In this document: piece by piece, positions 1-64,000 of the stretch
Numbering within the stretch: the first letter of the stretch is position 1
How the letters are laid out: each line of letters opens with the position of its first letter
Assembly: GCF_021869535.1 (NCBI RefSeq)
Contig: NW_026262745.1
Coordinates: forward strand, 35,526,001-35,590,000
Direction: 5' to 3'
DNA length: 64,000 nucleotides
Source: Mytilus californianus
Taxonomy: Eukaryota
Translations under genes and position numbers: made by a program
Notes under the pieces: generated by a model
What the model was told of the DNA's origin: nothing
Database searches by the model: none
The model's input: the letters and a program-made list of their open reading frames with translations, nothing else

Positions 1-340
1 CTGCTAACTTCTTTTCTTTCTTTCTAAAAAGTTCCTGTACGAAGTCAGTCTCATATGAATAAAGGAACAAGTCGACAAGAAGAGGTGCACAGATGGTTCC
101 CCATGGGAATGCCTATTGTTTGTTGAAAACATGTTCTCCAAATGTAATAAATATGTTGTCAATCAAGAAATCAAGCATCTTGATAATGTCAGTTTCAGAG
201 AATATTTTGTTTGAATCAGAGTGATTTTTTACAAAGTATGATTTATCCCTCCCCAAGACAAGAAACATGTTTCAACGTAGGCCGTTCTTTTTTATGAAAC
301 ACAGCAGGACCAACTCTTTCAATTTGTCTTTTAGTTTGGA
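1..340 (-). mobile_element. Decayed reverse transcriptase fragment, Penelope-like element (PLE) type
   Basis: The minus strand translates, with one stop and two frameshifts, as KLKDKLKELVLLCFIKKNG...MLDFLIDNIFITFGEHVF/QTIGIPMG/TICAPLLVDLFLYSYETDFVQELFRKK. GIPMG-x-CAPLLxDLFL is a PLE-type RT motif. It probably lies in an intron of the first gene. Confidence 0.7.
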
Positions 341-843
341 ATGGATGATATAAATTTTTACATTTTTAGAACAGAAATTTTGGCTGTTATGTTACTAGAA
401 CAGAAATTTCAGTTGTGATGTCACTGTGACATCACTAACATTTTGAATTGACATAGGCAGTACTGAAAAAGAAGTTTTGAGATGCATATTAACATCTTTA
501 TATAAGGCATCTTGTAGCAAAATATCTTCTTTGGCAAAGGTTTCAGCTCATCTATAAATATTGTTGGAAAGATCTCAAAGTGGACTATTTTGGCAGTTTT
601 CATCAAATGCAAGAAGTTTAAAGCTCTACAGCAAATATGAAAGACACTGTTCAAAGCTAGGAATACTGATATTTGACAAACTAATGTCTTGTGAACATCT
701 GAAGCATTTGTGTAGTATGTGATTTGATAGATTTATAATTGTTTTTGATTTTCGAATTCAAATGGGCTATATAGTGATCTTATCATACTTTCTCTTTTAT
801 CATTACTTCTCCTTTGTGGTACTAACCTGATTCTTCTTTTCAG

Positions 844-3800
844 CAAAATCTGGTAATGATATGACAAGTCCCCAGCCAACAAGTGTTTCACAACTCAAAG
901 GAGAGAATCTTCTCAAACAATTGCCACTCAGCATACTCCAAAGTTTGCAGGCTTCTGTTGCTGATGCCTCATCTCCAGTATCTCAAGCCATAACACAAAG
1001 TTTAGCATCAGCTATAAGGCCACAGTTAATACAGCGACAAGCCTCCTCTGGTTCTCCTGTTCCTCAACAATCTCCTGCTGGTACCCCTACTCCGGGATCA
1101 CCTGTCCCAACACGATTACACACTCCACAGTCTGGTGTAGTGACAGCAACTTCATTATCATCATTGATCCAGTCATCGGGAGCAGGTGCCCCTCTAGTGG
1201 CCAGACTAGTACAACAAATAGGAGGGAACCAGATGGTCAATGTCAGTAATCTCTTAGCTGCTCAAAGAGCCCAGAACCCTAATCAAGGATCTTTAACCAA
1301 TGCTACACTAAAAATACAAGGTTAGTAGTATCAGAATATTATCCAAAGTTTATATAGGCTTTGCACTGTCCAATCATTTAATGTCTGATGTAATGAAAAA
1401 GTTTATTAAGAAATTAACACAAAAAATATTTCTGGAACTATTAGGATTTTGTGCTAGTAGGAGGAGTTATTCAGAAATTAAAACACCGGTTGGTTGAAAG
1501 ACCCACTTTGCAGATTCTTCCCTTGACACCACCATGCATAATGGATGGATACCTCATGTCCTTTGTTTTCTATTAAAAATGTTAGATTGTTCCATATGTT
1601 ATAATACCTCTTTGAAAGAAAATACAACAAACAAAAAAAATGCTAATGATATTTGTGTAAAGTACCTAATGACCCCCACTGGTTTGGTCATTTCTAAAAT
1701 AGCCCTACCAGTTTGTATACAACACTTATAAAAATTTGATCGAGAAAAATAAATACAGATGAAAGATTTTTTTTTTGTAGACAAATTAAACAATAGATTT
1801 TCGTAATAGTTATTAATTAGAATCTGGTATTTGTGTTTATCAATTAACTGTCGTGTAGTAACGACTATATTAGATATATTAAAAAAAAAGCAAGCAACAT
1901 TGAAAGTTTTTTTTTCTTAATTAATTAGGTGGTAACGTAATGGCTGGAAAACCAATCCATTTGACAGGTAAACCAAGAGGTCAAATTGTACATATCGCAG
2001 GGAAAGGTCAGCAACAAATGGGGCTCATACAGGGAGCTCTTCCCACTATAAGCATAATACCTCAGGCTGGAGGAACAGGGGTCATGACCCTGGCACAGAA
2101 TAAAACCCCTGTATCAGGTAAATAACACCTTTATTTAATGTTCAAATTATCTTCAATGCATTTTTTCATGGTTATCTGTTTAATACCTTTATATCTGAAA
2201 CTATAATAAAAATAAAGGTCAAGAATTTGCTGTTTCAGAATCTAATGCATTCTGGGTAATATTTTCAAAAGTGAACACCAAAATGCTGTGATTGGTTAAA
2301 AATGTACTTAACAATGGAAATTTAACCAATGACGTAACGTTATTTTCATTTTGGGGTACCAACAATAAAATTACCCATAGTCCTTTAGATTCTGAAATGG
2401 CCAATTGATAATTTAAATTTTTTTTTTAACCACATTATTAATCATTAAAGGTGTCAAATGGCAGTAAATCACTTGATAGAGCTTAACATCTATCTACCTA
2501 GACCATTCGACCACTTAAGTCTAGTGTCAAATTATTATCTTTATTCAGTGGTTAATTTTGTTGACTAAAAAATGATTTAGTGACTTAAAATTTAAACAAT
2601 TGGGTCCTAACCTGTTTAATTCATTTAATTACGACCCAGATTATCAAGACAGTGTAGGTTATAAATGAGCATTAATTCCAATGTGTATCAGTATTCATTT
2701 TTTGTAAGATCACTAGATTGTTAAAAGAAATAAGGTAAACAAAATTATAACAATTTACAGGGCAGTCCGAAGCCAACAGAACAGGTAGTCCACTGGCAAC
2801 TGTTATAACAACAGTTGTTTCCTCTTCTGTCAGTCAACCAAAGGTTGTGACTCCTTCTCAGACTGGAATTATGGTAACTCAATTAACTCCTGGTAACCTG
2901 GCTCTCAGACAGGGAACTATACCCCAGACTAAGGTAGTTACTGCTGGACAGTCTGGTTTACTGCCAACACAATTTCTGGTACCCTCAGGAACAGCTGCAT
3001 CTCAATCTCAAATAAGTCAGCATGGTAATTATGGCTGTACATTTAATTTAGTATTAGGGAATGACCATTTAACTTCAAGGGGGTGGGGGGGTTATGGTTT
3101 TTTCCTAAAAAAATATTCTGATCCCCAAGTTGATGGAAAAAAAATATTGTGGTTAAGCAGATGACAAAAAAAAATATTCTGAATCCAGATTTTCCCCATA
3201 CCTTATAGTGTTAAATTTTGAAAAAAGTAATTTGATTGATTGCGTCGAAAAACTGAAAACAAATTTTCGTGCTTTTGTGCGAAAAATATTTTCTGACTCG
3301 GACAAAAAACCATAACCCCCCCTTGAAGTTAAATGGTTGCTCCCTTAGTGGTATATGTATTATCACTCTTGTAGTAGTGTTGCCCGTTAAACATCCTATG
3401 TACAATAAGGAACTGAAAATGTCACGTTTTTATATTTTTTGAATATCAAATTAATTTGTAATAGACTTCATAAACACAATTCAGTTCACATGATGAATGT
3501 GAATTTGCTTACTGATTTAATTGTATTATTATGTTTAAAATTATAGTTTTGTCCATTCTGACCCAAATTGTGAACGTGAGTCAAAGGCTTGCTGTTTCAG
3601 GTGGCAGTGGTGCCAACAATGTATTAGTTCGTGATTAAGTCAGTTTAAGGGGAACCACTGGTGGTAGGTCAATGATATTTGATATTGAGTTGTATTAGAA
3701 TTAATATTGCACATGTCATTTCCATGGAGATTATTTGACCCAGCCCTCATTCATGCTTTATAATTGACTAACTTTTGGTTAGTTTTCATGCTAAGGTTTG

Positions 3801-4763
3801 GTGTTAGGTCAGTTTAAGATAAACCATTTAGGGTGAGTCAATGATATTTGGTAAGTAGTTTTATTACTAAAATCCTGTCTCATTTCCATGGAGATTACAT
3901 GGCCCCACCCCCTCAGTCATGGTTCATTGACTTCGAAACTTTTGCATTGTTGACATGTTATAAATTTGTGTTAAAGTCAGTTTAAGGGGAACCACTTTAA
4001 TATTATAAGTCAATTGTATTTGGTATGCTGTTGGGCACATCTGATTTCCATATAGATTATTTGACCTCACTTTATGTTAAAGCTTTTGTTTAGGTCAATT
4101 GTATTTGGTATCCAATTGTATTAGCATTGACAGTTCTCACATAGATTATTAGGCACTTCACCTTCAATCATGGTTTATTGATTTTGACTGTTTTCATAAA
4201 TTGCTCCTCGGAATTCAGATCGGGATACCTGGTTTGATAAAAGAATCTGAATAGTAAAAGTACAAGCCATTTCCTGTTATTTTCATATTCTTGAGTTTAG
4301 TATTATTTTTATTGTTATAGGTGGAGCAGCACCAATTTTTATGACAGCTGCAGGAGCTAAACCAGGACAAAATATTCAAGTTGTTCGTACAATGCTGGGA
4401 CAACAAGCTGGATTAAAACCAGGACAAGCTACATTACTTATATCTCAGCCTAATCTTCAACAATCTGGAGCAAATATAGTTTCCACTGGACAAATTGTTC
4501 ATAACACTGCCTCTGTTCAGGGGAAAGCTGGTGCTAAAAATAAAACTACACCTGTTTATGCAAGAATTATAACACCACCTGCCGGTATGCGGTTAGCAAC
4601 TGTAGGTGCTGCAGCTGGACAATCAAATCAAAATGTTGGCATGATTCAGACTGTCAATAAATTTATCTCAACAGGAAATGTCTCCATAGCAACCACACAT
4701 CCAGGTGATGGTGATCATGTGATAGCGTCAACAACCAGTGATAACAAAGAAGGAAACTCATGA
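844..4763 (+). CDS. 3' part (last four exons) of a large low-complexity Q/S/T/P/G/V-rich protein, probably an intrinsically disordered nuclear or chromatin factor
   Basis: Exons 844-1320, 1929-2117, 2761-3024 and 4321-4763 (TGA 4761-4763). All have AG/GT boundaries and phase-1 junctions that join in frame (..LKIQG|GNVMAGKP.., ..PVSG|QSEANR.., ..SQHG|GAAPIFM..). ATTAAA follows about 15 nt after the stop. The composition resembles C-termini of proteins such as NFRKB, but I recognise no diagnostic domain. The 5' exons lie outside the window. Confidence 0.85.
3057..3344. mobile_element. MITE, PIF/Harbinger (Tourist)-like
   Basis: About 45 bp TIRs (GGGAATGACCATTTAACTTCAAGGGG..GTTATGGTTTTT and its reverse complement), flanked by TTA at 3054-3056 and 3345-3347. 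Intronic. Confidence 0.8.
3638..4200. repeat. Degenerate tandem repeat, about 169 bp unit, about 3 copies (probable old Helentron-type internal array)
   Basis: GTCAGTTTAAG recurs at about 3638, 3807 and 3976. CATTTCCATRGA(G)ATTA recurs with similar spacing. Confidence 0.6.
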
Positions 4764-6773
4764 TATTTTGTGATACTGATTAAAATATTTGTTATGTTTT
4801 TTGGAAAAAAAAGAAATAGATATATAGATGGACTTATTTCCTTAATGTCACCCAACCAAAACATTATATAATTGAATGTAGATGTGGGTTATATGTCATG
4901 AGGCAGAAACATACACACACACAAAAACGGCAAAATTCACCAAAAGACATGTAGAGGACAACAATAGACTGATGTATAATATGGCAAGTTCTAAATCGTC
5001 TAGGGTAAATATAAGTTGTGAATAATTTTAACAGAAACAATCAAAAGATCTATCATCACCACCAAATTCTCCAAATAACAAAATTCGATTAGACATGACA
5101 TACAGCAAATACTGAGGAGGTTCTTGACTGGTGAGAAGGAAATGAAAACTTAATGCAGATAAACTTTTTTTTTTAGATATCTTTTATTCATAATCTGTAG
5201 ATTAATAAAACTTACCAAGTACATAAAAGAACATACAAGAAAATTCAGTAGAAGAAAAGAACCCTTACTAAAAACATAACTTCATAATCGATAATAAAAA
5301 CACGCAATAAATAGCAAATTATACTGTACTTATAAAGAATGAGTTACTGAAAGCAACCTCGAAGTACTTGGTACTTAACTTACTGATAAGAAATCATGCT
5401 ATCCTACAATTGTTATTGGTTGCTTTACTTATAGAAGATTTCATACAGCAATTTCATAAACAGTACAGGAAGGAAGGATTTTGTGCAATGCCCAAAAGAC
5501 ACTGTACAGAAAAACAAAAGAATCATTTCAGGATTGCTTCAAACTTAAATAAGCAAATTATGGTTGTCTGTTAAGAATCAATGTATGGTTTCTATTGCCT
5601 TCCTTCATCAGGAACACTTAGTTAAAAGTAGTAGGAGTTAAAATTTGAGATTGTCATCAGTGGATAAATGTTTGTGCTTTTAACTATAATGTACATGTTA
5701 AACCTTGCCACATTCTTTATGTACCTTTCACAAGTCAGGAGCCTGTACTTATATGGTTGTCCTTGGTTGCTGTCTGTCATATTTGTTTTTCCTTAATTGA
5801 TTTATCATCAATCGGGCAATTGGCTTTCTCGTTTGAATTTTTCACATTTTATTGCTAACCATAGGTTGCGCTTCTGTAAATATAGACAATGCAATTTTCC
5901 ATAGGAACTCCTTTTACGACTAAAACTGCCACTTTTTACTATGAAGTTTCATAAAAAATTATATCTTAGAATGGAAAGTTTATATGCATTACTATTTTTT
6001 TCAAAGGTCAAAACATAGGGCTGTGCAGCATATTTTCAACATTTATATGCCTCAAACTTCTGAGAGTTTAAACTTATAATTAAATTCTGTATTACCCCTC
6101 CCTTCACTTTGGGTCTTCCTCAGAATTAAATTTGGCCGCTATCCATGTGTATTTATACTGGTTACATTCCCAAGTTGTGTCTCTACGAGATGAAGTATAG
6201 AGATCATATCTGGGAACCAGCAGGTAAACAAAACAAAATATCTATGAATATTAAATTTCTCCCCAAAAGAAGCATAGTTTGTGAAACAGCTGTATTTACA
6301 AAGTGCAACATATATGGTATGGATTTTGCTTATTGTTGCAGGACATTCAATTACCAATAGATTCTTGCATCTATGTTATTCAGACTTTTGTGGATAGTTG
6401 TCCCATTGGCAATCATACCACTTCTCCTTTTTAGCTCACCTGGCCCAAAGGGCCAAATGAGCTTTTCTCATCACTTGGCGTCCATCGTCCGTCGTTAACT
6501 TTTACTTTTCTTCTCCTCTGAAACTACTGGGCCAAATTTATCCAAACTTGACCACAATCATCAGTAAGGTATCTAGTTTAAAAAATGTGTCCGATGACCC
6601 GTCGTGCCAACCAAGATGACCGACATGGCCAAAAATAGAACATGGGGTAAAATTCAAGTTTTGTCTATTATTTTGAAAAAAACCATTATAAAAAGAGAAA
6701 ATCTGACATGGCAAAAATGTTCAGAATATTGAGCTCTAGCAATTGTTTATATACGTCAAAACTGTTGGATGAC

Positions 6774-8273
6774 TTTTTAGCTCACCTGGCCCGAAGTGCA
6801 TGGTCGTCCGTCGTCGTCGTTAACTTTTTACATTTTGAACTTCTTCTAGAGAACCACTGAATGGAATGAAACCAAACATTGCATGAATGTTCCTTATGAG
6901 GTGCTGACCAAGTGTTGTTACTTTGTAGCCGATCCATCATCCAAGATGGCCGCCAGCAGGGGACTTAGTTTAACATAGGGCCCTATGGGAAATACATACA
7001 AATGTCTTCTTTTAGAGAACCAGTGAATGGAATGAAACCAAACATGGCATGAATGTTCCTTATGAGATGCTGACCAAGTGTTGTTACTTTGCAGTCGATC
7101 CATTATCCAAGATGGCCGCCAGCGGGTGACTTAGTTTAACATAGGACCCTATGGGAAATACATACAAATGTCTTCTTTTAGAGAACCAGTGAATGGAATG
7201 AAACCAAACATGGCATGAATGTTCCTTATGAGGTACTGACCAAGTGTTGTTACTTTGTAGCCGATCCATCATCCAAGATGGCCGCCAGCGGGGGACTTAG
7301 TTTAACATAGGACCCTATGGGAAATACATACAAATGTCTTCTTTTAGAGAACCACTGAATGGAATGGAACCAAACATGGCATGAATGTTCCTTATGAGGT
7401 GCTGACCAAGTGTTGTTACTTTGCAGTCGGTCCATCATCAAAGATGGTCGCCAGGGGGGGACTTAGTTTAACATAGTACCCTAAGGGAATTACATACAAA
7501 TATCTTCTTTTAGAGAACCACTGAATGGAATGAAACCAAACATGGCATGAATGTTCCTTATGAGGTGTTGACCAAGTGTTGTTATTTTGCAGTTGATCCA
7601 TCATCCAAGATGACCGCCAGCGGGGGACTTAGTTTAACATAGGACCCTATGGGAAATACATACAAATATCTTCTTTTAGAGAGCCAGTGAATGGAATGGA
7701 ACCAAACATGGCATGAATGTTCCTTATGAGGTGCTGACCAAATGGTGTTACTTGACAGTGGGTCCATCATCCAAGATGGCCGCCAGGGGGGTGGGGACTT
7801 AGTTTAACATAGGACCTTATGGGAATTACATACAAATGTCTTCTTTTAGAGAACCACTGAATGGAATGAAACCAAACATGGCATGAATGTTCCATATGAG
7901 GTGCTGACCAAGTGTTGTTACATTGCAGCGGATACATCATCCAAGATGGCCACCAGGGGGGACTTAGTTTAACATAGGACCCTATGGGAAATACATACAA
8001 ATGTCTTCTTTTAGAGTACCACTGAATGGAATGAAACCAAACATGGCATGAATGTTCCTTATGAGGTGCTGACCAATAGATGCTTCTTTATTGCCCATTA
8101 ACTGTTCAAGATGGCCACCAGGATATTTTATTTAATAAAGGGGACCAATATTAAACCAAATTTGGCCTCAATCATTATTTGGGTATCTGTTATGATTTTT
8201 ATCTATCTTTACATGATTTCTAAAACCAAAGTAGAGTCAGGTGAGCGACACAGGCTCTTGAGAGCCTCTAGTT
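6774..8273 (+). mobile_element. Helentron-like element B carrying about 7.4 copies of a 166 bp satellite monomer
   Basis: Starts TTTTTAGCTCACCTGGCCCGAAG. The ORF-track offsets 6918/7084/7250/7416/7582 show the 166 bp period. Ends CAGGTGAGCGACAC-AGGCTCTTGAGAGCCT-CTAG-TT. Inserted at a TT site in A. Confidence 0.85.
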
Positions 8274-8318
8274 ATAGGAGTTATTGCCCTTAAATGACAA
8301 ATTTTACCATTTTTTTCA

Positions 8319-10014
8319 TTTATTATATGTTCATTTATGGGACGTATTATGGTATACCGTTGCCTGTCCGTCTGTCTGTCTGTCTGTAGTCATCATGTCG
8401 GACAATAACTCGAAAATTTTCCATTTTTCGGACAATAACTCAAAAACACTTTCACCAATTTGCAAGAGACTTTGGTGAATTGTTTATATCTATTGACATG
8501 AGCTCCATTTCAATTTTTATAAAATTTTCGATTTTACTGTTCGGAGTTATGGGGGTTTTATTCATTAAAAAAAGGGGGATTTTCCAGTTTTCGGACAATA
8601 ACTCAAAAATGCTTTCAGCAGTTTCCATGAAACTTTGGTGAATTGTTTATATCTATTGATGTAAGCTCCCTTTCGATTTTTATAAATTTTATATTTTACG
8701 TTTGCGAGTTATGGGATTTTATTCATAAACTAGAGGCTCTCAAGAGCCTGTGTTGCTCACCTGACTCTACTTTGGTTTTAGAAATCATGTAAAGATAGAT
8801 AAAAATCAACAGATACCCAAATAATGATTGAGGCCAAATTTTGATAAATTTTGGTCCCGTTATTTAATAAAATATCCTGGTGGCCATCTTGAACAGTAAA
8901 TCGGCAACAAAGTAGCAACACTTGGTCAGCACTTCATAAGGAACATTCATGCCATGTTTGGTTTCATTCCATTCAGTGGTACTCTAAAAGAAGACATTTG
9001 TATGTATTTCCCATAGGGTCCTATGTTAAACTAAGCCCCCCCCCCCCCCTAGCAGCCATCTTGGATGATGGATCGACTGCAAAGTAACAACACTTGGTCA
9101 GCAACTCATAAGGAACATTCATGCCATGTTTGGTTCAATTCCATTCAGTGGTTCTCTAAAAGAAGACAATTGTATGTATTTCCCATAGGGTCCTATGTTA
9201 AACTAAGTCCCCCGCTGTCGGCCATCTTGGATGATGGATCGGCTACAAAGTAACAACACTTGGTCAGCACCTCATAAGGAAGATTCATGCCATGTTTGGT
9301 TTCATTCCATTCAGTGGTTCTCTAAAAGAAGACATTTGTATGTATTTCCCATAGGTCGTTTGTTAAACTAAGTCCCCTGCTGTCGGCCATCTTGGATGAT
9401 GGACCGACTGCAAAGTAACAACACTTGGTCAGCACCTCATAAGGAACATTCATGCCATGTTTGGTTTCATTCCATTCCGTGGTTCTCTAAAAGAAGACAT
9501 TTGTATGTATTTCCCATAGGGTCCTATGTTAAACTAAGTCCCCCGCTGGCGGCCATCTTGGATGATGGACCGGCTACAAAGTAACAACACTTGGTCAGAA
9601 TCTCATAAGGAACATTCATGCCATGTTTGGTTTCATTCCATTCAGTGGTTCTCTAAAAGAAGACATTTGTATGTATTTCCCATAAGGCCTATGTTAAACT
9701 AAGTCCCCCGCTGGCGGCCATCTTTGATGATCGACCGACTGCAAAGTAACAACACTTGGTCAGCATCTCATAAGGAACATTCATGCCATGTATATGTGGG
9801 CCAGGTGAGCTAAGAAGGACTGATTTTCCAGTTTTCATACAATATCTTTGAAGTGCTTTGAGCAGTTTTCATGAAACTTTGGTGACTGGTTTATATCTAT
9901 TAAGATAAACTCCCTTTAGTTTTTCATAAATTTCTGATATGACATTGAGAAGTTATTGAACTTTATTCTTTGAAAACGCGACAGGCGTATCATGGGCTCA
10001 TGGCGCAGCTGTTT
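8319..10014 (+). mobile_element. Helentron-like element C (different family), inserted in A and interrupted by D
   Basis: 5' GGGACGTATTATGGTATACCGTTG plus a (GTCT)n microsatellite. Internal repeats contain TTTTCGGACAATAACTC and ATGAAACTTTGGTGA. 3' GGCGTATCATGGGCTCATGGCGCAGCTGTTT. The sequence of A resumes on both sides. Confidence 0.65.
8728..9813 (-). mobile_element. Helentron-like element D, same family as B, inverted, about 5 copies of the 166 bp monomer
   Basis: 8730-8920 is the reverse complement of 8080-8271, including the hairpin and CTAG end. The other end reads CCAGGTGAGCTAA (9801-9813). The repeat unit of C continues across the insertion (TTCATAA|AAGAAGG..TTTTCCAGTTTTC). Confidence 0.85.
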
Positions 10015-12249
10015 ATTGCCTATTATCTTGAAAACTATAATAGAAAGGGAGAAACTTTAAATTGCAAAAATGATCAGCAAAACAAGTTCTACAAATAATT
10101 CTGCATGTTCGAAATAGTCAGTCGACTTCTTATCAGAGTTATTGCCCTTTGAAAAAGATTTTTACCAATTTTTTGCGATTTTGCCTTGTATCTTAAAAAT
10201 TATAATAGATAGATAGAAGCTTAAATAAGCAAAAATGATCAGCAAGACAAGATGTACAATTTAGACAATATGAAGGAAATCGTTTGACAACTCCTTATTG
10301 CCCTTTAATGACGATTGTTATCATTTTTTTGCGTTTCGCCTTATATGATAAAAATTATAATAGATAAATAGACACTTTAAATCACAAAAATGATCAGCAA
10401 GGCAAGATCTACTAACAAGTAAAATTTTGCTGATATAGTTATTAGACTGTCACTCTTTATAAGAGTGATTGTCCATATGAGGATTTTTTCCCCTCTTTTG
10501 GGTTTTGAGCAAAAACTAAAGAAGATGGAGAGAAACTAAACGATCAGCAATCTAAGATCAACTAAACAGATTTTTGACATGAATTCTATTCTAATCTACA
10601 ATGTTGGAGAGTGTCCTTTGTTAAATATGCACATAGACCAAGGTGAGCGACACAGGCTCTTTAGAGCCTCTAGTTTTTTTTACATTACATTAAAAGAATA
10701 GCCAAAGGCATCAGAGGTTAATTTACACAAATTAATTTTGAAATCTTAGTTTTTGTAAAATGTACAGAATGTATCATCTGTCTTCCTTTAACATCAAATG
10801 ATTGTCATCTAAAACCAAACTCAATTGAATTTTACATAGGCATTTGATGAATTAACATTAATATGGGACAATCATTTGAATGATGAGGCCTGGTTGATTT
10901 TAAATTTATATTGGAAAAGAGTTATTTCAGTTGAACTTGTTGGGAATTTCAGTCTTCCATCATTAATCAGGTAGGGTCATATATTAAAGATGCTGATATT
11001 TGTTACAAATGCCACTAAGGAATACATGATCTTCAGTAAAACATATTTTCTAGCAATTTTGTATGTACAAGTAAGGAAGGAGGGGTCCCACAGACAGCTG
11101 CACTCAGATAAAAGCAAAAGACCTCACACTGTATAACTCATCATGGTCAAGCTGATGACCGAATATAAACTCATTCAGTTCACTAGTACTGGAAAAAATG
11201 TGTGAAGAAAATTTCAAGTTCATCTAACACATTGAAATTTTTAAAGTATCTGGAACTGGATGTAGGTATTTTACAGATCCCAAAAAGTGCATACACTTTA
11301 CAACTCATTACTGTCGAGCCGCTGAACAAATATGAAGTTGTAATTCCAGAGAAAAGTGTGACACAAATATTTGTTGGAGGAATGGGCTTACACGGTAAAT
11401 GCAATATAGCCCCCAGTATAATTAGATTAGATATAGGTAAACATTGATGAGACAGAAAAACCCTATAACAAAAGCCAACCAAAATTAGTATTTTCAGGTA
11501 CATGTAAGTATAAAGTTCATTATAAGGTTGTTAAAACTTAAAAAAAGGTGGAGGGTGGAGACCTATAAAGGCTAGTTTAACCCCACCACATATATGCGTG
11601 TTCAGAGTATGGAATTTTGTCAGTAGTTGTTGTGTATCAATGTTTTTGTTGTTTTGATAATTGGTTGTTGATGGCAGATATTTGATTGTTTATGTTTAAT
11701 TTAATCAAAACTTTAATAGAATTCAGACCATTTACAGCTTGCCATATTGTATAGACACCTGTCTCTTGTTGAAGAATGTATATTGCCTTCATGATGTCTC
11801 ATTAATGTACATCCCACATCTTCTTTCATTCTTTGTATTTGGTATCAGGCATGACTGGAATAAGTAATAAGGTCAAGGTGAAGATTGAGGTTAAAATAAA
11901 GACCATATTTGGTACTGAACTCCAAGCACAAGAAGGTCAAAAATTACATCTTTATCTCATCTGCCACAAAAATGCCAAATTCCTCAAATATAAAAAAAAT
12001 GATTTATATACTACAACTGTGTGTATGAGAATGTATTCTGGATTTAGTCAAGAAATTGTATGAGGACATTAAGATGAAGACATTATCCCCAATATGGAAC
12101 TTCATGTTATTCACCTACATGTAATCTTAAAAATAAGAATATTTCAAGTGAAAAAAGTTTTCTTTTATTTGATTTTATTCAACTACCAGCAAGATTTTTT
12201 TATAACAATAGTAGAAACATTAACATTCATAACCAATTTATATACAATA

Positions 12250-12480
12250 GACATTTCTAACAACCTTCACTCACAAGCAATTCATACCGGTACTTACTAT
12301 ATAATTCTAACAACCTGACTCATATGCAATATACATCTCTAACAACCTTCACTCTTATGGAATTTTTTTTTTAATAACCTTTAATTATATGCAATTCATA
12401 CCGGTATATACTATATATTTCTAACAACCTCCAATTATAATCAGTTCAAATACAATATATATTTCTAACAACCTTCAGCC
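12250..12480. repeat. Degenerate minisatellite with core TCTAACAACCT
   Basis: The core recurs about five times at irregular 35-90 bp spacing. GCAATTCATACCGGTA occurs twice. Confidence 0.55.
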
Positions 12481-13340
12481 AAGTTTTGCTTTCAATTTAA
12501 AGGATAACTATTGTAAATGACATCCTGAAAAGGTAAGTTTTATCTAACTAAAACAGATATTATGATAAAACAAATTTATTATCTCTCAAAATTATGAAAA
12601 CAGAAATTGTAAAAAAAAATCTTATTCACCCCTCAAAGTACTCAATTAAAATATGGCTATCTCTATTCTAATACAATGCAAGAAATCTTGAATTTTTTTA
12701 TTTCAATTTTTTTTAAATTGCCAGAAACATCATGCAAGTCTGTTCCATCAATATATCATAAGTCTGTTATATGTGAATTTTACTCTTTTACAATTTTCCT
12801 ACGAGAATTAACATTACAAAGTTTGAAAGAACAATGCTTTAAAACTAATTTTTATCTGATCTTTTCAAATATATGTGATTGGCTTATTTTTTTCCCCATT
12901 ATTTTCAAACCTAGATAAAAATATTTTCCATTTTGAACAATGGATAACCACGATTACTGTATCCAATCTGATTAGATCTTTTGGCAAGAAAGTAATGGCC
13001 AATTTAACAACTACATATACATGTACGACTTCTGACTATTTACAGATAAAAAAGGTCATTTTAATTAATATGCATTTGTTATACATGAATCATGGATAGG
13101 AAAAATTTAAGAAGTGGAGCTTGATTGTCATTTACATTATTAGATTAATTTCAGGGTTACAATGCAAGACACACTTTCTCACAAGAAAACAGTTTTCCTG
13201 TGTTGTAAACAAACTTCATAACAATACATAGTTTTCATTTGATTTAAAACAAATAAATAAATAAATACTTTGATTATTAGAGTAAAAGGCTAACACAATT
13301 TTCAGTCTGACTCATCAATTATCTTATTAAATGAGATAGA

Positions 13341-14905
13341 CCTTTCTTTTTATTTATTTAAGGAATGACAGTAATATTTTTTCTGTCTATGAAGAAATAA
13401 CCTTAAAAATTTGTAAGGGTTCCGCGGAACCCAGTGTCTCGCCTAATTTTGCTGTTAATCGCAGGCTCAACAAAAATGAGATGAGGAAAAAATTAAATAA
13501 AATATTCCTCTCGATACAATTTTTTTATTGTAAGAAGCTTCTGTCCAAGTTTGGTAAAATTCCAGGATAGTTTATGAATCTAATAAATATTTTAAAAAAT
13601 TTAACTGCAGACTGTATGTAATGTTAACTGGAAGAAAAACTAAGTCCATCTATAAGTAAAATATGGATAAACAAGTACAAAATTTTAATAAAAATTTTTT
13701 CTAGATACTAGCTTTTGATCATAAACAAACTTCTGTCCATGTTTGGTACAAATCCAGGATAGTATAGGAAAGTTATTAAAATTTAAAAAACTTTAACCAC
13801 AGAGTGAATGTAATGTTTCCTGGCAGAAAAACTAAGTCCATTTATAAGTAAAATAAGGAAAAACAGGATTTTTTTTTTAAATTTACTTCTGGATACTATC
13901 TTATGATCATAAACAAGCTTCTGTCCAAGTTTGGTAGAAATGCAGGATAGTTTGAGAAAGTTATTAAAATTTTAGAAACTTTAACCACAGAGTGAATGTA
14001 ATGTTTCCTGGCAGAAAAACTAAGTCCATTTATAAGTAAAATACGGAAAAACAGGAATTTTTTTTTTTTAAATTTACTTCTGGATACTATCTTATGATCA
14101 TAAACAAGCTTCTGTCCAAGTTTGGTAGAAATGCAGGATAGTTTGAGAAAGTTGTTAAAATTTTAGAAACTTTAACCACAGAGTGAATGTAATGTTTCCT
14201 GGCAGAAAAACTAAGTCCATTTATAAGTAAAATACGGAAAAACAGGAATTTTTTTTTTTTAAATTTACTTCTGGATACTATCTTATGATCATAAACAAGC
14301 TTCTGTCCAAGTTTGGTAGAAATGCAGGATAGTTTGAGAAAGTTATTAAAATTTTAAAAACTTTAACCACAGAGTGAATGTAATGTTTCCTGGCAGAAAA
14401 ACTAAGTCCTTTATAAGTAGAATACGGAAAAACAGGAATTTTTTTTTAACAAAATTTACTTCTGGATACTATCTTATGATCATAAACAAGCTTCTGTCCA
14501 AGTTTGGTAGAAATGCAGGATAGTTTAAGAAAGTTATTAAAATTTCAAAAACTTTAACCACAGAGTGAATATTTGTGGTCGCCGCCGACGACGCCGACGG
14601 AATGTAGGATCGCTATGTCTCGCTTTTTCGACAAAAGTCGAAGGCTCAACAAAAATGGGGTGCACACTGAATAATCCGCTTTGAAAGTGTGCACCACATT
14701 TTTTAGGTTATTTCGAATAGACAGAAAAAATATTACAGTCATTCCTTATAATTTAATTCTAAATTCCGTTTTTAAGGAGTAAATTTTGAAAAAAACGGTG
14801 GTGACGTCACGGTCACATGACAAAATTATGTCTATGAGCTGATAGACAAAACACTTCCAGCCAATCAGAAGACGTGTTACATCCAAAATTAAATTATTCA
14901 TTAAA
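13341..14905. mobile_element. Foldback (palindromic) non-autonomous element split by a Helentron-like insertion
   Basis: Left arm AAGGAATGACAGTAATATTTTTTCTGTCTAT..AAATAACCTTAAAAAT|GGGGTGCACACT is the reverse complement of AGTGTGCACCACATTTTTTAGGTTATTTC..ATAGACAGAAAAAATATTACAGTCATTCCTT (14686-14746). The right-hand boundary is approximate. Confidence 0.65.
13411..14656 (-). mobile_element. Helentron-like element E with an array of about 190 bp units (about 5.5 copies)
   Basis: TTTAACCACAGAGTGAAT recurs at about 13792, 13980, 14171, 14362 and 14553. One end has the palindrome GGGTTCCGCGGAACCC (13417-13432). The other end has a TCGAC-AAAA-GTCGA hairpin and a GC/GAC microsatellite. GGCTCAACAAAAAT occurs near both ends. 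Confidence 0.8.
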
Positions 14906-16024
14906 AAAAGTTGATTATATTATCTAACAAAATATTAAAAATAACAAAATGTTACATGTACATGATGTATATATACAAATAAGACATATTGGATAAAACA
15001 TTTAGGGTAATAAACTATAATTTTACAAAATAATTTATGGCACAAATACTGGAATGTTTCATAGTGATATGTATATTTATTGCATACAAAAAAGTTATGA
15101 ACCTAAGTATAGTTGGAATAAATAACTGTATTATAATTACTGCAGTTGTTAGATTTTGAAACATTTTTGTGTTATTTTGATAGGCTTCATGTTTTCACAT
15201 TTTTGGACAGATCTTACTGTACATATATGCATGTGATTTACAAAGCACTTAAACTTATGTCCTGCCCTTCTAAAATTATACAATTATATGACCACATGAA
15301 ATAAAAATCTTGATTTTTACCATTTTTGTTATGGATCAGAGCCTATTTTGAAAATGTGTGATGTTGATCAATTATATTTTTTATTGACTTTCACTAAATA
15401 GGGAGAATAATAGAGATAGTAACCTCATCCACTTAATTTAATCTGTACCTATTGTTGTATTTGTGATGTACTTTTATTTTATAATATGAATCTTCTGCCT
15501 CGTTCTAAAATCATTAATACTTTAAGGGTTTCTTAAACTCTCTAGATGATGCAGGTAAATGTCCATCTTTCAAGGAAGAGTGCTTCAATAGTTGTATTTA
15601 TTCTATACATTTGGTATATTGTCTCTTGTATATCATTCAGTCAAGCTAATCCATTTTATTTATAAATGAACATTGATCCATTTTATAAAGACAACTAAAA
15701 CACCAATAAATATGATAATTGTGTACAAACGAATATAGACAAAAAGCAAAGTGCATAAAACATATAAAAAAACTGTGTAAAGAGTATTATATAAAGCTTA
15801 ACCTAAGAAAATACAAAACACCTTTTAAACAATGATGCAAAACAGTAATTGTACTTGAAGGTCACAAAAATTCAAAAAGTATATGAGCTAAGACAAAATG
15901 TACACTTAAATTGTGTAGATAGTTTTCTTTTGGTTGAAAAATATTGGATTATTCCAACATGTCAGAAAATATTCAATTAACATCTTCAATTCAATTGTGT
16001 TAATTTCCAATATGAGTACTGGTA

Positions 16025-19000
16025 TTAAAAAAGTTGACATAAAAAATATTTAAAAACAAATGTTGATATCACAGCTATAAATAGAACTGGAAACTTGAGG
16101 TGTACATCTGTTGCTTGGTTACAGTAGTCTGAGTTACAGGTACATGCTGTCACAGATATACCGTCATATGTTGTATCTGTACATCGCTCACTTGTCTGTA
16201 TTACACATGCTCTAGTAATTTCAATTCCTACAAAAAAGCATTATTTGTTAAGATAAAATATACAAACATTTATGTTTAATATAGTGTACAAAAACCTTAA
16301 GGTGGTACCCAACACCTTGACTAATATTAATTTGGCTCGTTTAATTTTCATAAAATTTTGACAAAACGTTTACTTCGACCCTTTGACAAAAATAAAAAAA
16401 TTTCAAAAAATTTGAAACAACCACTTTATCAGAAAAATTTCATTGGTTATATAGCAGTTTGACAAACACTAATTTTGATCATTGAGAAGCTTAATATTTC
16501 CTTAACAATACAACGTGATTAAAACGTTCAGCTGATTTTTACAGAGTTATCTCCCTGTAGTGTTAGGTACCACCTTAATACTGAAAAAAGTTAGCTGATT
16601 TTGAAAATGAAAACTTTAGCAAACAAAAGATGTACAATGTATGTCAGGGTTTTTTATAGCTACTATACAGTATTGGTTTTGCTCATTGTTGAAGGCTGTA
16701 CAGTGACTTATAGTTGCTAACATCCACATCATTTGTGAAATTATCCCTTTTATTATCAGCAAGCTTGAACTGGCCACAGTTTCAAAGCAAAGTCAAAAGT
16801 ATAAATAACGTATATTATTTCTTTGAAGTTATATACTGTATTACTAAATTTTTTTTCTCAGTTTATAAATGCGCAAATATAATTCCAACTACTCAAATAT
16901 AATCTTCATATCCCTGTATGTGCTTGCATTGATGTGAACGATATGTAATAGACATGTGCATTTCAATTTAAAAGAATGTATATATAATGCTTAAGAACTA
17001 GTGAAATTGCCTCAAACATTGAAATAATCAAATATCAAAATCAATACAATATGTAAATGTAAAGGATACAAAAAAGCACAACTGCAGGCATTTTGGATAC
17101 ACAGATTGTGATTGCCAATTACATTTTTTCTACATTTGTACATGAAAATTGAGAAACAGAGAGGAAAAACTTTGAACTTGTACAAAAATTTTAAAGAAGT
17201 AGAAGTAGAAAATGACATAACAAAACAATATTGAGTAAAATTCAATTTGAAAATTATTTACATTTTCATGATGCAGATACATGTATATCATATGATGAAG
17301 ACATAATCTTTCAATCAGTTTAATTGAGGTCTGGAGCTGGCAAGTCAGTAACTGCTAGTAGTCCTTTGTTAATTTATGTATCATTGTCATTTTGCTTAGT
17401 TTCTTTTGTTACTTATTTCTGTGCGTATTGCTATGTGTTTCTTTATTCTACATTGGCTAGAGGTATAGGGGGAGGGTTGCGAACTCACAAAACATGTTTA
17501 ACCCTGCCGCATTTTTACGCCTGTCCCAAGTCAGGAGCCTCTGGCCTTTGTTAGTCTTGTATGTTTTTTTAATTTTAGTTCCTTTATATGTTTTGGAGTT
17601 TAGTGTGACGTCCATTTTCACTGAATCAGTACACAATTTTATTTAGGGACCAGCTGAGGACCACCTATGGTTGCGGGATTTTCTCACTGCATTGTAGACC
17701 CATTGGTGGCCTTCGGCTGTTATCTGCTCTTTGGTCGGGTTGTTGTCTCTTTGACATATTCCCCATTTCCATTCTCAATTTTATATCAATATGAACCAGA
17801 TATGTGCTAAGCGGTTCATTATTTTTTTACCTTACATGTAGTAATTGTGAGTAAATTTAGTTAAGTGGCTACCACACTTTTATTGTCTGACAAAAACTTG
17901 ATCTATGTTTAGGATGCTTAAATTGCTCTTGTGAAAGAAACTGAAAATTGATATTTCATCAATGATTGAATTAATGATTTTCTTCCCTGAAAATAAATAT
18001 TCAACAAATAATAATGTACAAATGTATATGACTGCTGAATTTGACCTGGAAGTAAAATAATAAACTCACCAGACCCACCCCTTCGTCCACGACGTTTTAT
18101 ACATGTGCCTTGACACTCCAAGGCATCATATGTTTGTAACTGGAAATAATCTCCACACCGGTTGTCATTTGTAGACTCACAGCTGTAACATTTTAAATAG
18201 GCGTTACCTACAAAGAAGTTTTAAGATTGTAACATTTATTAAACCTGATTAAATTAATCAAAATATACATAACTACAGATAAAGTTACAGGGAGCAAGAT
18301 GATGAAGAAGTCATAGGGTTCTCATTGAACTAAGATCCTAGACAAACAAAAACCAGACTGGACATTGTTGGACTCATTTTCTATGTTCATGATGTTGGTA
18401 CAAATATGCCAGTATCAGCTGGATCTAGTTAATATCATTTTATATATCTAAATGGCAATTCTATTCATTTTTTTTTATTTTATCAAAGGAAAATTTATAA
18501 AAACATACTGTGGATTTATTTTTATTTTTATCAAATTATGATGTTGATAACAATTTTAATGGTTGTAAAAATATTTGCTATTTTGAATTTTACTGTTCCC
18601 CAAATGTGACCTACCGAATAAGACTTATCACCAGATTTGTACTTACATGAGCAATAGGACAGGTGCCACATGTGGAGCAGGATCTGCTTACCCTTGCAGA
18701 CCACCTGAGATCACCCCCGGTTTTTGATAGGGTTCAATTGCTCAGTCTTTATATTATGTTATGTTTTGTATACTGTTATTTGTCTTTTGCTCTTTTATCG
18801 TTATTTGCCATGGCGTTTGTCAACTTATTTTTCAACTTATGAGTTTGAATGTCCCTTTGGTATCTTTCACCTCTCTTTGAGTATGGAGAATCTTGTGGTT
18901 TGATCATTTCTCCTTTATATCATGGTACATGTAAATAAAACCTATAATTTTAAAGAGTTTTTAAATCAATGGTTTCCCATTTCCCACATTATTTGGTGTC

Positions 19001-19557
19001 CCACAATTAAATGTATTAATGAGTCTATTCAATAAATTTTACTTAAACTGTGACATAATTACAGAAGTCTAGAAGTTCCAACTATTTCATGGAGACACAT
19101 ATATCATGTAGCAGGATTTAAAAGATAAAAAAAACAAATTTTGTAATTAAGAAGTCTTCATTCATACATACTTTTTAAGAAAGGCAGTGAAAAATTACAA
19201 GTGTTCTGATTATGGAGCAACATGGATATAAATTCATCAAACATGTCAAATAAAGGAAAATGTTTTGCATTTTGGGTTAATTTAATAAGAATTGAAAATA
19301 ATTGGACAAAAAGCAAAATTTTCAGCAATTTTCAATAAAGTTGTAAATTCTGTCACGTCTGTAATAAAATTTATCCAGAAATGATTTTTTCATTGCCATT
19401 GGCATTGGTGAAAATGAACATGATGGCCTATTTGGAGCAATCCCATTTAGGAGATGTTTGATCTTGATGAAACACATATGCTATACGAAAGTTACTTACA
19501 TTTGTCCAGAAATATACAAATATATATAATAAAACAGGGAAAAGAAAGCAAATTCAT
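16025..19557 (-). CDS. Ly6/uPAR three-finger protein, Quiver/Sleepless-like, predicted GPI-anchored, 132 aa
   Basis: Exons 19500-19557, 18070-18207 and 16025-16227, all phase 1 with GT-AG. Protein: MNLLSFPCFIIYICIFLDKCNA-YLKCYSCESTNDNRCGDYFQLQTYDALECQGTCIKRRGRRGGSGIEITRACVIQTSERCTDTTYDGISVTACTCNSDYCN-QATDVHLKFPVLFIAVISTFVFKYFLCQLF. It has a signal peptide, 10 Cys with the CxCxxxxCN end motif, and a hydrophobic C-terminus. Confidence 0.9.
16301..16574. mobile_element. TTAA-target MITE (Kolobok-like termini)
   Basis: TTAA|GGTGGTACCCAACAC ... GTGTTAGGTACCACC|TTAA, with TSDs at 16297-16300 and 16575-16578. Intronic. Confidence 0.8.
17290..17785 (+). mobile_element. 3' non-coding part of the retroelement family also present at 50012-50996
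   Basis: Reverse-complement match to about 50012-50550 (GATGAAGACATAATCTTTCAATCAGTTTAATTGA..CCTGTCCCAAGTCAGGAGCCTCT..CCCCATTTCCATTCTCAATTTTAT). Confidence 0.7.
18600..18880 (+). mobile_element. 3' end of a PLE-like retroelement family (related copies at 31640-31950 and, inverted, about 59000-59250)
   Basis: Shared motifs GGTGCCACATGTGGAGCAGGA..CACCTGAG(A/T)TCACCCCCGGTTTT and TTTGAATGTCCCTTTGG. Confidence 0.6.
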
Positions 19558-22095
19558 CTTTGTAAATAATTCTACATTTCATGAAAATGTTACTTCCGTC
19601 AATAAGATTAATAACAATAGGGACAAATGCGTACGACGTGAATTATTCCGTATTTTAGGATCCACTACCAAGAATACAGCTGGGCATTTAGCGGTATCGG
19701 TTTGGAATCCAAGTATGTCCTTACCGGTTTCCCGGTCGTTGCCATAACATTCGTGCGGCATCTGGGGTGAACTTTTCTCTTATTTTGTATATATTTTGCA
19801 CTTTTTATATTTGAGGATGAGCGAATCAGTTGAGTGGGCATATGTTGGGGGGGGGGGGGCTATGTTCGTATATTCTATTGTTTTATGTTTTATTCAACTT
19901 ACTGGAAATGAGTCCTGTCAAGGCCAGGCTGGGGAACTGGGTGGGTAATTAATGCTCACATTAAATCTGTGCCAATACAGTGTGCTAAATGTCCTCCTTT
20001 ACACCATAACTCATGGTGGTGCTTCGAATGAAAGGAGGCTTATACGTAGTATACATTCATTCATCTCAGTGTAGGTTTTTTAATTTTCATAATAACTTTT
20101 TTAAAATTTTATAGGATAGTTGAATTTTTATGTATGACATATTTGGTAAATTTTGTATAGATTCTATTGGCCGGTAGAACAGATTCTTATAGGCCGGATA
20201 CTGATAACAATTTTACAAGCCTCTGGTAGAGGGAATGTGGCTAAGCGTGAAGACTGAATTGATTTTATTACAAAGTTAATTTATGATTATTTTATTATTT
20301 ATATTATAGGTCTACTGAAAACTGACATATGGAAACTACACAACATTAGCTCCAAAACGGTGTAAACAGGGACACCGGAGTGTCAGATCTGTAATTAATA
20401 TTACATAAACTGCTATTTCACTTATTTATATATTTTTTCATTGGAAAGGGGGGGGGGGGGGGGGGGGTGTAAAGTGTGAATAGTTTAATTGGATAACTCG
20501 ACCGCCAGAAAAAAAAAATACCCCTTTGTATTTATAAATATTTTTAGAATATCGCTGTTGATACCTAAAATAGTTATTTAATAACATTTTGGGAAAAACT
20601 CTGAGTAACAGGAGTATAATTTACAAAGAAATATTAAACGCTAAGGAGATGTGGTAAGATTGCCAATGAGACAAATATGGACAACTACTCACCAGAGTCC
20701 AAATGAAGTGGAAAAAGTAGCTATATCATGTCACCGTATGGCCTGCAACAATGAGCAAAATACGCGCCGTATAGTCGGCTATTAAATGTCCAAACATGAC
20801 AAAATGTAAAATAATTCAATCAAGAAAATCAACAGCCTGATTTATGATTACAAAAAACGAGGAAAAAAAACCAACGTTACAAATATGACAGACAGCAACT
20901 AGCGACAAACACTGAGTTACAGGCTCCTGACTTGGGACAGACACACAAAGAATGTGGCGGGGTTACACATGTTTGTGGGCGCTCAACCCTACCCTTGACA
21001 TGGGACAGTGTGTTGTAGAAGCATGTCGTGGATATTTGTTGCCTTTTTTTGTTAATAACACTTTTTTTGGCAAATGTGTACGTCTGTTGGGTCGTTCAAT
21101 AAGTAGATGTATATACGTTACTGTTCATAAGAATTGCCATTTTTCAGAGCCTGACATAGTCAAATGTTGTGTTTGTAGTTTCCATCACTGACAGTAGTAA
21201 GTAAATACTATTTTAAAAATAATACATATTGCGAAAATGCCAGTGCCAAATCAATGATATCTCTTATGTCAACGCGGGGAATGCTCTGTCCTTTACACGT
21301 GTCAAACACATTTTTTTGCCAGGTATCCTTAACCTTATATGAATGGGATATTTTTTAATGTTAATTGTCATTTGACACTTTCAGTATTTTTAGTGATCGT
21401 TAGATCATCACATGGAAGGAATTTGACCATTACCGTTATTATAATAAACAATTTAACACTAAGCTTCATACTAAATTGGCTCTGTTCTTTTCAGGGAGAC
21501 TAGACTGAAGAACACATTTCTTTACAGATGAAAACCAACTTAGCTCAAATTAGCCAGAATGATATATAAAAAGAATTAGAATTTTATAAATATTTACCGA
21601 AACTCTAACGCAACGAACGCTTATAAGATCAAACTAGAAACAAAGTCAAGAATTGAAAATGAGTTATCTACCGGAAATGTAGAAATAAAGGTGATGCCAT
21701 CATCAAAGATGACATCATGGATTACCGGTAGTTGCTTGAATAGGTAAAAACAGAAAAAAGTACATAAATGAATGAAATATCTCTATTATATCCTGTTTAT
21801 ACAGAAACATTTATTTCATTTTGTTTGTAGAACAAGACCCATATTCCATTTAAATTCCCCTACTAAGATTTCACATAATGATATAGTAGATTTCAATGGA
21901 AGAACTAGAGCAATGAGAGAACATACACAATGAATATGAAATTAGTCTTCTGCTATCGAAATAATAATATACGAATCAGCAATTTTCATGCTGCATATTA
22001 TATATAGCTATTGTTTAAATTTAAAAAATTGAGGGACTTTTTTTTTAAATATGTTATCTATGTTCATAAAGTTTAATAATTTTTCAATAAGTGTC

Positions 22096-25000
22096 ATGAT
22101 GATGAGATTAATGGTATTTCTGATCATTTTTGGAATTTTGTTTACTAACTGTAGAGGAGCAAAGAAAGGTATGGGAAAATCAATTAATATGCTTTGATAG
22201 AATGGCAGCGGAGGCGGACTCAGAATTAAAATGGTCGATAAAAGGGGATCATATACTTACTAAGGAAAACATGAAGTTGTACTTATTGGCTGTGAGTTGC
22301 ATTCTATAGTTTTTGGAAGAAGTAGAAAAAATATAACGACCTTGATTTAATTTATAAGCATTTCATGAATGTTTCATGTACTAATAGTGATAGATTATAA
22401 TATAGAACAGCTAGCTATATACATATATATATATATATCTAACATCACTGAAGAGACATTAATTGTCGAAATCCGGATATGGTGTACAAAAAATCTTTGC
22501 ACCTTTGTTTGCGGTATACCATCTTTGCCCCAAGTTTATTCTTTTCTGTTTGGTATTAAATTTATAGTTAAGATCCATTTATTACACCTTGTGATCCGTT
22601 TATTTGGCAATCGCCAATGGCAGTTAGCAGGATTTAAGAACATTTGTTGTTCGACCTGTTAGTCAAATGCGTTTTGTTAAAATATACTTTTTCACTTTTT
22701 TGGTCTTTTGGAAAATGTTGTTTGTGCTGTATTTAGACCCCTCTAACAAGAAATTTGTTTTGCATGCACACGTATAAAAATTGCGGTTTTTATCCAACGC
22801 AATCATAAGTTTGAACGTTGTTTTCAATTTAGACTTGTATTATATATATAAAAAAATTGCGGATCTAACATTGTTGGGCTGTTATTTAGACGAATTATGT
22901 ATACAGAATGTGTCTTCAGCCTTGTATCACCATCACTGGTGATCCGATGGATAAAATCTGTCGTAGAGTTGTCACTGGTTCAGACGTACTTATGATATAA
23001 TTATTTCTGTGACTGCATCCTACATTAATTTGTAAGATCCTCTACGATAGATAATTCAGCTGATCTGTAAAATTCCATCTTCATGCCTTATATATCATGT
23101 ACTTTGTTACGACGCTAGATATAAACTGACGAGGAAAGGTAACACCCGGGGCGTGTTTTATTGGTCTCTTCAGAATGTCTTCTGGTGGAGAGTCCAAAAA
23201 AATGAATCTGGACCTCTTCTGGAGATATTCTACGGAAGACCAATAAAACAAACATTCAATTTGCCGTCGAATATAGCAGATTTTTGTTATGTTGGATGAC
23301 ATAAGTGAAGTTTACGATTATTTTATAGAAAATTAAGATACGTCCGGTAGACATGATTGTAAAAGTGTGCTATGTTCGTGACATTTTTTTTTGTTCTTTC
23401 CTCTAACTCAATTTTGCTAGACAAATCTGGCTTAAACCCCCACTATTTGATTTTTAAGAATAATCTTAAACTGCACAAAAATTCGTCAATGTTTGTCTAT
23501 CCAATTTTTTTGAAGTAACCAAACTGGATTATTTTTGTATAAAGCAAAGATATCGGAAAGTTTTCAAAATCATTTTTCTCTGGCGGTCCTTGAAGAAAAT
23601 CTTCTGGTCCTAACTATTATTTCTATTGCAAAATTTCGATGGTCAAAACCTTCGGACCACCACTTTTAAAAAATTTTCATTATATATGTATCAATATGCA
23701 AGTATACAATGTATACCAGACATTTCTCAGACTGTTTTTTTTTCTTTTTTTTTTAATAAATCCGTTGGTTGTGTACTGATTGATACTTCAGTCTGGGAGA
23801 ACAAGATTTATTTCAGTACTAGTTGTTATTAGCTTTGAACAAACTTCCAGTAATTGCAAATACTCTTATTTCGGTGCTTTGTGTCTATTGTCTTAATGTA
23901 AGTTTTTTTTTGTGTGTCTCGTACCGTTCTTTTGAGTTAATCTAATTGCAATTGATTTGTGCAGGTTGTTCTTATATTGTACTGTTACACCACTGTCCCA
24001 GCTTCGGGAAGGGTTGAGCGCTCACAAACATGTTCTTGTACTGTTACACCACTGTCCCAGATTAGGGGGCGGGTTGGGCCGGATCCCGCTAAAATGTTTA
24101 ACCCCGCCACATTATTGTCCGTGTAGTTCTTATATTTATCCAGCTTATCGTCCTACAGGGATGTCCTGCTAAGACTGTCATACCATAAAAACGTTTATAA
24201 CACAGCTCACATTCTAATATATCTACATTCATAAATTTATTAATATCATTTAGACTAAACGACGCCATGTTTGTTATGTGCCTCTGCCGTCTAAACTACC
24301 TATCAAAAAAGAAGAGGTGGAAGAGAGCCAGAATATCTTCCCTATTAAAAAAAAACAGAAATGGACCTCTTCTGGCTCACTACCGAAGAACAAAAAAATA
24401 CGCCCCAGCTGGCCACCGAAAGCTTGATTTTCTGTTGAGTCTAGGTGGTCGAGTGGTCTAGCGCGTCGGCGATTTGGTGCCACGATATCTGAGTAGCATG
24501 AGTTCGAATCCCGGCCAGGGAAGAAAAAAAAATGTTTGCTTCCGCAAATTTACAGATCTAACATTATTGGGCTGTTATTTAGACGAATTAGGATGATTTT
24601 CACTGTAACTTTATAAATTGCCACAGGAATCAATAATTTCCTAATTTGCACATTATTATAAACAATACATCACAACTCCTAGTTTAGAAATCTTTGGTTC
24701 CTCTGGAGTTGGGATACGGCATGAAAAAGCAATCAATATTTTTTTCGATTCGTACTTGATAAACCAACGGAAAAAGTAATTGCTTTGCTGTTAGAATTTC
24801 TTTATTTTCTAAATTGTACTCACATGTTCATATACTTTTGTTTGCAAGAGTTAGACATGGTCAAAGAACATTGCACACATGTATCATATCTTTTCAATTC
24901 TTTAAATTTTGAAACACATGTATTTCCACCCAGTAAACCAATAACTGTTCTCGTTCGAGTAGAAAGGGAATTTTAATTTAATTTAATCGTCTTCCAGCAT

Positions 25001-28000
25001 AAATGAAACTAAATTTTAGAAGAATTGAACATCCATTTTGATTTTTTTTTCATGGGGTTTACAATATATATATTTATATATGAGGGTCTGGATGGGGTTT
25101 ACAGAATCGAAAATATTGGGGGGGGGGGGGGAGAAAAATAGGCCCCAAAATAAAGAATAATGAATAATGGGGTCCTAAAATATAACGAAAAGAGAAAATG
25201 TTTTATTTTAAAGAATACAAAATTGAGCCCCCCCTCCAATCCAGATCATCATACATTGATTAATTTAATTTGTTGTGTTACAGATGTTATTTGGTTGGTA
25301 GATGCATCAAGTTCAATATCAGCTACTGACCATGCACTGACAATGGGTTTCATTTACAACGTGACATCACATTTAACTATAGGCGACTCTGATATTAGAA
25401 TGGCAGTCGTTACGTTTGAGGTTGAGACATACGCCGAATTTGAGTTAGATGATAACACCAACAAAGCAAGTCTTCTGTCAGCTATAAACAGCATATCATA
25501 CACTCAATCAACCGTATCTTCGAGGAAAACTATGGACGCATTAACATATACAAAAACACTCTATCTTACCCAAAAAGGAGGTCGCATTGATGCTGGTAAA
25601 GTTGTTATTGTGATAGTAAGCGGCACTTCGACTAGCGAAGCTCAAACTAAGAACACAGCCGGGGATCTCAGAACATCACATGGAGTGGAAGTGTTTGCTA
25701 TAGGCATAGGCTCGGATTTATCTTCAACAAATACCGAATTGCAGGGAATTGCAAACGATCCTGACTCGTATTATGTTGAATATATTGGTGGATTTATAAA
25801 TCTGTGTGGTATTGTTCCATCCATTGTACCTAAGATTGGTGAGTCTCAAATAAAACATTCCAATGGTTGATATGCAAACCCATGCAACATAAAGTAAAAA
25901 TAAAAGATGCAGCATTTCTTTTATGTCTCTTGTGTCACCCGATATTTTGAAATGATTTCATTGATATGTTCAATTCCCCCGTCGGTTTCCGTCTTTTTTG
26001 TATATGCACTCAAAGTAATATGGAATTGTTTCAGCATGCTATTCGTTTATTCCGGAAAGTATGTCCTGCTTTTGATCGCGATATCCTCCAAGCTATATAA
26101 AATAATTCATCGTATTCTGGTGTTTAATTATTCATAGAGCACACTTGTTAACCTTTAGATAATAAGTTGTTATTGGTAAATGTAATAATCAGTATAATAA
26201 TAATCAAAACAACAGAAACATTGAATGTAAATCTTAGAGGTAAGGCATATTTCCGTCTTTTTGCTTAACTTGTATGGTCAAAATCTAATACTCGTCAAAC
26301 CCTACTGGAATTTGAATATTAAAGAATATTCATCGTACATTTAAAAAAAAACATGTTTTATACAATTATTACATATTACATAAATTCAAAATGTCATTCT
26401 GCGCTTCATACTGCTGTTGAAGACATGTTGATAGAAATTTGCAATGTTTAAATTTTTAGAAAAAATTGCCATCCGTAACCAAAATTAATTAATATGTATT
26501 GAAAGACAATGCACAGACCAACTTCTAACATAATGTTGGTTTTAGCAAGGAGGTTAAACCTCCTTGGTTTTAGTTAAGAATTATGTTTTTCCTGTATATT
26601 TTGTAAATAAATTCTAAAATTTACCAAATCTGTCAATGTTACAGTTTCCAGCTATCTCATGTGACCGGTTGTTACAATTTGGTGATCTTTTCAGGGAAAA
26701 ACATAATATTGTTAAAGCTACAATGTAAACTATGGAGCTATGCTATTGTGAATTTAAGTTAAGATTGAATATTTGAGAAAGGGCTCTTTGCTGTGAAATA
26801 AATTTTGGGGAAATTGACCCTTTATATGTACATCTTTATTCTGGTGTTGTCTCCTGGAGATGTAAGATATGTACACACATTTTTCTTCTTTAATTTGAAG
26901 ATAATGAAACAACAGCTACAATGTTGGATGGTTGTGTTGAGTGGGTAGAGCCTACGACCACAGAAATAACTACAACAGACAGAATAACAGAGGCGACAAT
27001 TTCCCAAACAAACGAAGGTATTAGATTGGTTAATTTTCATCAAATACAATAACACTAATGCACATCAATACTGATAATAATCATAACAGAGGCGACAATT
27101 TCCCAAACAAACGAAGGTATTAGATTGGTTAATTTTCATCAAATACAATAACACTAATGCACATCAATACTGATAATAATCCTTCCGCCAAAATAACTTG
27201 TAAATTTTGAATACCCAACTACAAAACTTTGAAAGGCGAGGAAACCTGGTGAGTAATTAATGCAAACTGTGATGAAAGAGTTAAGTGGGTAAATATACTG
27301 GCATAGCATTTAACTACATGTTTTTCCTGATTATCATTTTATCAGTTCTGACTATACAAAATATGTGTTTATTTCACTCGAATTTATAATGAACGTCTAT
27401 CTATATTACCGTTCTAATTTATTATAAACACGTTTATAACAAATCTGTATCTCAACTCACTAACATTTACCCATTGTATCCTATTTTCGAGTGCAATATT
27501 TTGACTGAGTGTGGATTCGCATGGCGGGTGATGCATACATAGCAGGAGACGACTATCAGGTGGACACACCCGTTCTCGGTCCACTAGGGTTTTTTTCCGA
27601 TTACCTCAGTTTTTCTTTAACCTTGTGTTGTATCTTTGTAATAGATTCATGAGATTTGAACATCGGTAAAGTACAGTATTGCCTCTAATTTATATATATA
27701 CTGTATAAAGAATAAACATAAATTGTCTCGAAATATAAATGTTATTTGTACTCGGCTCAAAACAGGATAGAAATGCTTGGCAAAGCCTCGTTTTCTACCT
27801 GTTTCTAAGCCTTGTACAAATAAAATTTACATTTCGGGACAATGTATGTTTATTCTATATATAACATTTGTATTCCACCAATACACATAGTATAAAGTAT
27901 GAGAAACATAATCAGCCTTTTTTCATCTTGGCACTATGCTGTTTAAAAATATTTGTCTGATGCAAACACAAATGCTATTTTAATATCACTACTGATTAGT

Positions 28001-29639
28001 TGTCAAATTAAGATCTAAAAGTACCCGTATTTCTTTTTTTTTTATTTTAGGTTTAGATGCCGGTGCCATCATAGGTATCCTGTTATCATGTTTACTGCTT
28101 TTAGCACTTTCATCCTGCGTATTATACCTACTGTATAGAAGAAAAAGGTATGGTGTAAGATATTCATGTTTATCAGTAACAACGTCGGATTCCGAAAAGT
28201 CTGGAAACAGAAAATCATTTTTACATGTACATGTACATGTACTTGTTCTTTTATATATATATGTATCTAACATAGTCGGACAGTAACATAGGATTGAATT
28301 GTCTGAATATCATTTTAAACGTTCGATTGAACTTTAAAAAAATAACGAGAAAATTGTATACAAAAAAGTATAACAAAAATACCGAACTCCAAGGCAAATT
28401 CAAAAAGAGGGAAGTCCATAAAAATTGACAAAATCAAACGCTATCAGTCAACGGAACAAGTGAAAAACATCTGCCATATTCCTGACTTGGTACAAGCATT
28501 TGCCGAAGAAAATGGTGGGTTAAACCTTGTTTCATAGCTAGCTAAACCTCCCACTTGTATGACAGTTGTCTATAGTTCCGTTATATTGACAAAATTGAGT
28601 GAGCAACCCAAACAGACGTAATAGGTTATAAGATGGATGGATATTGTATCAGTGAATCGATTGTGTAACCATGCTACAGTAGTCGGAATATATACTACCA
28701 CAAACGGTGGTTACAACAAACTCTTATATAATTTTTACTTTGCTCCCCACTGGAGGTATCTTTTTTTTATTAATGGAGAAGTATTGACAAATTTCAATTA
28801 GTAGCATCTAAATGATATACTAGTAATCACATGTTAACTCGTCCAGAGCTTTTTGAGATAATTTAAATGTGCTATATGCCTTTTTATGTTGTTTATAATT
28901 CTTTTTTGAAACTTTTGGCTGATATCAATACTATTGTTAATCATGTACAACTGACACAAAATCTATATACCAAATATACTTTGACCTGCAACTTTAACTG
29001 ACACAATCGAGACGTTCGAGGTGAACTTTCATATTTCAGCTTTTTGTTACGGTATTCTTCTTTCTTAGAAATAAAATTATTACGACAACATTAAAATAAA
29101 ACCAAAGATTACTTTCTTGAACGTTATTTTCGATTTCCAATGCTCATCAACTTCGTTTTTGATTAAGACTTCCATTTCAACTGTTTTGATTCGAGTGCCA
29201 CTGTCGAGATTATGTAGACAAAACGCGCGTTTCATTTTCATCAAATTATATGCCTGGTATCTTTGATGGTTTTTTTTTAATTTTAGAAGAATAAACGCTT
29301 ACTTTCAGTGAAAAGATAAAATCTGCATCTTAAGTCAAATATTTATAGTCCCTAAAATCTACTGTAAACAAAACTACATTTTTATTATTCTTTATTTCAT
29401 TTAGAAGAAAAGACAAAAAAGACCAGATTAATCCTGAAGATACGATAGTAAAGGCTGTGAATGACTACAATAACACAAGTCTTGGAGAAAAAAGACACAT
29501 TTACAAGAGAGACACTACCAGCCTCAATACCAAACCTACTAAAGCAATGAATGAAAATGATACACTGTCTTCAGTGTATGAAAATCTCGGAGAAAGAAGT
29601 GTTACATCGTCTATTATTAATGTAAAACTTCCTATATGA
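22096..29639 (+). CDS. VR1: type I membrane protein, signal peptide - vWA - Ser/Thr stalk - TM - tyrosine-motif tail, 358 aa
   Basis: Exons 22096-22168 (MMMRLMVFLIIFGILFTNCRGAKK), 25284-25838 (vWA, DVIWLVDASSS...NLCGIVPSIVPKI), 26901-27017 (DNETTATMLDGCVEWVEPTTTE...), 28051-28147 (TM, GLDAGAIIGILLSCLLLLALSSCVLYLLYRRKR) and 29405-29639 (tail ending SSVYENLGERSVTSSIINVKLPI). Phases 1,1,1,2; all junctions in frame. Confidence 0.88.
22442..22485 (+). ncRNA. Minimal type I hammerhead ribozyme (PLE-associated type)
   Basis: Stem I ACAUCA/UGGUGU. Core CUGAAGA (22448-22454). Stem II GACA-UUAAU-UGUC. Then GAAA, a palindromic stem III AUCCGGAU, and an AUA cleavage triplet ending at 22479. Confidence 0.75.
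22860..24610 (+). mobile_element. tRNA-head SINE-like or tandem repeat unit interrupted by a TIR element
   Basis: GATCTAACATTRTTGGGCTGTTATTTAGACGAATTA occurs at about 22863 and 24556, marking one repeat period. A box TGGTCGAGTGG (24446-24456) and B box GTTCGAATC (24502-24510). Confidence 0.6.
23146..24408. mobile_element. Non-autonomous TIR element with a nested SINE-like fragment
   Basis: Left end CCGGGGCGTGTTTTATTGG; right end CAAAAAAATACGCCCCAG. GGACCTCTTCTGG is subterminal at both ends. No clear TSD. A common dispersed-repeat fragment lies at about 23950-24120. Confidence 0.6.
26984..27181 (+). repeat. Perfect 99 bp tandem duplication spanning the VR1 stalk-exon splice donor
   Basis: Copy 1 is 26984-27082 and copy 2 is 27083-27181. 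GAAG|GTATTA occurs at 27017/27018 and again at 27116/27117. Confidence 0.9.
27705..27860. repeat. Imperfect palindromic (foldback) element of about 155 bp
   Basis: ATAAAGAATAAACATAAATTGTCTCGAAAT..TTATTTGTAC..GGCTCAAAACAGG.TAGAAA pairs with TTTCTACCTGTTTCTAAGCCTTGTACAAATAA..ATTTCGGGACAATGTATGTTTATTCTATAT. Confidence 0.7.
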
Positions 29640-31529
29640 AATATTATGTGTTTTGTTAACGTATTGTTTAGCTAGACCTGTTTTACGACCACAGCAAAAT
29701 AAATAAATAAATTTAAAAAAAAATGAAAAGAAATACGCTTACATACCTTTGGACTTGTTTTCAGTTTTGCTGTATTTGTTTTTTTGGTTTTTTTTTAGAT
29801 AACAAGAAGATAAAATTATGTGCAATAATGTAAACTATTGTTTTTATTTGTTTTAAGCTCAACCAGTATAACTGACTCAAAAATAAATTTGGGATTCAGA
29901 CGATTGCAAATAACATAAATTTCCTCTGATGTTGCTGGTCTTAACATCATTTGGTATCATACCGTACCGAACATGTACTGAAAGTGCATCCCCAATTGTT
30001 TCTGAATGGGATTTAAAACACATTTCAATACTTTTTTTTAATAAATTTGAGTTTCCTTCCTTGTTTTGGTTTCTTAATTAACTTTGTCTACTTTTTTATT
30101 TTTGTGATATAAATCACAATCAGTTGTTATACTGAGTGTAAACATTTTGATATATTAAACTGATTCAAAACTAGAGAGTATTAACAAATAATTGCAAATA
30201 CTTTATGAACAACATACAATTACATCCATATGCATGATTTTATACATGCAAATTTTAAAAAAGTTACCAGGCAATGTCACAAAACTTCGATCTCCTATGC
30301 ATTATGTTATTGCCTCAAGCAAAAAAGGAAAATAGAAATTAAAAATTAAAAAATCGTAAGTCGAAAATACAGTAGAGGGATACACAGGTTTACATGTACA
30401 CTTAACATATGTAGAAAAGTAATGGTACACCACAGCAATAAAACAAGATAATGACGAGAAAGGGACTCGCCTTACACTCTAATGATTTTAGACGATTAGA
30501 AAAACTTAATCCATCTTTTCAAATGGTCTGAAAAAAGATTCGATCTTTTTATGTAACACCATCAGGCATAGTCGCCTATTATCGTGACGTCACAATAGGA
30601 ATTCAGAGGAAAACAAGAATATATGACAAATGAAGAACTGAGATCAAACGAACCACACGTTGCTTAAATAAGAATAACCAACAGGCAAGGGAAAGAATAA
30701 ATTGACTAAGATTGTTTTTGTAAATATGCCAGAAATGGAGCAGAAATTGATTTGACTGGTTGTTAAGATTATGTCACTAAGAATTGAGGTTCTTAGATTT
30801 CTATTTTTAGATATATTCATGAAAACAACTGTGGAATATCGCTTTTCTATCTGACATTTTCAGTCTACCTTTGAAAATACAATTGAATATGTGACTCTTC
30901 CGTTGGTTGCTGTCTATCATATTTGTTTTTCGTTGATTGTTTTTTTCCACAATTATTAAGTAGTTTTTTTTCTTTATTGTACTCTCCAATAATATTGGTA
31001 ATTCCTGTAATCCCTTTTCTGTATCATAAAAATACTAGTATTTTTTTTGCACCATTTTTTTTATAGATTCAGATTCAGATTTTGATGTTCCGCCTATAAA
31101 AACGAGGAGAATGGGCATTATGTTTGTCAGTCTATTCGTCCATCCGTTTGTCTATCTTATAGGAAGTTAAAGTTTTGGTTGAAGGCAAGTTTAAGTTTTG
31201 ATTTAATGAAGTTCAATACAACACAACCGTCATCTTAAATGAAAATTTAGTACATATTAATTATGTGAATGTTTTGAAATATATGCCATATATAGAATGA
31301 GACTGAGATTTCGCGTTTACATGGAAATGTGATAGTGCAAGAGGCTCATTATGTTTTATGGACACGGATACTTGTTTCTATTTAAGTTTATATCAGCTTT
31401 CAATTTGGAACTTTCTATTTCTATGTGGCAACATTTCAGTGCCTGCATATTGAGTATATATATATATCTCCCATTTGATATTTCAGATCTTGCGTTTCCT
31501 ATCCTTATTTCATTGATAGAGGGTTGCTG

Positions 31530-31950
31530 CTTACAAGGTAGCTATTGAATTAAGGGTCATTCCTTCAAAACGTACGGACGCACCACCAGTTTGTTGACCG
31601 TTATGGAATATCTGTGTCACAGATGACCATGGACATGTTCCAATTGTCGCAACCATATTCCAGTCCTCTTTTCCTCGATTCTGACAATATTGAATGAGAC
31701 ATATCACCGGATTTGTACGTGCATGAGCAAAACAGGGGTGCCACATGTAGGGCAGGAACTTTTTATCCCTCCGGATCACCTGAGTTCACCCCCGGTTTTA
31801 GTGTGGGTCGTGTTTCTCGGTCTTTAGTTTTCTATGTAGTGTTTTTGGAATGTTCGTCTTTTCGTCGTTTCTCGTTTATTGCCATGGACTTGTCAGTTTT
31901 TTTTTCAAATTTTGACTTCTTTGAGTTTTGAATGTCCCTTTGGCCTCTTT
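31530..31950 (+). mobile_element. Decayed C-terminus and 3' UTR of a PLE-like RT element
   Basis: Translates as LTR*LLN*G...HHQFVDRYGISVSQMTMDMF, followed by the 3' motif family seen at 18600-18880. Confidence 0.6.
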
Positions 31951-32668
31951 TGAAACCACCTTGTTTTTCCATACAGTAGGTGATGTAAGGGTTTTAACAA
32001 AATAAAAGTGAAACATAATGTACGAATGTCCAATAATTTACATAACATTATAATCACTAGAATTTCAATTCATATGACTTTATATGAAAGCGTATTTTGG
32101 TACAAAACTTGATAACAGAGTCACTGCATATCTTTTTTCACAAACAATAGTTGGAAGTGTTTTTTTCTGTAAGATGTTCATGGCTAGATAACTCTTATTG
32201 TGTAAAGATTGTTTTTGTTTACCACAAATCATTCAGCAACAAAAGGATTGAGTTATCACAGTTTAAAAAACAAAAAGAAAATTGGGATTTTATTAAAATG
32301 TTATTGTTTCTTATTCAGCACGTCTAGTGTCAGGTCATGTTAACATTGTGAATATGCACACAGCATAATTAAATTTGTCTCACATTTATCCTTGAAAGTT
32401 ATTGTGTCCAAAATAGTTATTTAAATTATGACTTAACAAAGTAGAAAAATTGAAAGGATATTTAATTTTGTAAGGCTATATATGACTGTATATGATTAAG
32501 AAATGTTTAATAGAAAGATGCTATTTATCACATGTAGCATATAATGTTCAAATTTGTTCACCGAAAAAAGCACAACAACGAATTCGAATGAACATTTCAG
32601 TTACAAAAGAAAGTTACAAAGAAGAAGAAGAAAATACAGAGCAGAGGATTGAATAAAAAAGGTTATTA

Positions 32669-35600
32669 ATGGAAAAACTAGTCATCATTTTGTGTACCAC
32701 GCTTTGCATAACTTTGTTTATAAACAGAACACAGTCTACAAAAAATGGTAAGTTTGTTTGCATGCGTGTTAACTTTGTATGAAATTTTATACGATTTACG
32801 ACTTTGTATAAGGATTGACGAAGATATAGAAATATTGTTTTTTCTTGGATTTCTCTGTTTCCGGAAGTACAACCTTTGCTAATGCGGGGCGTCCGGTTTG
32901 TCGTTCGGGATGTATGAATACACATTCACGTCCGGTCGGAATATGGGAACGTTAAATCAAATGTAGAGAGTGTGCAATATACAATGCACGTTAAAACTCC
33001 TCCAAATCGATCACAGTGGTACGTAGGTGGCCTGTTGCAAGGCAAACTATGTGCCCTTATCCAACATACCCCATTTTCAAGTAGCAGTACAAAACACCCA
33101 TCCTTCATCCCTGTCGATACTTACTTTGCATGACCTATTTATTGAATTATTTGTTCATTTGTTCTCGCCCTGAACATGTTTGAAAGATTTGCCATTGAAC
33201 GTTTAGCAAACAACAATAATGAAATCATAATTTGAGGACATTAGAATGATTGCTCAAGTAATCTCTTTTTTATTTATGAAAAGTGTCAATTCTCATTTGC
33301 CTGTGGTATATAGGTTCATGTACACGTAAACGAAGTATTAAAATACATTTGATGTTTACTTTTATGGAAAAAAAATTATTTAAAAACTCATCAAAGATAC
33401 CAGGCTTATAATTTTGCACGCCAGACGCCCGTTTCATCTGCACAAGACTTACCAGTGACACTCGAATCAAAACAGTTGGAAGGCCAATTCAAATACGAAG
33501 TTGAAGAGCAATGAAAACCGAAAATTTCGAAAAAGTTATCCGAAATAGATAGCAGCATTAAGTGAATGACCAAGTAAAATACCCAACAATAAATCTTTCA
33601 TATGTGCATCAATGGAAATAACATACATGACACATTTCCATATTTTATATTCATATGGCAAACAGAAAACAGAGAAGTGATGGAGCTGAAAATGTGTCAT
33701 AACCTAAAGCTTACCAATATAAGCTCGGTACCAAATATCAAGAAGCTCTGTTTTTGTAAATTGCGTAGAAACATGTGACAGAAATGTGTTACGAATAGAC
33801 GAACTGACGGAATTACAATATTTTAGAAGACTTTTATTGATTGATGTCCTTAAGTAAACTTCATTCTCTTAATCTTTTGAGATAATCGAAAAAGATTAAA
33901 GTTTCATTGACCTTTAGATATATTATCGGTCTTTTTGCTGTACCGGTACATCTTGTATTCATTTATGCAGTTTATTCTTTCCACAGATATTACATTTTTG
34001 GTTGATACAACAGGTGACGTTACGCAAGACGAATTCAAACAAGTCATCGACTTCATTTATAACATAACAAGTAGATTGGCTATAGGACCAGAAGATAATA
34101 GGGTTGCCCTTGTCACTTTTAACACAATACCAACGACACAGTTCGATCTAAACGATATAAGTGGCAAAGTTAGTTTACTGAATGCTATAATTTCCACTAA
34201 GAACTACAATTTAACTGGGACACGTGAAACGCACAAAGCATTAAGTCATATTGAAGACAATATATATGTTTCATCATCAGGAATGAGGACGGACGCACAA
34301 TCTTCGTTACTACTAATCACGTATGGACAGTCACAATCTCCAACACAAACACAATTCGCTGCATACGTTTTAAAATCGACAGTTCAAGCTATTTACGTTA
34401 TAGGAGTTGGATCACTGATGTATGACCAAACTGAAAGAAGTGATTTTCCAAATATAGCTAGTTCAATAGAAAACATATTCTATATAGAAGAAGTTTCAAT
34501 TCTGTGCAATTATATCTTAAGTATAACTATTAAACTGGGTATGTATGCTTTATATTGTAAACCACTTGTAAGAAAAGTAAAGATACCTGTCCGGATGTCA
34601 GTTACAAACCATCAGTATCAGAGTAAAATTTTATCTCATTAAAAAAGCTTGAACAGGTCCACAAAGATTGAAAATTCAGCGATTCAATCTTGATTAAGGG
34701 TCAATTTAAGGTTTCAATGCATCTACATCATTCTTTAATTTTTCAAAACATGCATTTCCATAATGAAAATTATGAATTCTAATATGACGTGCTTCTTTCG
34801 CTTTGTAAACAACACCGTGATAAAAGTCTCGATATATCTATACTTAGCGCAGACTCAGAGATATACATAATAATGGATGTTACAATATACCTCCCACGTA
34901 AATCCACATGTATCGAAACCTATTTGCAAACGCTATGCCGATTTTTTTTTTTAAATTGCAATTAAAAAAAAGACTACAGAACACTTATTCTTATTCGGAT
35001 GCATAACAGAAAGAATTAATGCACAAGTGCTCGGCGAAATCTACAAAATCCAATTAAAATAAAATTCCGCGAAAGTCCACTAATGCTTTTGGCGCATTTA
35101 AGTCCTTTCAAAACATGACGTCATACAAATGAAAACGCTAAAGCTGAAGGTTTTTCCGTTACGTGAACCATTGAAATTCGTATAATATTGCATTAAAATG
35201 CATTTTTGAGGTAGGATTTGTTTTGCTTTCTATTCTATTGCATTATTCGCATATTTACTGATTTCAGCAAGTCAACATGGCGGCTCCTTAGTAACGAAAT
35301 GTCTACTTTGGATTACGAGAAAAACATGCAAATCAAAAATGGCAAATGTTGGGTTTGAAAATTAAAAGAATTAAAAACAATTTTTCTAGCTGTTATTTAC
35401 GAAATATTTATGCAAGCTACAGATTTATTAGAATGTTTTAGCCTTATCCAACAGGGAGTAAAAAAGAACAGCCCCACATACGACATACCCACTCTCGCTT
35501 CAGTTTTTTAATGACCGTATTTGTCCTCTTAGAATCGAAATAATTCATGGAAGCCATAGCTTTGTTGTAAATTTACACATGGCCTGGGCCGTGATATTCG

Positions 35601-38600
35601 TTAATTTTATCCCTCGCTAACGCTCAGGATAAAATTCGAATATCACGGCCCAGGCCATGTGTAAATTTCCAACAAATCTATGGCTTCCATGAATTATTTC
35701 TTAAACAATGTGTCAAAATGAGTGTACTCACGATTTAGGCGATTTGTACTATTAGTACATCGTGTCTTGCTGATAATTTTTGCTGCATAAAGTTTCTCTT
35801 CATCTATTACAGTTCTCAGAAATTTGAATAAAATGCTCGCGAAGGTCAAGGACGTACACTACCAAGAATTCAGTTACATTTTACTTGTACTTTTCTGCCC
35901 TCTAGAAACGAAAAAATAAGAATAAAATCGGCATTTAAGGGCAAAAATTACGATAAAAAGTCGCCTGACAATTTCTTTATATGTATATCTTGTCTTGTTG
36001 AACACTTTTGCTTATGAAAGTTTCTTTGTATCTATCATGCGCTTAAAGATAAAAAAAAAAGAAAATAATGGGTAAAATTGTTATTTGTTATTGCAATCAC
36101 TATTAAAAGGAGTCGTCTGACAGTTTGTCCAATTAGACGGAAGGTAGATCTCATTATTCTGAACATTTTTGCCCCTGTCAAATTGTCTCTATTTATAATG
36201 GTTAATGCACTTAAGATAAAAGACAAGGTTACATCTTATCCCTGTGATTTATTTTAAGCCTTGGTAGCCATGTTGGTTGGCAGGCTGTGTATGACCAGAC
36301 ACATTTTCCAAACTAGATAAACAAGGATAATGGTGGTCATGTTTGGTTCTATTTAGCATAGTAGGTTCAACAGAGATGATTTTTTTTAAATGAACGGATG
36401 ACGACTAGGGACAACAAGTAAAAGCAATAGCTCACAGTGGCCCTTTTGGTAAGATGAGATAAAAAGAAAGCACAAAACCTGATTTTTTAATTTGCGTATT
36501 CATGACATAAACATAATTTCTTTTTGGAAACATTTAAGTGATAGAGCATCTGCCAGACATAGTTGATCAAATGTAATGATGGTATTTCTTAAATTAAATA
36601 TGGGAGATAATGATAAAAGTTTTTTTGTACAGATCTATAACATAAGTTTTCCCTCAATTGTTATTTATTATTAGAATGGTTCATAGAAAACAGTTTAGAA
36701 GGATTATGGATAAAAGAACACGGTTTTATCCGAATTCTTTTCAGTGAAAGCACAAATAGTTTTTTTTTCTATGTAAATGATTTTTTTTCTGGCAATAAAT
36801 TGAAATGGAAAAAATGTGCCAAAAGCGAATGTTTTTCATACATTTAGGAAATACATATAAACAACTTATCACGTTATTTTGCAACCCATTTTGTTGATCC
36901 TTTGCATTAAAATATAGGATGTTGACCCTATATAAGTGTATGATTTTGATACTGTAAAAATGCCTGACACTTATCTATTAGAATAATATTTTCAATGAAA
37001 AACTTATTGATAGATTTAAAGGCTAACGAGTGTATTAAAAAACCGTTACAGTAAATCGTTTTTATAATGATATTGAAACCGAATTAAATGAGAATATTGT
37101 TTTTTTTAGATTTGAATGCCACACAATCTGAAGTTGTTGGTTGCTCACCAATAACAACCACTTGGACAACAATATCAACAACAATACCAACAACTACAGA
37201 AATGAAAACAACAGAGTTAACATATTCAACAGAACTAACAGATTCAACTTCAACAGATTTAACATATTCAACAGAATCTTTATCCCAAGAAAAAACAAGT
37301 CTTAAACTAGACACTGGTATATATAATTTAAATTCTTAAAGACTTAAATAATCGAAAGTTGTACATGGACAAAATCGAAATACACATAACACGAAATTCA
37401 CAAACGCTCGAACAAAACACCTTTATACCTTGCTGTTATAACGTCGTAAACGACTTTTATTATGTTCCTTTGGTGTCTTTGGACTATCTCTTGCATACGT
37501 CTGACAGTCAAATGGAATGTTTTCTTTCAGACGGCGATTCATTTTCAGAATGCAAGTGGCAGAAAAATTTAGGAACTGAGTTCCACCCTGAATAGTCCAG
37601 TTGGTCAACAGTTTTTGGTTGAGTTAATAGGTTCTTGTTCTAAAAACAGCTATACAAAACCATTTACAGTGTTAGAATCCTCGTATTCATGGTTTAACAT
37701 TTTAGATATTTATATGAAATATGTAAATATTTTTGCGAATATAACCCAATCATTGATGGGATGGGTTATCTAAGTTTTTGAATTATAAACTTCTATTTTA
37801 TGTATATATATTTATCTTTTTTATGGCTTTTTCGTCATATTTTTTGTATCTACACAATATGTTAAGTTCTTAAACGACCAGAATCTAAAACATGTTTTGA
37901 ATAAACCAAACAGAGGCTGTCAAACACATGTCATCAAAATAACAAAAATCGTAAGTCTCAAATACAAAGCAACATACATATAATTTTACGCTTGTTTAGT
38001 TTTACTTGACCTTATACGTAATCTTTTCATATATGCAATCATTCCGTGTGACCTTTTTTTCTTTAATACTGAATAGTTTTGAATTGCATTGTTTCTGTTC
38101 AGGTAATTTTTCTTGGATTAATATGCATGTATTCCTTTCCTGTATCAAATTATAACTGAATATCAATAGTAACAATGAACGTAGGTCTTAATTTTATCCT
38201 GGTGAAATAATTTTTAATCCTGATGATTTCAGATATTTGTTTACTTTCATTTAAAGATAATGGGACAACAGCTTCACACTTGAATGGTTGTGTTGTGTGC
38301 TATCCAGCGACAACGGAACTAACTTCAACAGAGAAAACAGTTTCCAAAATAAACAAAGGTACTTTAAATGATTTTAATTTTTCGACACCACTTATCAGAA
38401 ATAGCATGGAAGTACATCAATGGCACATAGAATCCTGACGCTGATCAAAGTCAAGCATTAAGATAAAGAAATGATTTACATTTTTCTGATAATATATATC
38501 CAATGCCGCAGCAACGATACGCATGTCACTGAGAAATTTGTTAAATTTAACTGGCCTGGCATCTTTTTTACTCGAATTTATGAACTTGTGAATTTATCGT

Positions 38601-39526
38601 TTTTTTTATTCAAAATATCATGCAATATCTTATACACACAAGAAGCTTTTGTATTAATCCTTCAATTAGGATTGTCATTAAAATGTTTGTCTAATGCAGA
38701 CACTACTGCAATTATAACTATAATTATTTCTTTATTTATTATCTTAATTGTTAAGATTTTTATATGTACCTGTAATTATAACTATAATTATTTCTTTATT
38801 TATTATCTTAATTGGTAAGATTTTTATATGTACTTGTATTATTTTTTTTATATTCCAGGTTTACCAGCTGTTATCATGATAGGTATCCTGTTATCGTGTT
38901 TATTGAGTTTAGTCCTTGTAGCATTGGTTTTATACCTTTTGTGTAATAGGAAAAGGTATATGTATAATTCATCTTCTTAATTTACTATGTGACATCCCGA
39001 ATATTGGACAAACAGAAAGCCAATTATTTTTCCTGCATATATTTAAAGTATTAAGGCAATGTATGATAAAAAAAAAATGACCATTCTGAATAATTATTAC
39101 ACTTTTGACTTCAAGTAAGATAGAACCCACAATCATGTTTTACTTGCAAATAGATGATGTGACGGTGCTGCCGTGGTACGAATAGTCCTTATAGGTAATT
39201 ATTACAATTCACATCAATGTTTGTTGAAAATAGCGGTAAAAGACGAATAAAATGCAAGAATTGTAAGGTGCAAACTACCTCAAAAGGTTGTTTTTTTGTG
39301 AGCAAAGTACATTACAATAAGTCTTGAACTTGCTTTTCATAGGAACTAAATGTTTCTTGAATAAAATGATGTGCTCTTGTATTTCAAGTAGAAGTTAGAA
39401 TATTGTGAACAAGAAAATATTTTTTTATTATTTTTTACTAAATACAGAAGAAATAACAGAGAAGAAAAGATTGATCATGATAGTACGATAGAAAATGCAG
39501 AAAAAGTTACAATGACGCAACTTTAG
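32669..39526 (+). CDS. VR2: vWA - double stalk - TM receptor with a truncated, tyrosine-free tail, 371 aa (chimeric; possibly a decoy or decaying gene)
   Basis: Exons 32669-32747 (MEKLVIILCTTLCITLFINRTQSTKN), 33987-34538 (vWA, DITFLVDTTGD...), 37110-37316 (stalk A), 38257-38358 (stalk B, DNGTTASHLNGCVVCYPATTE...), 38859-38955 (TM, GLPAVIMIGILLSCLLSLVLVALVLYLLCNRKR) and 39448-39526 (RNNREEKIDHDSTIENAEKVTMTQL*). All junctions in frame. Confidence 0.85.
32870..33120 (+). mobile_element. SINE-like dispersed repeat (second, inverted copy at about 42340-42570)
   Basis: Shared GTATGAATACACA..GGAACGTTAAATC..GAGAGT..TGCACGTTAAAA..GGTGGCCTGTTGCAAGGCAA. GGACGTTAAA/CACGTTAAA motifs recall Deu/Nin-domain SINEs; this family assignment is unverified. 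Confidence 0.45.
33395..33530 (-). mobile_element. Degenerate hammerhead-bearing repeat (related remnants at about 29160-29260 and 54430-54830)
   Basis: The minus strand reads TTTTGATTCGAGTGTCACTGGTAAGTCTTGTGCAGATGAAACGGGCGTCTGGCGT...AAGCCTGGTATCTTTGATGAG. The core is mutated (CTGGTAA). Confidence 0.55.
35537..35700. repeat. Near-perfect 164 bp palindrome (hairpin-type MITE)
   Basis: GAAATAATTCATGGAAGCCATAG..AAATTTACACATGGCCTGGGCCGTGATATTCG..AATTTTATCC and its reverse complement flank the centre CTCGCTAACGCTCA. Confidence 0.85.
38710..38837 (+). repeat. 64 bp tandem duplication just upstream of the VR2 TM-exon acceptor
   Basis: AATTATAACTATAATTATTTCTTTATTTATTATCTTAATTG(T/G)TAAGATTTTTATATGTAC(C/T)TGT at 38710 and 38774. 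Confidence 0.85.
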
Positions 39527-40339
39527 GAGTAAAAGGATATATCTACAAAAAGTGTATTACCAGCTTCGATATCAAACCTACAACAGGAAAGAATGTAAAG
39601 GATATACTGACTTTCTCTTGAAGATAGAAGTGTTACCTTATCTGTCATCAATCTTAAAATATCTCTATAAAATATAATCTGTTTTGTTTACATGTATTTA
39701 CTTGCCTCACATGTTCGCTACTTCGAAACTACAAAAAAAACTTCGTCAAGTGACTAAAAAGGGAAAATGTTTCAAAATCCTGTCAATCGTTAAAGGAAAA
39801 GTATTATCATTGAAAAATTACATAAGTTTTGAAATTTCTTTTAATAATGTATACAATGTCACTTGATATTGATACAACCTTTTGGTTTCATATATTTGTT
39901 GAACCTAACTGCCACCAAGCCTCCGAAAGCCCTTGGAAGGTTTTTGCATTAGCTGTTGTCCAACAACTTTTCCTGTCAATCATTGTATTTTCTACAACTT
40001 TTCCATAAAATCTTGTCCTATAAATTGAAATGCCAATTGACATCAAACTTGGCCGGAAACATTCTTAGAGGGTTATTTTAAAAGTTATATCCAATGAGCC
40101 GGTTGTCAAAGATACGGCATAAATATGCAAGTTAAACCATACGATAACATTCACAATATGTTTAATGTCAACACCTTCTCTAAAGTTCAAATTATAATGG
40201 AAAGAAAGAACAATTTACACCCCTTTTATAATCGTGGTTGTTAATCCAACACTTTGCCGCCTTTACTTTAAAGAAAATATGTCAAAATTCCATTAACAAT
40301 CTGAAAATGAGACCAGAGACAAGCAACATTTCAATGTTA

Positions 40340-43300
40340 ACCTGAAACATTTAAGGCTTTTCTGTTTAGTTCTTTTGTTTCCCCCCGAATAGGGTTAATA
40401 TATTGGAATCCCAAACTTTTGGTCTCGAGTATTCCCGATGAATACTACACAATAAACATGTACCATCTGCATGTGAATCAATTATATATATAGTTGATGT
40501 GGTTCCCTCGGTTTTAGTTTGTAACCCGGGTTTGTTTTCTCTCAATCGATTTATGACTTTTGAACAGCGGTATACTATTGTTGCCTTTATTTATATCTTC
40601 CCCCTAAAACAGGCCAGGCGTGCAATTATATTATATTGTCTTATACTTTTTAAAACAACCGAAAACGTAAACTGCAACTTAATCGATTGAACATTTTCGA
40701 AAAAAAATCTGGGCTGGTGTAGTATTCTAAGAGACTAGATGTTGTCTGAAAAATGGTTTCCATTTTTCGAAAAGAAAACGTTTTCAACACAAAATATACG
40801 TAAAGCTAGTTTAAAAATGCAGAAAAGGATTGTCATTTATGTCCGTTTAACTGAAGGCTTCCGTGAGGATTTAATATGATGTGAACATATAATTAAACGA
40901 TTTAGATAGTTGACTGCACCATTTAAAATTAGTTAAATTCTCTCTTTTCTATTCAAGATAATAAATTGCAAGGGCACTTTGCTTATTCAAAATTAAAGAT
41001 GTCATCAATGTTGACCTGGTTTTTAATACATTGAAAAATACCTTATGACCAATAGATGATTTACACGTCGAAAACATCATTAAATTGCTGCATTTTTCTT
41101 GTTGAACATGGTGAGTGTCCTTGTAAAGAACGATAAACAAACATACCGAACTCCAAGGTTAATTCAAAAAGGGGAAAGTCCATAAAACGTGACAAAAATG
41201 AAAGCTCGACAATATTAACCAATAGAACGAATGTAAAACAACTGTGATATTTCTGGCTTGTTACAATTTTTTCCGAAGAAAAGAGTGGGTTAAACCCAGT
41301 TTTATAGCTATATAAACCTCCCACTTGTAAGACAGTTGTTTATAGTTCCGTACAGACTTTATTTTTTATATCAAAAAATGAAAGCCTGATGGAAAATTAA
41401 CAGCAAACACGACATAGTTGTAATGTACACCTCAAATATGAAGGTAACTTTCTAGTTTCTACATCGTAATCAGCATGAGACATTGCCAACAGTATCATTT
41501 GCTTATGCACTAATTTTCCATAATTTTCGAAATCTGTACATAATATACTATACATTTATTTCTCCTCGCCTTTATGGGAGATGAAGATATTTTTCGAGTG
41601 CATTGTCCGATGGAAATATGATTGTTCGAGGGTGAACAAATACGAAATGAAAAAGCATTTGATACCAAAAATTCCGAAAAGTTTTGCCAAATACGGCTAA
41701 AACTCGATATTTACCATACTATCGCTGCGTTTAGACATTACATAAACCGCGTGTTGACACGATGCTTAGACGGGGAATTCGACACTTTGAGTGAATATTA
41801 TGCTCAGAGGGGATCATAATGTTCTGTTAAATATTACTTTGGTTAAGATTTAATTTACAAATACTAATTAAACTATTAATACTTACATACCGTTGAATAA
41901 AATGCACTATCAAATAAAGTTGGTCTTCTGTTAGATTTCTTAATGTGAATTGGTTCTAACAAATCCTTTTTTATATAAAATTTCATTTATGACGACCTCT
42001 TTATATTCATATGAAGTATGAAAAGGACGAACAAACTCTGATAATTTGTTTAAGTTAAGGAGTATTTCCCCCATACACACGGAAAACTTAGATAGGCCTA
42101 TTAACTGCTTAGGTATCGTATTCTCGGAGCTCTCGAAGACTTAAGTATATACAATATTTTACATTTTCAGAGTATTGTTGCTACGAATTATAACCTTAGA
42201 ATGTCTAAAACGATTTTTTCGTGGAAACTTAAGTTCGCTTTAGTGTAGGATTTGATTGATTGATTGTTGTTAGTTTAACGTTCAGTAGCAAATAGTTCAT
42301 GTATGTTCAGGACGAAAACATATTCACTCTAAAAACAATAGATAGGTTCTACAAGGTATGGATTGACCGGAGTGAAGGGCGGGTAATTTGGACTGCTGCA
42401 TTGTAATGAGGCTGCGTTTGATAGCAAAAGAAACGTTGCCATGCAACAGGCCAAATACGGAAAACTCAGAGAGTTGTTACAAGGTTTTTTTAAACGTGCA
42501 GTGAGCGTAGTACTCTCTTTACACGAGGCACCAGATTCAATTCCGACAGGACGTTGCTGTGTATTAATACACACACAGCCAACTTAAGCAAGGATTTTAC
42601 GTCATGAACGGGAGGAGTTCAGGTGACCAATGTTCATGCCTTAGCAAATGTTCAGTGTTGTGAAAATTTTAAAGAAGAAACTTATATCTTTGTAACGTGA
42701 CTTCCACGAAGACCTTTCAAGTTCAATTTTGCGGATGTTGTCGCAATAATTATTCCAGAGATTTGCTTCTTTGACAGTCTCGAATTGGTTACAACTGTTT
42801 CCGGTTGATAAGATTGTTTGTGTTGCTTTGCGGTAAGGTTGTTTTTTACATACAACAACTGTTTTCGGTTGATAAGATTGTGTGCTTTGCGATAAGGTCT
42901 TTTTAAAATGCAACATAGATAGAGTACGCTTCATCTTTCCTCCCCCTAAAAAAAAGAGAGAATATCTTTCGAATATCTTATTTTCCACGACTACAACACC
43001 TTCAGGCAATGATTACCTGAGACATTTAAGGATTTTCTGTTCAGTTCTTTTGTTTAACTCCTAAAAGGGTTAATATTTTGGATTTTCAAACGTTTGGTCT
43101 CGAGTATTTCCAATTTTCGAAAGCAAATGTTTTCAACACAAGATAGACCTAAAGCTAGATTAAAAATGCAGAAAAATGATTGTCATCTATGTCCGTATAA
43201 TTAAAAGCAGTCGTACGGGATTTAATATCGTGTGAACATATAATTATACGATTTAGATACTAGAAGTTGACTGCACCATTTTAAATTAGTTAGATTCTAT

Positions 43301-43455
43301 CTTTAATATTCAAGATAATAAATTGCTTGGTTTTAGAAAAAAATCAAAGATGTCTTCAATTTGTACCTGATTTTCAATACATTGAAAAATACCTTATGAC
43401 CAATAGATTATTTACACGAAGAAAATATCATTAAATTGTTGCATTTTTCTTGTTG
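40340..43455 (+). repeat. Diverged direct duplication in the VR2-VR3 intergenic region (about 40340-41105 versus 43015-43455)
   Basis: Collinear shared blocks CTGA(A/G)ACATTTAAGG.TTTTCTGTT, TTTGGTCTCGAGTATT, GTTTTCAACACAA, AAAAATGCAGAAAA, GTTGACTGCACCATTT, TACATTGAAAAATACCTTATGACCAATAGAT and TGCATTTTTCTTGTTG. Confidence 0.75.
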
Positions 43456-44529
43456 TGCAAAACCTTTTATCCAACGTCAATACAAAACAAAGAAGACCCT
43501 CATAAACATATAGGAAATTTCATGCAAGTGCATATTTATAAATAAGGAAAATTTATGGCTTTTTTTAGAAGTGACCTACGTCTGTTTCTATGTGTAAGAT
43601 ATACCATTATAATCACGACATAATATAAATATTATTTTTTTTTTAACAAAAGATGACATGAACCCTTATATTATCAAAATATAGAGAAATATAATATATT
43701 TCAAAATACCACATGTAGATTTCGTTACAATTATACGCTGCTTGTAACCTCTTCTGTTCTCTATTGGTGTGGATAGGTTTAGACAAAAGTAGTAAACAAC
43801 CCTTTTGTCATTTATTGCTAATTAACAAGTCTTTAATATAGTCAGTGATTTAAGAGTTTTAAAAATAAAAGTGAAAAAAAAAAAGATTTCAAATGATTAA
43901 ATCAAGGCGTAAATAGGTACATAACTTGATAACAAAGTCACTATATACCCTTTCAGTAAACAATAGATGGAAGTGTTTGCTACTGTGTGATTTTCATGGC
44001 TACCGAACTCTTATCGTGTCAACATTGTTTACTGTGCACCACGGTTCATTCAGCAATAAAATGATTGAATTATCAAAGACTGATCACGATTTAAAAAAAC
44101 AAAAAGAAAATTGAGATTTTATTAAAAGGTTATTGTTTCTTAGTCAAGCCGTCGAGTGTCACTTCATTTTAACATTCTTACAATGAACGTTGCATAATTA
44201 CATTTGTCTCATATTCAGCCTTGAAATTTGATGTGTTGAAAACAGTTAATTGAAATACGACTAACGAAAGGAAAAAAATAGAGAAGGGAACATTAATTTT
44301 GAAAGGTTATATATGATTGTATATAATTCAAAGAACTCGTGTAATAGAAAGATTTCAACTGTCACATGAAGCTATAAATGTTTAGACTTGATTACAGACA
44401 AAAGAAGAACTATGTATGTCCAATGGAGATATACAAGAAATAATAAGGAGAAAAGGTGTTACCATAAACTTTGAATCAAACAAAAAGAAGAAAATACGGC
44501 ACTGAGGATTCAATAGAAAATGGTTATTC

Positions 44530-47500
44530 ATGGGACAGCTAATCATCATCTTGTGTACCGCGTTCTATTTAATTATAATGTTAACCAGTACACGTTCTGC
44601 AAAAAATGGTAAGTTTTGGCATGTTTGCCAATACATCATGAAATTTTGTATGGATTATTACTTTGTGAATTAGGATGTTTGTCTCAGTAACCAGTTTTTT
44701 CTCTTTTAAATCAATTAACACAAGTACTACTTCTCATTTGCCTTTGGTGGTATATAGGCCAATATACAAGTAACCGGAATATTAAATTGCATATTGTTGA
44801 ATAGCGGTAAAAGAGTTACAACAAACTATGTAAAAGTTGACCAACCTAATAACTTACTCCTTAATTCTAAATAGTTAAATATTTGTAGACTTTTCTTGCT
44901 TGTCCGATTAATAATACAAGTTTCAAATTCAATTATTGCTAAAATTTATTTATTGTTATGCAATCGAGGAGAGTTTTGCATTAGGAGGTCTTTTTTATCT
45001 GTGGATTTAATTACAAATATTGCATAAACAATGTTTTAAACCTTTAAATGATATAACGTAACACTAACAACAAGACGTACCCTTTTTGTGTAAACTTCGT
45101 TTTGTGTCTTCTTTATCTACGTACGTCCTAAAAATGCATGAAATTTTAGCGACTATCAACAATTGAATCTATATAATTTATATGTTATGATGAATGTTAC
45201 AATTTTGTTATCAGGCAATAGGATCTTCTTTAAAAACAACATTCCGATAACGAAAACCATTGTTTACTTACATTAGTATCTTGTTCACTGTCTGTAATAG
45301 CATAAAACTAAGTTTTACCAAGTCTTAGAGTAAAAATTTAAGATATTTAATATAAGTTTAATATATAATATTTAATATAGTTAATATGTCGGTCCGACTG
45401 TTGATTTTAATGTAAGTGTTGAAGTCAGATTTATTTAAAGAAACAAGCTGGTGATTTATAAAAAAGTGAAATAAAAAAAAGAACCCATTTTCTTATTTTA
45501 TTGATATTAAGTTGGTCTTATTGTTGTATTATTGAATGATGAAATTTAATATTTTTTTCCACAGACATATCATTTTTGGTTGATACCACTGATGACGTTT
45601 CGCAAGACGAATTTTATCAAATCATCGACTTCATTTACAACATAACGAGTAGATTGATAATAGGACCGAATGACAGTATGGTGGCTCTAGTCACATTTAA
45701 CACATCTCCTAAGACACAGTTTCATTTCAACGATATAAGCGACAAATCAAGTTTACTGGATGCTATTATGTCAATTAAAAACAACAGTTTAACAGGTACA
45801 CGTGAAACGCACTTGGCATTAAACCATATTGGAGACAATATCTATGTTTCATCTCAAGGAATGAGGACAGACGCACAGTCTTCGATGCTACTTATCACGT
45901 ATGGAAAGTCACAATCTCCAACACAAACACAATTCGCTGCATTTTTCTTATCATCGACAGTTCAAGCTATTTACGTTATAGGAGTTGGATCGATGATGTA
46001 TGACCCAACTGAAAGAACTGATTTTCCAAATATAGCTAGTTCAACAGAAAACATATTTTATATAGAAGAAATTCCATATCTATGCCATTACATCTTAAAT
46101 ATAACTATTAAACTTGGTATGTATGCTTATCTAGAGAAAGAACTCGTAGGAAAAGTTAAGATTCCGGTCATAAAAAAGTCACTTATAAACTATCATTGTC
46201 AAGAGTGAAGATTCCATGGCTTAATCTAAATTCCGTATAAAAAAGGAAATATGGTATGACTGATAATACTGACACAGCTGGTTTCAGCGCACCTACTCCA
46301 TTCGTACCCATGCATACCCATTAAAAATTTAACAAAACATTGCATATATGATGACAAAATATCAGTTTGTGTTAAAAAAGCATTCATCCACGACAAAATA
46401 TATTAGCGCCACATTGTGAAAACTATAGGTTTCATGTGCGCCACTAAAACTGGTATACAACTTTGACAATTTGATAAATTCAATATGATTTGTATACTTA
46501 AGATATTTAATAAATGATTGACTTCACTCTACATTAACTCTGGCTTAGTCCCAACAGTCTAAACTGGTTGAGTTGAAGTTATTTTAATCATAAAAATTAT
46601 TAATTTTAACGCTGAACTATGTATACCCTATTTGTAAACAGTTATAAGAAATCTCATGTTCTGTGTGAGTAAGCCAAAGGCTGTTATTTTAACATACGAT
46701 GCCTCTCTGAAAGTAATATGTGAAAAACTGTTCTTAATGAAACATTTTTAGCTTTTATAAGTGGTCTTTCAAATGGGCATTAAGGATAATGTGTCGCTTT
46801 TTCAAAATTTCAATTTTTAGGAAATAAAGGGCTCATAGAACAATCCCTCCTTTGGTAGAGATAACAAAAGGACAAACAGAAAAATGTAAGAACAGAGATG
46901 TATAACGTCTTTTCAGAGAGCACTAGACAAGAACATTTTATTGGGTTCACGATTTTTTCGAAATTAATCATCATTAGAAAAGCACATGGGCAAAATATTA
47001 AAAACGAAATACGCACATAACCCCAGTGGCAAAATAAAAGAATCTAAACAAAAAAAGCTAAAATCTTTTTTTCTCTCTCTTTGCCTATGTATATACAACA
47101 TGAAGCCATCAGACAATTCTTTTGTATCATCATAACTTAGTTTTCAATATACTTTTACAAGAAAAACTGTTGACAAGACGAAAAAGCTATTGGCATTTTT
47201 TATTTTAATGTATAAAATTTTCGATTACAGTAATACTTTTTCTGTGAAAATTTTAATTGGCAAATGTTATTGAGCTAATGTGAATAATGGACCATCACAG
47301 TAAACTGCTTTTATAAAGCGCTGAACATCGAGTTGAATGTGGAAAGTTCGTCATACGGCGTATGTATATGAATGAAAATTAATTTTTCAGATTCGAATGC
47401 CACACAGTCCGAAGTTGATGGTTGCCCAGAAATTACAACCACTTCGACAACAACAACAACAATACCAACAACAACAGAAATGGAAACAACAGAATTTACA

Positions 47501-50500
47501 TATTCAACAGTATTAACATATTCAACAGAATTAACATATTCAACAGAATTAACATATTCAACAGAACTAACATATTCAACAGAATCAACGTATTCAACAG
47601 ACTCTTTATCCAAAGAACAAACAAGTAAAACATTAAACATAGGTAGAAGTATATTTTAACTACTTGCAAACTTAAATCATAGAAAAGATACAAAAAGATA
47701 TCGAAATGCACATGACGTGAAAATCATGAATGTGCTGAGATAGATATATTCAATAATCCAATAATCAATTATTTCTATAATCGCATATGAGCATTCAATA
47801 TGTCTTGAAAAAATGGATTTTTATCAAGGTAAATAAAATAACATTTTCAATTAAATAAGATTTTCCAACGCCTTGATAATTTGCTGTTATAACATCGACT
47901 GTGTCGAAAAAATACACCGGCAAAATATGTTTCGACTCGTAAATTTCATATTTCCAAATCATCATTCAAGAGTAAAAATCCTATTAGAAGTTTACTGATA
48001 ATTTCGCATATGTTTACGCAGATCTTGTCTTGCAGATAATTTTTGTTTTTTACAGTTACTCTCTATCATTTTTTGCCCAAAACATAAAAAAAGGTAAAAT
48101 CAAATTCGTCATTTATGGGCAATTACTCCTATAAGGAATGAATGAAAATAACATCCCTAATTTTTTTACATCCGATACGCTTTTCTGGATTTACCTTCAA
48201 ACAGAAGTACAAACAGTAAAAATCAATAACGTATCAAACAATCCTGGCTGACCGCGGCCAATGAAAGCAAACTCAACCGGTTAGAAAAAAAGTGATGCAA
48301 GTAATGTACTGATTTACGTCGAATATACAGATAATTCGAATTGATATATAAAACAACCGACGTAACATTTATTCTGTGTAATGCGGCGTTCACAAAGTGC
48401 CGATTATGGCTCCCGTTTGAGATCAGACAGCGCTAAGACACAAAAAGTGAAAAAAATTGGGATTACTATCCTCAATGATCTGGAATGTCCTATCATTGTC
48501 TGAACGCAGTCGTATACGTTCGTAACAAATTCCTACGGATCGGAAATGGTCCGGAGAGATCGGTCAAGCACCCCGACAGTTAGGTGCGTCCCGTAACATT
48601 CGGGGAAACTCAGACGATTTTGTCTAGTCGGATTACAATCGTGACTATGTCGTGACAGATTCTGCTGTATCGGATCAAAATCGTAACAATGGTCTGTGTT
48701 TTCTGGACGGTGTCCTGGGGAACGGGCATGATCTGAAGAAATTTGTCATTGCTGTTTTTTGCCGATTGAGTCCAGATTGCATCCAGATCTTGCCGAATGC
48801 GAACCGTCTTTGTTCCGGAACAGTCCCGTTAATAATACGAAATTCGGTAATAATACCCACTTCGGAGTCCCGACAATCATAGAACACGATACGACGGAGT
48901 CCCGACAAAGCCGTTTGCAACGTGGTACAGCAGACTGTATTAGGATTGCGTTCCGGTAGTACCTGATCATACCAAATATGGCGATTTATTATAATACGGG
49001 ACTATCACATGAAACGGTTTTCTAACGGATATCTTCCGTCAGCGTCGGTTTACTGTCTGGTCACTGTCTGATCTCTGTCGGATCGCATACGGTATAATCG
49101 GGACGCTGTGGGAACATATTCGGTCGTTTTTTACCATGCGAAAGATACAAATCGAATTAGAATTGGATTGAGAACGGGATAATCGGCACAAATTCGGCTG
49201 GAAACGGATGAATTTGGACGCTTCCTGAACGATATCTGAATTTTGTCGTGATTAGATAAATGTTTTTACAAATTAAAGTTTGAATTACCAGCCGCGATTC
49301 ACCGGATCTTGATCAGACTTTTGACAAATTTTAATCGGGAATGGTCCTATCAAGGACGGCAGTAAAAATCGTCAATGTGTGACCCCGGCTTTATACCCCA
49401 TCACACTAGGACCACGATCCCGTTACGACCTCAGAAATAATGAAGTCGTAGTAAGAACGTGGTTGTCGTAGTAAGGTCGCAGTAAGGACGTGCCAAGTCT
49501 TCATGATCGCGGAGGTTCACGACTTATTTTTAAAAATTATGAGTGAGATTTTTTTATAATCACTAAAATCTGAACTATATATATAATAACACAGTTTATT
49601 TGTTAACTTTCTGCATGTCAATGTTTGTAGGTGACCGTGCAATAATAGTTGTGTCAGTTATTACTGTGGTGTTGGTACTAGTCACCGTAATCGTTGGGAT
49701 AACCGTTATATATTACTTATTAAAATACAGGTGAGTACAGATAATATGAAAATAAGAAGATGTGGTATGATTGCCAATGAGACAACTCTCCACAAGAGAC
49801 CAAATGACACAGAAATTAACAACTACTGTAAACCAACTTATTTTCGCGGATACTTTATTTCGCGATTTTCTAATTTTCGTCATCTATTTACATAACGGAG
49901 GACATGCATTTTATGCATTCGCAACAATTAATATTCGCGTTATTTTCCTACTCGCGAAACTCGCGAAATTAAATCTCTCTCGAAAATTAGTTGGTTTACA
50001 GTATAGGTCACATAAAATTGAGAATGGAAATGGGGAATGTGTCAAAGAGACAACAACCCGACCACAGAACAGACAACAGCAGAAGGTCACCAACAGGTCT
50101 TCAATGCAGCGAGAAATTCCAGCACCCGGAGGCGTCCTTCAGCTGGCCCCTAAAAAAATATATATACTAGTTCAGTGATAATGAACGCCATACTATACTC
50201 CAAATTGTACACAAGAAACTAAAATTAAAAATAATACAAGACTAACAAAGGCTAGAGGCTCCTGACTTGGGACAGGCGCAAAAATGCGGCGGGGTTAAAC
50301 ATGTTTATGAGATCTCAACCCCCCCCTATACCTCTAGCCAATGTAGAAAAGTAAACGCATTACAATACGCACATTAAAATTCAGTTCAAGAGAAGTCCGA
50401 GTCTGATGTCAGAAGGTGTAACCAAAGAAAATAAACAAAATGACAATAATACATAAATAACAACAGACTACTAGCAGTTAACTGACATGCCAGCTCCAGA

Positions 50501-52647
50501 CTTCAATTAAACTGATTGAAAGATTATGTCTTCATCATATGAATATCAGGCACAATCCTTCCCGTTAGGGGTTTAGTATCATACCATCATAACATATATG
50601 AGAAGAACATAACCCGTGTCATGCCAACAACTGGTTTTTAAATAAATGTGTTTAGTGCCGATGCAAAGACCCTATAAGTGAATCAATATTAACGCCAAAA
50701 TATGCAATCTGTAATGACCTGACAACAGTATCGTAACTATATCCCTTCTTAATAAGTCTATTTAAAGGTTTTGTTAGCTTCAGAGGTGAATACTGACATT
50801 TTTGTGCTTTACAAAGAATATTTCCATAAAAAATTGGATGTGAAATACCTGAACGTATAAGAAGTCTGCATGTTGAGCTATATTTACGAATGATGTCCTT
50901 ATACCGATGATAAAATTTAGTAAATGTTTTGACTAGTTTGTGATATCGAAAACCCTGGTGTAATAATTTTTCAGTAATACATAAATTTAATAACACATGT
51001 TCTTTTCCTAACAGAAATTGGGTTCATAGTTGGTGAAATTGTTTTCTGAGGAACACATATTTGAATTAATTTAAAAAACCAAAATTAAGTCTATAAAAAA
51101 CAAGCGTTGACGAGATATTTCAGTCGTACCCGTATACGCAATATACAAAATGGAAAGATATACGTTTGTTTTTTCGTCAAATACTGAATGATTGTTTAAT
51201 GTGTAAAAGTAGACAAACCAATATTTTAGTGATTCGAAATTGGTGATAGTGAGTCGATTACCTATTTCAATCATTTATATTTTGGTACGTGCTTTTATCG
51301 TCTCCTGGCCAGTGCTGTCAGTGTCGTTTTGGGCTAACAGGAAGTTGGAATAACAAATGAGTAAAACCAGGAAGGCCTAAATAAGCACTGAAGACTATGT
51401 CAAATCTAATCTAAAACCCGATAATAACATTCTAAAAATATGCGTATTTATATAGATCAACAATGTTTTCTATTTACCTTTTGACATTGTTGCGACTTTC
51501 AGATGTTCTTTTTTATTCCAGTATTTATTCAAATTACAATTTAGACAAAATATTTGCCATATCCTTAGAATATTATGAATTCATTATAACATGTCCTATA
51601 GTTTCTAAATTCTACGTCATTTGGTCTCTGGTGAAAAGTTGTTCATTGGCAATCATACCACATCTTCTCATATTTATATTGACATCTAAAACGTCATTAC
51701 AGACAATAGCATAGCGAACGAGCAAGGAAATACACACACCTTAGTAGGGACCAAAGGAGGAACATAGCCTTTAGTTCAATGGTTGTCGTTGGTTCATGTC
51801 GGTCATATTTGTTTTTTGTAAATTGTTTTGTTATAAATTTGGCCGTTAGTTTTCTCAATTGAATTGTTTCATATTTTTTTATATCGGTGCCTTTTATAGC
51901 CGACTATACGGTATGGTTTTTTTCTTCTCATTTTTGAAGGCCGTACGGTTGCCTATAATTGCTTACATCCACTTCATTTGAACTTTGGTGGATAGTTGTC
52001 TCATTGGCAATCATACCTCATCTCCTTATTTTTATATAGCCGTCAAAAAAAGAAGAAATATGTACAAATCATCTCTATAGTCGTATATTTGTGTATAGAG
52101 TTTGTCTTTTGAAATATCAAAATCTAGAAAAGGACAATCATTGTTGTTTATAGTTGATACATTTAAAGTCAGTTCCCTTGGGGAAATTTCTGTAGTATAT
52201 TCATAACTATAAAAACCGAAATGAAAAGACCATCAAGAGCATGTAATTTATTTACATTCCATTATTTTAAAGATTGCCAGTAGAGATTAGACAAATTTAA
52301 GCTATCGTATTAAATTGTATTTATGTTTGTCTTTTATCAATAGATTTTTACGCAAAACATGCATTTTGTTTTACATAGTTGCATTATTTGAAGAAGAAGA
52401 AGAAAAAACAAAAACAAAATCAACCCGATGATTCTTTCCTTTTTTTGATTTCAGAAAACGAAAGCGATGCTTGGAACTAATAACTGTCCTTGCTCGTGAA
52501 TATCCAGACATGAAAAATGGATTAGGACCTTCACGAGTGAAATATATAGAAACAAAACATGAATATAAAAATGTACATTCTACGAAGTTTCATACTTTTT
52601 TGAAACTGAGCATGATAAGCAATGGTACCAAAATAGTTTGTCGTTGA
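44530..52647 (+). CDS. VR3: vWA - repeat-rich Ser/Thr stalk - TM receptor with a YxxM/YxN tail, 391 aa
   Basis: Exons 44530-44608 (MGQLIIILCTAFYLIIMLTSTRSAKN), 45565-46116 (vWA, DISFLVDTTDD...), 47391-47642 (stalk), 49631-49730 (TM, GDRAIIVVSVITVVLVLVTVIVGITVIYYLLKYR) and 52455-52647 (KRKRCLELITVLAREYPDMKNGLGPSRVKYIETKHEYKNVHS...KIVCR*). Phases 1,1,1,2. The last exon is the least certain. Confidence 0.82.
47498..47602 (+). repeat. Coding 18 bp minisatellite, (TYSTEL) x about 6, in the VR3 stalk
   Basis: ACATATTCAACAGAATTA and variants in tandem. VR2 has only two good copies. Confidence 0.9.
48382..49390. mobile_element. GC-rich non-autonomous TIR element (Harbinger-like), followed by a second short TIR-type remnant (49394-49530)
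   Basis: Left end (TAA)TGCGGCGTTCACAAAGTGCCGATT versus right-end reverse complement (TAA)AGCCGGGGTCACACATTGACGATT. The interior is rich in CGAT/ATCG motifs and has no coherent long ORF. Confidence 0.6.
49826..50001. mobile_element. TA-target MITE nested in a dispersed repeat
   Basis: TA|CTGTAAACCAACTTATTTTCG ... CGAAAATTAGTTGGTTTACAG|TA. It splits AACAAC-TA-TAGGTCAC of the host repeat. Confidence 0.85.
50012..50996 (-). mobile_element. 5'-truncated PLE-like retroelement: RT C-terminal ORF plus 3' UTR
   Basis: ORF 50652-50996 reads NLCITEKLLHQGFRYHKLVKTFTKFYHRY..., the KLLxQGF/Y..L...F.KFY.R pattern that follows PLE RT domains. It is uninterrupted, so relatively young. The 3' UTR matches 17290-17785. 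Confidence 0.7.
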
Positions 52648-54025
52648 ATATTAACAATGCATACAATTTTCCCTTTGTGTTCAAAAAGCATAATTTCAGA
52701 CTAAGTAATTTGTATAGCTCAACTGTTCATTTCGAAACTATTATGAAAGGAAAAAAAAAAACAAAGATATTTTGAACATTATTTGTACATGTACTTTGTA
52801 AACGTCAAAATATGTGAAACTACAAAGCAATCATTTAACATAATACTGTAAATAGTATTGAAAAGTATGTCTGTAAAAAATCCTCCTCATATTTGAAACC
52901 ATGTTGTATTTTCAATAAATAGTTTTAGTATGATATCGTTTCAGCAATACTCGTTAAGAAAAAAACCTTCGACAAATGTGGTCAACCAAGGTCACGGCCG
53001 GTGTTTGATTGAAATAAAAGATCTTGGAGTAAACGTCTTGTATGTTCTTTTAAGGATGTTTGGTTCTTAATTGCATGCATCCTTTTATTCGATATTGCTG
53101 TGCTTGTAAAAACATTAAAGGTACCACTTTCACTGCACCAGATACGCATTATAGTTGTATTTTTGAAATACCGGTATTATACTGTGGAGTACTTTTTCTG
53201 TATTGATTGTTTGTTCCACATCTTGTTGTTCTACTTTTCGAAATTAAAAATTGGGGTTGAGGTTTTGAGCCTAGCATATGGTTGATTATTATGTAGGTTA
53301 ACCGTAAAACAACTTTTGCTAAGAAGTCAGCGGTTTTGGATGTTTAAATACGCAGTCTCGTCCATATTGATAAAAGGTCTACATTCTAATATCGAAGGTT
53401 GTACCTCGGATTGAATTGCATATATAATAACGTTGCTTATATACTTCACTATAATGACGTCATGGTTAAAACCCCCACCCCTTGCACGTGAAAAGTGGTG
53501 TATATTCAGTGAATAATAATATTGGTACAAGAAAACACGATGTTTTGAAAAGCTTAAAAAGTTTGTGCTCAGAATTTCAATGAGAAAAATGTAGTGTCTA
53601 ACTGTCTCAGTGAAAACTGGTGACAAAATTTATCGTTCTTTAAAATGCTTTCAAGTATTTATCCAAAAATTAATTTTCGTCAAAGTAATGCTAATTTTCG
53701 TTTTTTTTAGGAAAATCTTTTTTACCAACAGATACATAGAAATAACTTTTAGGAAAACATGAAACTTTGTCAGTTATGTTCATCCATCACCCACTGTTTA
53801 TAGATGCTACGAGTATGTGCACGCTGTTGTATTCTTTGTTATTCATATTAATAAACGATACACGTGTAGAAAGTATTGTTATAATAAAACAAAAGATCTT
53901 GTCTAGAAAAAATTCTATCAGTGCTTGATCTTATGTTAACTCTTCAAGAAATAAATAAGCTTCGAACGGATTTTATTTCCGTCCAGAAAATATAGATTTG
54001 ATAGAATGTTAAAATTTTTCTCCTT

Positions 54026-57000
54026 TCAAACATCTGGAGGTGGTACTTCTCTGGCTGAAGGATCATTCAGGGCATTAGAATCAAAAATGGCTCTGTTTGT
54101 TCCTTGTCTGGTCATACTGTCATAGGGATCTACCTGGTTCTTTTTACCAAATAATCCCCTCCTGAAAAATGTTGAAATTCATATATCAATTTATATATAA
54201 GGGTTGAGCATGCGTACTGAGTGAAAGTTTTTTCCGCAAACACGTGACACACTGATACCGATATCATACTTTATTATCATTTATGGCAGTTGCTTCTAAC
54301 ATTTTCACCCGAAAATTACAATGCTTGGAATACTTTTCCAAAATTTCAGAATGTGCCATCAAGTTGGCAAATGATTTAAGTCTAGACGGTTACAACAAAT
54401 CGATAATATTAGAAACATCACCGTTTTGATTGTGTAGACAAAACGCAATTCAGCTGTACAAAATTCCAAGCCTGGTATCTTTGATGAGTTGTAACAACCA
54501 TTGTGTCGATTCCACTGTAAGGGTATCACCAGCCCAGTTTTCAGCACTTCAGTACTCAAATAGAATATCAATTACGCCATCATTTTTTTCAGTAAAGTTA
54601 CTATTCATAAAACTTTAAAATCTTTCGAATTTTATTGTTTTCTATCCACAAGTAAAGAACGCCATGGTCAGATTTGACACAACCTTTTGGATATTTAGTT
54701 TTCAATGTTTGACTTCCTAATTACGATTTGACCTTCAAACGGATTTAACTCGAGCGCCACTGACGAGTCTTGTGTTGACGAATTGCGCGTAAAATATTAT
54801 AAACCTATTATCTTTGATGAGTTTTTTTTTTTCAACATTCCTAGAAGTTTAAAAAACAAAAAATTGTAATACCAAAAAAAAAATATGCATTTAAAATTTT
54901 GAATGAAATCCAGCAGTTGCAGGAATAGGAAATGTTTTAAGAAGGAAATCCTTATTTTCACCCCAATTTCTTTTTTGGATTAAGAATAAGCACAACACTG
55001 TCACGATAACGTTAATTGAGAGTAATATCATCTAGAACCTGTGAATTATGTATGTCAAAAGAACACATTTCGAACTTATAGTATCAATAATCATTTTTGC
55101 CGTTTGTATTTTGTTGTCTCACATTGTATATTTCCTGTAGATTGCTAATTCCCTGTAGTCTCATTGTCAATATAATTCAACCTAGAGTAGGTAGTTTCAC
55201 AGTAACTTTAAAGACTAGCTTTGATTGCTGATAACATTGATGTTAATAGTTCGGAAAGAGGTTTGTGGAGCAATAGAAAGACCAAGCAATATAAAAATAA
55301 GGAGATGTGGTATGATTGCCTATGAGACAACAATCCACCAAAGTTCAAATGAAGTGGATGTAAGCAATTATAGGCAACCGTATGGCCTTCAACAATGAGA
55401 AGAACCCATACCGTATAGTCGGCTATAAAAGGCCCAGACATGAACCAACGATGACCACTGAACTACATGCTCCTGATTTGGGACGGGCACATATAGAATG
55501 TGACGAGGTTAAACTAGTTTGCTGTCGCAACCCCTCCCCCTCTAACCTGGGACAGTGGTGTAACAGTACAACATAAAAGCAATCTTTAAAAATCACTATT
55601 AACGTATTTACAGTTTCTTTTCAAGTAAAGATGCAATAAGTGCGGTAAGGCCTAATCCTGCAACAGCTGCTACAGTCGCCACTGCGGCCACTACCACTGT
55701 GTTATCCTCTGTAAAAAAAAACATATCATTAAAAAATGTCTGTAGTTAATGTTCTCCTGCTTTAAATCTGTTTTTAAAAACCATTGGCTTCCCTGTTAAG
55801 GTAAAACCACTTTGTCAGCTAACATCACAATTATAAGGCTAATGTGACCTTTGTTAGCTGTTGAATTTCTTAATCATAAAAGTCGAATGGTTTCTTATTT
55901 TCAAATTGCTTTGAATTTATGTGTTACATACATGTATATGTGTACTATAAAAATAAGGAGATGTGGTATGATTGCCAATGCGTTAACTATCCACCAAGTT
56001 CAAATGAAGTGGATGTAAGCAATTAGAGGCAACCGTACGGCCTTCAACAATGAGAAGAACCCATACCGTATAGTCGGCTATAAAAGGCCCCGACATGAAA
56101 AATATGAAACAATTCAGTTGAGAAAACTAACGGCCTAATTCATAACAAAACAATTTACGAAAAACAAATATGACAGACATCTGGGGCAGTGGTTTTACAG
56201 ATCAACATAAGAACAAAATATAAAAATCAGTTAAAAAGGGCTTATTTCATCAGATCGATACAAAGCAGAAAAAAATCTACCAAAAACAGACCAGACGCGA
56301 CAGGGTATTTATACTTTCTAACAACAATACATGGTTATAAATAATCTTAGAATATTTTTTCCAGTTGATGTTTATTTTTTTTTCGATCCTTGAACATAGA
56401 TAAATCAACAAAAATGGTAGCATCCGCTGTCAATTCAATTTACAGATACTGAGGTAATATTTAGTATATAATTGTATGATTATGCGCATTAGTTTCGTTC
56501 TTGTTGATCCCCTTCTGACCGATGTAAGTTAGTGATTCAATTAGTCTTTTGCTTCGTCGTGAAATATGGAATTGAACTATAACATACAACGTTTTTTTTC
56601 AGCGCCGAAGACATTTTTTTCTTTTGGAGGGGGAAGGGTCAAAATCGAGCAAATCAAAAAACGTTTTGTCGCTTGCTAGCGATACTTCAGTTTCACAATT
56701 TGTGAAATGTTGTATTGGCAAGAAAGAGGGGCGGAAGAACGTTTTGTCGGGACGTCGGGATTGGACCATTATTTTTGCTAGAACTCGGGATTTACACTTA
56801 TCGGAAATCGGGAATTACACTAATCGGCAATCGGAAATAGATAATAAGGAATCCTGGAAATATTGCTATTCCTCCCCTCCCCCGGGAATTCGGGATTCGG
56901 CGTTAATTTTCCCGGGAATTCGGGATACAACCCGTCCTAGCCCCCCCCCCCCCCCCCCCCCCCCCCCGTTTCCAGGAAGAATTTTGATTTAACAGATAAG

Positions 57001-60000
57001 GTCAAGATGGGAAGGTGCATTGTAATTGAATAATAGCATTGCCGTTGTATTGTGCCATGAATTAAGAAAAACGTAATTCGAACAATGATCCATTCACCCT
57101 GTTTTCTCATTGCTCCTGTATATCAAAGGAAGAGATTCAGGTTTTAATTTACAGAAACATCTTGCTTTCTGTGAGTAATTTGATGATCACGAGTGGCGTT
57201 CTTTAGCCCAGTCTTCGGTTGCACATAAAGCGAATGTTATTCTCTTCTTGAAATTTTTACCACCTTCATCCCCTTTCACTTTAAATGCGTTTTATTTGTA
57301 GATAGAATGGTTCAGTTTCATCATATTAAAGTCGTCCTTGTGAGATATACCGGCGCAGACGGCAGCTTATTTTCCATCCGGCAACCCCGTTATCGCTCAC
57401 TTCACCTCGTTCTCTATTCAAGGTCCGAAAATCAATGTTGTGACGATTTTTCAAAGATTCTAACCAACAATTTTTCGCTTTGAATGTTCCCGATTAACAA
57501 ACTTTAATCCCTTCTCCTGTATTATAGACAGATAGCGTTTATGCGCCAAAAGCATCGTTATATACCATTTCCAGAACAGAACATATATTTTCTTATTGTC
57601 AGTCGGTCTAAGTTGTTAGTATCTGTGAATGGGCACATTGCTTTCGAAGTCTGTCATAACTTCGGCTTTTTGGCTCAGGAAATGATTAATTTGAATATGC
57701 CCAACTCCCATTAGTATCGCTTTTTTTCGGTATGAAATTTTGTCAACTTCGGACTTTTCTGATAACTTCTTGACGCCGCTCTAACGTTAAGGTATTGACT
57801 TATTGTATGTCATTTTCACGGAATAAATAAAATTAACACATACATTAGTTGCATCATAAGCGCATTTCTTGATTTTTCTTCATCAGGAACGCCCAAAGCC
57901 AAGCCTTTGAAAGCCCAGTGTACAAGTACTTAAGCTGAGGAGCTAATAATTTAGGGTAATCAATTATTTGTTGAAGAATATAGCTTGCAAGTTTCTACAT
58001 TTAGAAGAAAAAAACCCAGAGATGTCATTCTTTACCAAATTAATAAAATCAAAATATATTTGAGAATTTAAGCATATTTAAAAAAATAAATAAATAAACA
58101 AGGCATAAAATAAGTTGGTATACATAAGCGAACAGAAAAGATGATTTTAAACACGATACTGCGACGTTTTCTCTAAAAAGACACCATTGGCTAACATGAG
58201 TACAGAAATACATATTTCTTTAAGTACCAAGTGATCTGGACTTTTCCAATCCCGAAACCCTCTACTCAGAACCTGTCTCGTTAATTTCTTGTATCTAAAT
58301 ACAAAATAATTGACCAATAAATGATTTATAATATCACCTTCCAACTTTCCATACGAAAAATGATTTCTTGTTTTTGTATAAAAGAAACACTGTCTTGTAT
58401 TACATGTTTAGTTCTAAACATGTTTAGGATTATGTTTAATATCTAAACACATTTATCAGTAAGCACATTAAATGTACATGTAGGCATGTCTAGAATTTAA
58501 ACACTTTTAAATGTGTTTTAGAATTAAAGTGTTTAGGATTAAAACACTAATGCAAAGCCTAACTCGATCCTAAACACAATCCTAAACACATTGTCAACCT
58601 AAACATATTTAGAACGGAGTCATGTTTAGATCAAAACGTGTAAAAAAAGTGCACAAAAGATATGCTTAGAATTCTGTTTATGCTCTAAGCACAATTTTAC
58701 AGTGTAGTGTATCAATAAATGTTTCATAAACTCATATTCCAACTGTCCATGCGAACAAAAAGATTACTGTACTATTATCTTTAGTGATATGTTATCAATC
58801 AAACTTGATTTGAGGAAAGAAAAAGGTGGATAGCAAAAGTCTAATATGCATGAAATGGATACTTAGTATATCATTCGCGTTTTTTTTACAAGTACAATGT
58901 ACGGTTTTTGTTTTAAAAGTTTGAATATATTTTTTATTTTTCTACTTTCACAGTGTCATGTTATATACTTTTGATCCTTATAGATTCTGTAAACAATCTG
59001 CAGAAAAAAATGAGGCAGATGATACCAGAAGGGATAAAATCACAGATGATACCAGAAGGGATAAAATCACAGATGATACCAGAAGGGATAAAATCACAAG
59101 TCGAAGTTAAACTGACAACACCATCATGGCAAAAAATAAAATCTATGTAAAGAAAATCAAAACTCCACAAAACAGAAAACGAAGACTGAGCAGCAAGAAC
59201 CCAATCAAAAACACGGGATGATCTCAAGTGCGTCGGAAGGGTAAGCTGACCCTTCTCTGAATATTAATGATATTGCAAAAAGGATTTGTAACTTTTCCTA
59301 CGATGTTAAGATTACCTGGAGATGTTGATGTTGATGCTTGAGTCGCCGGACATCCAGTAACAGCCTGAGGAGTAACCGTTGGATCTAAATAAAAAAAAAC
59401 ACATAATTTAATTTAAGCCACGATATTTAGTTTCCTCAAATGTAGTAAATGCATACATCTTTTGAAGTATCAACAACAAAAATTTGATGCATAAAATTTC
59501 AGACTTTATATCTTTGTCGCTTATCAAACAAAATTTAATCACGTGATTTTATGTTGGCTGTTTACGTTCCAGGAATGATTAATTCATACATACAAGCGAA
59601 AATATATCAATATGTGGGATCTGATGTGACATTTGATTATGTCGTAGATTTTTGGTAAGGTACGAAATTAGCTCCAAGTCGACTACAAACATTTCTGGAT
59701 AGTCGATGGTCTTGTTCTTTAAGAGCAAAGAAGGGAAAGTGTGGAGCTCTCTACAATTAAAAAAATCGTAGCAACTCCTTTCAGCTCCTATCCAATATGT
59801 CTTTCCCCCCATAATTCATCCTTAATTACTCTCTCTTCAGACAATACTTGTTTGATTTATTGATTAGTTCTCGTCATGAATATGCATGAAAGATGTGCCA
59901 ATGTGGATTTTAAACAAAAACAATCAAATCATGTATGCGTTAAGAATGTTGCCTCCGAGACATATAACGATTAGAACAGGAAATTATTAAAATAAAAAGG

Positions 60001-63000
60001 ATGGCGAGGGGCTTAGTTATAAAACCGGTTCAATCCACAATTTGAATTTTTAAACAATGGCTGTGCAAAGTTAGGTAATATGTAGCATATAACCTACCAA
60101 TTTTTCTAATGTTGAAGAGTTGCTATCCGAAATTACTAGTAACAAGTTCCTTAGATATTGATTTGGATTGTAATGTACATGTCATCCACTATATTTCAAA
60201 CGACAAACAGACCCCTTAAACGTTTAATCATATTCAACATAACTGTCCTATTTCATGTCATTCAGTTTTGTTATATCACGTTGACAATTCTATAAGATCT
60301 AATTTTGGATAAATTAAAACAGATTTGAAACACTAGTCCTGATTGATATTCTGGTCTTGGAAAACATTGTACGTTTGTGCTTCGGTCAGCGAATACTCTG
60401 AGATTGGAATCTGTACCAAGTCAGGAATATGACAGTTGTTGTCCATTCGTTTGATGTGTTTTATCATTTGATTTTGCCATTTGATTAGGGACTTTCCGTT
60501 TTGAATTTTCCTCGGAGTTCAGTATTTTTGTGATTTTACTTTTTTCAGTCAAGATAAAAATAAGGAGATGTGGTGTGATTGCCAATGAGACTACTGTCCA
60601 CCAAATTTCAGATGGAGTGGATGTTAGCAGTTAAAGGCAACCGTTTGGCCTTCAACAATGAGAAAAACCCATACCGTATAGTCGGCTATAAAAGGCCCCG
60701 GCATGAAAAATGTGAAACAATTGAATTGAGAAAACTAACGCCCTAATTTATAACAAACATTTACGAAAAACAAATATGACAGACACGAACCAACGACAAC
60801 CACTGAACTACAGGCTTCTGACTTAGGACAGGCACATAAAGGATGTGGCGTGGTTAAACGTGTGTGCGCATTCAACCCACCCCTAATATGGGAGAGTGGT
60901 ATAACAGCACACCAAAAGATCAAACTGTAAAATCAGTAGCAATTGACCATTTCAAGGCCATTTCAACTGATTCTTACAGTTTATTCTAATGTCGTGCTGT
61001 TAAAACACTGTCCCAGGTTAGAGGAAGGTCGAAATTTCAACATGTTAAACCCCGACATACCAATTATGTGCCTGTCCCAAACCAAGGATCTGTTGTCTAA
61101 TGGTTGTCGTTGATTGCCGCTTGTCTTTACAGCTTTGTTTTATATATCACGGGGCATTTTATACGTGTAGCTTACTATACGATTAGTCTTTGCTTAATTA
61201 TGAGGTGTCCAGTAGTTACAACCAGGTCTTTGGCCTTTATTGGATAGTTGTTTCTTTGGCAACCACACCACACCTCCTTATGTTCATACAAACTATTTGG
61301 TAGATTTTAAAATTGTGTCATTGTGCAATTGAAAAGTTTACTTTAACAGCCCAAGACAGTCTTTTGTCACATTGTGTATATATTATGTATTGCCATAACA
61401 TTTCATGTATGCGCTTGTAAATAAACGTTCACCAATTACAAATATAACAAATAGAACCTATAAATTGCGTTCACTACAAGAAAATGTTAAATTATAATTT
61501 TCTACTTACCAATCTTAGGAACAACGGTCGGAATCAGACTACACAGATCGACATATGACTCCACGTGATGGGAGTAATAAGAATCAGGGTCACTGGACAT
61601 ACTTAATAACTCAACATTACTTGCGGATATAGCTGAGCCAATTCCAATGGAGAATACTTCCGCACCGAGATTAGTTTTGAGTAAATCAGCTTCTGCTGCA
61701 GTTCTCGGATAGTTCACGGATTGTCCATCGGTCAATATAATAACAGTCTTATCTGCATTTGAACGACTTCCTTTTGAAGATATAAAAGAAGACGTCCGTA
61801 CAAAAGTTAAGGCATCGTATGTGTATGTGCTACCACTTGGCGTGATACTTTTGAGGCCACTGATGGCATTTAATATCGTAGCATTTGTTGAGTAGTCGTT
61901 CAAATCAAAACGTTCTGTGATATCGCTAGAAAACGTCACTACCGAGAATTGGGTCGCAGTTGAACCAACTGCGATAAATTTAGTCACATTGTATATAAAA
62001 TCTACAGCTTCTGAGAAATCCTCTGTAGACAAACTGGCTGACTTATCCACCACGAATACTACATCTGTAATATGTGTACATTTATATAATGTTAAATAAG
62101 TCATATAACTGCAAATTCCTTAAATGGAATTGGAACAATTTGATTTCCCTTTGTCTGTTTTATGTTGAAATCTAACACATGGTTTGACATTAATCTTTAG
62201 TACGCGATATTTATTATTTAAGCAGTTTGAATAATTATGTATGGACACCTGTCTATTGATGACTGTATGTTACCCTCTATATATCTAATAGATATTTTGT
62301 GTTGTTGGGTTGCTTGCTACCTCATTGACGTATACCCACATACTCTGAAGATCGCAAAAATACATTTTAAGTATAGTCTTTATAAATGTTAAAACAATGA
62401 AAACTTCTTTAAATTGGTTGAACTGGTACAAATTTTAACATAACTGGTAACAAATATTTTTTTCATGTGTTCTTAAATTTTATTTCTGGAATGAATTCTT
62501 TTTCTATACAGGAAGTCTTACAAACTTCTGTTTTATGCAATATTGATAATCTATAAACGACGACACAGATATCATATATATAATTCATAAGTTGTTGAAT
62601 GAATATATGTTTAAATCTTCTATATATCTTTATTCTCATCACCAAATATAAATGGAATACAGAGAAGATATGTTATACATTACATTAAATACATAAACAT
62701 AAATATACAATATATACAAAAACAACAACAATAATTTCAATTTATTCAGGAGAACACTCGCTTGTTTATAATTCTTCTGAACTTTCATAAATTCATGAGA
62801 TCTGTCCTATTCATAGAAGACATATTTTCAGTTAATAGTATAATAATTAGCCTTCTATTTAAATTTTGTTTTATAAATTTATTTCTCTCTTCTACTAAAT
62901 CATTAAAATCATGTTAAGTATTGTATGTTTAGTTTGGTAGCGATGATTATATTGTTATTATTCTGCTCTCATGAGGACATACTTTGGTTAATTAATAGAA

Positions 63001-63100
63001 TTACTGTATACCAGATAGTATCTATATATATCTTACCTTTTAACAAGTAAACATTCGATGGAAATATTACAATCCAAAGAAAAATCCTATTTGAAATCAT
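54026..63100 (-). CDS. VR4: vWA (intact MIDAS) - short stalk - TM receptor with a YxxM tail, 306 aa
   Basis: Exons 63037-63100 (MISNRIFLWIVIFPSNVYLLK), 61510-62064 (vWA, DVVFVVDKSAS...ILTDG...DLCSLIPTVVPKI), 59316-59384 (DPTVTPQAVTGCPATQASTSTSP), 55612-55708 (TM, EDNTVVVAAVATVAAVAGLGLTALIASLLEKKL) and 54026-54161 (RGLFGKKNQVDPYDSMTRQ...EVPPPDV*). Phases 1,1,1,2. Confidence 0.88.
54430..54830 (+). mobile_element. Partial tandem of a hammerhead-bearing (retrozyme-like) repeat, period about 330 bp
   Basis: GAC(A/G)AA..GC followed by CCT..TATCTTTGATGAGTT occurs twice (about 54447 and 54777). The second copy has CTGACGA-GTC-TTGTGTT-GAC-GAAT (54760-54783), with GAAA mutated. Confidence 0.55.
57851..57892 (-). 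ncRNA. Partly degenerate minimal hammerhead ribozyme motif
   Basis: The minus strand reads GCGUUC-CUGAUGA-AGAAAAAUCAA-GAAA-UGCGCUUA-UGAUGC. Core nucleotides and stem I are present; stem II is poorly paired. Confidence 0.4.
59016..59096 (+). repeat. 27 bp unit x3 at the 3' terminus of an inverted retroelement remnant
   Basis: CAGATGATACCAGAAGGGATAAAATCA three times in tandem. Confidence 0.9.
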
Positions 63101-63499
63101 GTCATTTAAACTAATAATTCATATTTTTATCATAATTTTTTCATACTTTCCTTTACACAATGTAATCATATATCATAAAAGTTTTGTTTTGACGTTGATA
63201 CTAATAAAATACACAGAAGTGGAATTAGTGTTTCACATTGAACAGATTAACGGGATTACATCGGATTAAAGGTGCACAGAGTCATTGGTGCAATGTACAT
63301 TTAAATCTTCATTATAAACTTACCATACATTAATTTAAAACTAATATTATTAATCACTATATTGTAAATCTTGATGGATTTAAAGACGTGTTTTTGGCTG
63401 GGTGTATTTAATTGCAGGTGGAAAGCTCTTCGTCTGCAATATGCTAAGTCCAACGTCACTATATTCAGTATGCATGCAATTATTGTTTTTTTTTAAATA

Positions 63500-63890
63500 A
63501 TTTTGATCAATATATACACATATATGCTGTGCTGTTACACCACTGCCCCAGGTTAGGGGAGGGTGAGTCGCATGCAAACATGTTTAATCCCGCCACATTC
63601 TGTATGTGTCTGTCCCAAGTCAGGAGCCTGTAATTAAGTGGTTGTTGTTAGTTGCTGTATATCATATTTATTTTTCGTTCATTGTTTATTGTTTTGTTAT
63701 ATGCATAAATCAGATCGTTAGTTTTTTCGCTGATTTACATTTGTCATTTTGGGGACGTTTATAGCTGACTTGCGGTATGGGTTTTGCTGATTGTTGAAGG
63801 CCGTACTGTGACCTATAGTTGTTAACTTATATTTGGTCTCTGATGGAGAGTTGTCTCATTGGCAATCATACCACATCTTCTTATTATTTT
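63500..63890 (+). mobile_element. High-copy dispersed SINE-like repeat (representative copy)
   Basis: ACACCACTG.CCCAGG..AACATGTTTAA.CCCGCCACATTC..CCTGTCCCAAGTCAGGAGCCTG..TTGAAGGCCGTAC..TCTCATTGGCAATCATACCACATCTTCT. Further copies or fragments in either orientation lie near 5720, 6380, 11570, 16650, 20635, 49747, 51600, 51770, 55289, 55947, 60555 and 60990. Confidence 0.75.
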
Positions 63891-64000
63891 TATTGATACG
63901 TATTATATATTCAGACAGGGATATTTACATGCAAACACATAATTCTTCCTCATCATCTATTGGACTATAGAGTATAGTTTATTATTTTTTTTTATAATTT

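What the first reader, a model, noticed from the sequence alone, without database searches (positions are those of the whole stretch)
22096..63100. Cluster of four vWA - mucin stalk - TM receptors with paired-receptor features
Seen: four genes share one exon plan (signal exon, one 552-555 nt vWA exon, a Cys-bearing S/T stalk exon, a 97-100 nt TM exon, a tail exon; phases 1,1,1,2). The vWA domain starts directly after the signal peptide. Known: single-vWA type I proteins exist (ANTXR1/2 with an Ig-like domain; apicomplexan TRAP with a TSR), and clusters of related ectodomains with inhibitory, activating or null tails define paired receptors such as KIR, LILR and Siglec. Inference: this is a bivalve surface-recognition family, possibly immune or adhesive, using an I-domain-like module on a glycosylated stalk. 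I do not recognise it as a described family. The ORF track shows only the vWA exons and some stalk or tail fragments.
Basis: partly seen in the sequence, partly recalled or inferred. Interest (0 to 1): 0.88.

Follow-up and report, generated by a model that had tools for sequence, protein, structure and literature searches.

The report
Four stalked single-vWA membrane protein genes
This stretch of the California mussel genome holds four neighbouring genes for cell-surface proteins that carry one integrin-I-domain-like (vWA) head on a sugar-rich stalk; the family is real, shared with oysters and scallops and unstudied, but the evidence does not show an immune "paired receptor" system.

Summary
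The window (Mytilus californianus) holds four intact paralogues, VR1 to VR4. Each has a signal exon, one 552/555-nt vWA exon, a Cys-bearing Ser/Thr-rich stalk, a 97/100-nt TM exon and a tail exon. All introns are GT-AG with phases 1,1,1,2. VR2 has a second stalk exon. VR1 and VR2 match existing RefSeq models exactly, and two RNA-like run assemblies from a related mytilid join all the parts in one ORF.

The cluster has the same order and orientation in M. edulis. The exon plan, a Cys pair and a cytoplasmic motif recur in oysters, and scallops carry the vWA-Cys signature. The vWA is I-domain-like; its nearest relatives are byssal PTMP1, integrin alpha1/alpha2 I domains and collagen VI. Only VR4 keeps a full MIDAS metal site.

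The paired-receptor reading is weak. No TM segment contains a charged residue. VR1, which carries the ITIM-like motif, is only 33-40% identical to its neighbours. All four genes are under purifying selection (dN/dS 0.06-0.44). Features that do resemble it are VR1's conserved SVYENL block and VR2, an old tail-less chimera with a VR3-type head and a VR1-type stem.

The most likely function is matrix or ligand adhesion. The family is unstudied and carries misleading automatic names such as "collagen-like" and "matrilin-like". I rate it a new variant of a known kind, of moderate interest.

The parts
22096..22168 (+). VR1 exon 1 (signal peptide MMMRLMVFLIIFGILFTNCRGAKK; RefSeq uses the upstream ATG at 22051)
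25284..25838 (+). VR1 exon 2, vWA domain, 555 nt, phase 1-1; MIDAS DASSS..T..S (the last Asp is lost)
26901..27017 (+). VR1 exon 3, stalk with an N-glycosylation sequon and the conserved Cys
28051..28147 (+). VR1 exon 4, TM segment (97 nt), GxxxGxxxS-type, no charged residue
29405..29639 (+). VR1 exon 5, 81-aa tail with box 1 (AVNDY..LGEKRHIY) and box 2 (SVYENLGERSVTSS; SVYENL lies at 29571-29588)
32669..32747 (+). VR2 exon 1 (signal peptide)
33987..34538 (+). VR2 exon 2, vWA, 552 nt; MIDAS degenerate (DTTGD..T..Y)
37110..37316 (+). VR2 exon 3, stalk A (VR3-type, 18-nt repeats x3.5)
38257..38358 (+). VR2 exon 4, stalk B (VR1-type); isoform X1 uses an acceptor 24 nt upstream
38859..38955 (+). 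VR2 exon 5, TM segment (97 nt, VR1-type)
39448..39526 (+). VR2 exon 6, truncated 29-aa tail without Tyr; the stop position is shared with M. edulis
39527..39670 (+). Untranslated remnant of the VR1-type tail after the VR2 stop (..LSLEDRSVTLSVINLKISL)
44530..44608 (+). VR3 exon 1 (signal peptide)
45565..46116 (+). VR3 exon 2, vWA, 552 nt; MIDAS degenerate (DTTDD..T..Y)
47391..47642 (+). VR3 exon 3, stalk, 47% Ser/Thr, 18-nt (TELTYS) repeat x6.4 at 47487-47601
49631..49730 (+). VR3 exon 4, TM segment (100 nt)
52455..52647 (+). VR3 exon 5, tail (box 1: VLAREYPDMKNGLGPSRVKY). Inferred here; 88-89% identical to the tail exon inside the annotated M. edulis gene, dN/dS 0.18
63037..63100 (-). VR4 exon 1 (hydrophobic N-terminus MISNRIFLWIVIFPSNVYLLK)
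61510..62064 (-). VR4 exon 2, vWA, 555 nt; complete MIDAS (DKSAS..T..D); dN/dS 0.06 against M. edulis
59316..59384 (-). VR4 exon 3, short Pro/Ser/Thr stalk with the conserved Cys
55612..55708 (-). VR4 exon 4, TM segment (97 nt)
54026..54161 (-). VR4 exon 5, 48-aa tail (DPYDSM..G..AIF)

Best explanation
This is a conserved tandem cluster of four paralogous genes of a pteriomorph-bivalve family of single-pass type I membrane proteins. Shown: each protein is a signal peptide, one I-domain-like vWA domain, a stalk, a TM helix and a cytoplasmic tail. The family is marked by an invariant Cys in the last vWA helix, a 'PK[IL]D' boundary and a second invariant Cys 22 residues later in the stalk. Inferred mechanism: the vWA head is held above the membrane on an O-glycosylated stalk, probably clamped by a disulfide between the two Cys, and binds an extracellular protein ligand. 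That ligand is most plausibly collagenous or another matrix protein, as for the nearest relatives (integrin alpha1/alpha2 I domains, collagen VI N domains, byssal PTMP1). Binding would be metal-dependent through MIDAS in VR4 and in the ancestral oyster-type members. In VR1, VR2 and VR3 the MIDAS site has decayed, so binding there would be metal-independent or altered. A cytoplasmic motif shared by mussels and oysters (box 1, AVxxYxxxx[LI]G[EP]xxxx[FY]) would couple the receptor to an intracellular partner. VR1 adds a second conserved block containing SVYENL. VR2 is an old exon-shuffled chimera (VR3-type head, VR1-type stem and TM, truncated tail) that could act as a non-signalling or modulatory copy. 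The phase 1-1 vWA and stalk exons explain how modules were duplicated and swapped without breaking the reading frame.
For: Gene models and phases. Exact RefSeq matches for VR1 and VR2. An uninterrupted ORF joining signal, vWA, stalk, TM and tail in two short run assemblies (L001, L002). Same gene order and orientation in M. edulis, and VR1-VR2 adjacency in M. coruscus. Purifying selection (dN/dS of vWA exons 0.06-0.44, of tails 0.18-0.54). Invariant Cys pair and boundary across mussels and oysters. The signature LC..PK[ILV]D..C is absent from about 140 multi-vWA hits but present in two scallop proteins. Oyster genes have the same exon plan and phases, and M. gigas has three tandem copies. Nearest sequences and structures are PTMP1, integrin alpha1/alpha2/alphaL/alphaE I domains and collagen VI alpha3. 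MIDAS states. Tail motifs. VR2 chimerism. Oyster alpha integrins lack alphaI domains: PMC7390872 and the abstract of PMC4237329.
Against: There is no expression, localisation or binding data, so the ligand and even the tissue are unknown. Signal peptides and TM segments were judged from hydrophobicity and charge only (no SignalP or TMHMM), and VR4's N-terminus is a weak signal peptide. The disulfide is inferred from invariance and from model confidence holding up to about residue 220; it was not measured. Similarity to collagen-binding vWA domains is only 23-32% identity and does not fix ligand specificity. The family's range outside Pteriomorphia could not be assessed. I did not find RefSeq records for VR3 or VR4 of M. 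californianus; their models rest on orthologues in other Mytilus species.
Confidence: 0.5

Rival explanations
1. One reading: an immune paired-receptor cluster, with VR1 inhibitory through an ITIM that recruits an SHP-type phosphatase, and other members activating or null, recognising pathogen or self ligands.
For: The genes form a tandem cluster. SVYENL fits the ITIM consensus and lies in a block that is almost unchanged between Mytilus VR1 and a mytilid protein only 57% identical overall. VR2 and VR3 share 79% vWA identity but have different TM segments and tails, and VR2's tail is truncated without Tyr. VR1 to VR3 evolve faster than VR4.
Against: No TM segment has a charged residue that could recruit an ITAM adaptor. 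VR1's ectodomain is only 33-40% identical to the others. Orthology is 1:1 by position, synteny is stable, all dN/dS values against M. edulis are below 0.55, and the MIDAS-face loops show no excess of changes. M. edulis has TVYENL, paralogue P0016 has Phe at the Tyr position, and YENL equally fits a Grb2-type YxN site. No immune expression data or literature were found.
Confidence: 0.15
2. Matrix-associated proteins (shell, byssus or connective tissue) whose vWA ectodomain is shed or incorporated into the extracellular matrix, with the TM segment serving only as a transient anchor.
For: The closest solved relative is the byssal collagen-binding protein PTMP1 (PMC4754843). vWA units joined by poly-Thr linkers are typical of the mollusc shell proteins BMSP/Pif (PMC6231486). 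[quoted passage not shown]
Against: The cytoplasmic tails are conserved under purifying selection, and box 1 is shared between mussels and oysters, which a disposable anchor would not need. No chitin-binding or other matrix domain is present. I saw no obvious furin-type cleavage site in the stalks. The identity of the shell-proteome ESTs with this family could not be tested.
Confidence: 0.15
3. Decaying duplicates or annotation artefacts: some of the four are pseudogenes or mis-joined exons.
For: VR2 has a premature stop relative to VR1's tail, with recognisable tail remnants after it. I did not find RefSeq proteins for VR3 or VR4 in M. californianus.
Against: All four reading frames are intact with canonical splice sites. 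dN/dS is well below 1. VR2's stop is at the same position in M. edulis while its ectodomain stays constrained. VR2 has three RefSeq isoforms.
Confidence: 0.03

Closest known systems
ANTXR1/ANTXR2 (TEM8/CMG2)
   Same: Type I membrane protein whose ectodomain starts with a single MIDAS-type vWA domain that binds matrix proteins, followed by a single TM segment and a signalling tail.
   Different: ANTXR has an Ig-like domain (Anth_Ig) between the vWA domain and the membrane, and a conserved Ant_C tail. Neither is detectable here even at E<=1. ANTXR is not among the top 60 sequence hits or the top 50 structural hits. Here the spacer is a Ser/Thr-rich stalk with a single Cys.
Apicomplexan TRAP / MIC2
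   Same: One I-domain-like vWA domain at the N-terminus of a type I adhesin with a short tail. TRAP and MIC2 vWA domains appear among the hits.
   Different: TRAP and MIC2 have a thrombospondin repeat and a tail that couples to the gliding motor. No TSR is present here, and the lineage is unrelated.
Integrin alphaI (inserted) domains, especially collagen-binding alpha1/alpha2
   Same: Best structural match after PTMP1 (TM-score 0.81-0.89 normalised to the target, rmsd about 2.2 A). The same MIDAS motif is present in VR4.
   Different: There is no beta-propeller, no beta subunit and no C-terminal internal-ligand linkage; the domain stands alone on a stalk. AlphaI integrins are absent from bivalves (PMC7390872; PMC4237329).
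Mytilus PTMP1 (proximal thread matrix protein 1; PDB 4cn8)
   Same: A mussel protein that is the closest solved vWA by sequence after collagen VI (E 2.7e-29) and the top Foldseek hit (28-32% identity).
   Different: PTMP1 is a secreted two-vWA byssal matrix protein with no TM segment or tail. It was not recovered with the family's Cys/PK[IL]D signature.
Vertebrate paired receptors (KIR, LILR, Siglec, PIR)
   Same: Tandem cluster; one member has an ITIM-like motif; one member has a truncated tail produced by exon shuffling.
   Different: Those families use Ig or lectin ectodomains that are more than 80-90% identical within a pair (from general knowledge), with a charged TM residue in the activating member and rapid, often diversifying evolution. 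None of these features was found here.
Mollusc VWA-CB shell proteins (Pif/BMSP)
   Same: vWA units followed by poly-Thr linkers; lineage-specific expansion in molluscs (PMC6231486).
   Different: Those proteins are secreted, multi-vWA and carry chitin-binding domains. No such domain is present here, and the family signature is absent from the multi-vWA hits.

Membership tests
vWA / integrin I-domain fold (Pfam PF00092) | Significant match to the VWA profile and a Rossmann-like alpha/beta fold | tested here: met
   E-values 1e-26 to 4e-35 for all four exons. The AF2 model has pLDDT 80-94 over the domain, with Foldseek TM-scores of 0.81-0.89 (normalised to the target) to integrin alpha1/alpha2 I domains.
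vWA / integrin I-domain fold (Pfam PF00092) | Complete MIDAS (DxSxS, Thr, Asp) | tested here: inconclusive
   Met in VR4 (DKSAS, T, D) and in the oyster members. Not met in VR1 (last Asp replaced by Ser) or in VR2/VR3 (DTTGD or DTTDD, with Tyr for Asp).
ANTXR (anthrax toxin receptor) family | Anth_Ig domain after the vWA domain and an Ant_C cytoplasmic domain | tested here: not met
   A Pfam scan at E<=1 of full-length orthologues and of the three tails finds only VWA-type families above threshold.
TRAP/MIC2 adhesins | Thrombospondin type 1 repeat after the vWA domain | tested here: not met
   No TSP_1 hit.
Integrin alpha subunit | FG-GAP beta-propeller and integrin_alpha2 leg domains | tested here: not met
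   The ectodomain is only the vWA domain plus a stalk of 26-106 aa, and there are no such Pfam hits.
Matrilin / FACIT or type VI collagen (the automatic database names) | EGF plus coiled-coil (matrilin), or Gly-X-Y triple-helical repeats (collagen) | tested here: not met
   No such Pfam hits, and no Gly-X-Y runs are visible in the translated models. Similarity is confined to the vWA domain.
Pif/BMSP VWA-CB proteins | Chitin-binding domain(s) after the vWA domain(s) | tested here: not met
   No chitin-binding hit.
Paired receptors | Clustered paralogues | tested here: met
   Four genes lie within 41 kb, and the cluster is conserved in M. edulis.
Paired receptors | Near-identical ectodomains attached to opposing signalling tails | tested here: not met
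   VR1's vWA domain is 33-40% identical to the others. The best pair, VR2/VR3, is 79% identical, with VR2 tail-less rather than activating.
Paired receptors | ITIM ([SIVL]xYxx[IVL]) in the inhibitory member | tested here: inconclusive
   SVYENL is present in VR1 and conserved in M. coruscus, M. trossulus and P0007. M. edulis has TVYENL, and the homologous block in P0016 has Phe. Phosphorylation and phosphatase binding are not testable here.
Paired receptors | Charged residue inside the TM segment of the short-tailed (activating) member | tested here: not met
   No Asp, Glu, Lys or Arg lies inside any of the four TM segments.
Paired receptors | ITAM-bearing adaptor partner | not testable with these tools
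   There is no adaptor gene in the window and no interaction data.

The most novel reading that the evidence does not exclude
Stand-alone I-domain receptors on stalks are the bivalve answer to the alphaI-domain integrins that protostomes lack. In this reading VR4 and the oyster-type members are the MIDAS-dependent matrix (collagen) receptors. In Mytilus the family has additionally produced MIDAS-less members with Tyr-motif tails (VR1 with an ITIM-like block, VR3) and a tail-less chimera (VR2), which together behave as a primitive signalling/decoy receptor set built on a vWA ectodomain instead of Ig or lectin domains.
Probability: 0.12. Interest if true: 0.75.

Novelty: new variant of a known kind. 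Interest (0 to 1): 0.42.

Why it matters
Single-vWA type I receptors are known from vertebrates (ANTXR) and from apicomplexans (TRAP/MIC2). A third, independent design (vWA, Cys-clamped Ser/Thr-rich stalk, TM, tail with conserved motif) that is conserved in tandem clusters across mussels and oysters, with related forms in scallops, would add a receptor class to animals that have no alphaI integrins. The cluster also gives a clean natural series for study: a member with an intact MIDAS site, one that has lost one MIDAS residue and two that have lost three, plus an old exon-shuffled tail-less chimera. These allow direct tests of how vWA receptors change ligand chemistry and signalling. In practical terms, the public names for these genes ('collagen alpha-1(XX)-like', 'matrilin-1-like', 'cartilage matrix protein-like') are misleading and will distort enrichment analyses in bivalve transcriptomics.

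Tried and rejected
1. The profile search of 1.8 billion representatives was swamped by multi-vWA proteins whose scores sum over domains. It gave no usable picture of the family's range beyond two scallop hits, so distribution outside Pteriomorphia is unknown.

2. The look-up of encoding contigs for the M. californianus protein P0031 found no record, so I could not see how RefSeq annotates VR3 and VR4 in this species.

3. Literature searches found no paper on this family: ITIM + von Willebrand + bivalve; UniProt K1R0L2; the run accessions and LOC gene ids; ANTXR in molluscs.

4. Weak Pfam hits over the stalk and TM regions are all below their curated cut-offs and look compositional, so I rejected them. 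They were TMEM154 (E 2e-4 and 4e-5), SIT 'SHP2-interacting adaptor' (E 0.063), Podoplanin and WBS28.

5. Substitutions between orthologues do not cluster on the MIDAS-face loops: VR1 has 5 observed against 5.9 expected.

6. VR2 against M. coruscus gives dN/dS 0.97, but this rests on only 13 substitutions, so I do not take it as evidence of positive selection.

7. Deep branching among the VR1, VR2/3, VR4, oyster and scallop clades is unresolved, so I make no claim about which mussel gene is orthologous to which oyster gene.

8. ANTXR, TRAP, integrin, matrilin/collagen and Pif/BMSP membership were each rejected on missing defining domains.

Full report
**Observation.** The region contains four ORFs that match the Pfam VWA profile at E 1e-26 to 4e-35. 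They are 33-40% identical to the first one, and the two middle ones are much closer to each other. I found the remaining exons by scanning open segments for hydrophobic and Ser/Thr-rich stretches and by mapping database orthologues back onto the window.

All four genes assemble into intact reading frames with canonical GT-AG introns:
- VR1 (+): 22096-29639, 5 exons, 358 aa.
- VR2 (+): 32669-39526, 6 exons, 371 aa.
- VR3 (+): 44530-52647, 5 exons, 391 aa.
- VR4 (-): 63100-54026, 5 exons, 306 aa.

The vWA exons are 555, 552, 552 and 555 nt. The TM exons are 97, 97, 100 and 97 nt. The intron phases are 1,1,1,2. No other family exon lies in the window.

**Identity of the window and support for the junctions.**
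- The VR2 model is letter-for-letter XP_052077778.1 of Mytilus californianus, named 'collagen alpha-1(XX) chain-like isoform X2'.
- VR1 equals XP_052077780.1 ('uncharacterized protein LOC127715658') apart from RefSeq's choice of an upstream ATG at 22051. The window is therefore M. californianus, and two of the four models already exist in RefSeq. VR2 has three isoforms, one of which uses an acceptor 24 nt upstream of stalk exon B.
- P0007, a mytilid protein 57% identical to VR1, is encoded as one uninterrupted ORF on 1.2-1.3 kb contigs from two separate sequencing runs. An in-frame signal peptide lies upstream. In an intron-rich gene family this is what spliced mRNA looks like, so the vWA exon is joined to the stalk, TM and tail exons in transcripts.
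- The VR3 tail exon was my inference, from a strong acceptor and the family motif. It lies inside the annotated 410-aa M. edulis orthologue at 88-89% identity with dN/dS 0.18.
- VR4's TM and tail exons were located with the M. galloprovincialis/M. edulis orthologue P0018.

**Conservation.** In M. edulis the four genes lie in the same order and relative orientation within about 41 kb (VR4 +, then VR3, VR2 and VR1 on the opposite strand). The annotated products are 304, 410, 382 and 358 aa. In M. coruscus VR1 and VR2 are adjacent, and the VR4 orthologue lies on the same contig.

Nei-Gojobori dN/dS between M. californianus and M. edulis:

| Gene | vWA exon | Tail exon |
|---|---|---|
| VR1 | 0.44 | 0.54 |
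| VR2 | 0.29 | not computed |
| VR3 | 0.25 | 0.18 |
| VR4 | 0.06 | 0.21 |

All four genes are therefore maintained by purifying selection, and VR4 is by far the most constrained. Amino-acid differences between orthologues are not enriched on the loops of the MIDAS face (VR1: 5 observed, 5.9 expected).

**The family beyond mussels.**
- Saccostrea and Magallana proteins of 341-375 aa have the same architecture.
- Across ten mussel and oyster sequences, the Cys in the last vWA helix, the Lys and Asp of the 'PK[IL]D' boundary and a Cys 22 residues further on are invariant, and 'DPDSYY' is nearly so.
- The signature LC..PK[ILV]D..C is absent from the roughly 140 multi-vWA proteins that topped a profile search of 1.8 billion representatives. 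It is present in two scallop proteins: one from Mizuhopecten, and an 817-aa Argopecten protein with two vWA units, a TM segment and a long tail.
- The M. gigas and Saccostrea genes have the same exon plan: a signal exon, a 555-nt vWA exon, one or two stalk exons, a TM exon and a tail exon, with phases 1,1,1,2 (1,1,1,1,2 in Saccostrea, which has two stalk exons). M. gigas carries three such genes in tandem.
- The phase 1-1 symmetry of the vWA and stalk exons explains the extra stalk exons of VR2 and Saccostrea and the two-vWA scallop form. This last point is an inference.

**What the parts look like.**
- Head. The vWA domain is closest by sequence to collagen VI alpha3 domains, the mussel byssal protein PTMP1 and integrin alphaE/alphaL I domains. 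An AlphaFold model of the VR4 orthologue is confident over the domain, and up to about residue 220, which is just past the second Cys. Its best structural matches are PTMP1, the collagen-binding integrin alpha1/alpha2 I domains (TM-score 0.81-0.89 normalised to the target) and collagen VI N domains. ANTXR is not among the top hits in either search.
- MIDAS. The site is complete in VR4, the oyster proteins, P0016 and P0007. It lacks the final Asp in Mytilus VR1, and it is DTTGD or DTTDD with Tyr for Asp in VR2 and VR3. The VR2/VR3 clade sits on a very long branch.
- Cys pair. The mature ectodomains of VR1, VR3 and VR4 contain exactly two Cys, the invariant pair. VR2 has the same pair plus two more in stalk B.
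- Stalks. They are 26-106 aa long and 31-47% Ser/Thr. VR3 carries 6.4 copies of an 18-nt repeat and VR2 carries 3.5.
- TM segments. They are strongly hydrophobic, contain no charged residue and are followed by basic residues.
- Other domains. Nothing in Pfam matches the stalks or tails.

**Tails.** An alignment of the tails shows a membrane-proximal box 1, AVxxYxxxx[LI]G[EP]xxxx[FY]. It is shared by VR1, VR3 and the oyster proteins, and is recognisable in reduced form in VR4 and P0016. The VR1 clade has a second block, SVYENLGERS(V/T)TSS, which is almost unchanged between Mytilus and the 57%-identical P0007. SVYENL fits the ITIM consensus. However, M. edulis has TVYENL, the homologous block in P0016 has Phe in place of Tyr, and YENL equally fits a Grb2-type YxN site.

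**VR2 is a chimera.** Its promoter, signal, vWA and stalk A regions align to VR3 (71-85% DNA identity). Its stalk B, TM and tail regions align to VR1 (70-74%). Its tail stops before box 1, at the same position as in M. edulis, and remnants of the VR1-type tail are still readable after the stop. These results agree with the sibling notes of the scan on this window.

**Interpretation.** The architecture, the I-domain-like head and the family's existence are shown. The function is inferred. I favour a cell-surface adhesion or ligand-binding receptor, cation-dependent in VR4 and in the ancestral type and altered in VR1-3, with a conserved cytoplasmic docking motif.

The paired-receptor reading fails its defining tests: ectodomains are not near-identical across opposing tails, no TM segment carries a charged residue, and there is no sign of rapid or diversifying evolution. 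It keeps some life through VR1's conserved Tyr block and the VR2/VR3 pair.

A matrix-protein reading is suggested by PTMP1, by the vWA-poly-Thr design of BMSP/Pif (PMC6231486) and by VWA proteins in a Mytilus nacre proteome that carry the same automatic name as VR4 orthologues (PMC4517812). The conserved tails argue against that reading.

Oyster alpha integrins lack alphaI domains, and the authors of that study suggested that invertebrates have compensatory mechanisms (PMC7390872; see also the abstract of PMC4237329). A stand-alone I-domain receptor family is a candidate for such a mechanism, but this is speculation.

**Novelty and score.** I found no paper on this family, and its database names are automatic and misleading. 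It is best described as a new variant of the known kind 'single-vWA type I adhesion receptor'. It fails the tests for membership of the ANTXR, TRAP, integrin, matrilin/collagen and Pif/BMSP families. Interest is moderate: the family is solid, conserved and experimentally tractable, but it sits in a phylum already known for vWA expansions, and the most exciting claim (paired receptors) is not borne out.

Noticed in passing
window 26984-27181: A perfect (100% identical) 99-bp tandem duplication covers the last 34 nt of the VR1 stalk exon, its donor site and 65 nt of intron. It is either very recent or an assembly artefact. Reading through from the first copy runs into an in-frame stop, so it should not change the protein.
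   Followed up: partly
L005:19235-19786 and L004:22510-23061 (M. edulis): The M. edulis gene at the VR2 position has a vWA exon closer to VR3 than to M. californianus VR2 (81% against 79% aa identity; dS 0.30 against 0.43). The two M. edulis paralogues differ by only dS 0.23. This suggests gene conversion between VR2 and VR3 in one lineage.
   Followed up: partly
L004:4812-5006 (M. edulis, beyond VR4): A 65-aa vWA fragment (about 40% identical to the VR proteins) lies about 5 kb upstream of the VR4 orthologue. It may be a fifth copy or a pseudogene. The equivalent position in M. californianus lies beyond the end of this window.
   Followed up: no
window 59016-59098 (- strand, VR4 intron 3): A perfect 27-nt x3.1 tandem repeat produces a spurious hydrophobic ORF (LLVSSVILS repeated). 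It is not part of the gene.
   Followed up: no
window 23953-24113, 55528-55595, 63521-63599; also 28362-28494 with 60412-60545, and 29107-29284 with 33372-33540: Short dispersed repeats (75-94% identity) are shared between introns and flanks of different VR genes. They are probably small transposable elements. GC-richer blocks at 48-50 kb and 56-58 kb also look like insertions; one ORF there ends in a poly-Pro run.
   Followed up: no
L003:21901-26372 (M. coruscus): The M. coruscus annotation has a 629-aa gene model with no Pfam hit on record that starts at the VR2 orthologue and runs off the locus. It is probably a mis-joined VR2+VR3 model.
   Followed up: no
window 28051-28147 and 38859-38955: The TM segments of VR1 and VR2 (and of P0007) share the motif G-I-L-L-[SA]-C-L, preceded in VR1 by GxxxG. 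This small-xxx-small pattern is typical of TM helix dimerisation. Together with the stalk Cys it hints at dimers.
   Followed up: no

What the first reader, a model, noticed from the sequence alone, without database searches (positions are those of the whole stretch)
32669..39670. VR2 is a chimera: VR3-type 5' half fused to VR1-type 3' half by an internal tandem duplication
Seen: the VR2 upstream region, signal exon, vWA (38 differences in about 184 aa versus VR3, counted by eye) and stalk A match VR3. Its stalk B (DNGTTASHLNGCVV versus DNETTATMLDGCVE), TM (GILLSCLL), tail and flanking intron bases match VR1. The VR3 TM and tail are unrelated to these. Inference: duplicating the segment [VR1 3' half + VR3 5' half] in an ancestral A-B pair gives A5A3 - B5A3 - B5B3, which is exactly the observed order. 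The junction should lie at about 37450-38180. This created a new pairing of ectodomain and signalling tail and explains the doubled stalk.
Basis: partly seen in the sequence, partly recalled or inferred. Interest (0 to 1): 0.82.

Follow-up and report, generated by a model that had tools for sequence, protein, structure and literature searches.

The report
Mussel chimeric vWA receptor gene
The middle gene of three neighbouring mussel cell-surface receptor genes is a hybrid of its two neighbours, made by one old off-register tandem duplication and kept in at least four Mytilus species; the way it formed is already well known.

Summary
The window is Mytilus californianus (GCA_021869535.1). VR2 is RefSeq LOC127715656 (XP_052077778.1, 371 aa), and my six-exon model reproduces that protein exactly.

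- **Two parents.** VR2's promoter, signal exon, vWA exon and first stalk exon are paralogous to VR3: 84% nt and 79% aa in the vWA exon, which is exactly 38 differences in 184 aa. Its second stalk exon, TM exon, tail and flanking intron bases are paralogous to VR1. VR1's vWA is only about 33% identical to the VR2/VR3 type.
- **One diagonal.** Homology blocks lie in order on one patchy diagonal, 26874-37400 against 38230-47726. The junction lies inside 37401-38229, within VR2 intron 3.
- **Doubled stalk.** The two breakpoints sit in non-equivalent phase-1 introns, which doubles the stalk and keeps the reading frame.
- **Old and shared.** M. trossulus, M. edulis and M. coruscus have the same chimera.
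- **Same age.** Both halves are about 1.8 times as old as the californianus/trossulus split (ratios 1.78 and 1.79), which fits a single event.

Caveats:
- VR2's inherited tail is cut to 26 aa by a 1-nt deletion seen in three species, so the ITIM-like SVYENL motif of VR1 is not paired with the new ectodomain.
- No A-B-only species or haplotype was found.

This is a new, clean instance of a known mechanism.

The parts
22051..29639 (+). VR1, the A-type parent (373 aa). Exons: 22051-22168 (signal), 25284-25838 (vWA, MIDAS DASSS), 26901-27017 (stalk DNETTATMLDGC...), 28051-28147 (TM), 29405-29639 (76-aa tail with SVYENL).
   Evidence: All splice sites are GT-AG and the length equals the 373-aa product on record. 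Pfam VWA. Orthologues P0006, P0008 and P0010 keep the tail and the (S/T)VYENL motif.
32669..39526 (+). VR2, the chimera (LOC127715656; 371 aa for isoform X2, 379 aa for X1). Exons: 32669-32747 (signal, B-type), 33987-34538 (vWA, B-type), 37110-37316 (stalk A, B-type), 38257-38358 (stalk B, A-type; alternative acceptor at 38233), 38859-38955 (TM, A-type), 39448-39526 (26-aa tail, A-type but frameshifted).
   Evidence: The spliced translation is identical to P0001 = XP_052077778.1. Isoform X1 is P0004. RNA-type contigs of run X1 cover only these exons, and stranded RNA reads of X13 lie on the vWA, stalk A and stalk B exons.
44530..52647 (+). VR3, the B-type parent (391 aa). Exons: 44530-44608 (signal), 45565-46116 (vWA), 47391-47642 (stalk), 49631-49730 (TM GDRAIIVVSVITVV...), 52455-52647 (tail; this exon is inferred).
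   Evidence: All splice sites are GT-AG. The CDS start equals the called gene start, and the total equals the 391-aa product on record. The TM exon is conserved in M. trossulus. The tail exon was chosen by length match and acceptor quality only.
26874..37400 (+). Duplication copy 1: the end of VR1 intron 2, the VR1 stalk, TM and tail exons, the intergenic region, and the VR2 promoter, signal, vWA and stalk A exons with the first ~85 bp of intron 3.
   Evidence: Collinear BLAST blocks against 38230-47726; local alignment of the intron starts.
38230..47726 (+). Duplication copy 2: the end of VR2 intron 3, the VR2 stalk B, TM and tail exons, the intergenic region, and the VR3 promoter, signal, vWA and stalk exons with the first ~85 bp of intron 3.
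37401..38229 (+). Junction interval inside VR2 intron 3 (37317-38256). It has no detectable homologue in VR1 intron 2 or VR3 intron 3. About 670 bp of it (37405-38072) is absent from M. trossulus and M. edulis.
   Evidence: Smith-Waterman scores against shuffles; nhmmer finds nothing; four-way alignments; cross-species BLAST. DNA contigs of X10 and X12 cover it at single-copy depth.
39527..39670 (+). Former tail-coding sequence of VR2, now 3' UTR. It is homologous to the VR1 tail in other frames, and an 11-nt deletion removes the SVYEN codons.
   Evidence: Nucleotide alignment of the VR1 and VR2 tails in two species. tblastn of the VR1 tail hits 39493-39612 and 39614-39667 as two separate matches.
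34688..36263 (.). High-copy transposable-element insert in VR2 intron 2. It is not part of the duplication homology.
   Evidence: Summed contig depth is 10^3-10^4 in the DNA runs against about 20-50 in the flanks, with many loose ends at 34775 and 35704.

Best explanation
VR2 is an expressed, conserved chimeric gene. The ancestor had two old paralogous five-exon genes in tandem, A (now VR1) and B (now VR3). Each was built as signal, vWA, Ser/Thr-rich stalk, TM and tail, with intron phases 1,1,1,2. A single tandem duplication of roughly 10 kb then copied the stretch from intron 2 of A to intron 3 of B. Equivalently, this was an unequal exchange between non-homologous intron positions.

The copy junction joined B's promoter, signal, vWA and stalk exons to A's stalk, TM and tail exons. 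Both broken introns are phase 1, so the frame was kept and the fused gene carries two stalk exons.

The event predates the split of the californianus/coruscus lineage from the edulis-complex lineage. Before that split, a 1-nt deletion truncated the A-type tail to about 26 residues. VR2 therefore presents a VR3-type ectodomain on a VR1-type stalk and TM without VR1's tyrosine motifs.

Shown: the chimeric structure, its order, its presence in four species, the equal relative age of the two halves, purifying selection on the vWA exon, and the annotation. Transcription is shown on three VR2 exons; splicing across the junction is inferred from contig depth and the RefSeq models. Inferred: that it was one event, the recombination mechanism, and any receptor function.
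For: - **Collinear homology.** Self-BLAST blocks lie in order on one diagonal.
- **Gene model.** My exon model equals XP_052077778.1.
- **vWA exons.** vWA aa identity is about 79% for VR2-VR3 and about 33% for VR1 against VR2/VR3. In the tree the B-type clade is separated from the A-type clade at 100/100.
- **TM exon.** VR2-VR1 are 66% identical in aa; VR2-VR3 only 16%.
- **Other species.** The syntenic loci carry the same six-exon chimera in M. trossulus (L002) and M. edulis (L004, where my model gives 382 aa, as annotated). M. coruscus (L005) carries its first four exons, including the stalk A to stalk B junction, before the locus ends.
- **Four-taxon ML trees.** The 5' half gives ((VR2cal,VR2tr),(VR3cal,VR3tr)) and the 3' half gives ((VR1cal,VR1tr),(VR2cal,VR2tr)), each 100/100. 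Alternatives are rejected with AU p <= 1.4e-4.
- **Age.** The paralog/ortholog distance ratio is 1.78 (CI 1.66-1.93) for the 5' half and 1.79 (CI 1.61-2.00) for the 3' half.
- **Selection.** vWA dN/dS is about 0.3 between VR2 orthologues of californianus, trossulus and edulis.
- **Tail.** The same frameshift and stop are seen in californianus, trossulus and edulis.
- **RNA.** Exon-only coverage in run X1. Its 548-nt contig starts in stalk A with 207 nt, and most of the other 341 nt is accounted for by the depth on stalk B (about 101 nt), TM (about 97 nt) and tail (about 129 nt). Stranded reads of X13 lie on the vWA, stalk A and stalk B exons.
- **Not a misassembly.** Independent DNA contigs of another coded organism (X12) cover 37222-37572, 37661-37890 and 37888-38433.
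Against: - The exact breakpoint cannot be seen. The interval 37401-38229 matches neither parent intron.
- The middle of the two intergenic regions (29730-31935 against 39768-43800) shows no homology, so the continuity of the duplicated unit is inferred from its ends.
- The age ratios mix coding and non-coding columns and use only gap-free columns of hard alignments.
- The vWA exon tree alone is nearly star-like inside the B clade, partly because of apparent gene conversion in M. edulis.
- No pre-duplication A-B locus was found.
- The splice joints from stalk A to stalk B were not listed in the truncated joints table. They are inferred from depth arithmetic and from the RefSeq models.
Confidence: 0.8

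Rival explanations
1. Two-step origin. B was first duplicated as a whole gene. The 3' end of one copy was then replaced by a second partial duplication, an ectopic recombination or a gene conversion from VR1.
For: The breakpoint and the middle of the intergenic regions are not alignable, so a single contiguous unit is not directly visible. Gene conversion does seem to operate in this cluster: the M. edulis VR2 vWA exon looks like VR3.
Against: - The relative ages of the two halves are the same, 1.78 and 1.79.
- A-type and B-type 3' exons share no detectable similarity that could guide a conversion (TM 16% aa).
- There is no relic of a B-type TM or tail downstream of VR2's stalk A.
- Homology also covers the 3' flank and the promoter, in the order expected for one unit.
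Confidence: 0.12
2. The six-exon, two-stalk layout is ancestral. VR1 and VR3 each lost one stalk exon and then diverged.
For: The stalk exons of all types share the same start: D, ten residues, then G-C at positions 11-12. They are therefore homologous modules that could have been tandem exons.
Against: - VR1's vWA is only about 33% identical to VR2/VR3, while VR2-VR3 are about 79% identical. The reverse holds for the 3' exons. A simple loss model cannot produce this mosaic.
- VR4, the A-type outgroup on the minus strand, shows one stalk-like exon in the tblastn scan and reading-frame inspection.
Confidence: 0.03
3. An assembly artefact joined two genes or two haplotypes.
For: None was found. 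The nearby 99-bp perfect tandem repeat in VR1 shows that local assembly oddities are possible.
Against: - The same structure is found in four independently assembled species.
- DNA contigs of two runs cover the junction interval at single-copy depth.
- RefSeq transcript models and RNA contigs agree.
Confidence: 0.01

Closest known systems
[quoted passage not shown]
   Same: A tandem duplication that starts inside one gene and ends inside its neighbour unites the 5' end and promoter of the downstream gene with the 3' end of the upstream gene. Both parents stay intact on either side. The order is parent, chimera, parent.
   Different: The Drosophila cases are mostly young, segregating and often lost. 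This one is about 1.8 times as old as the M. californianus/M. trossulus split, is present in all four species examined, and is under purifying selection in its vWA exon. It also doubles a symmetric phase 1-1 exon.
Anti-Lepore-type hybrid genes from unequal crossing-over between tandem paralogues (recalled from general knowledge; not looked up here)
   Same: Parent, hybrid, parent arrangement, with the 5' part of the hybrid from the downstream gene and the 3' part from the upstream gene.
   Different: Anti-Lepore exchanges occur at homologous positions of similar genes and keep the exon number. Here the exchange points are in non-equivalent introns of genes that are only about 33% identical in aa, so homology-guided pairing is unlikely and an exon is doubled.
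Vertebrate paired immune receptors such as KIR, LILR and Siglec pairs (recalled from general knowledge; a lead, not a test)
   Same: A gene cluster holds a receptor with an ITIM-like tail motif (VR1, SVYENL) and a neighbour that lacks the motif because its tail is truncated.
   Different: There are no Ig domains. VR2's TM has no charged residue for an adaptor. VR2's ectodomain resembles VR3, not the ITIM-bearing VR1. No signalling data exist for molluscs.
Single-pass vWA receptors of the ANTXR1/ANTXR2 type
   Same: Signal peptide, one N-terminal vWA domain, a stalk, a single TM and a cytoplasmic tail.
   Different: Pfam finds only VWA above threshold and no ANTXR domain, even at E <= 0.1. The stalk is mucin-like rather than Ig-like. 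The B-type vWA has DxTxD where the MIDAS motif DxSxS would be.

Membership tests
Chimeric gene born from an off-register tandem duplication | The 5' part is paralogous to one neighbour and the 3' part to the other, and the two parents are clearly different from each other. | tested here: met
   vWA aa identity is 79% VR2-VR3 against 33% for VR1. TM aa identity is 66% VR2-VR1 against 16% for VR3.
Chimeric gene born from an off-register tandem duplication | The parents flank the chimera in the order A5A3, B5A3, B5B3, and homology continues into non-coding flanks on one diagonal. | tested here: met
   The blocks lie in order with an offset of 10.0-11.8 kb and include the 3' flank (29640-29729~39680-39767) and the promoter (31936-32668~43801-44529). 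The middle of the intergenic regions is not alignable.
Chimeric gene born from an off-register tandem duplication | Both halves of the duplicated unit have the same age. | tested here: met
   ratios 1.78 (CI 1.66-1.93) and 1.79 (CI 1.61-2.00); internal-to-terminal branch proportions are alike in the two halves.
Chimeric gene born from an off-register tandem duplication | A single identifiable breakpoint where homology to one parent hands over to homology to the other. | tested here: inconclusive
   The handover is bounded to 37401-38229, and the sequence within matches neither parent.
Chimeric gene born from an off-register tandem duplication | The chimera is transcribed and spliced across the junction. 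| tested here: met
   RefSeq models XP_052077777.1 and XP_052077778.1 and the M. edulis 382-aa model. Exon-only RNA contig depth and the 548-nt contig in run X1. The splice joints themselves were not listed in the truncated table.
von Willebrand factor type A domain (PF00092) | Match above the Pfam gathering score. | tested here: met
   91-122 bits against a cut-off of 23.8 for VR1-VR4 and the orthologues.
von Willebrand factor type A domain (PF00092) | Intact MIDAS start motif DxSxS. | tested here: not met
   VR2 has DTTGD and VR3 has DTTDD. VR1 (DASSS) and VR4 (DKSAS) do meet it.
Collagen (the RefSeq name is 'collagen alpha-1(XX) chain-like') | Gly-X-Y triple-helix repeats or a Pfam Collagen match. 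| tested here: not met
   One search gives no collagen family even at E <= 0.1. The sequence has no G-X-Y run. The name reflects vWA similarity only.
ANTXR-type vWA receptors | Anthrax-receptor extracellular and C-terminal Pfam domains. | tested here: not met
   only VWA and VWA_2 reach their thresholds.
ITIM-bearing inhibitory receptor / paired receptor system | A cytoplasmic (S/I/V/L)xYxx(I/V/L) motif in the inhibitory member. | tested here: met
   VR1 has SVYENL. It is conserved as SVYENL in M. coruscus and M. trossulus and as TVYENL in M. edulis. This is a sequence motif only.
ITIM-bearing inhibitory receptor / paired receptor system | The partner has a near-identical ectodomain and a charged TM residue for an activating adaptor. 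| tested here: not met
   VR2's ectodomain is VR3-type (33% identical to VR1). The VR2 TM GLPAVIMIGILLSCLLSLVLVALVLYLLC has no charged residue.
ITIM-bearing inhibitory receptor / paired receptor system | Phosphotyrosine-dependent recruitment of an SH2 phosphatase. | not testable with these tools
   This needs biochemistry.

The most novel reading that the evidence does not exclude
The three genes work as an invertebrate analogue of a paired-receptor set that was made in one step. VR1 would be an ITIM-type inhibitory vWA receptor. VR3 would be a receptor with a different tail (YPDM and other tyrosines). VR2 would be a long-retained, tail-less form that shows VR3's ligand-binding domain on VR1's stalk and TM, acting as a decoy or as a co-receptor that joins VR1 complexes through the shared TM and stalk.
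Probability: 0.12. Interest if true: 0.6.

Novelty: new member of a known kind. Interest (0 to 1): 0.4.

Why it matters
This is an unusually clear, datable example of exon shuffling by a tandem duplication that ignored gene boundaries. Both parents are still in place. The hybrid has been kept in four species and its vWA exon is under purifying selection. The phase-1 introns explain why the fusion stayed in frame and doubled a stalk module.

It also shows that the RefSeq names ('collagen alpha-1(XX) chain-like', 'cartilage matrix protein-like') hide a small, apparently undescribed family of Mytilus proteins built as vWA, mucin-like stalk and TM. One member of that family has a conserved ITIM-like motif.

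It does not reveal a new mechanism.

Tried and rejected
- **Exact breakpoint.** Smith-Waterman against shuffles and nhmmer with each parent intron of both species found nothing inside 37401-38229.
- **Relatives of the A-type 3' half.** A word search with P0001 residues 262-371 returned only the protein itself. The region is too short and too fast-evolving.
- **VR3's 391-aa product.** It was out of the length range of the word search and has no reference, so its tail exon rests on a length match.
- **The look-up of encoding contigs on isoform X2.** This failed because only the longest product is on record. Isoform X1 worked.
- **vWA-exon tree alone.** It is star-like in the B clade, so I used longer concatenated regions.
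- **Big representative protein search and structure prediction.** Neither was run. The claim does not rest on absence of relatives or on a fold.
- **Literature.** Searches found no description of this family.
- **Assembly-artefact and 'ancestral two-stalk gene' readings.** Both were considered and rejected; see the rival explanations.

Full report
**What the window is.** The window is 33% G+C with no N. The word search with the VR2 vWA reading frame returned XP_052077778.1, 'collagen alpha-1(XX) chain-like isoform X2' of Mytilus californianus (P0001, 371 aa). The contig look-up placed isoform X1 (P0004, 379 aa) on GCA_021869535.1, JAKFGE010000009.1. L001 equals window 22669-49526, and the locus has three + strand genes of 373, 379 and 391 aa. 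A fourth vWA gene, VR4, lies on the minus strand (vWA exon 62064-61510).

**Gene models.**
- My six-exon VR2 model is 32669-32747, 33987-34538, 37110-37316, 38257-38358, 38859-38955 and 39448-39526, all GT-AG. Its translation is exactly P0001.
- Isoform X1 uses an acceptor 24 nt upstream, at 38233.
- VR1 is 22051-22168, 25284-25838, 26901-27017, 28051-28147 and 29405-29639, giving 373 aa.
- VR3 is 44530-44608, 45565-46116, 47391-47642, 49631-49730 and 52455-52647, giving 391 aa. Its last exon was chosen by length match only.
- Intron phases are 1,1,1,2 in VR1 and VR3, and 1,1,1,1,2 in VR2.
- Pfam finds only VWA above threshold. There is no collagen or ANTXR domain, so the RefSeq names are misleading.

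**The observation.** Self-BLAST gives one patchy diagonal.
- 26874-29729 matches 38230-39767 at 65-71% nt.
- 31936-37400 matches 43801-47726, at 82% in the vWA exon block with its flanks and about 70-72% in promoter and intron flanks.
- In the vWA exon proper, VR2 and VR3 are 84.2% identical in nt and 79.3% in aa over 184 residues.
- VR1's vWA is about 33% identical to both.
- In the TM exon, VR2 is 66% identical to VR1 and 16% to VR3.
- tblastn finds no VR1-type stalk, TM or tail near VR3, and no VR3-type TM or tail elsewhere.

**The doubled stalk.** All stalk exons begin in the same way: D, then ten residues, then G-C at positions 11-12. Examples are DLNATQSEVVGC, DSNATQSEVDGC, DNETTATMLDGC, DNGTTASHLNGC and, in VR4, DPTVTPQAVTGC. 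They are homologous phase 1-1 exons. VR1, VR3 and probably VR4 have one each, and VR2 has one of each type. This is what follows if the break in the A gene lay upstream of its stalk exon (intron 2) and the break in the B gene lay downstream of its stalk exon (intron 3).

**The junction.**
- Homology of VR2 intron 3 to VR3 intron 3 runs for about 85 bp after the donor, to 37400 and perhaps 37425.
- Homology to VR1 intron 2 starts about 30-60 bp before the stalk B acceptor, at about 38190-38230.
- The interval between matches neither parent and is single-copy in DNA runs.

**Other species.** The syntenic locus of M. trossulus (L002) has three genes in the same order. Its middle gene has B-type signal, vWA and stalk A exons followed by A-type stalk B, TM and tail exons. 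M. edulis (L004) has the same gene, annotated at 382 aa, and my splice model reproduces that length. M. coruscus (L005) has it as far as stalk B, where the fetched locus ends. Intron 3 is about 290 bp in trossulus and edulis, and about 940-1000 bp in californianus and coruscus. No species or haplotype with only VR1 and VR3 was seen.

**Trees and age.** I concatenated the alignable regions of each half for M. californianus and M. trossulus.
- The 5' half gives ((VR2cal,VR2tr),(VR3cal,VR3tr)).
- The 3' half gives ((VR1cal,VR1tr),(VR2cal,VR2tr)).
- Each has 100/100 support, and the other groupings are rejected with AU p between 6.5e-43 and 1.4e-4.
- The ratio of mean paralog to mean ortholog K80 distance is 1.78 (bootstrap CI 1.66-1.93) for the 5' half and 1.79 (CI 1.61-2.00) for the 3' half.
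- Both halves therefore look equally old, about 1.8 times the age of the species split, as one event predicts.

**Is VR2 a working gene?**
- vWA dN/dS between VR2 orthologues of californianus, trossulus and edulis is 0.28-0.33, similar to VR1 (0.15-0.44) and VR3 (0.23). The very close californianus-coruscus pair gives 0.96 on very few differences.
- The short 3' exons look less constrained, with omega of 0.6-0.9 on few sites.
- RNA-type contigs of run X1 cover only the exons. A 548-nt contig starts with 207 nt of stalk A, and most of its other 341 nt is accounted for by the depth on stalk B (about 101 nt), TM (about 97 nt) and tail (about 129 nt).
- Stranded RNA reads of X13 lie thinly on the vWA, stalk A and stalk B exons, with the first mate on the minus strand. 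That fits a + strand RNA in the usual library type.

**The tail.**
- The VR1 tail (76 aa) carries DYNNT, HIYKRD and SVYENL. The last motif is conserved as SVYENL or TVYENL in four species.
- In VR2, a 1-nt deletion seen in californianus and trossulus shifts the frame and gives a stop after about 26 residues. M. edulis has the same short tail. The endings are ...VTMTQL*...ETMTKV* and ...ETMPKV*.
- The old tail sequence survives as 3' UTR, with an 11-nt deletion over the SVYEN codons.
The new pairing is a VR3-type ectodomain with a VR1-type stalk and TM and a short tail without tyrosines.

[quoted passage not shown] An unequal exchange gives the same product. Because the exchange points are in non-equivalent introns of genes only about 33% identical, homology-guided pairing is unlikely. 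A repeat-mediated or non-homologous event is more likely but cannot be tested now.

A two-step origin remains possible at about 0.12. An ancestral two-stalk gene (about 0.03) and a misassembly (about 0.01) are unlikely.

**Verdict.** This is a new, well-documented member of a known kind of event, in genes that are already annotated, so interest is moderate (0.4).

Noticed in passing
window 26984-27181: A perfect 99-bp tandem duplication (26984-27082 = 27083-27181, 100% identical). It copies the last 34 nt of the VR1 stalk exon, its donor site and 65 nt of intron. The unit is single-copy in M. trossulus, M. edulis and M. coruscus. It is either very recent or an assembly slip.
   Followed up: partly
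L004:19235-19786 (M. edulis VR2 vWA exon): This exon is 88-92% identical to M. trossulus VR3 over nt 1-408 but 95% identical to M. trossulus VR2 over nt 433-552. In the vWA tree it falls outside the VR2 clade. It looks like gene conversion from VR3 into VR2 in M. edulis.
   Followed up: partly
window 62064-61510, 59384-59316 and about 55709-55610, minus strand: VR4 is an inverted fourth family member. It has an A-type vWA with an intact DKSAS MIDAS start, a short stalk exon (DPTVTPQAVTGC...) and a candidate last exon that encodes a TM followed only by EKKL and a stop. It may therefore be a naturally tail-less member.
   Followed up: partly
window 33987-34010 and 45565-45590: The B-type vWA domains (VR2, VR3 and their orthologues) have DTT(G/D/A)D where the MIDAS motif DxSxS should be. 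VR1 and VR4 keep DxSxS. Metal-dependent ligand binding may differ between the two types.
   Followed up: no
window 34688-36263: A very high-copy repeat sits in VR2 intron 2, with summed contig depth of 10^3-10^4. It is also covered by RNA reads, mostly with the first mate on the minus strand.
   Followed up: no
window 37405-38072 against L002:14684-14694: About 670 bp of VR2 intron 3 is present in M. californianus and M. coruscus but missing in M. trossulus and M. edulis. Whether this is a deletion or an insertion is unresolved.
   Followed up: partly
window 34489 to 37169: One RNA-type contig of run X1 (depth 36.6) joins these two places with non-canonical ends. It is 108 nt (in frame) short of the normal 34538-to-37110 splice. 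It could be an unaligned divergent allele or an alternative isoform.
   Followed up: no
window 6840-9791 and 13488-14570: Two satellite-like arrays. The first has a period of about 166 bp, with a direct block at 6840-8122 and an inverted block at 8877-9791 (88-93% between copies). The second has a period of about 191 bp.
   Followed up: no
window 52455-52647: The inferred VR3 tail has tyrosines in the contexts EYPDM, VKYIET and HEYKNV and shows no similarity to the VR1 tail. The exon was chosen by length match only.
   Followed up: no
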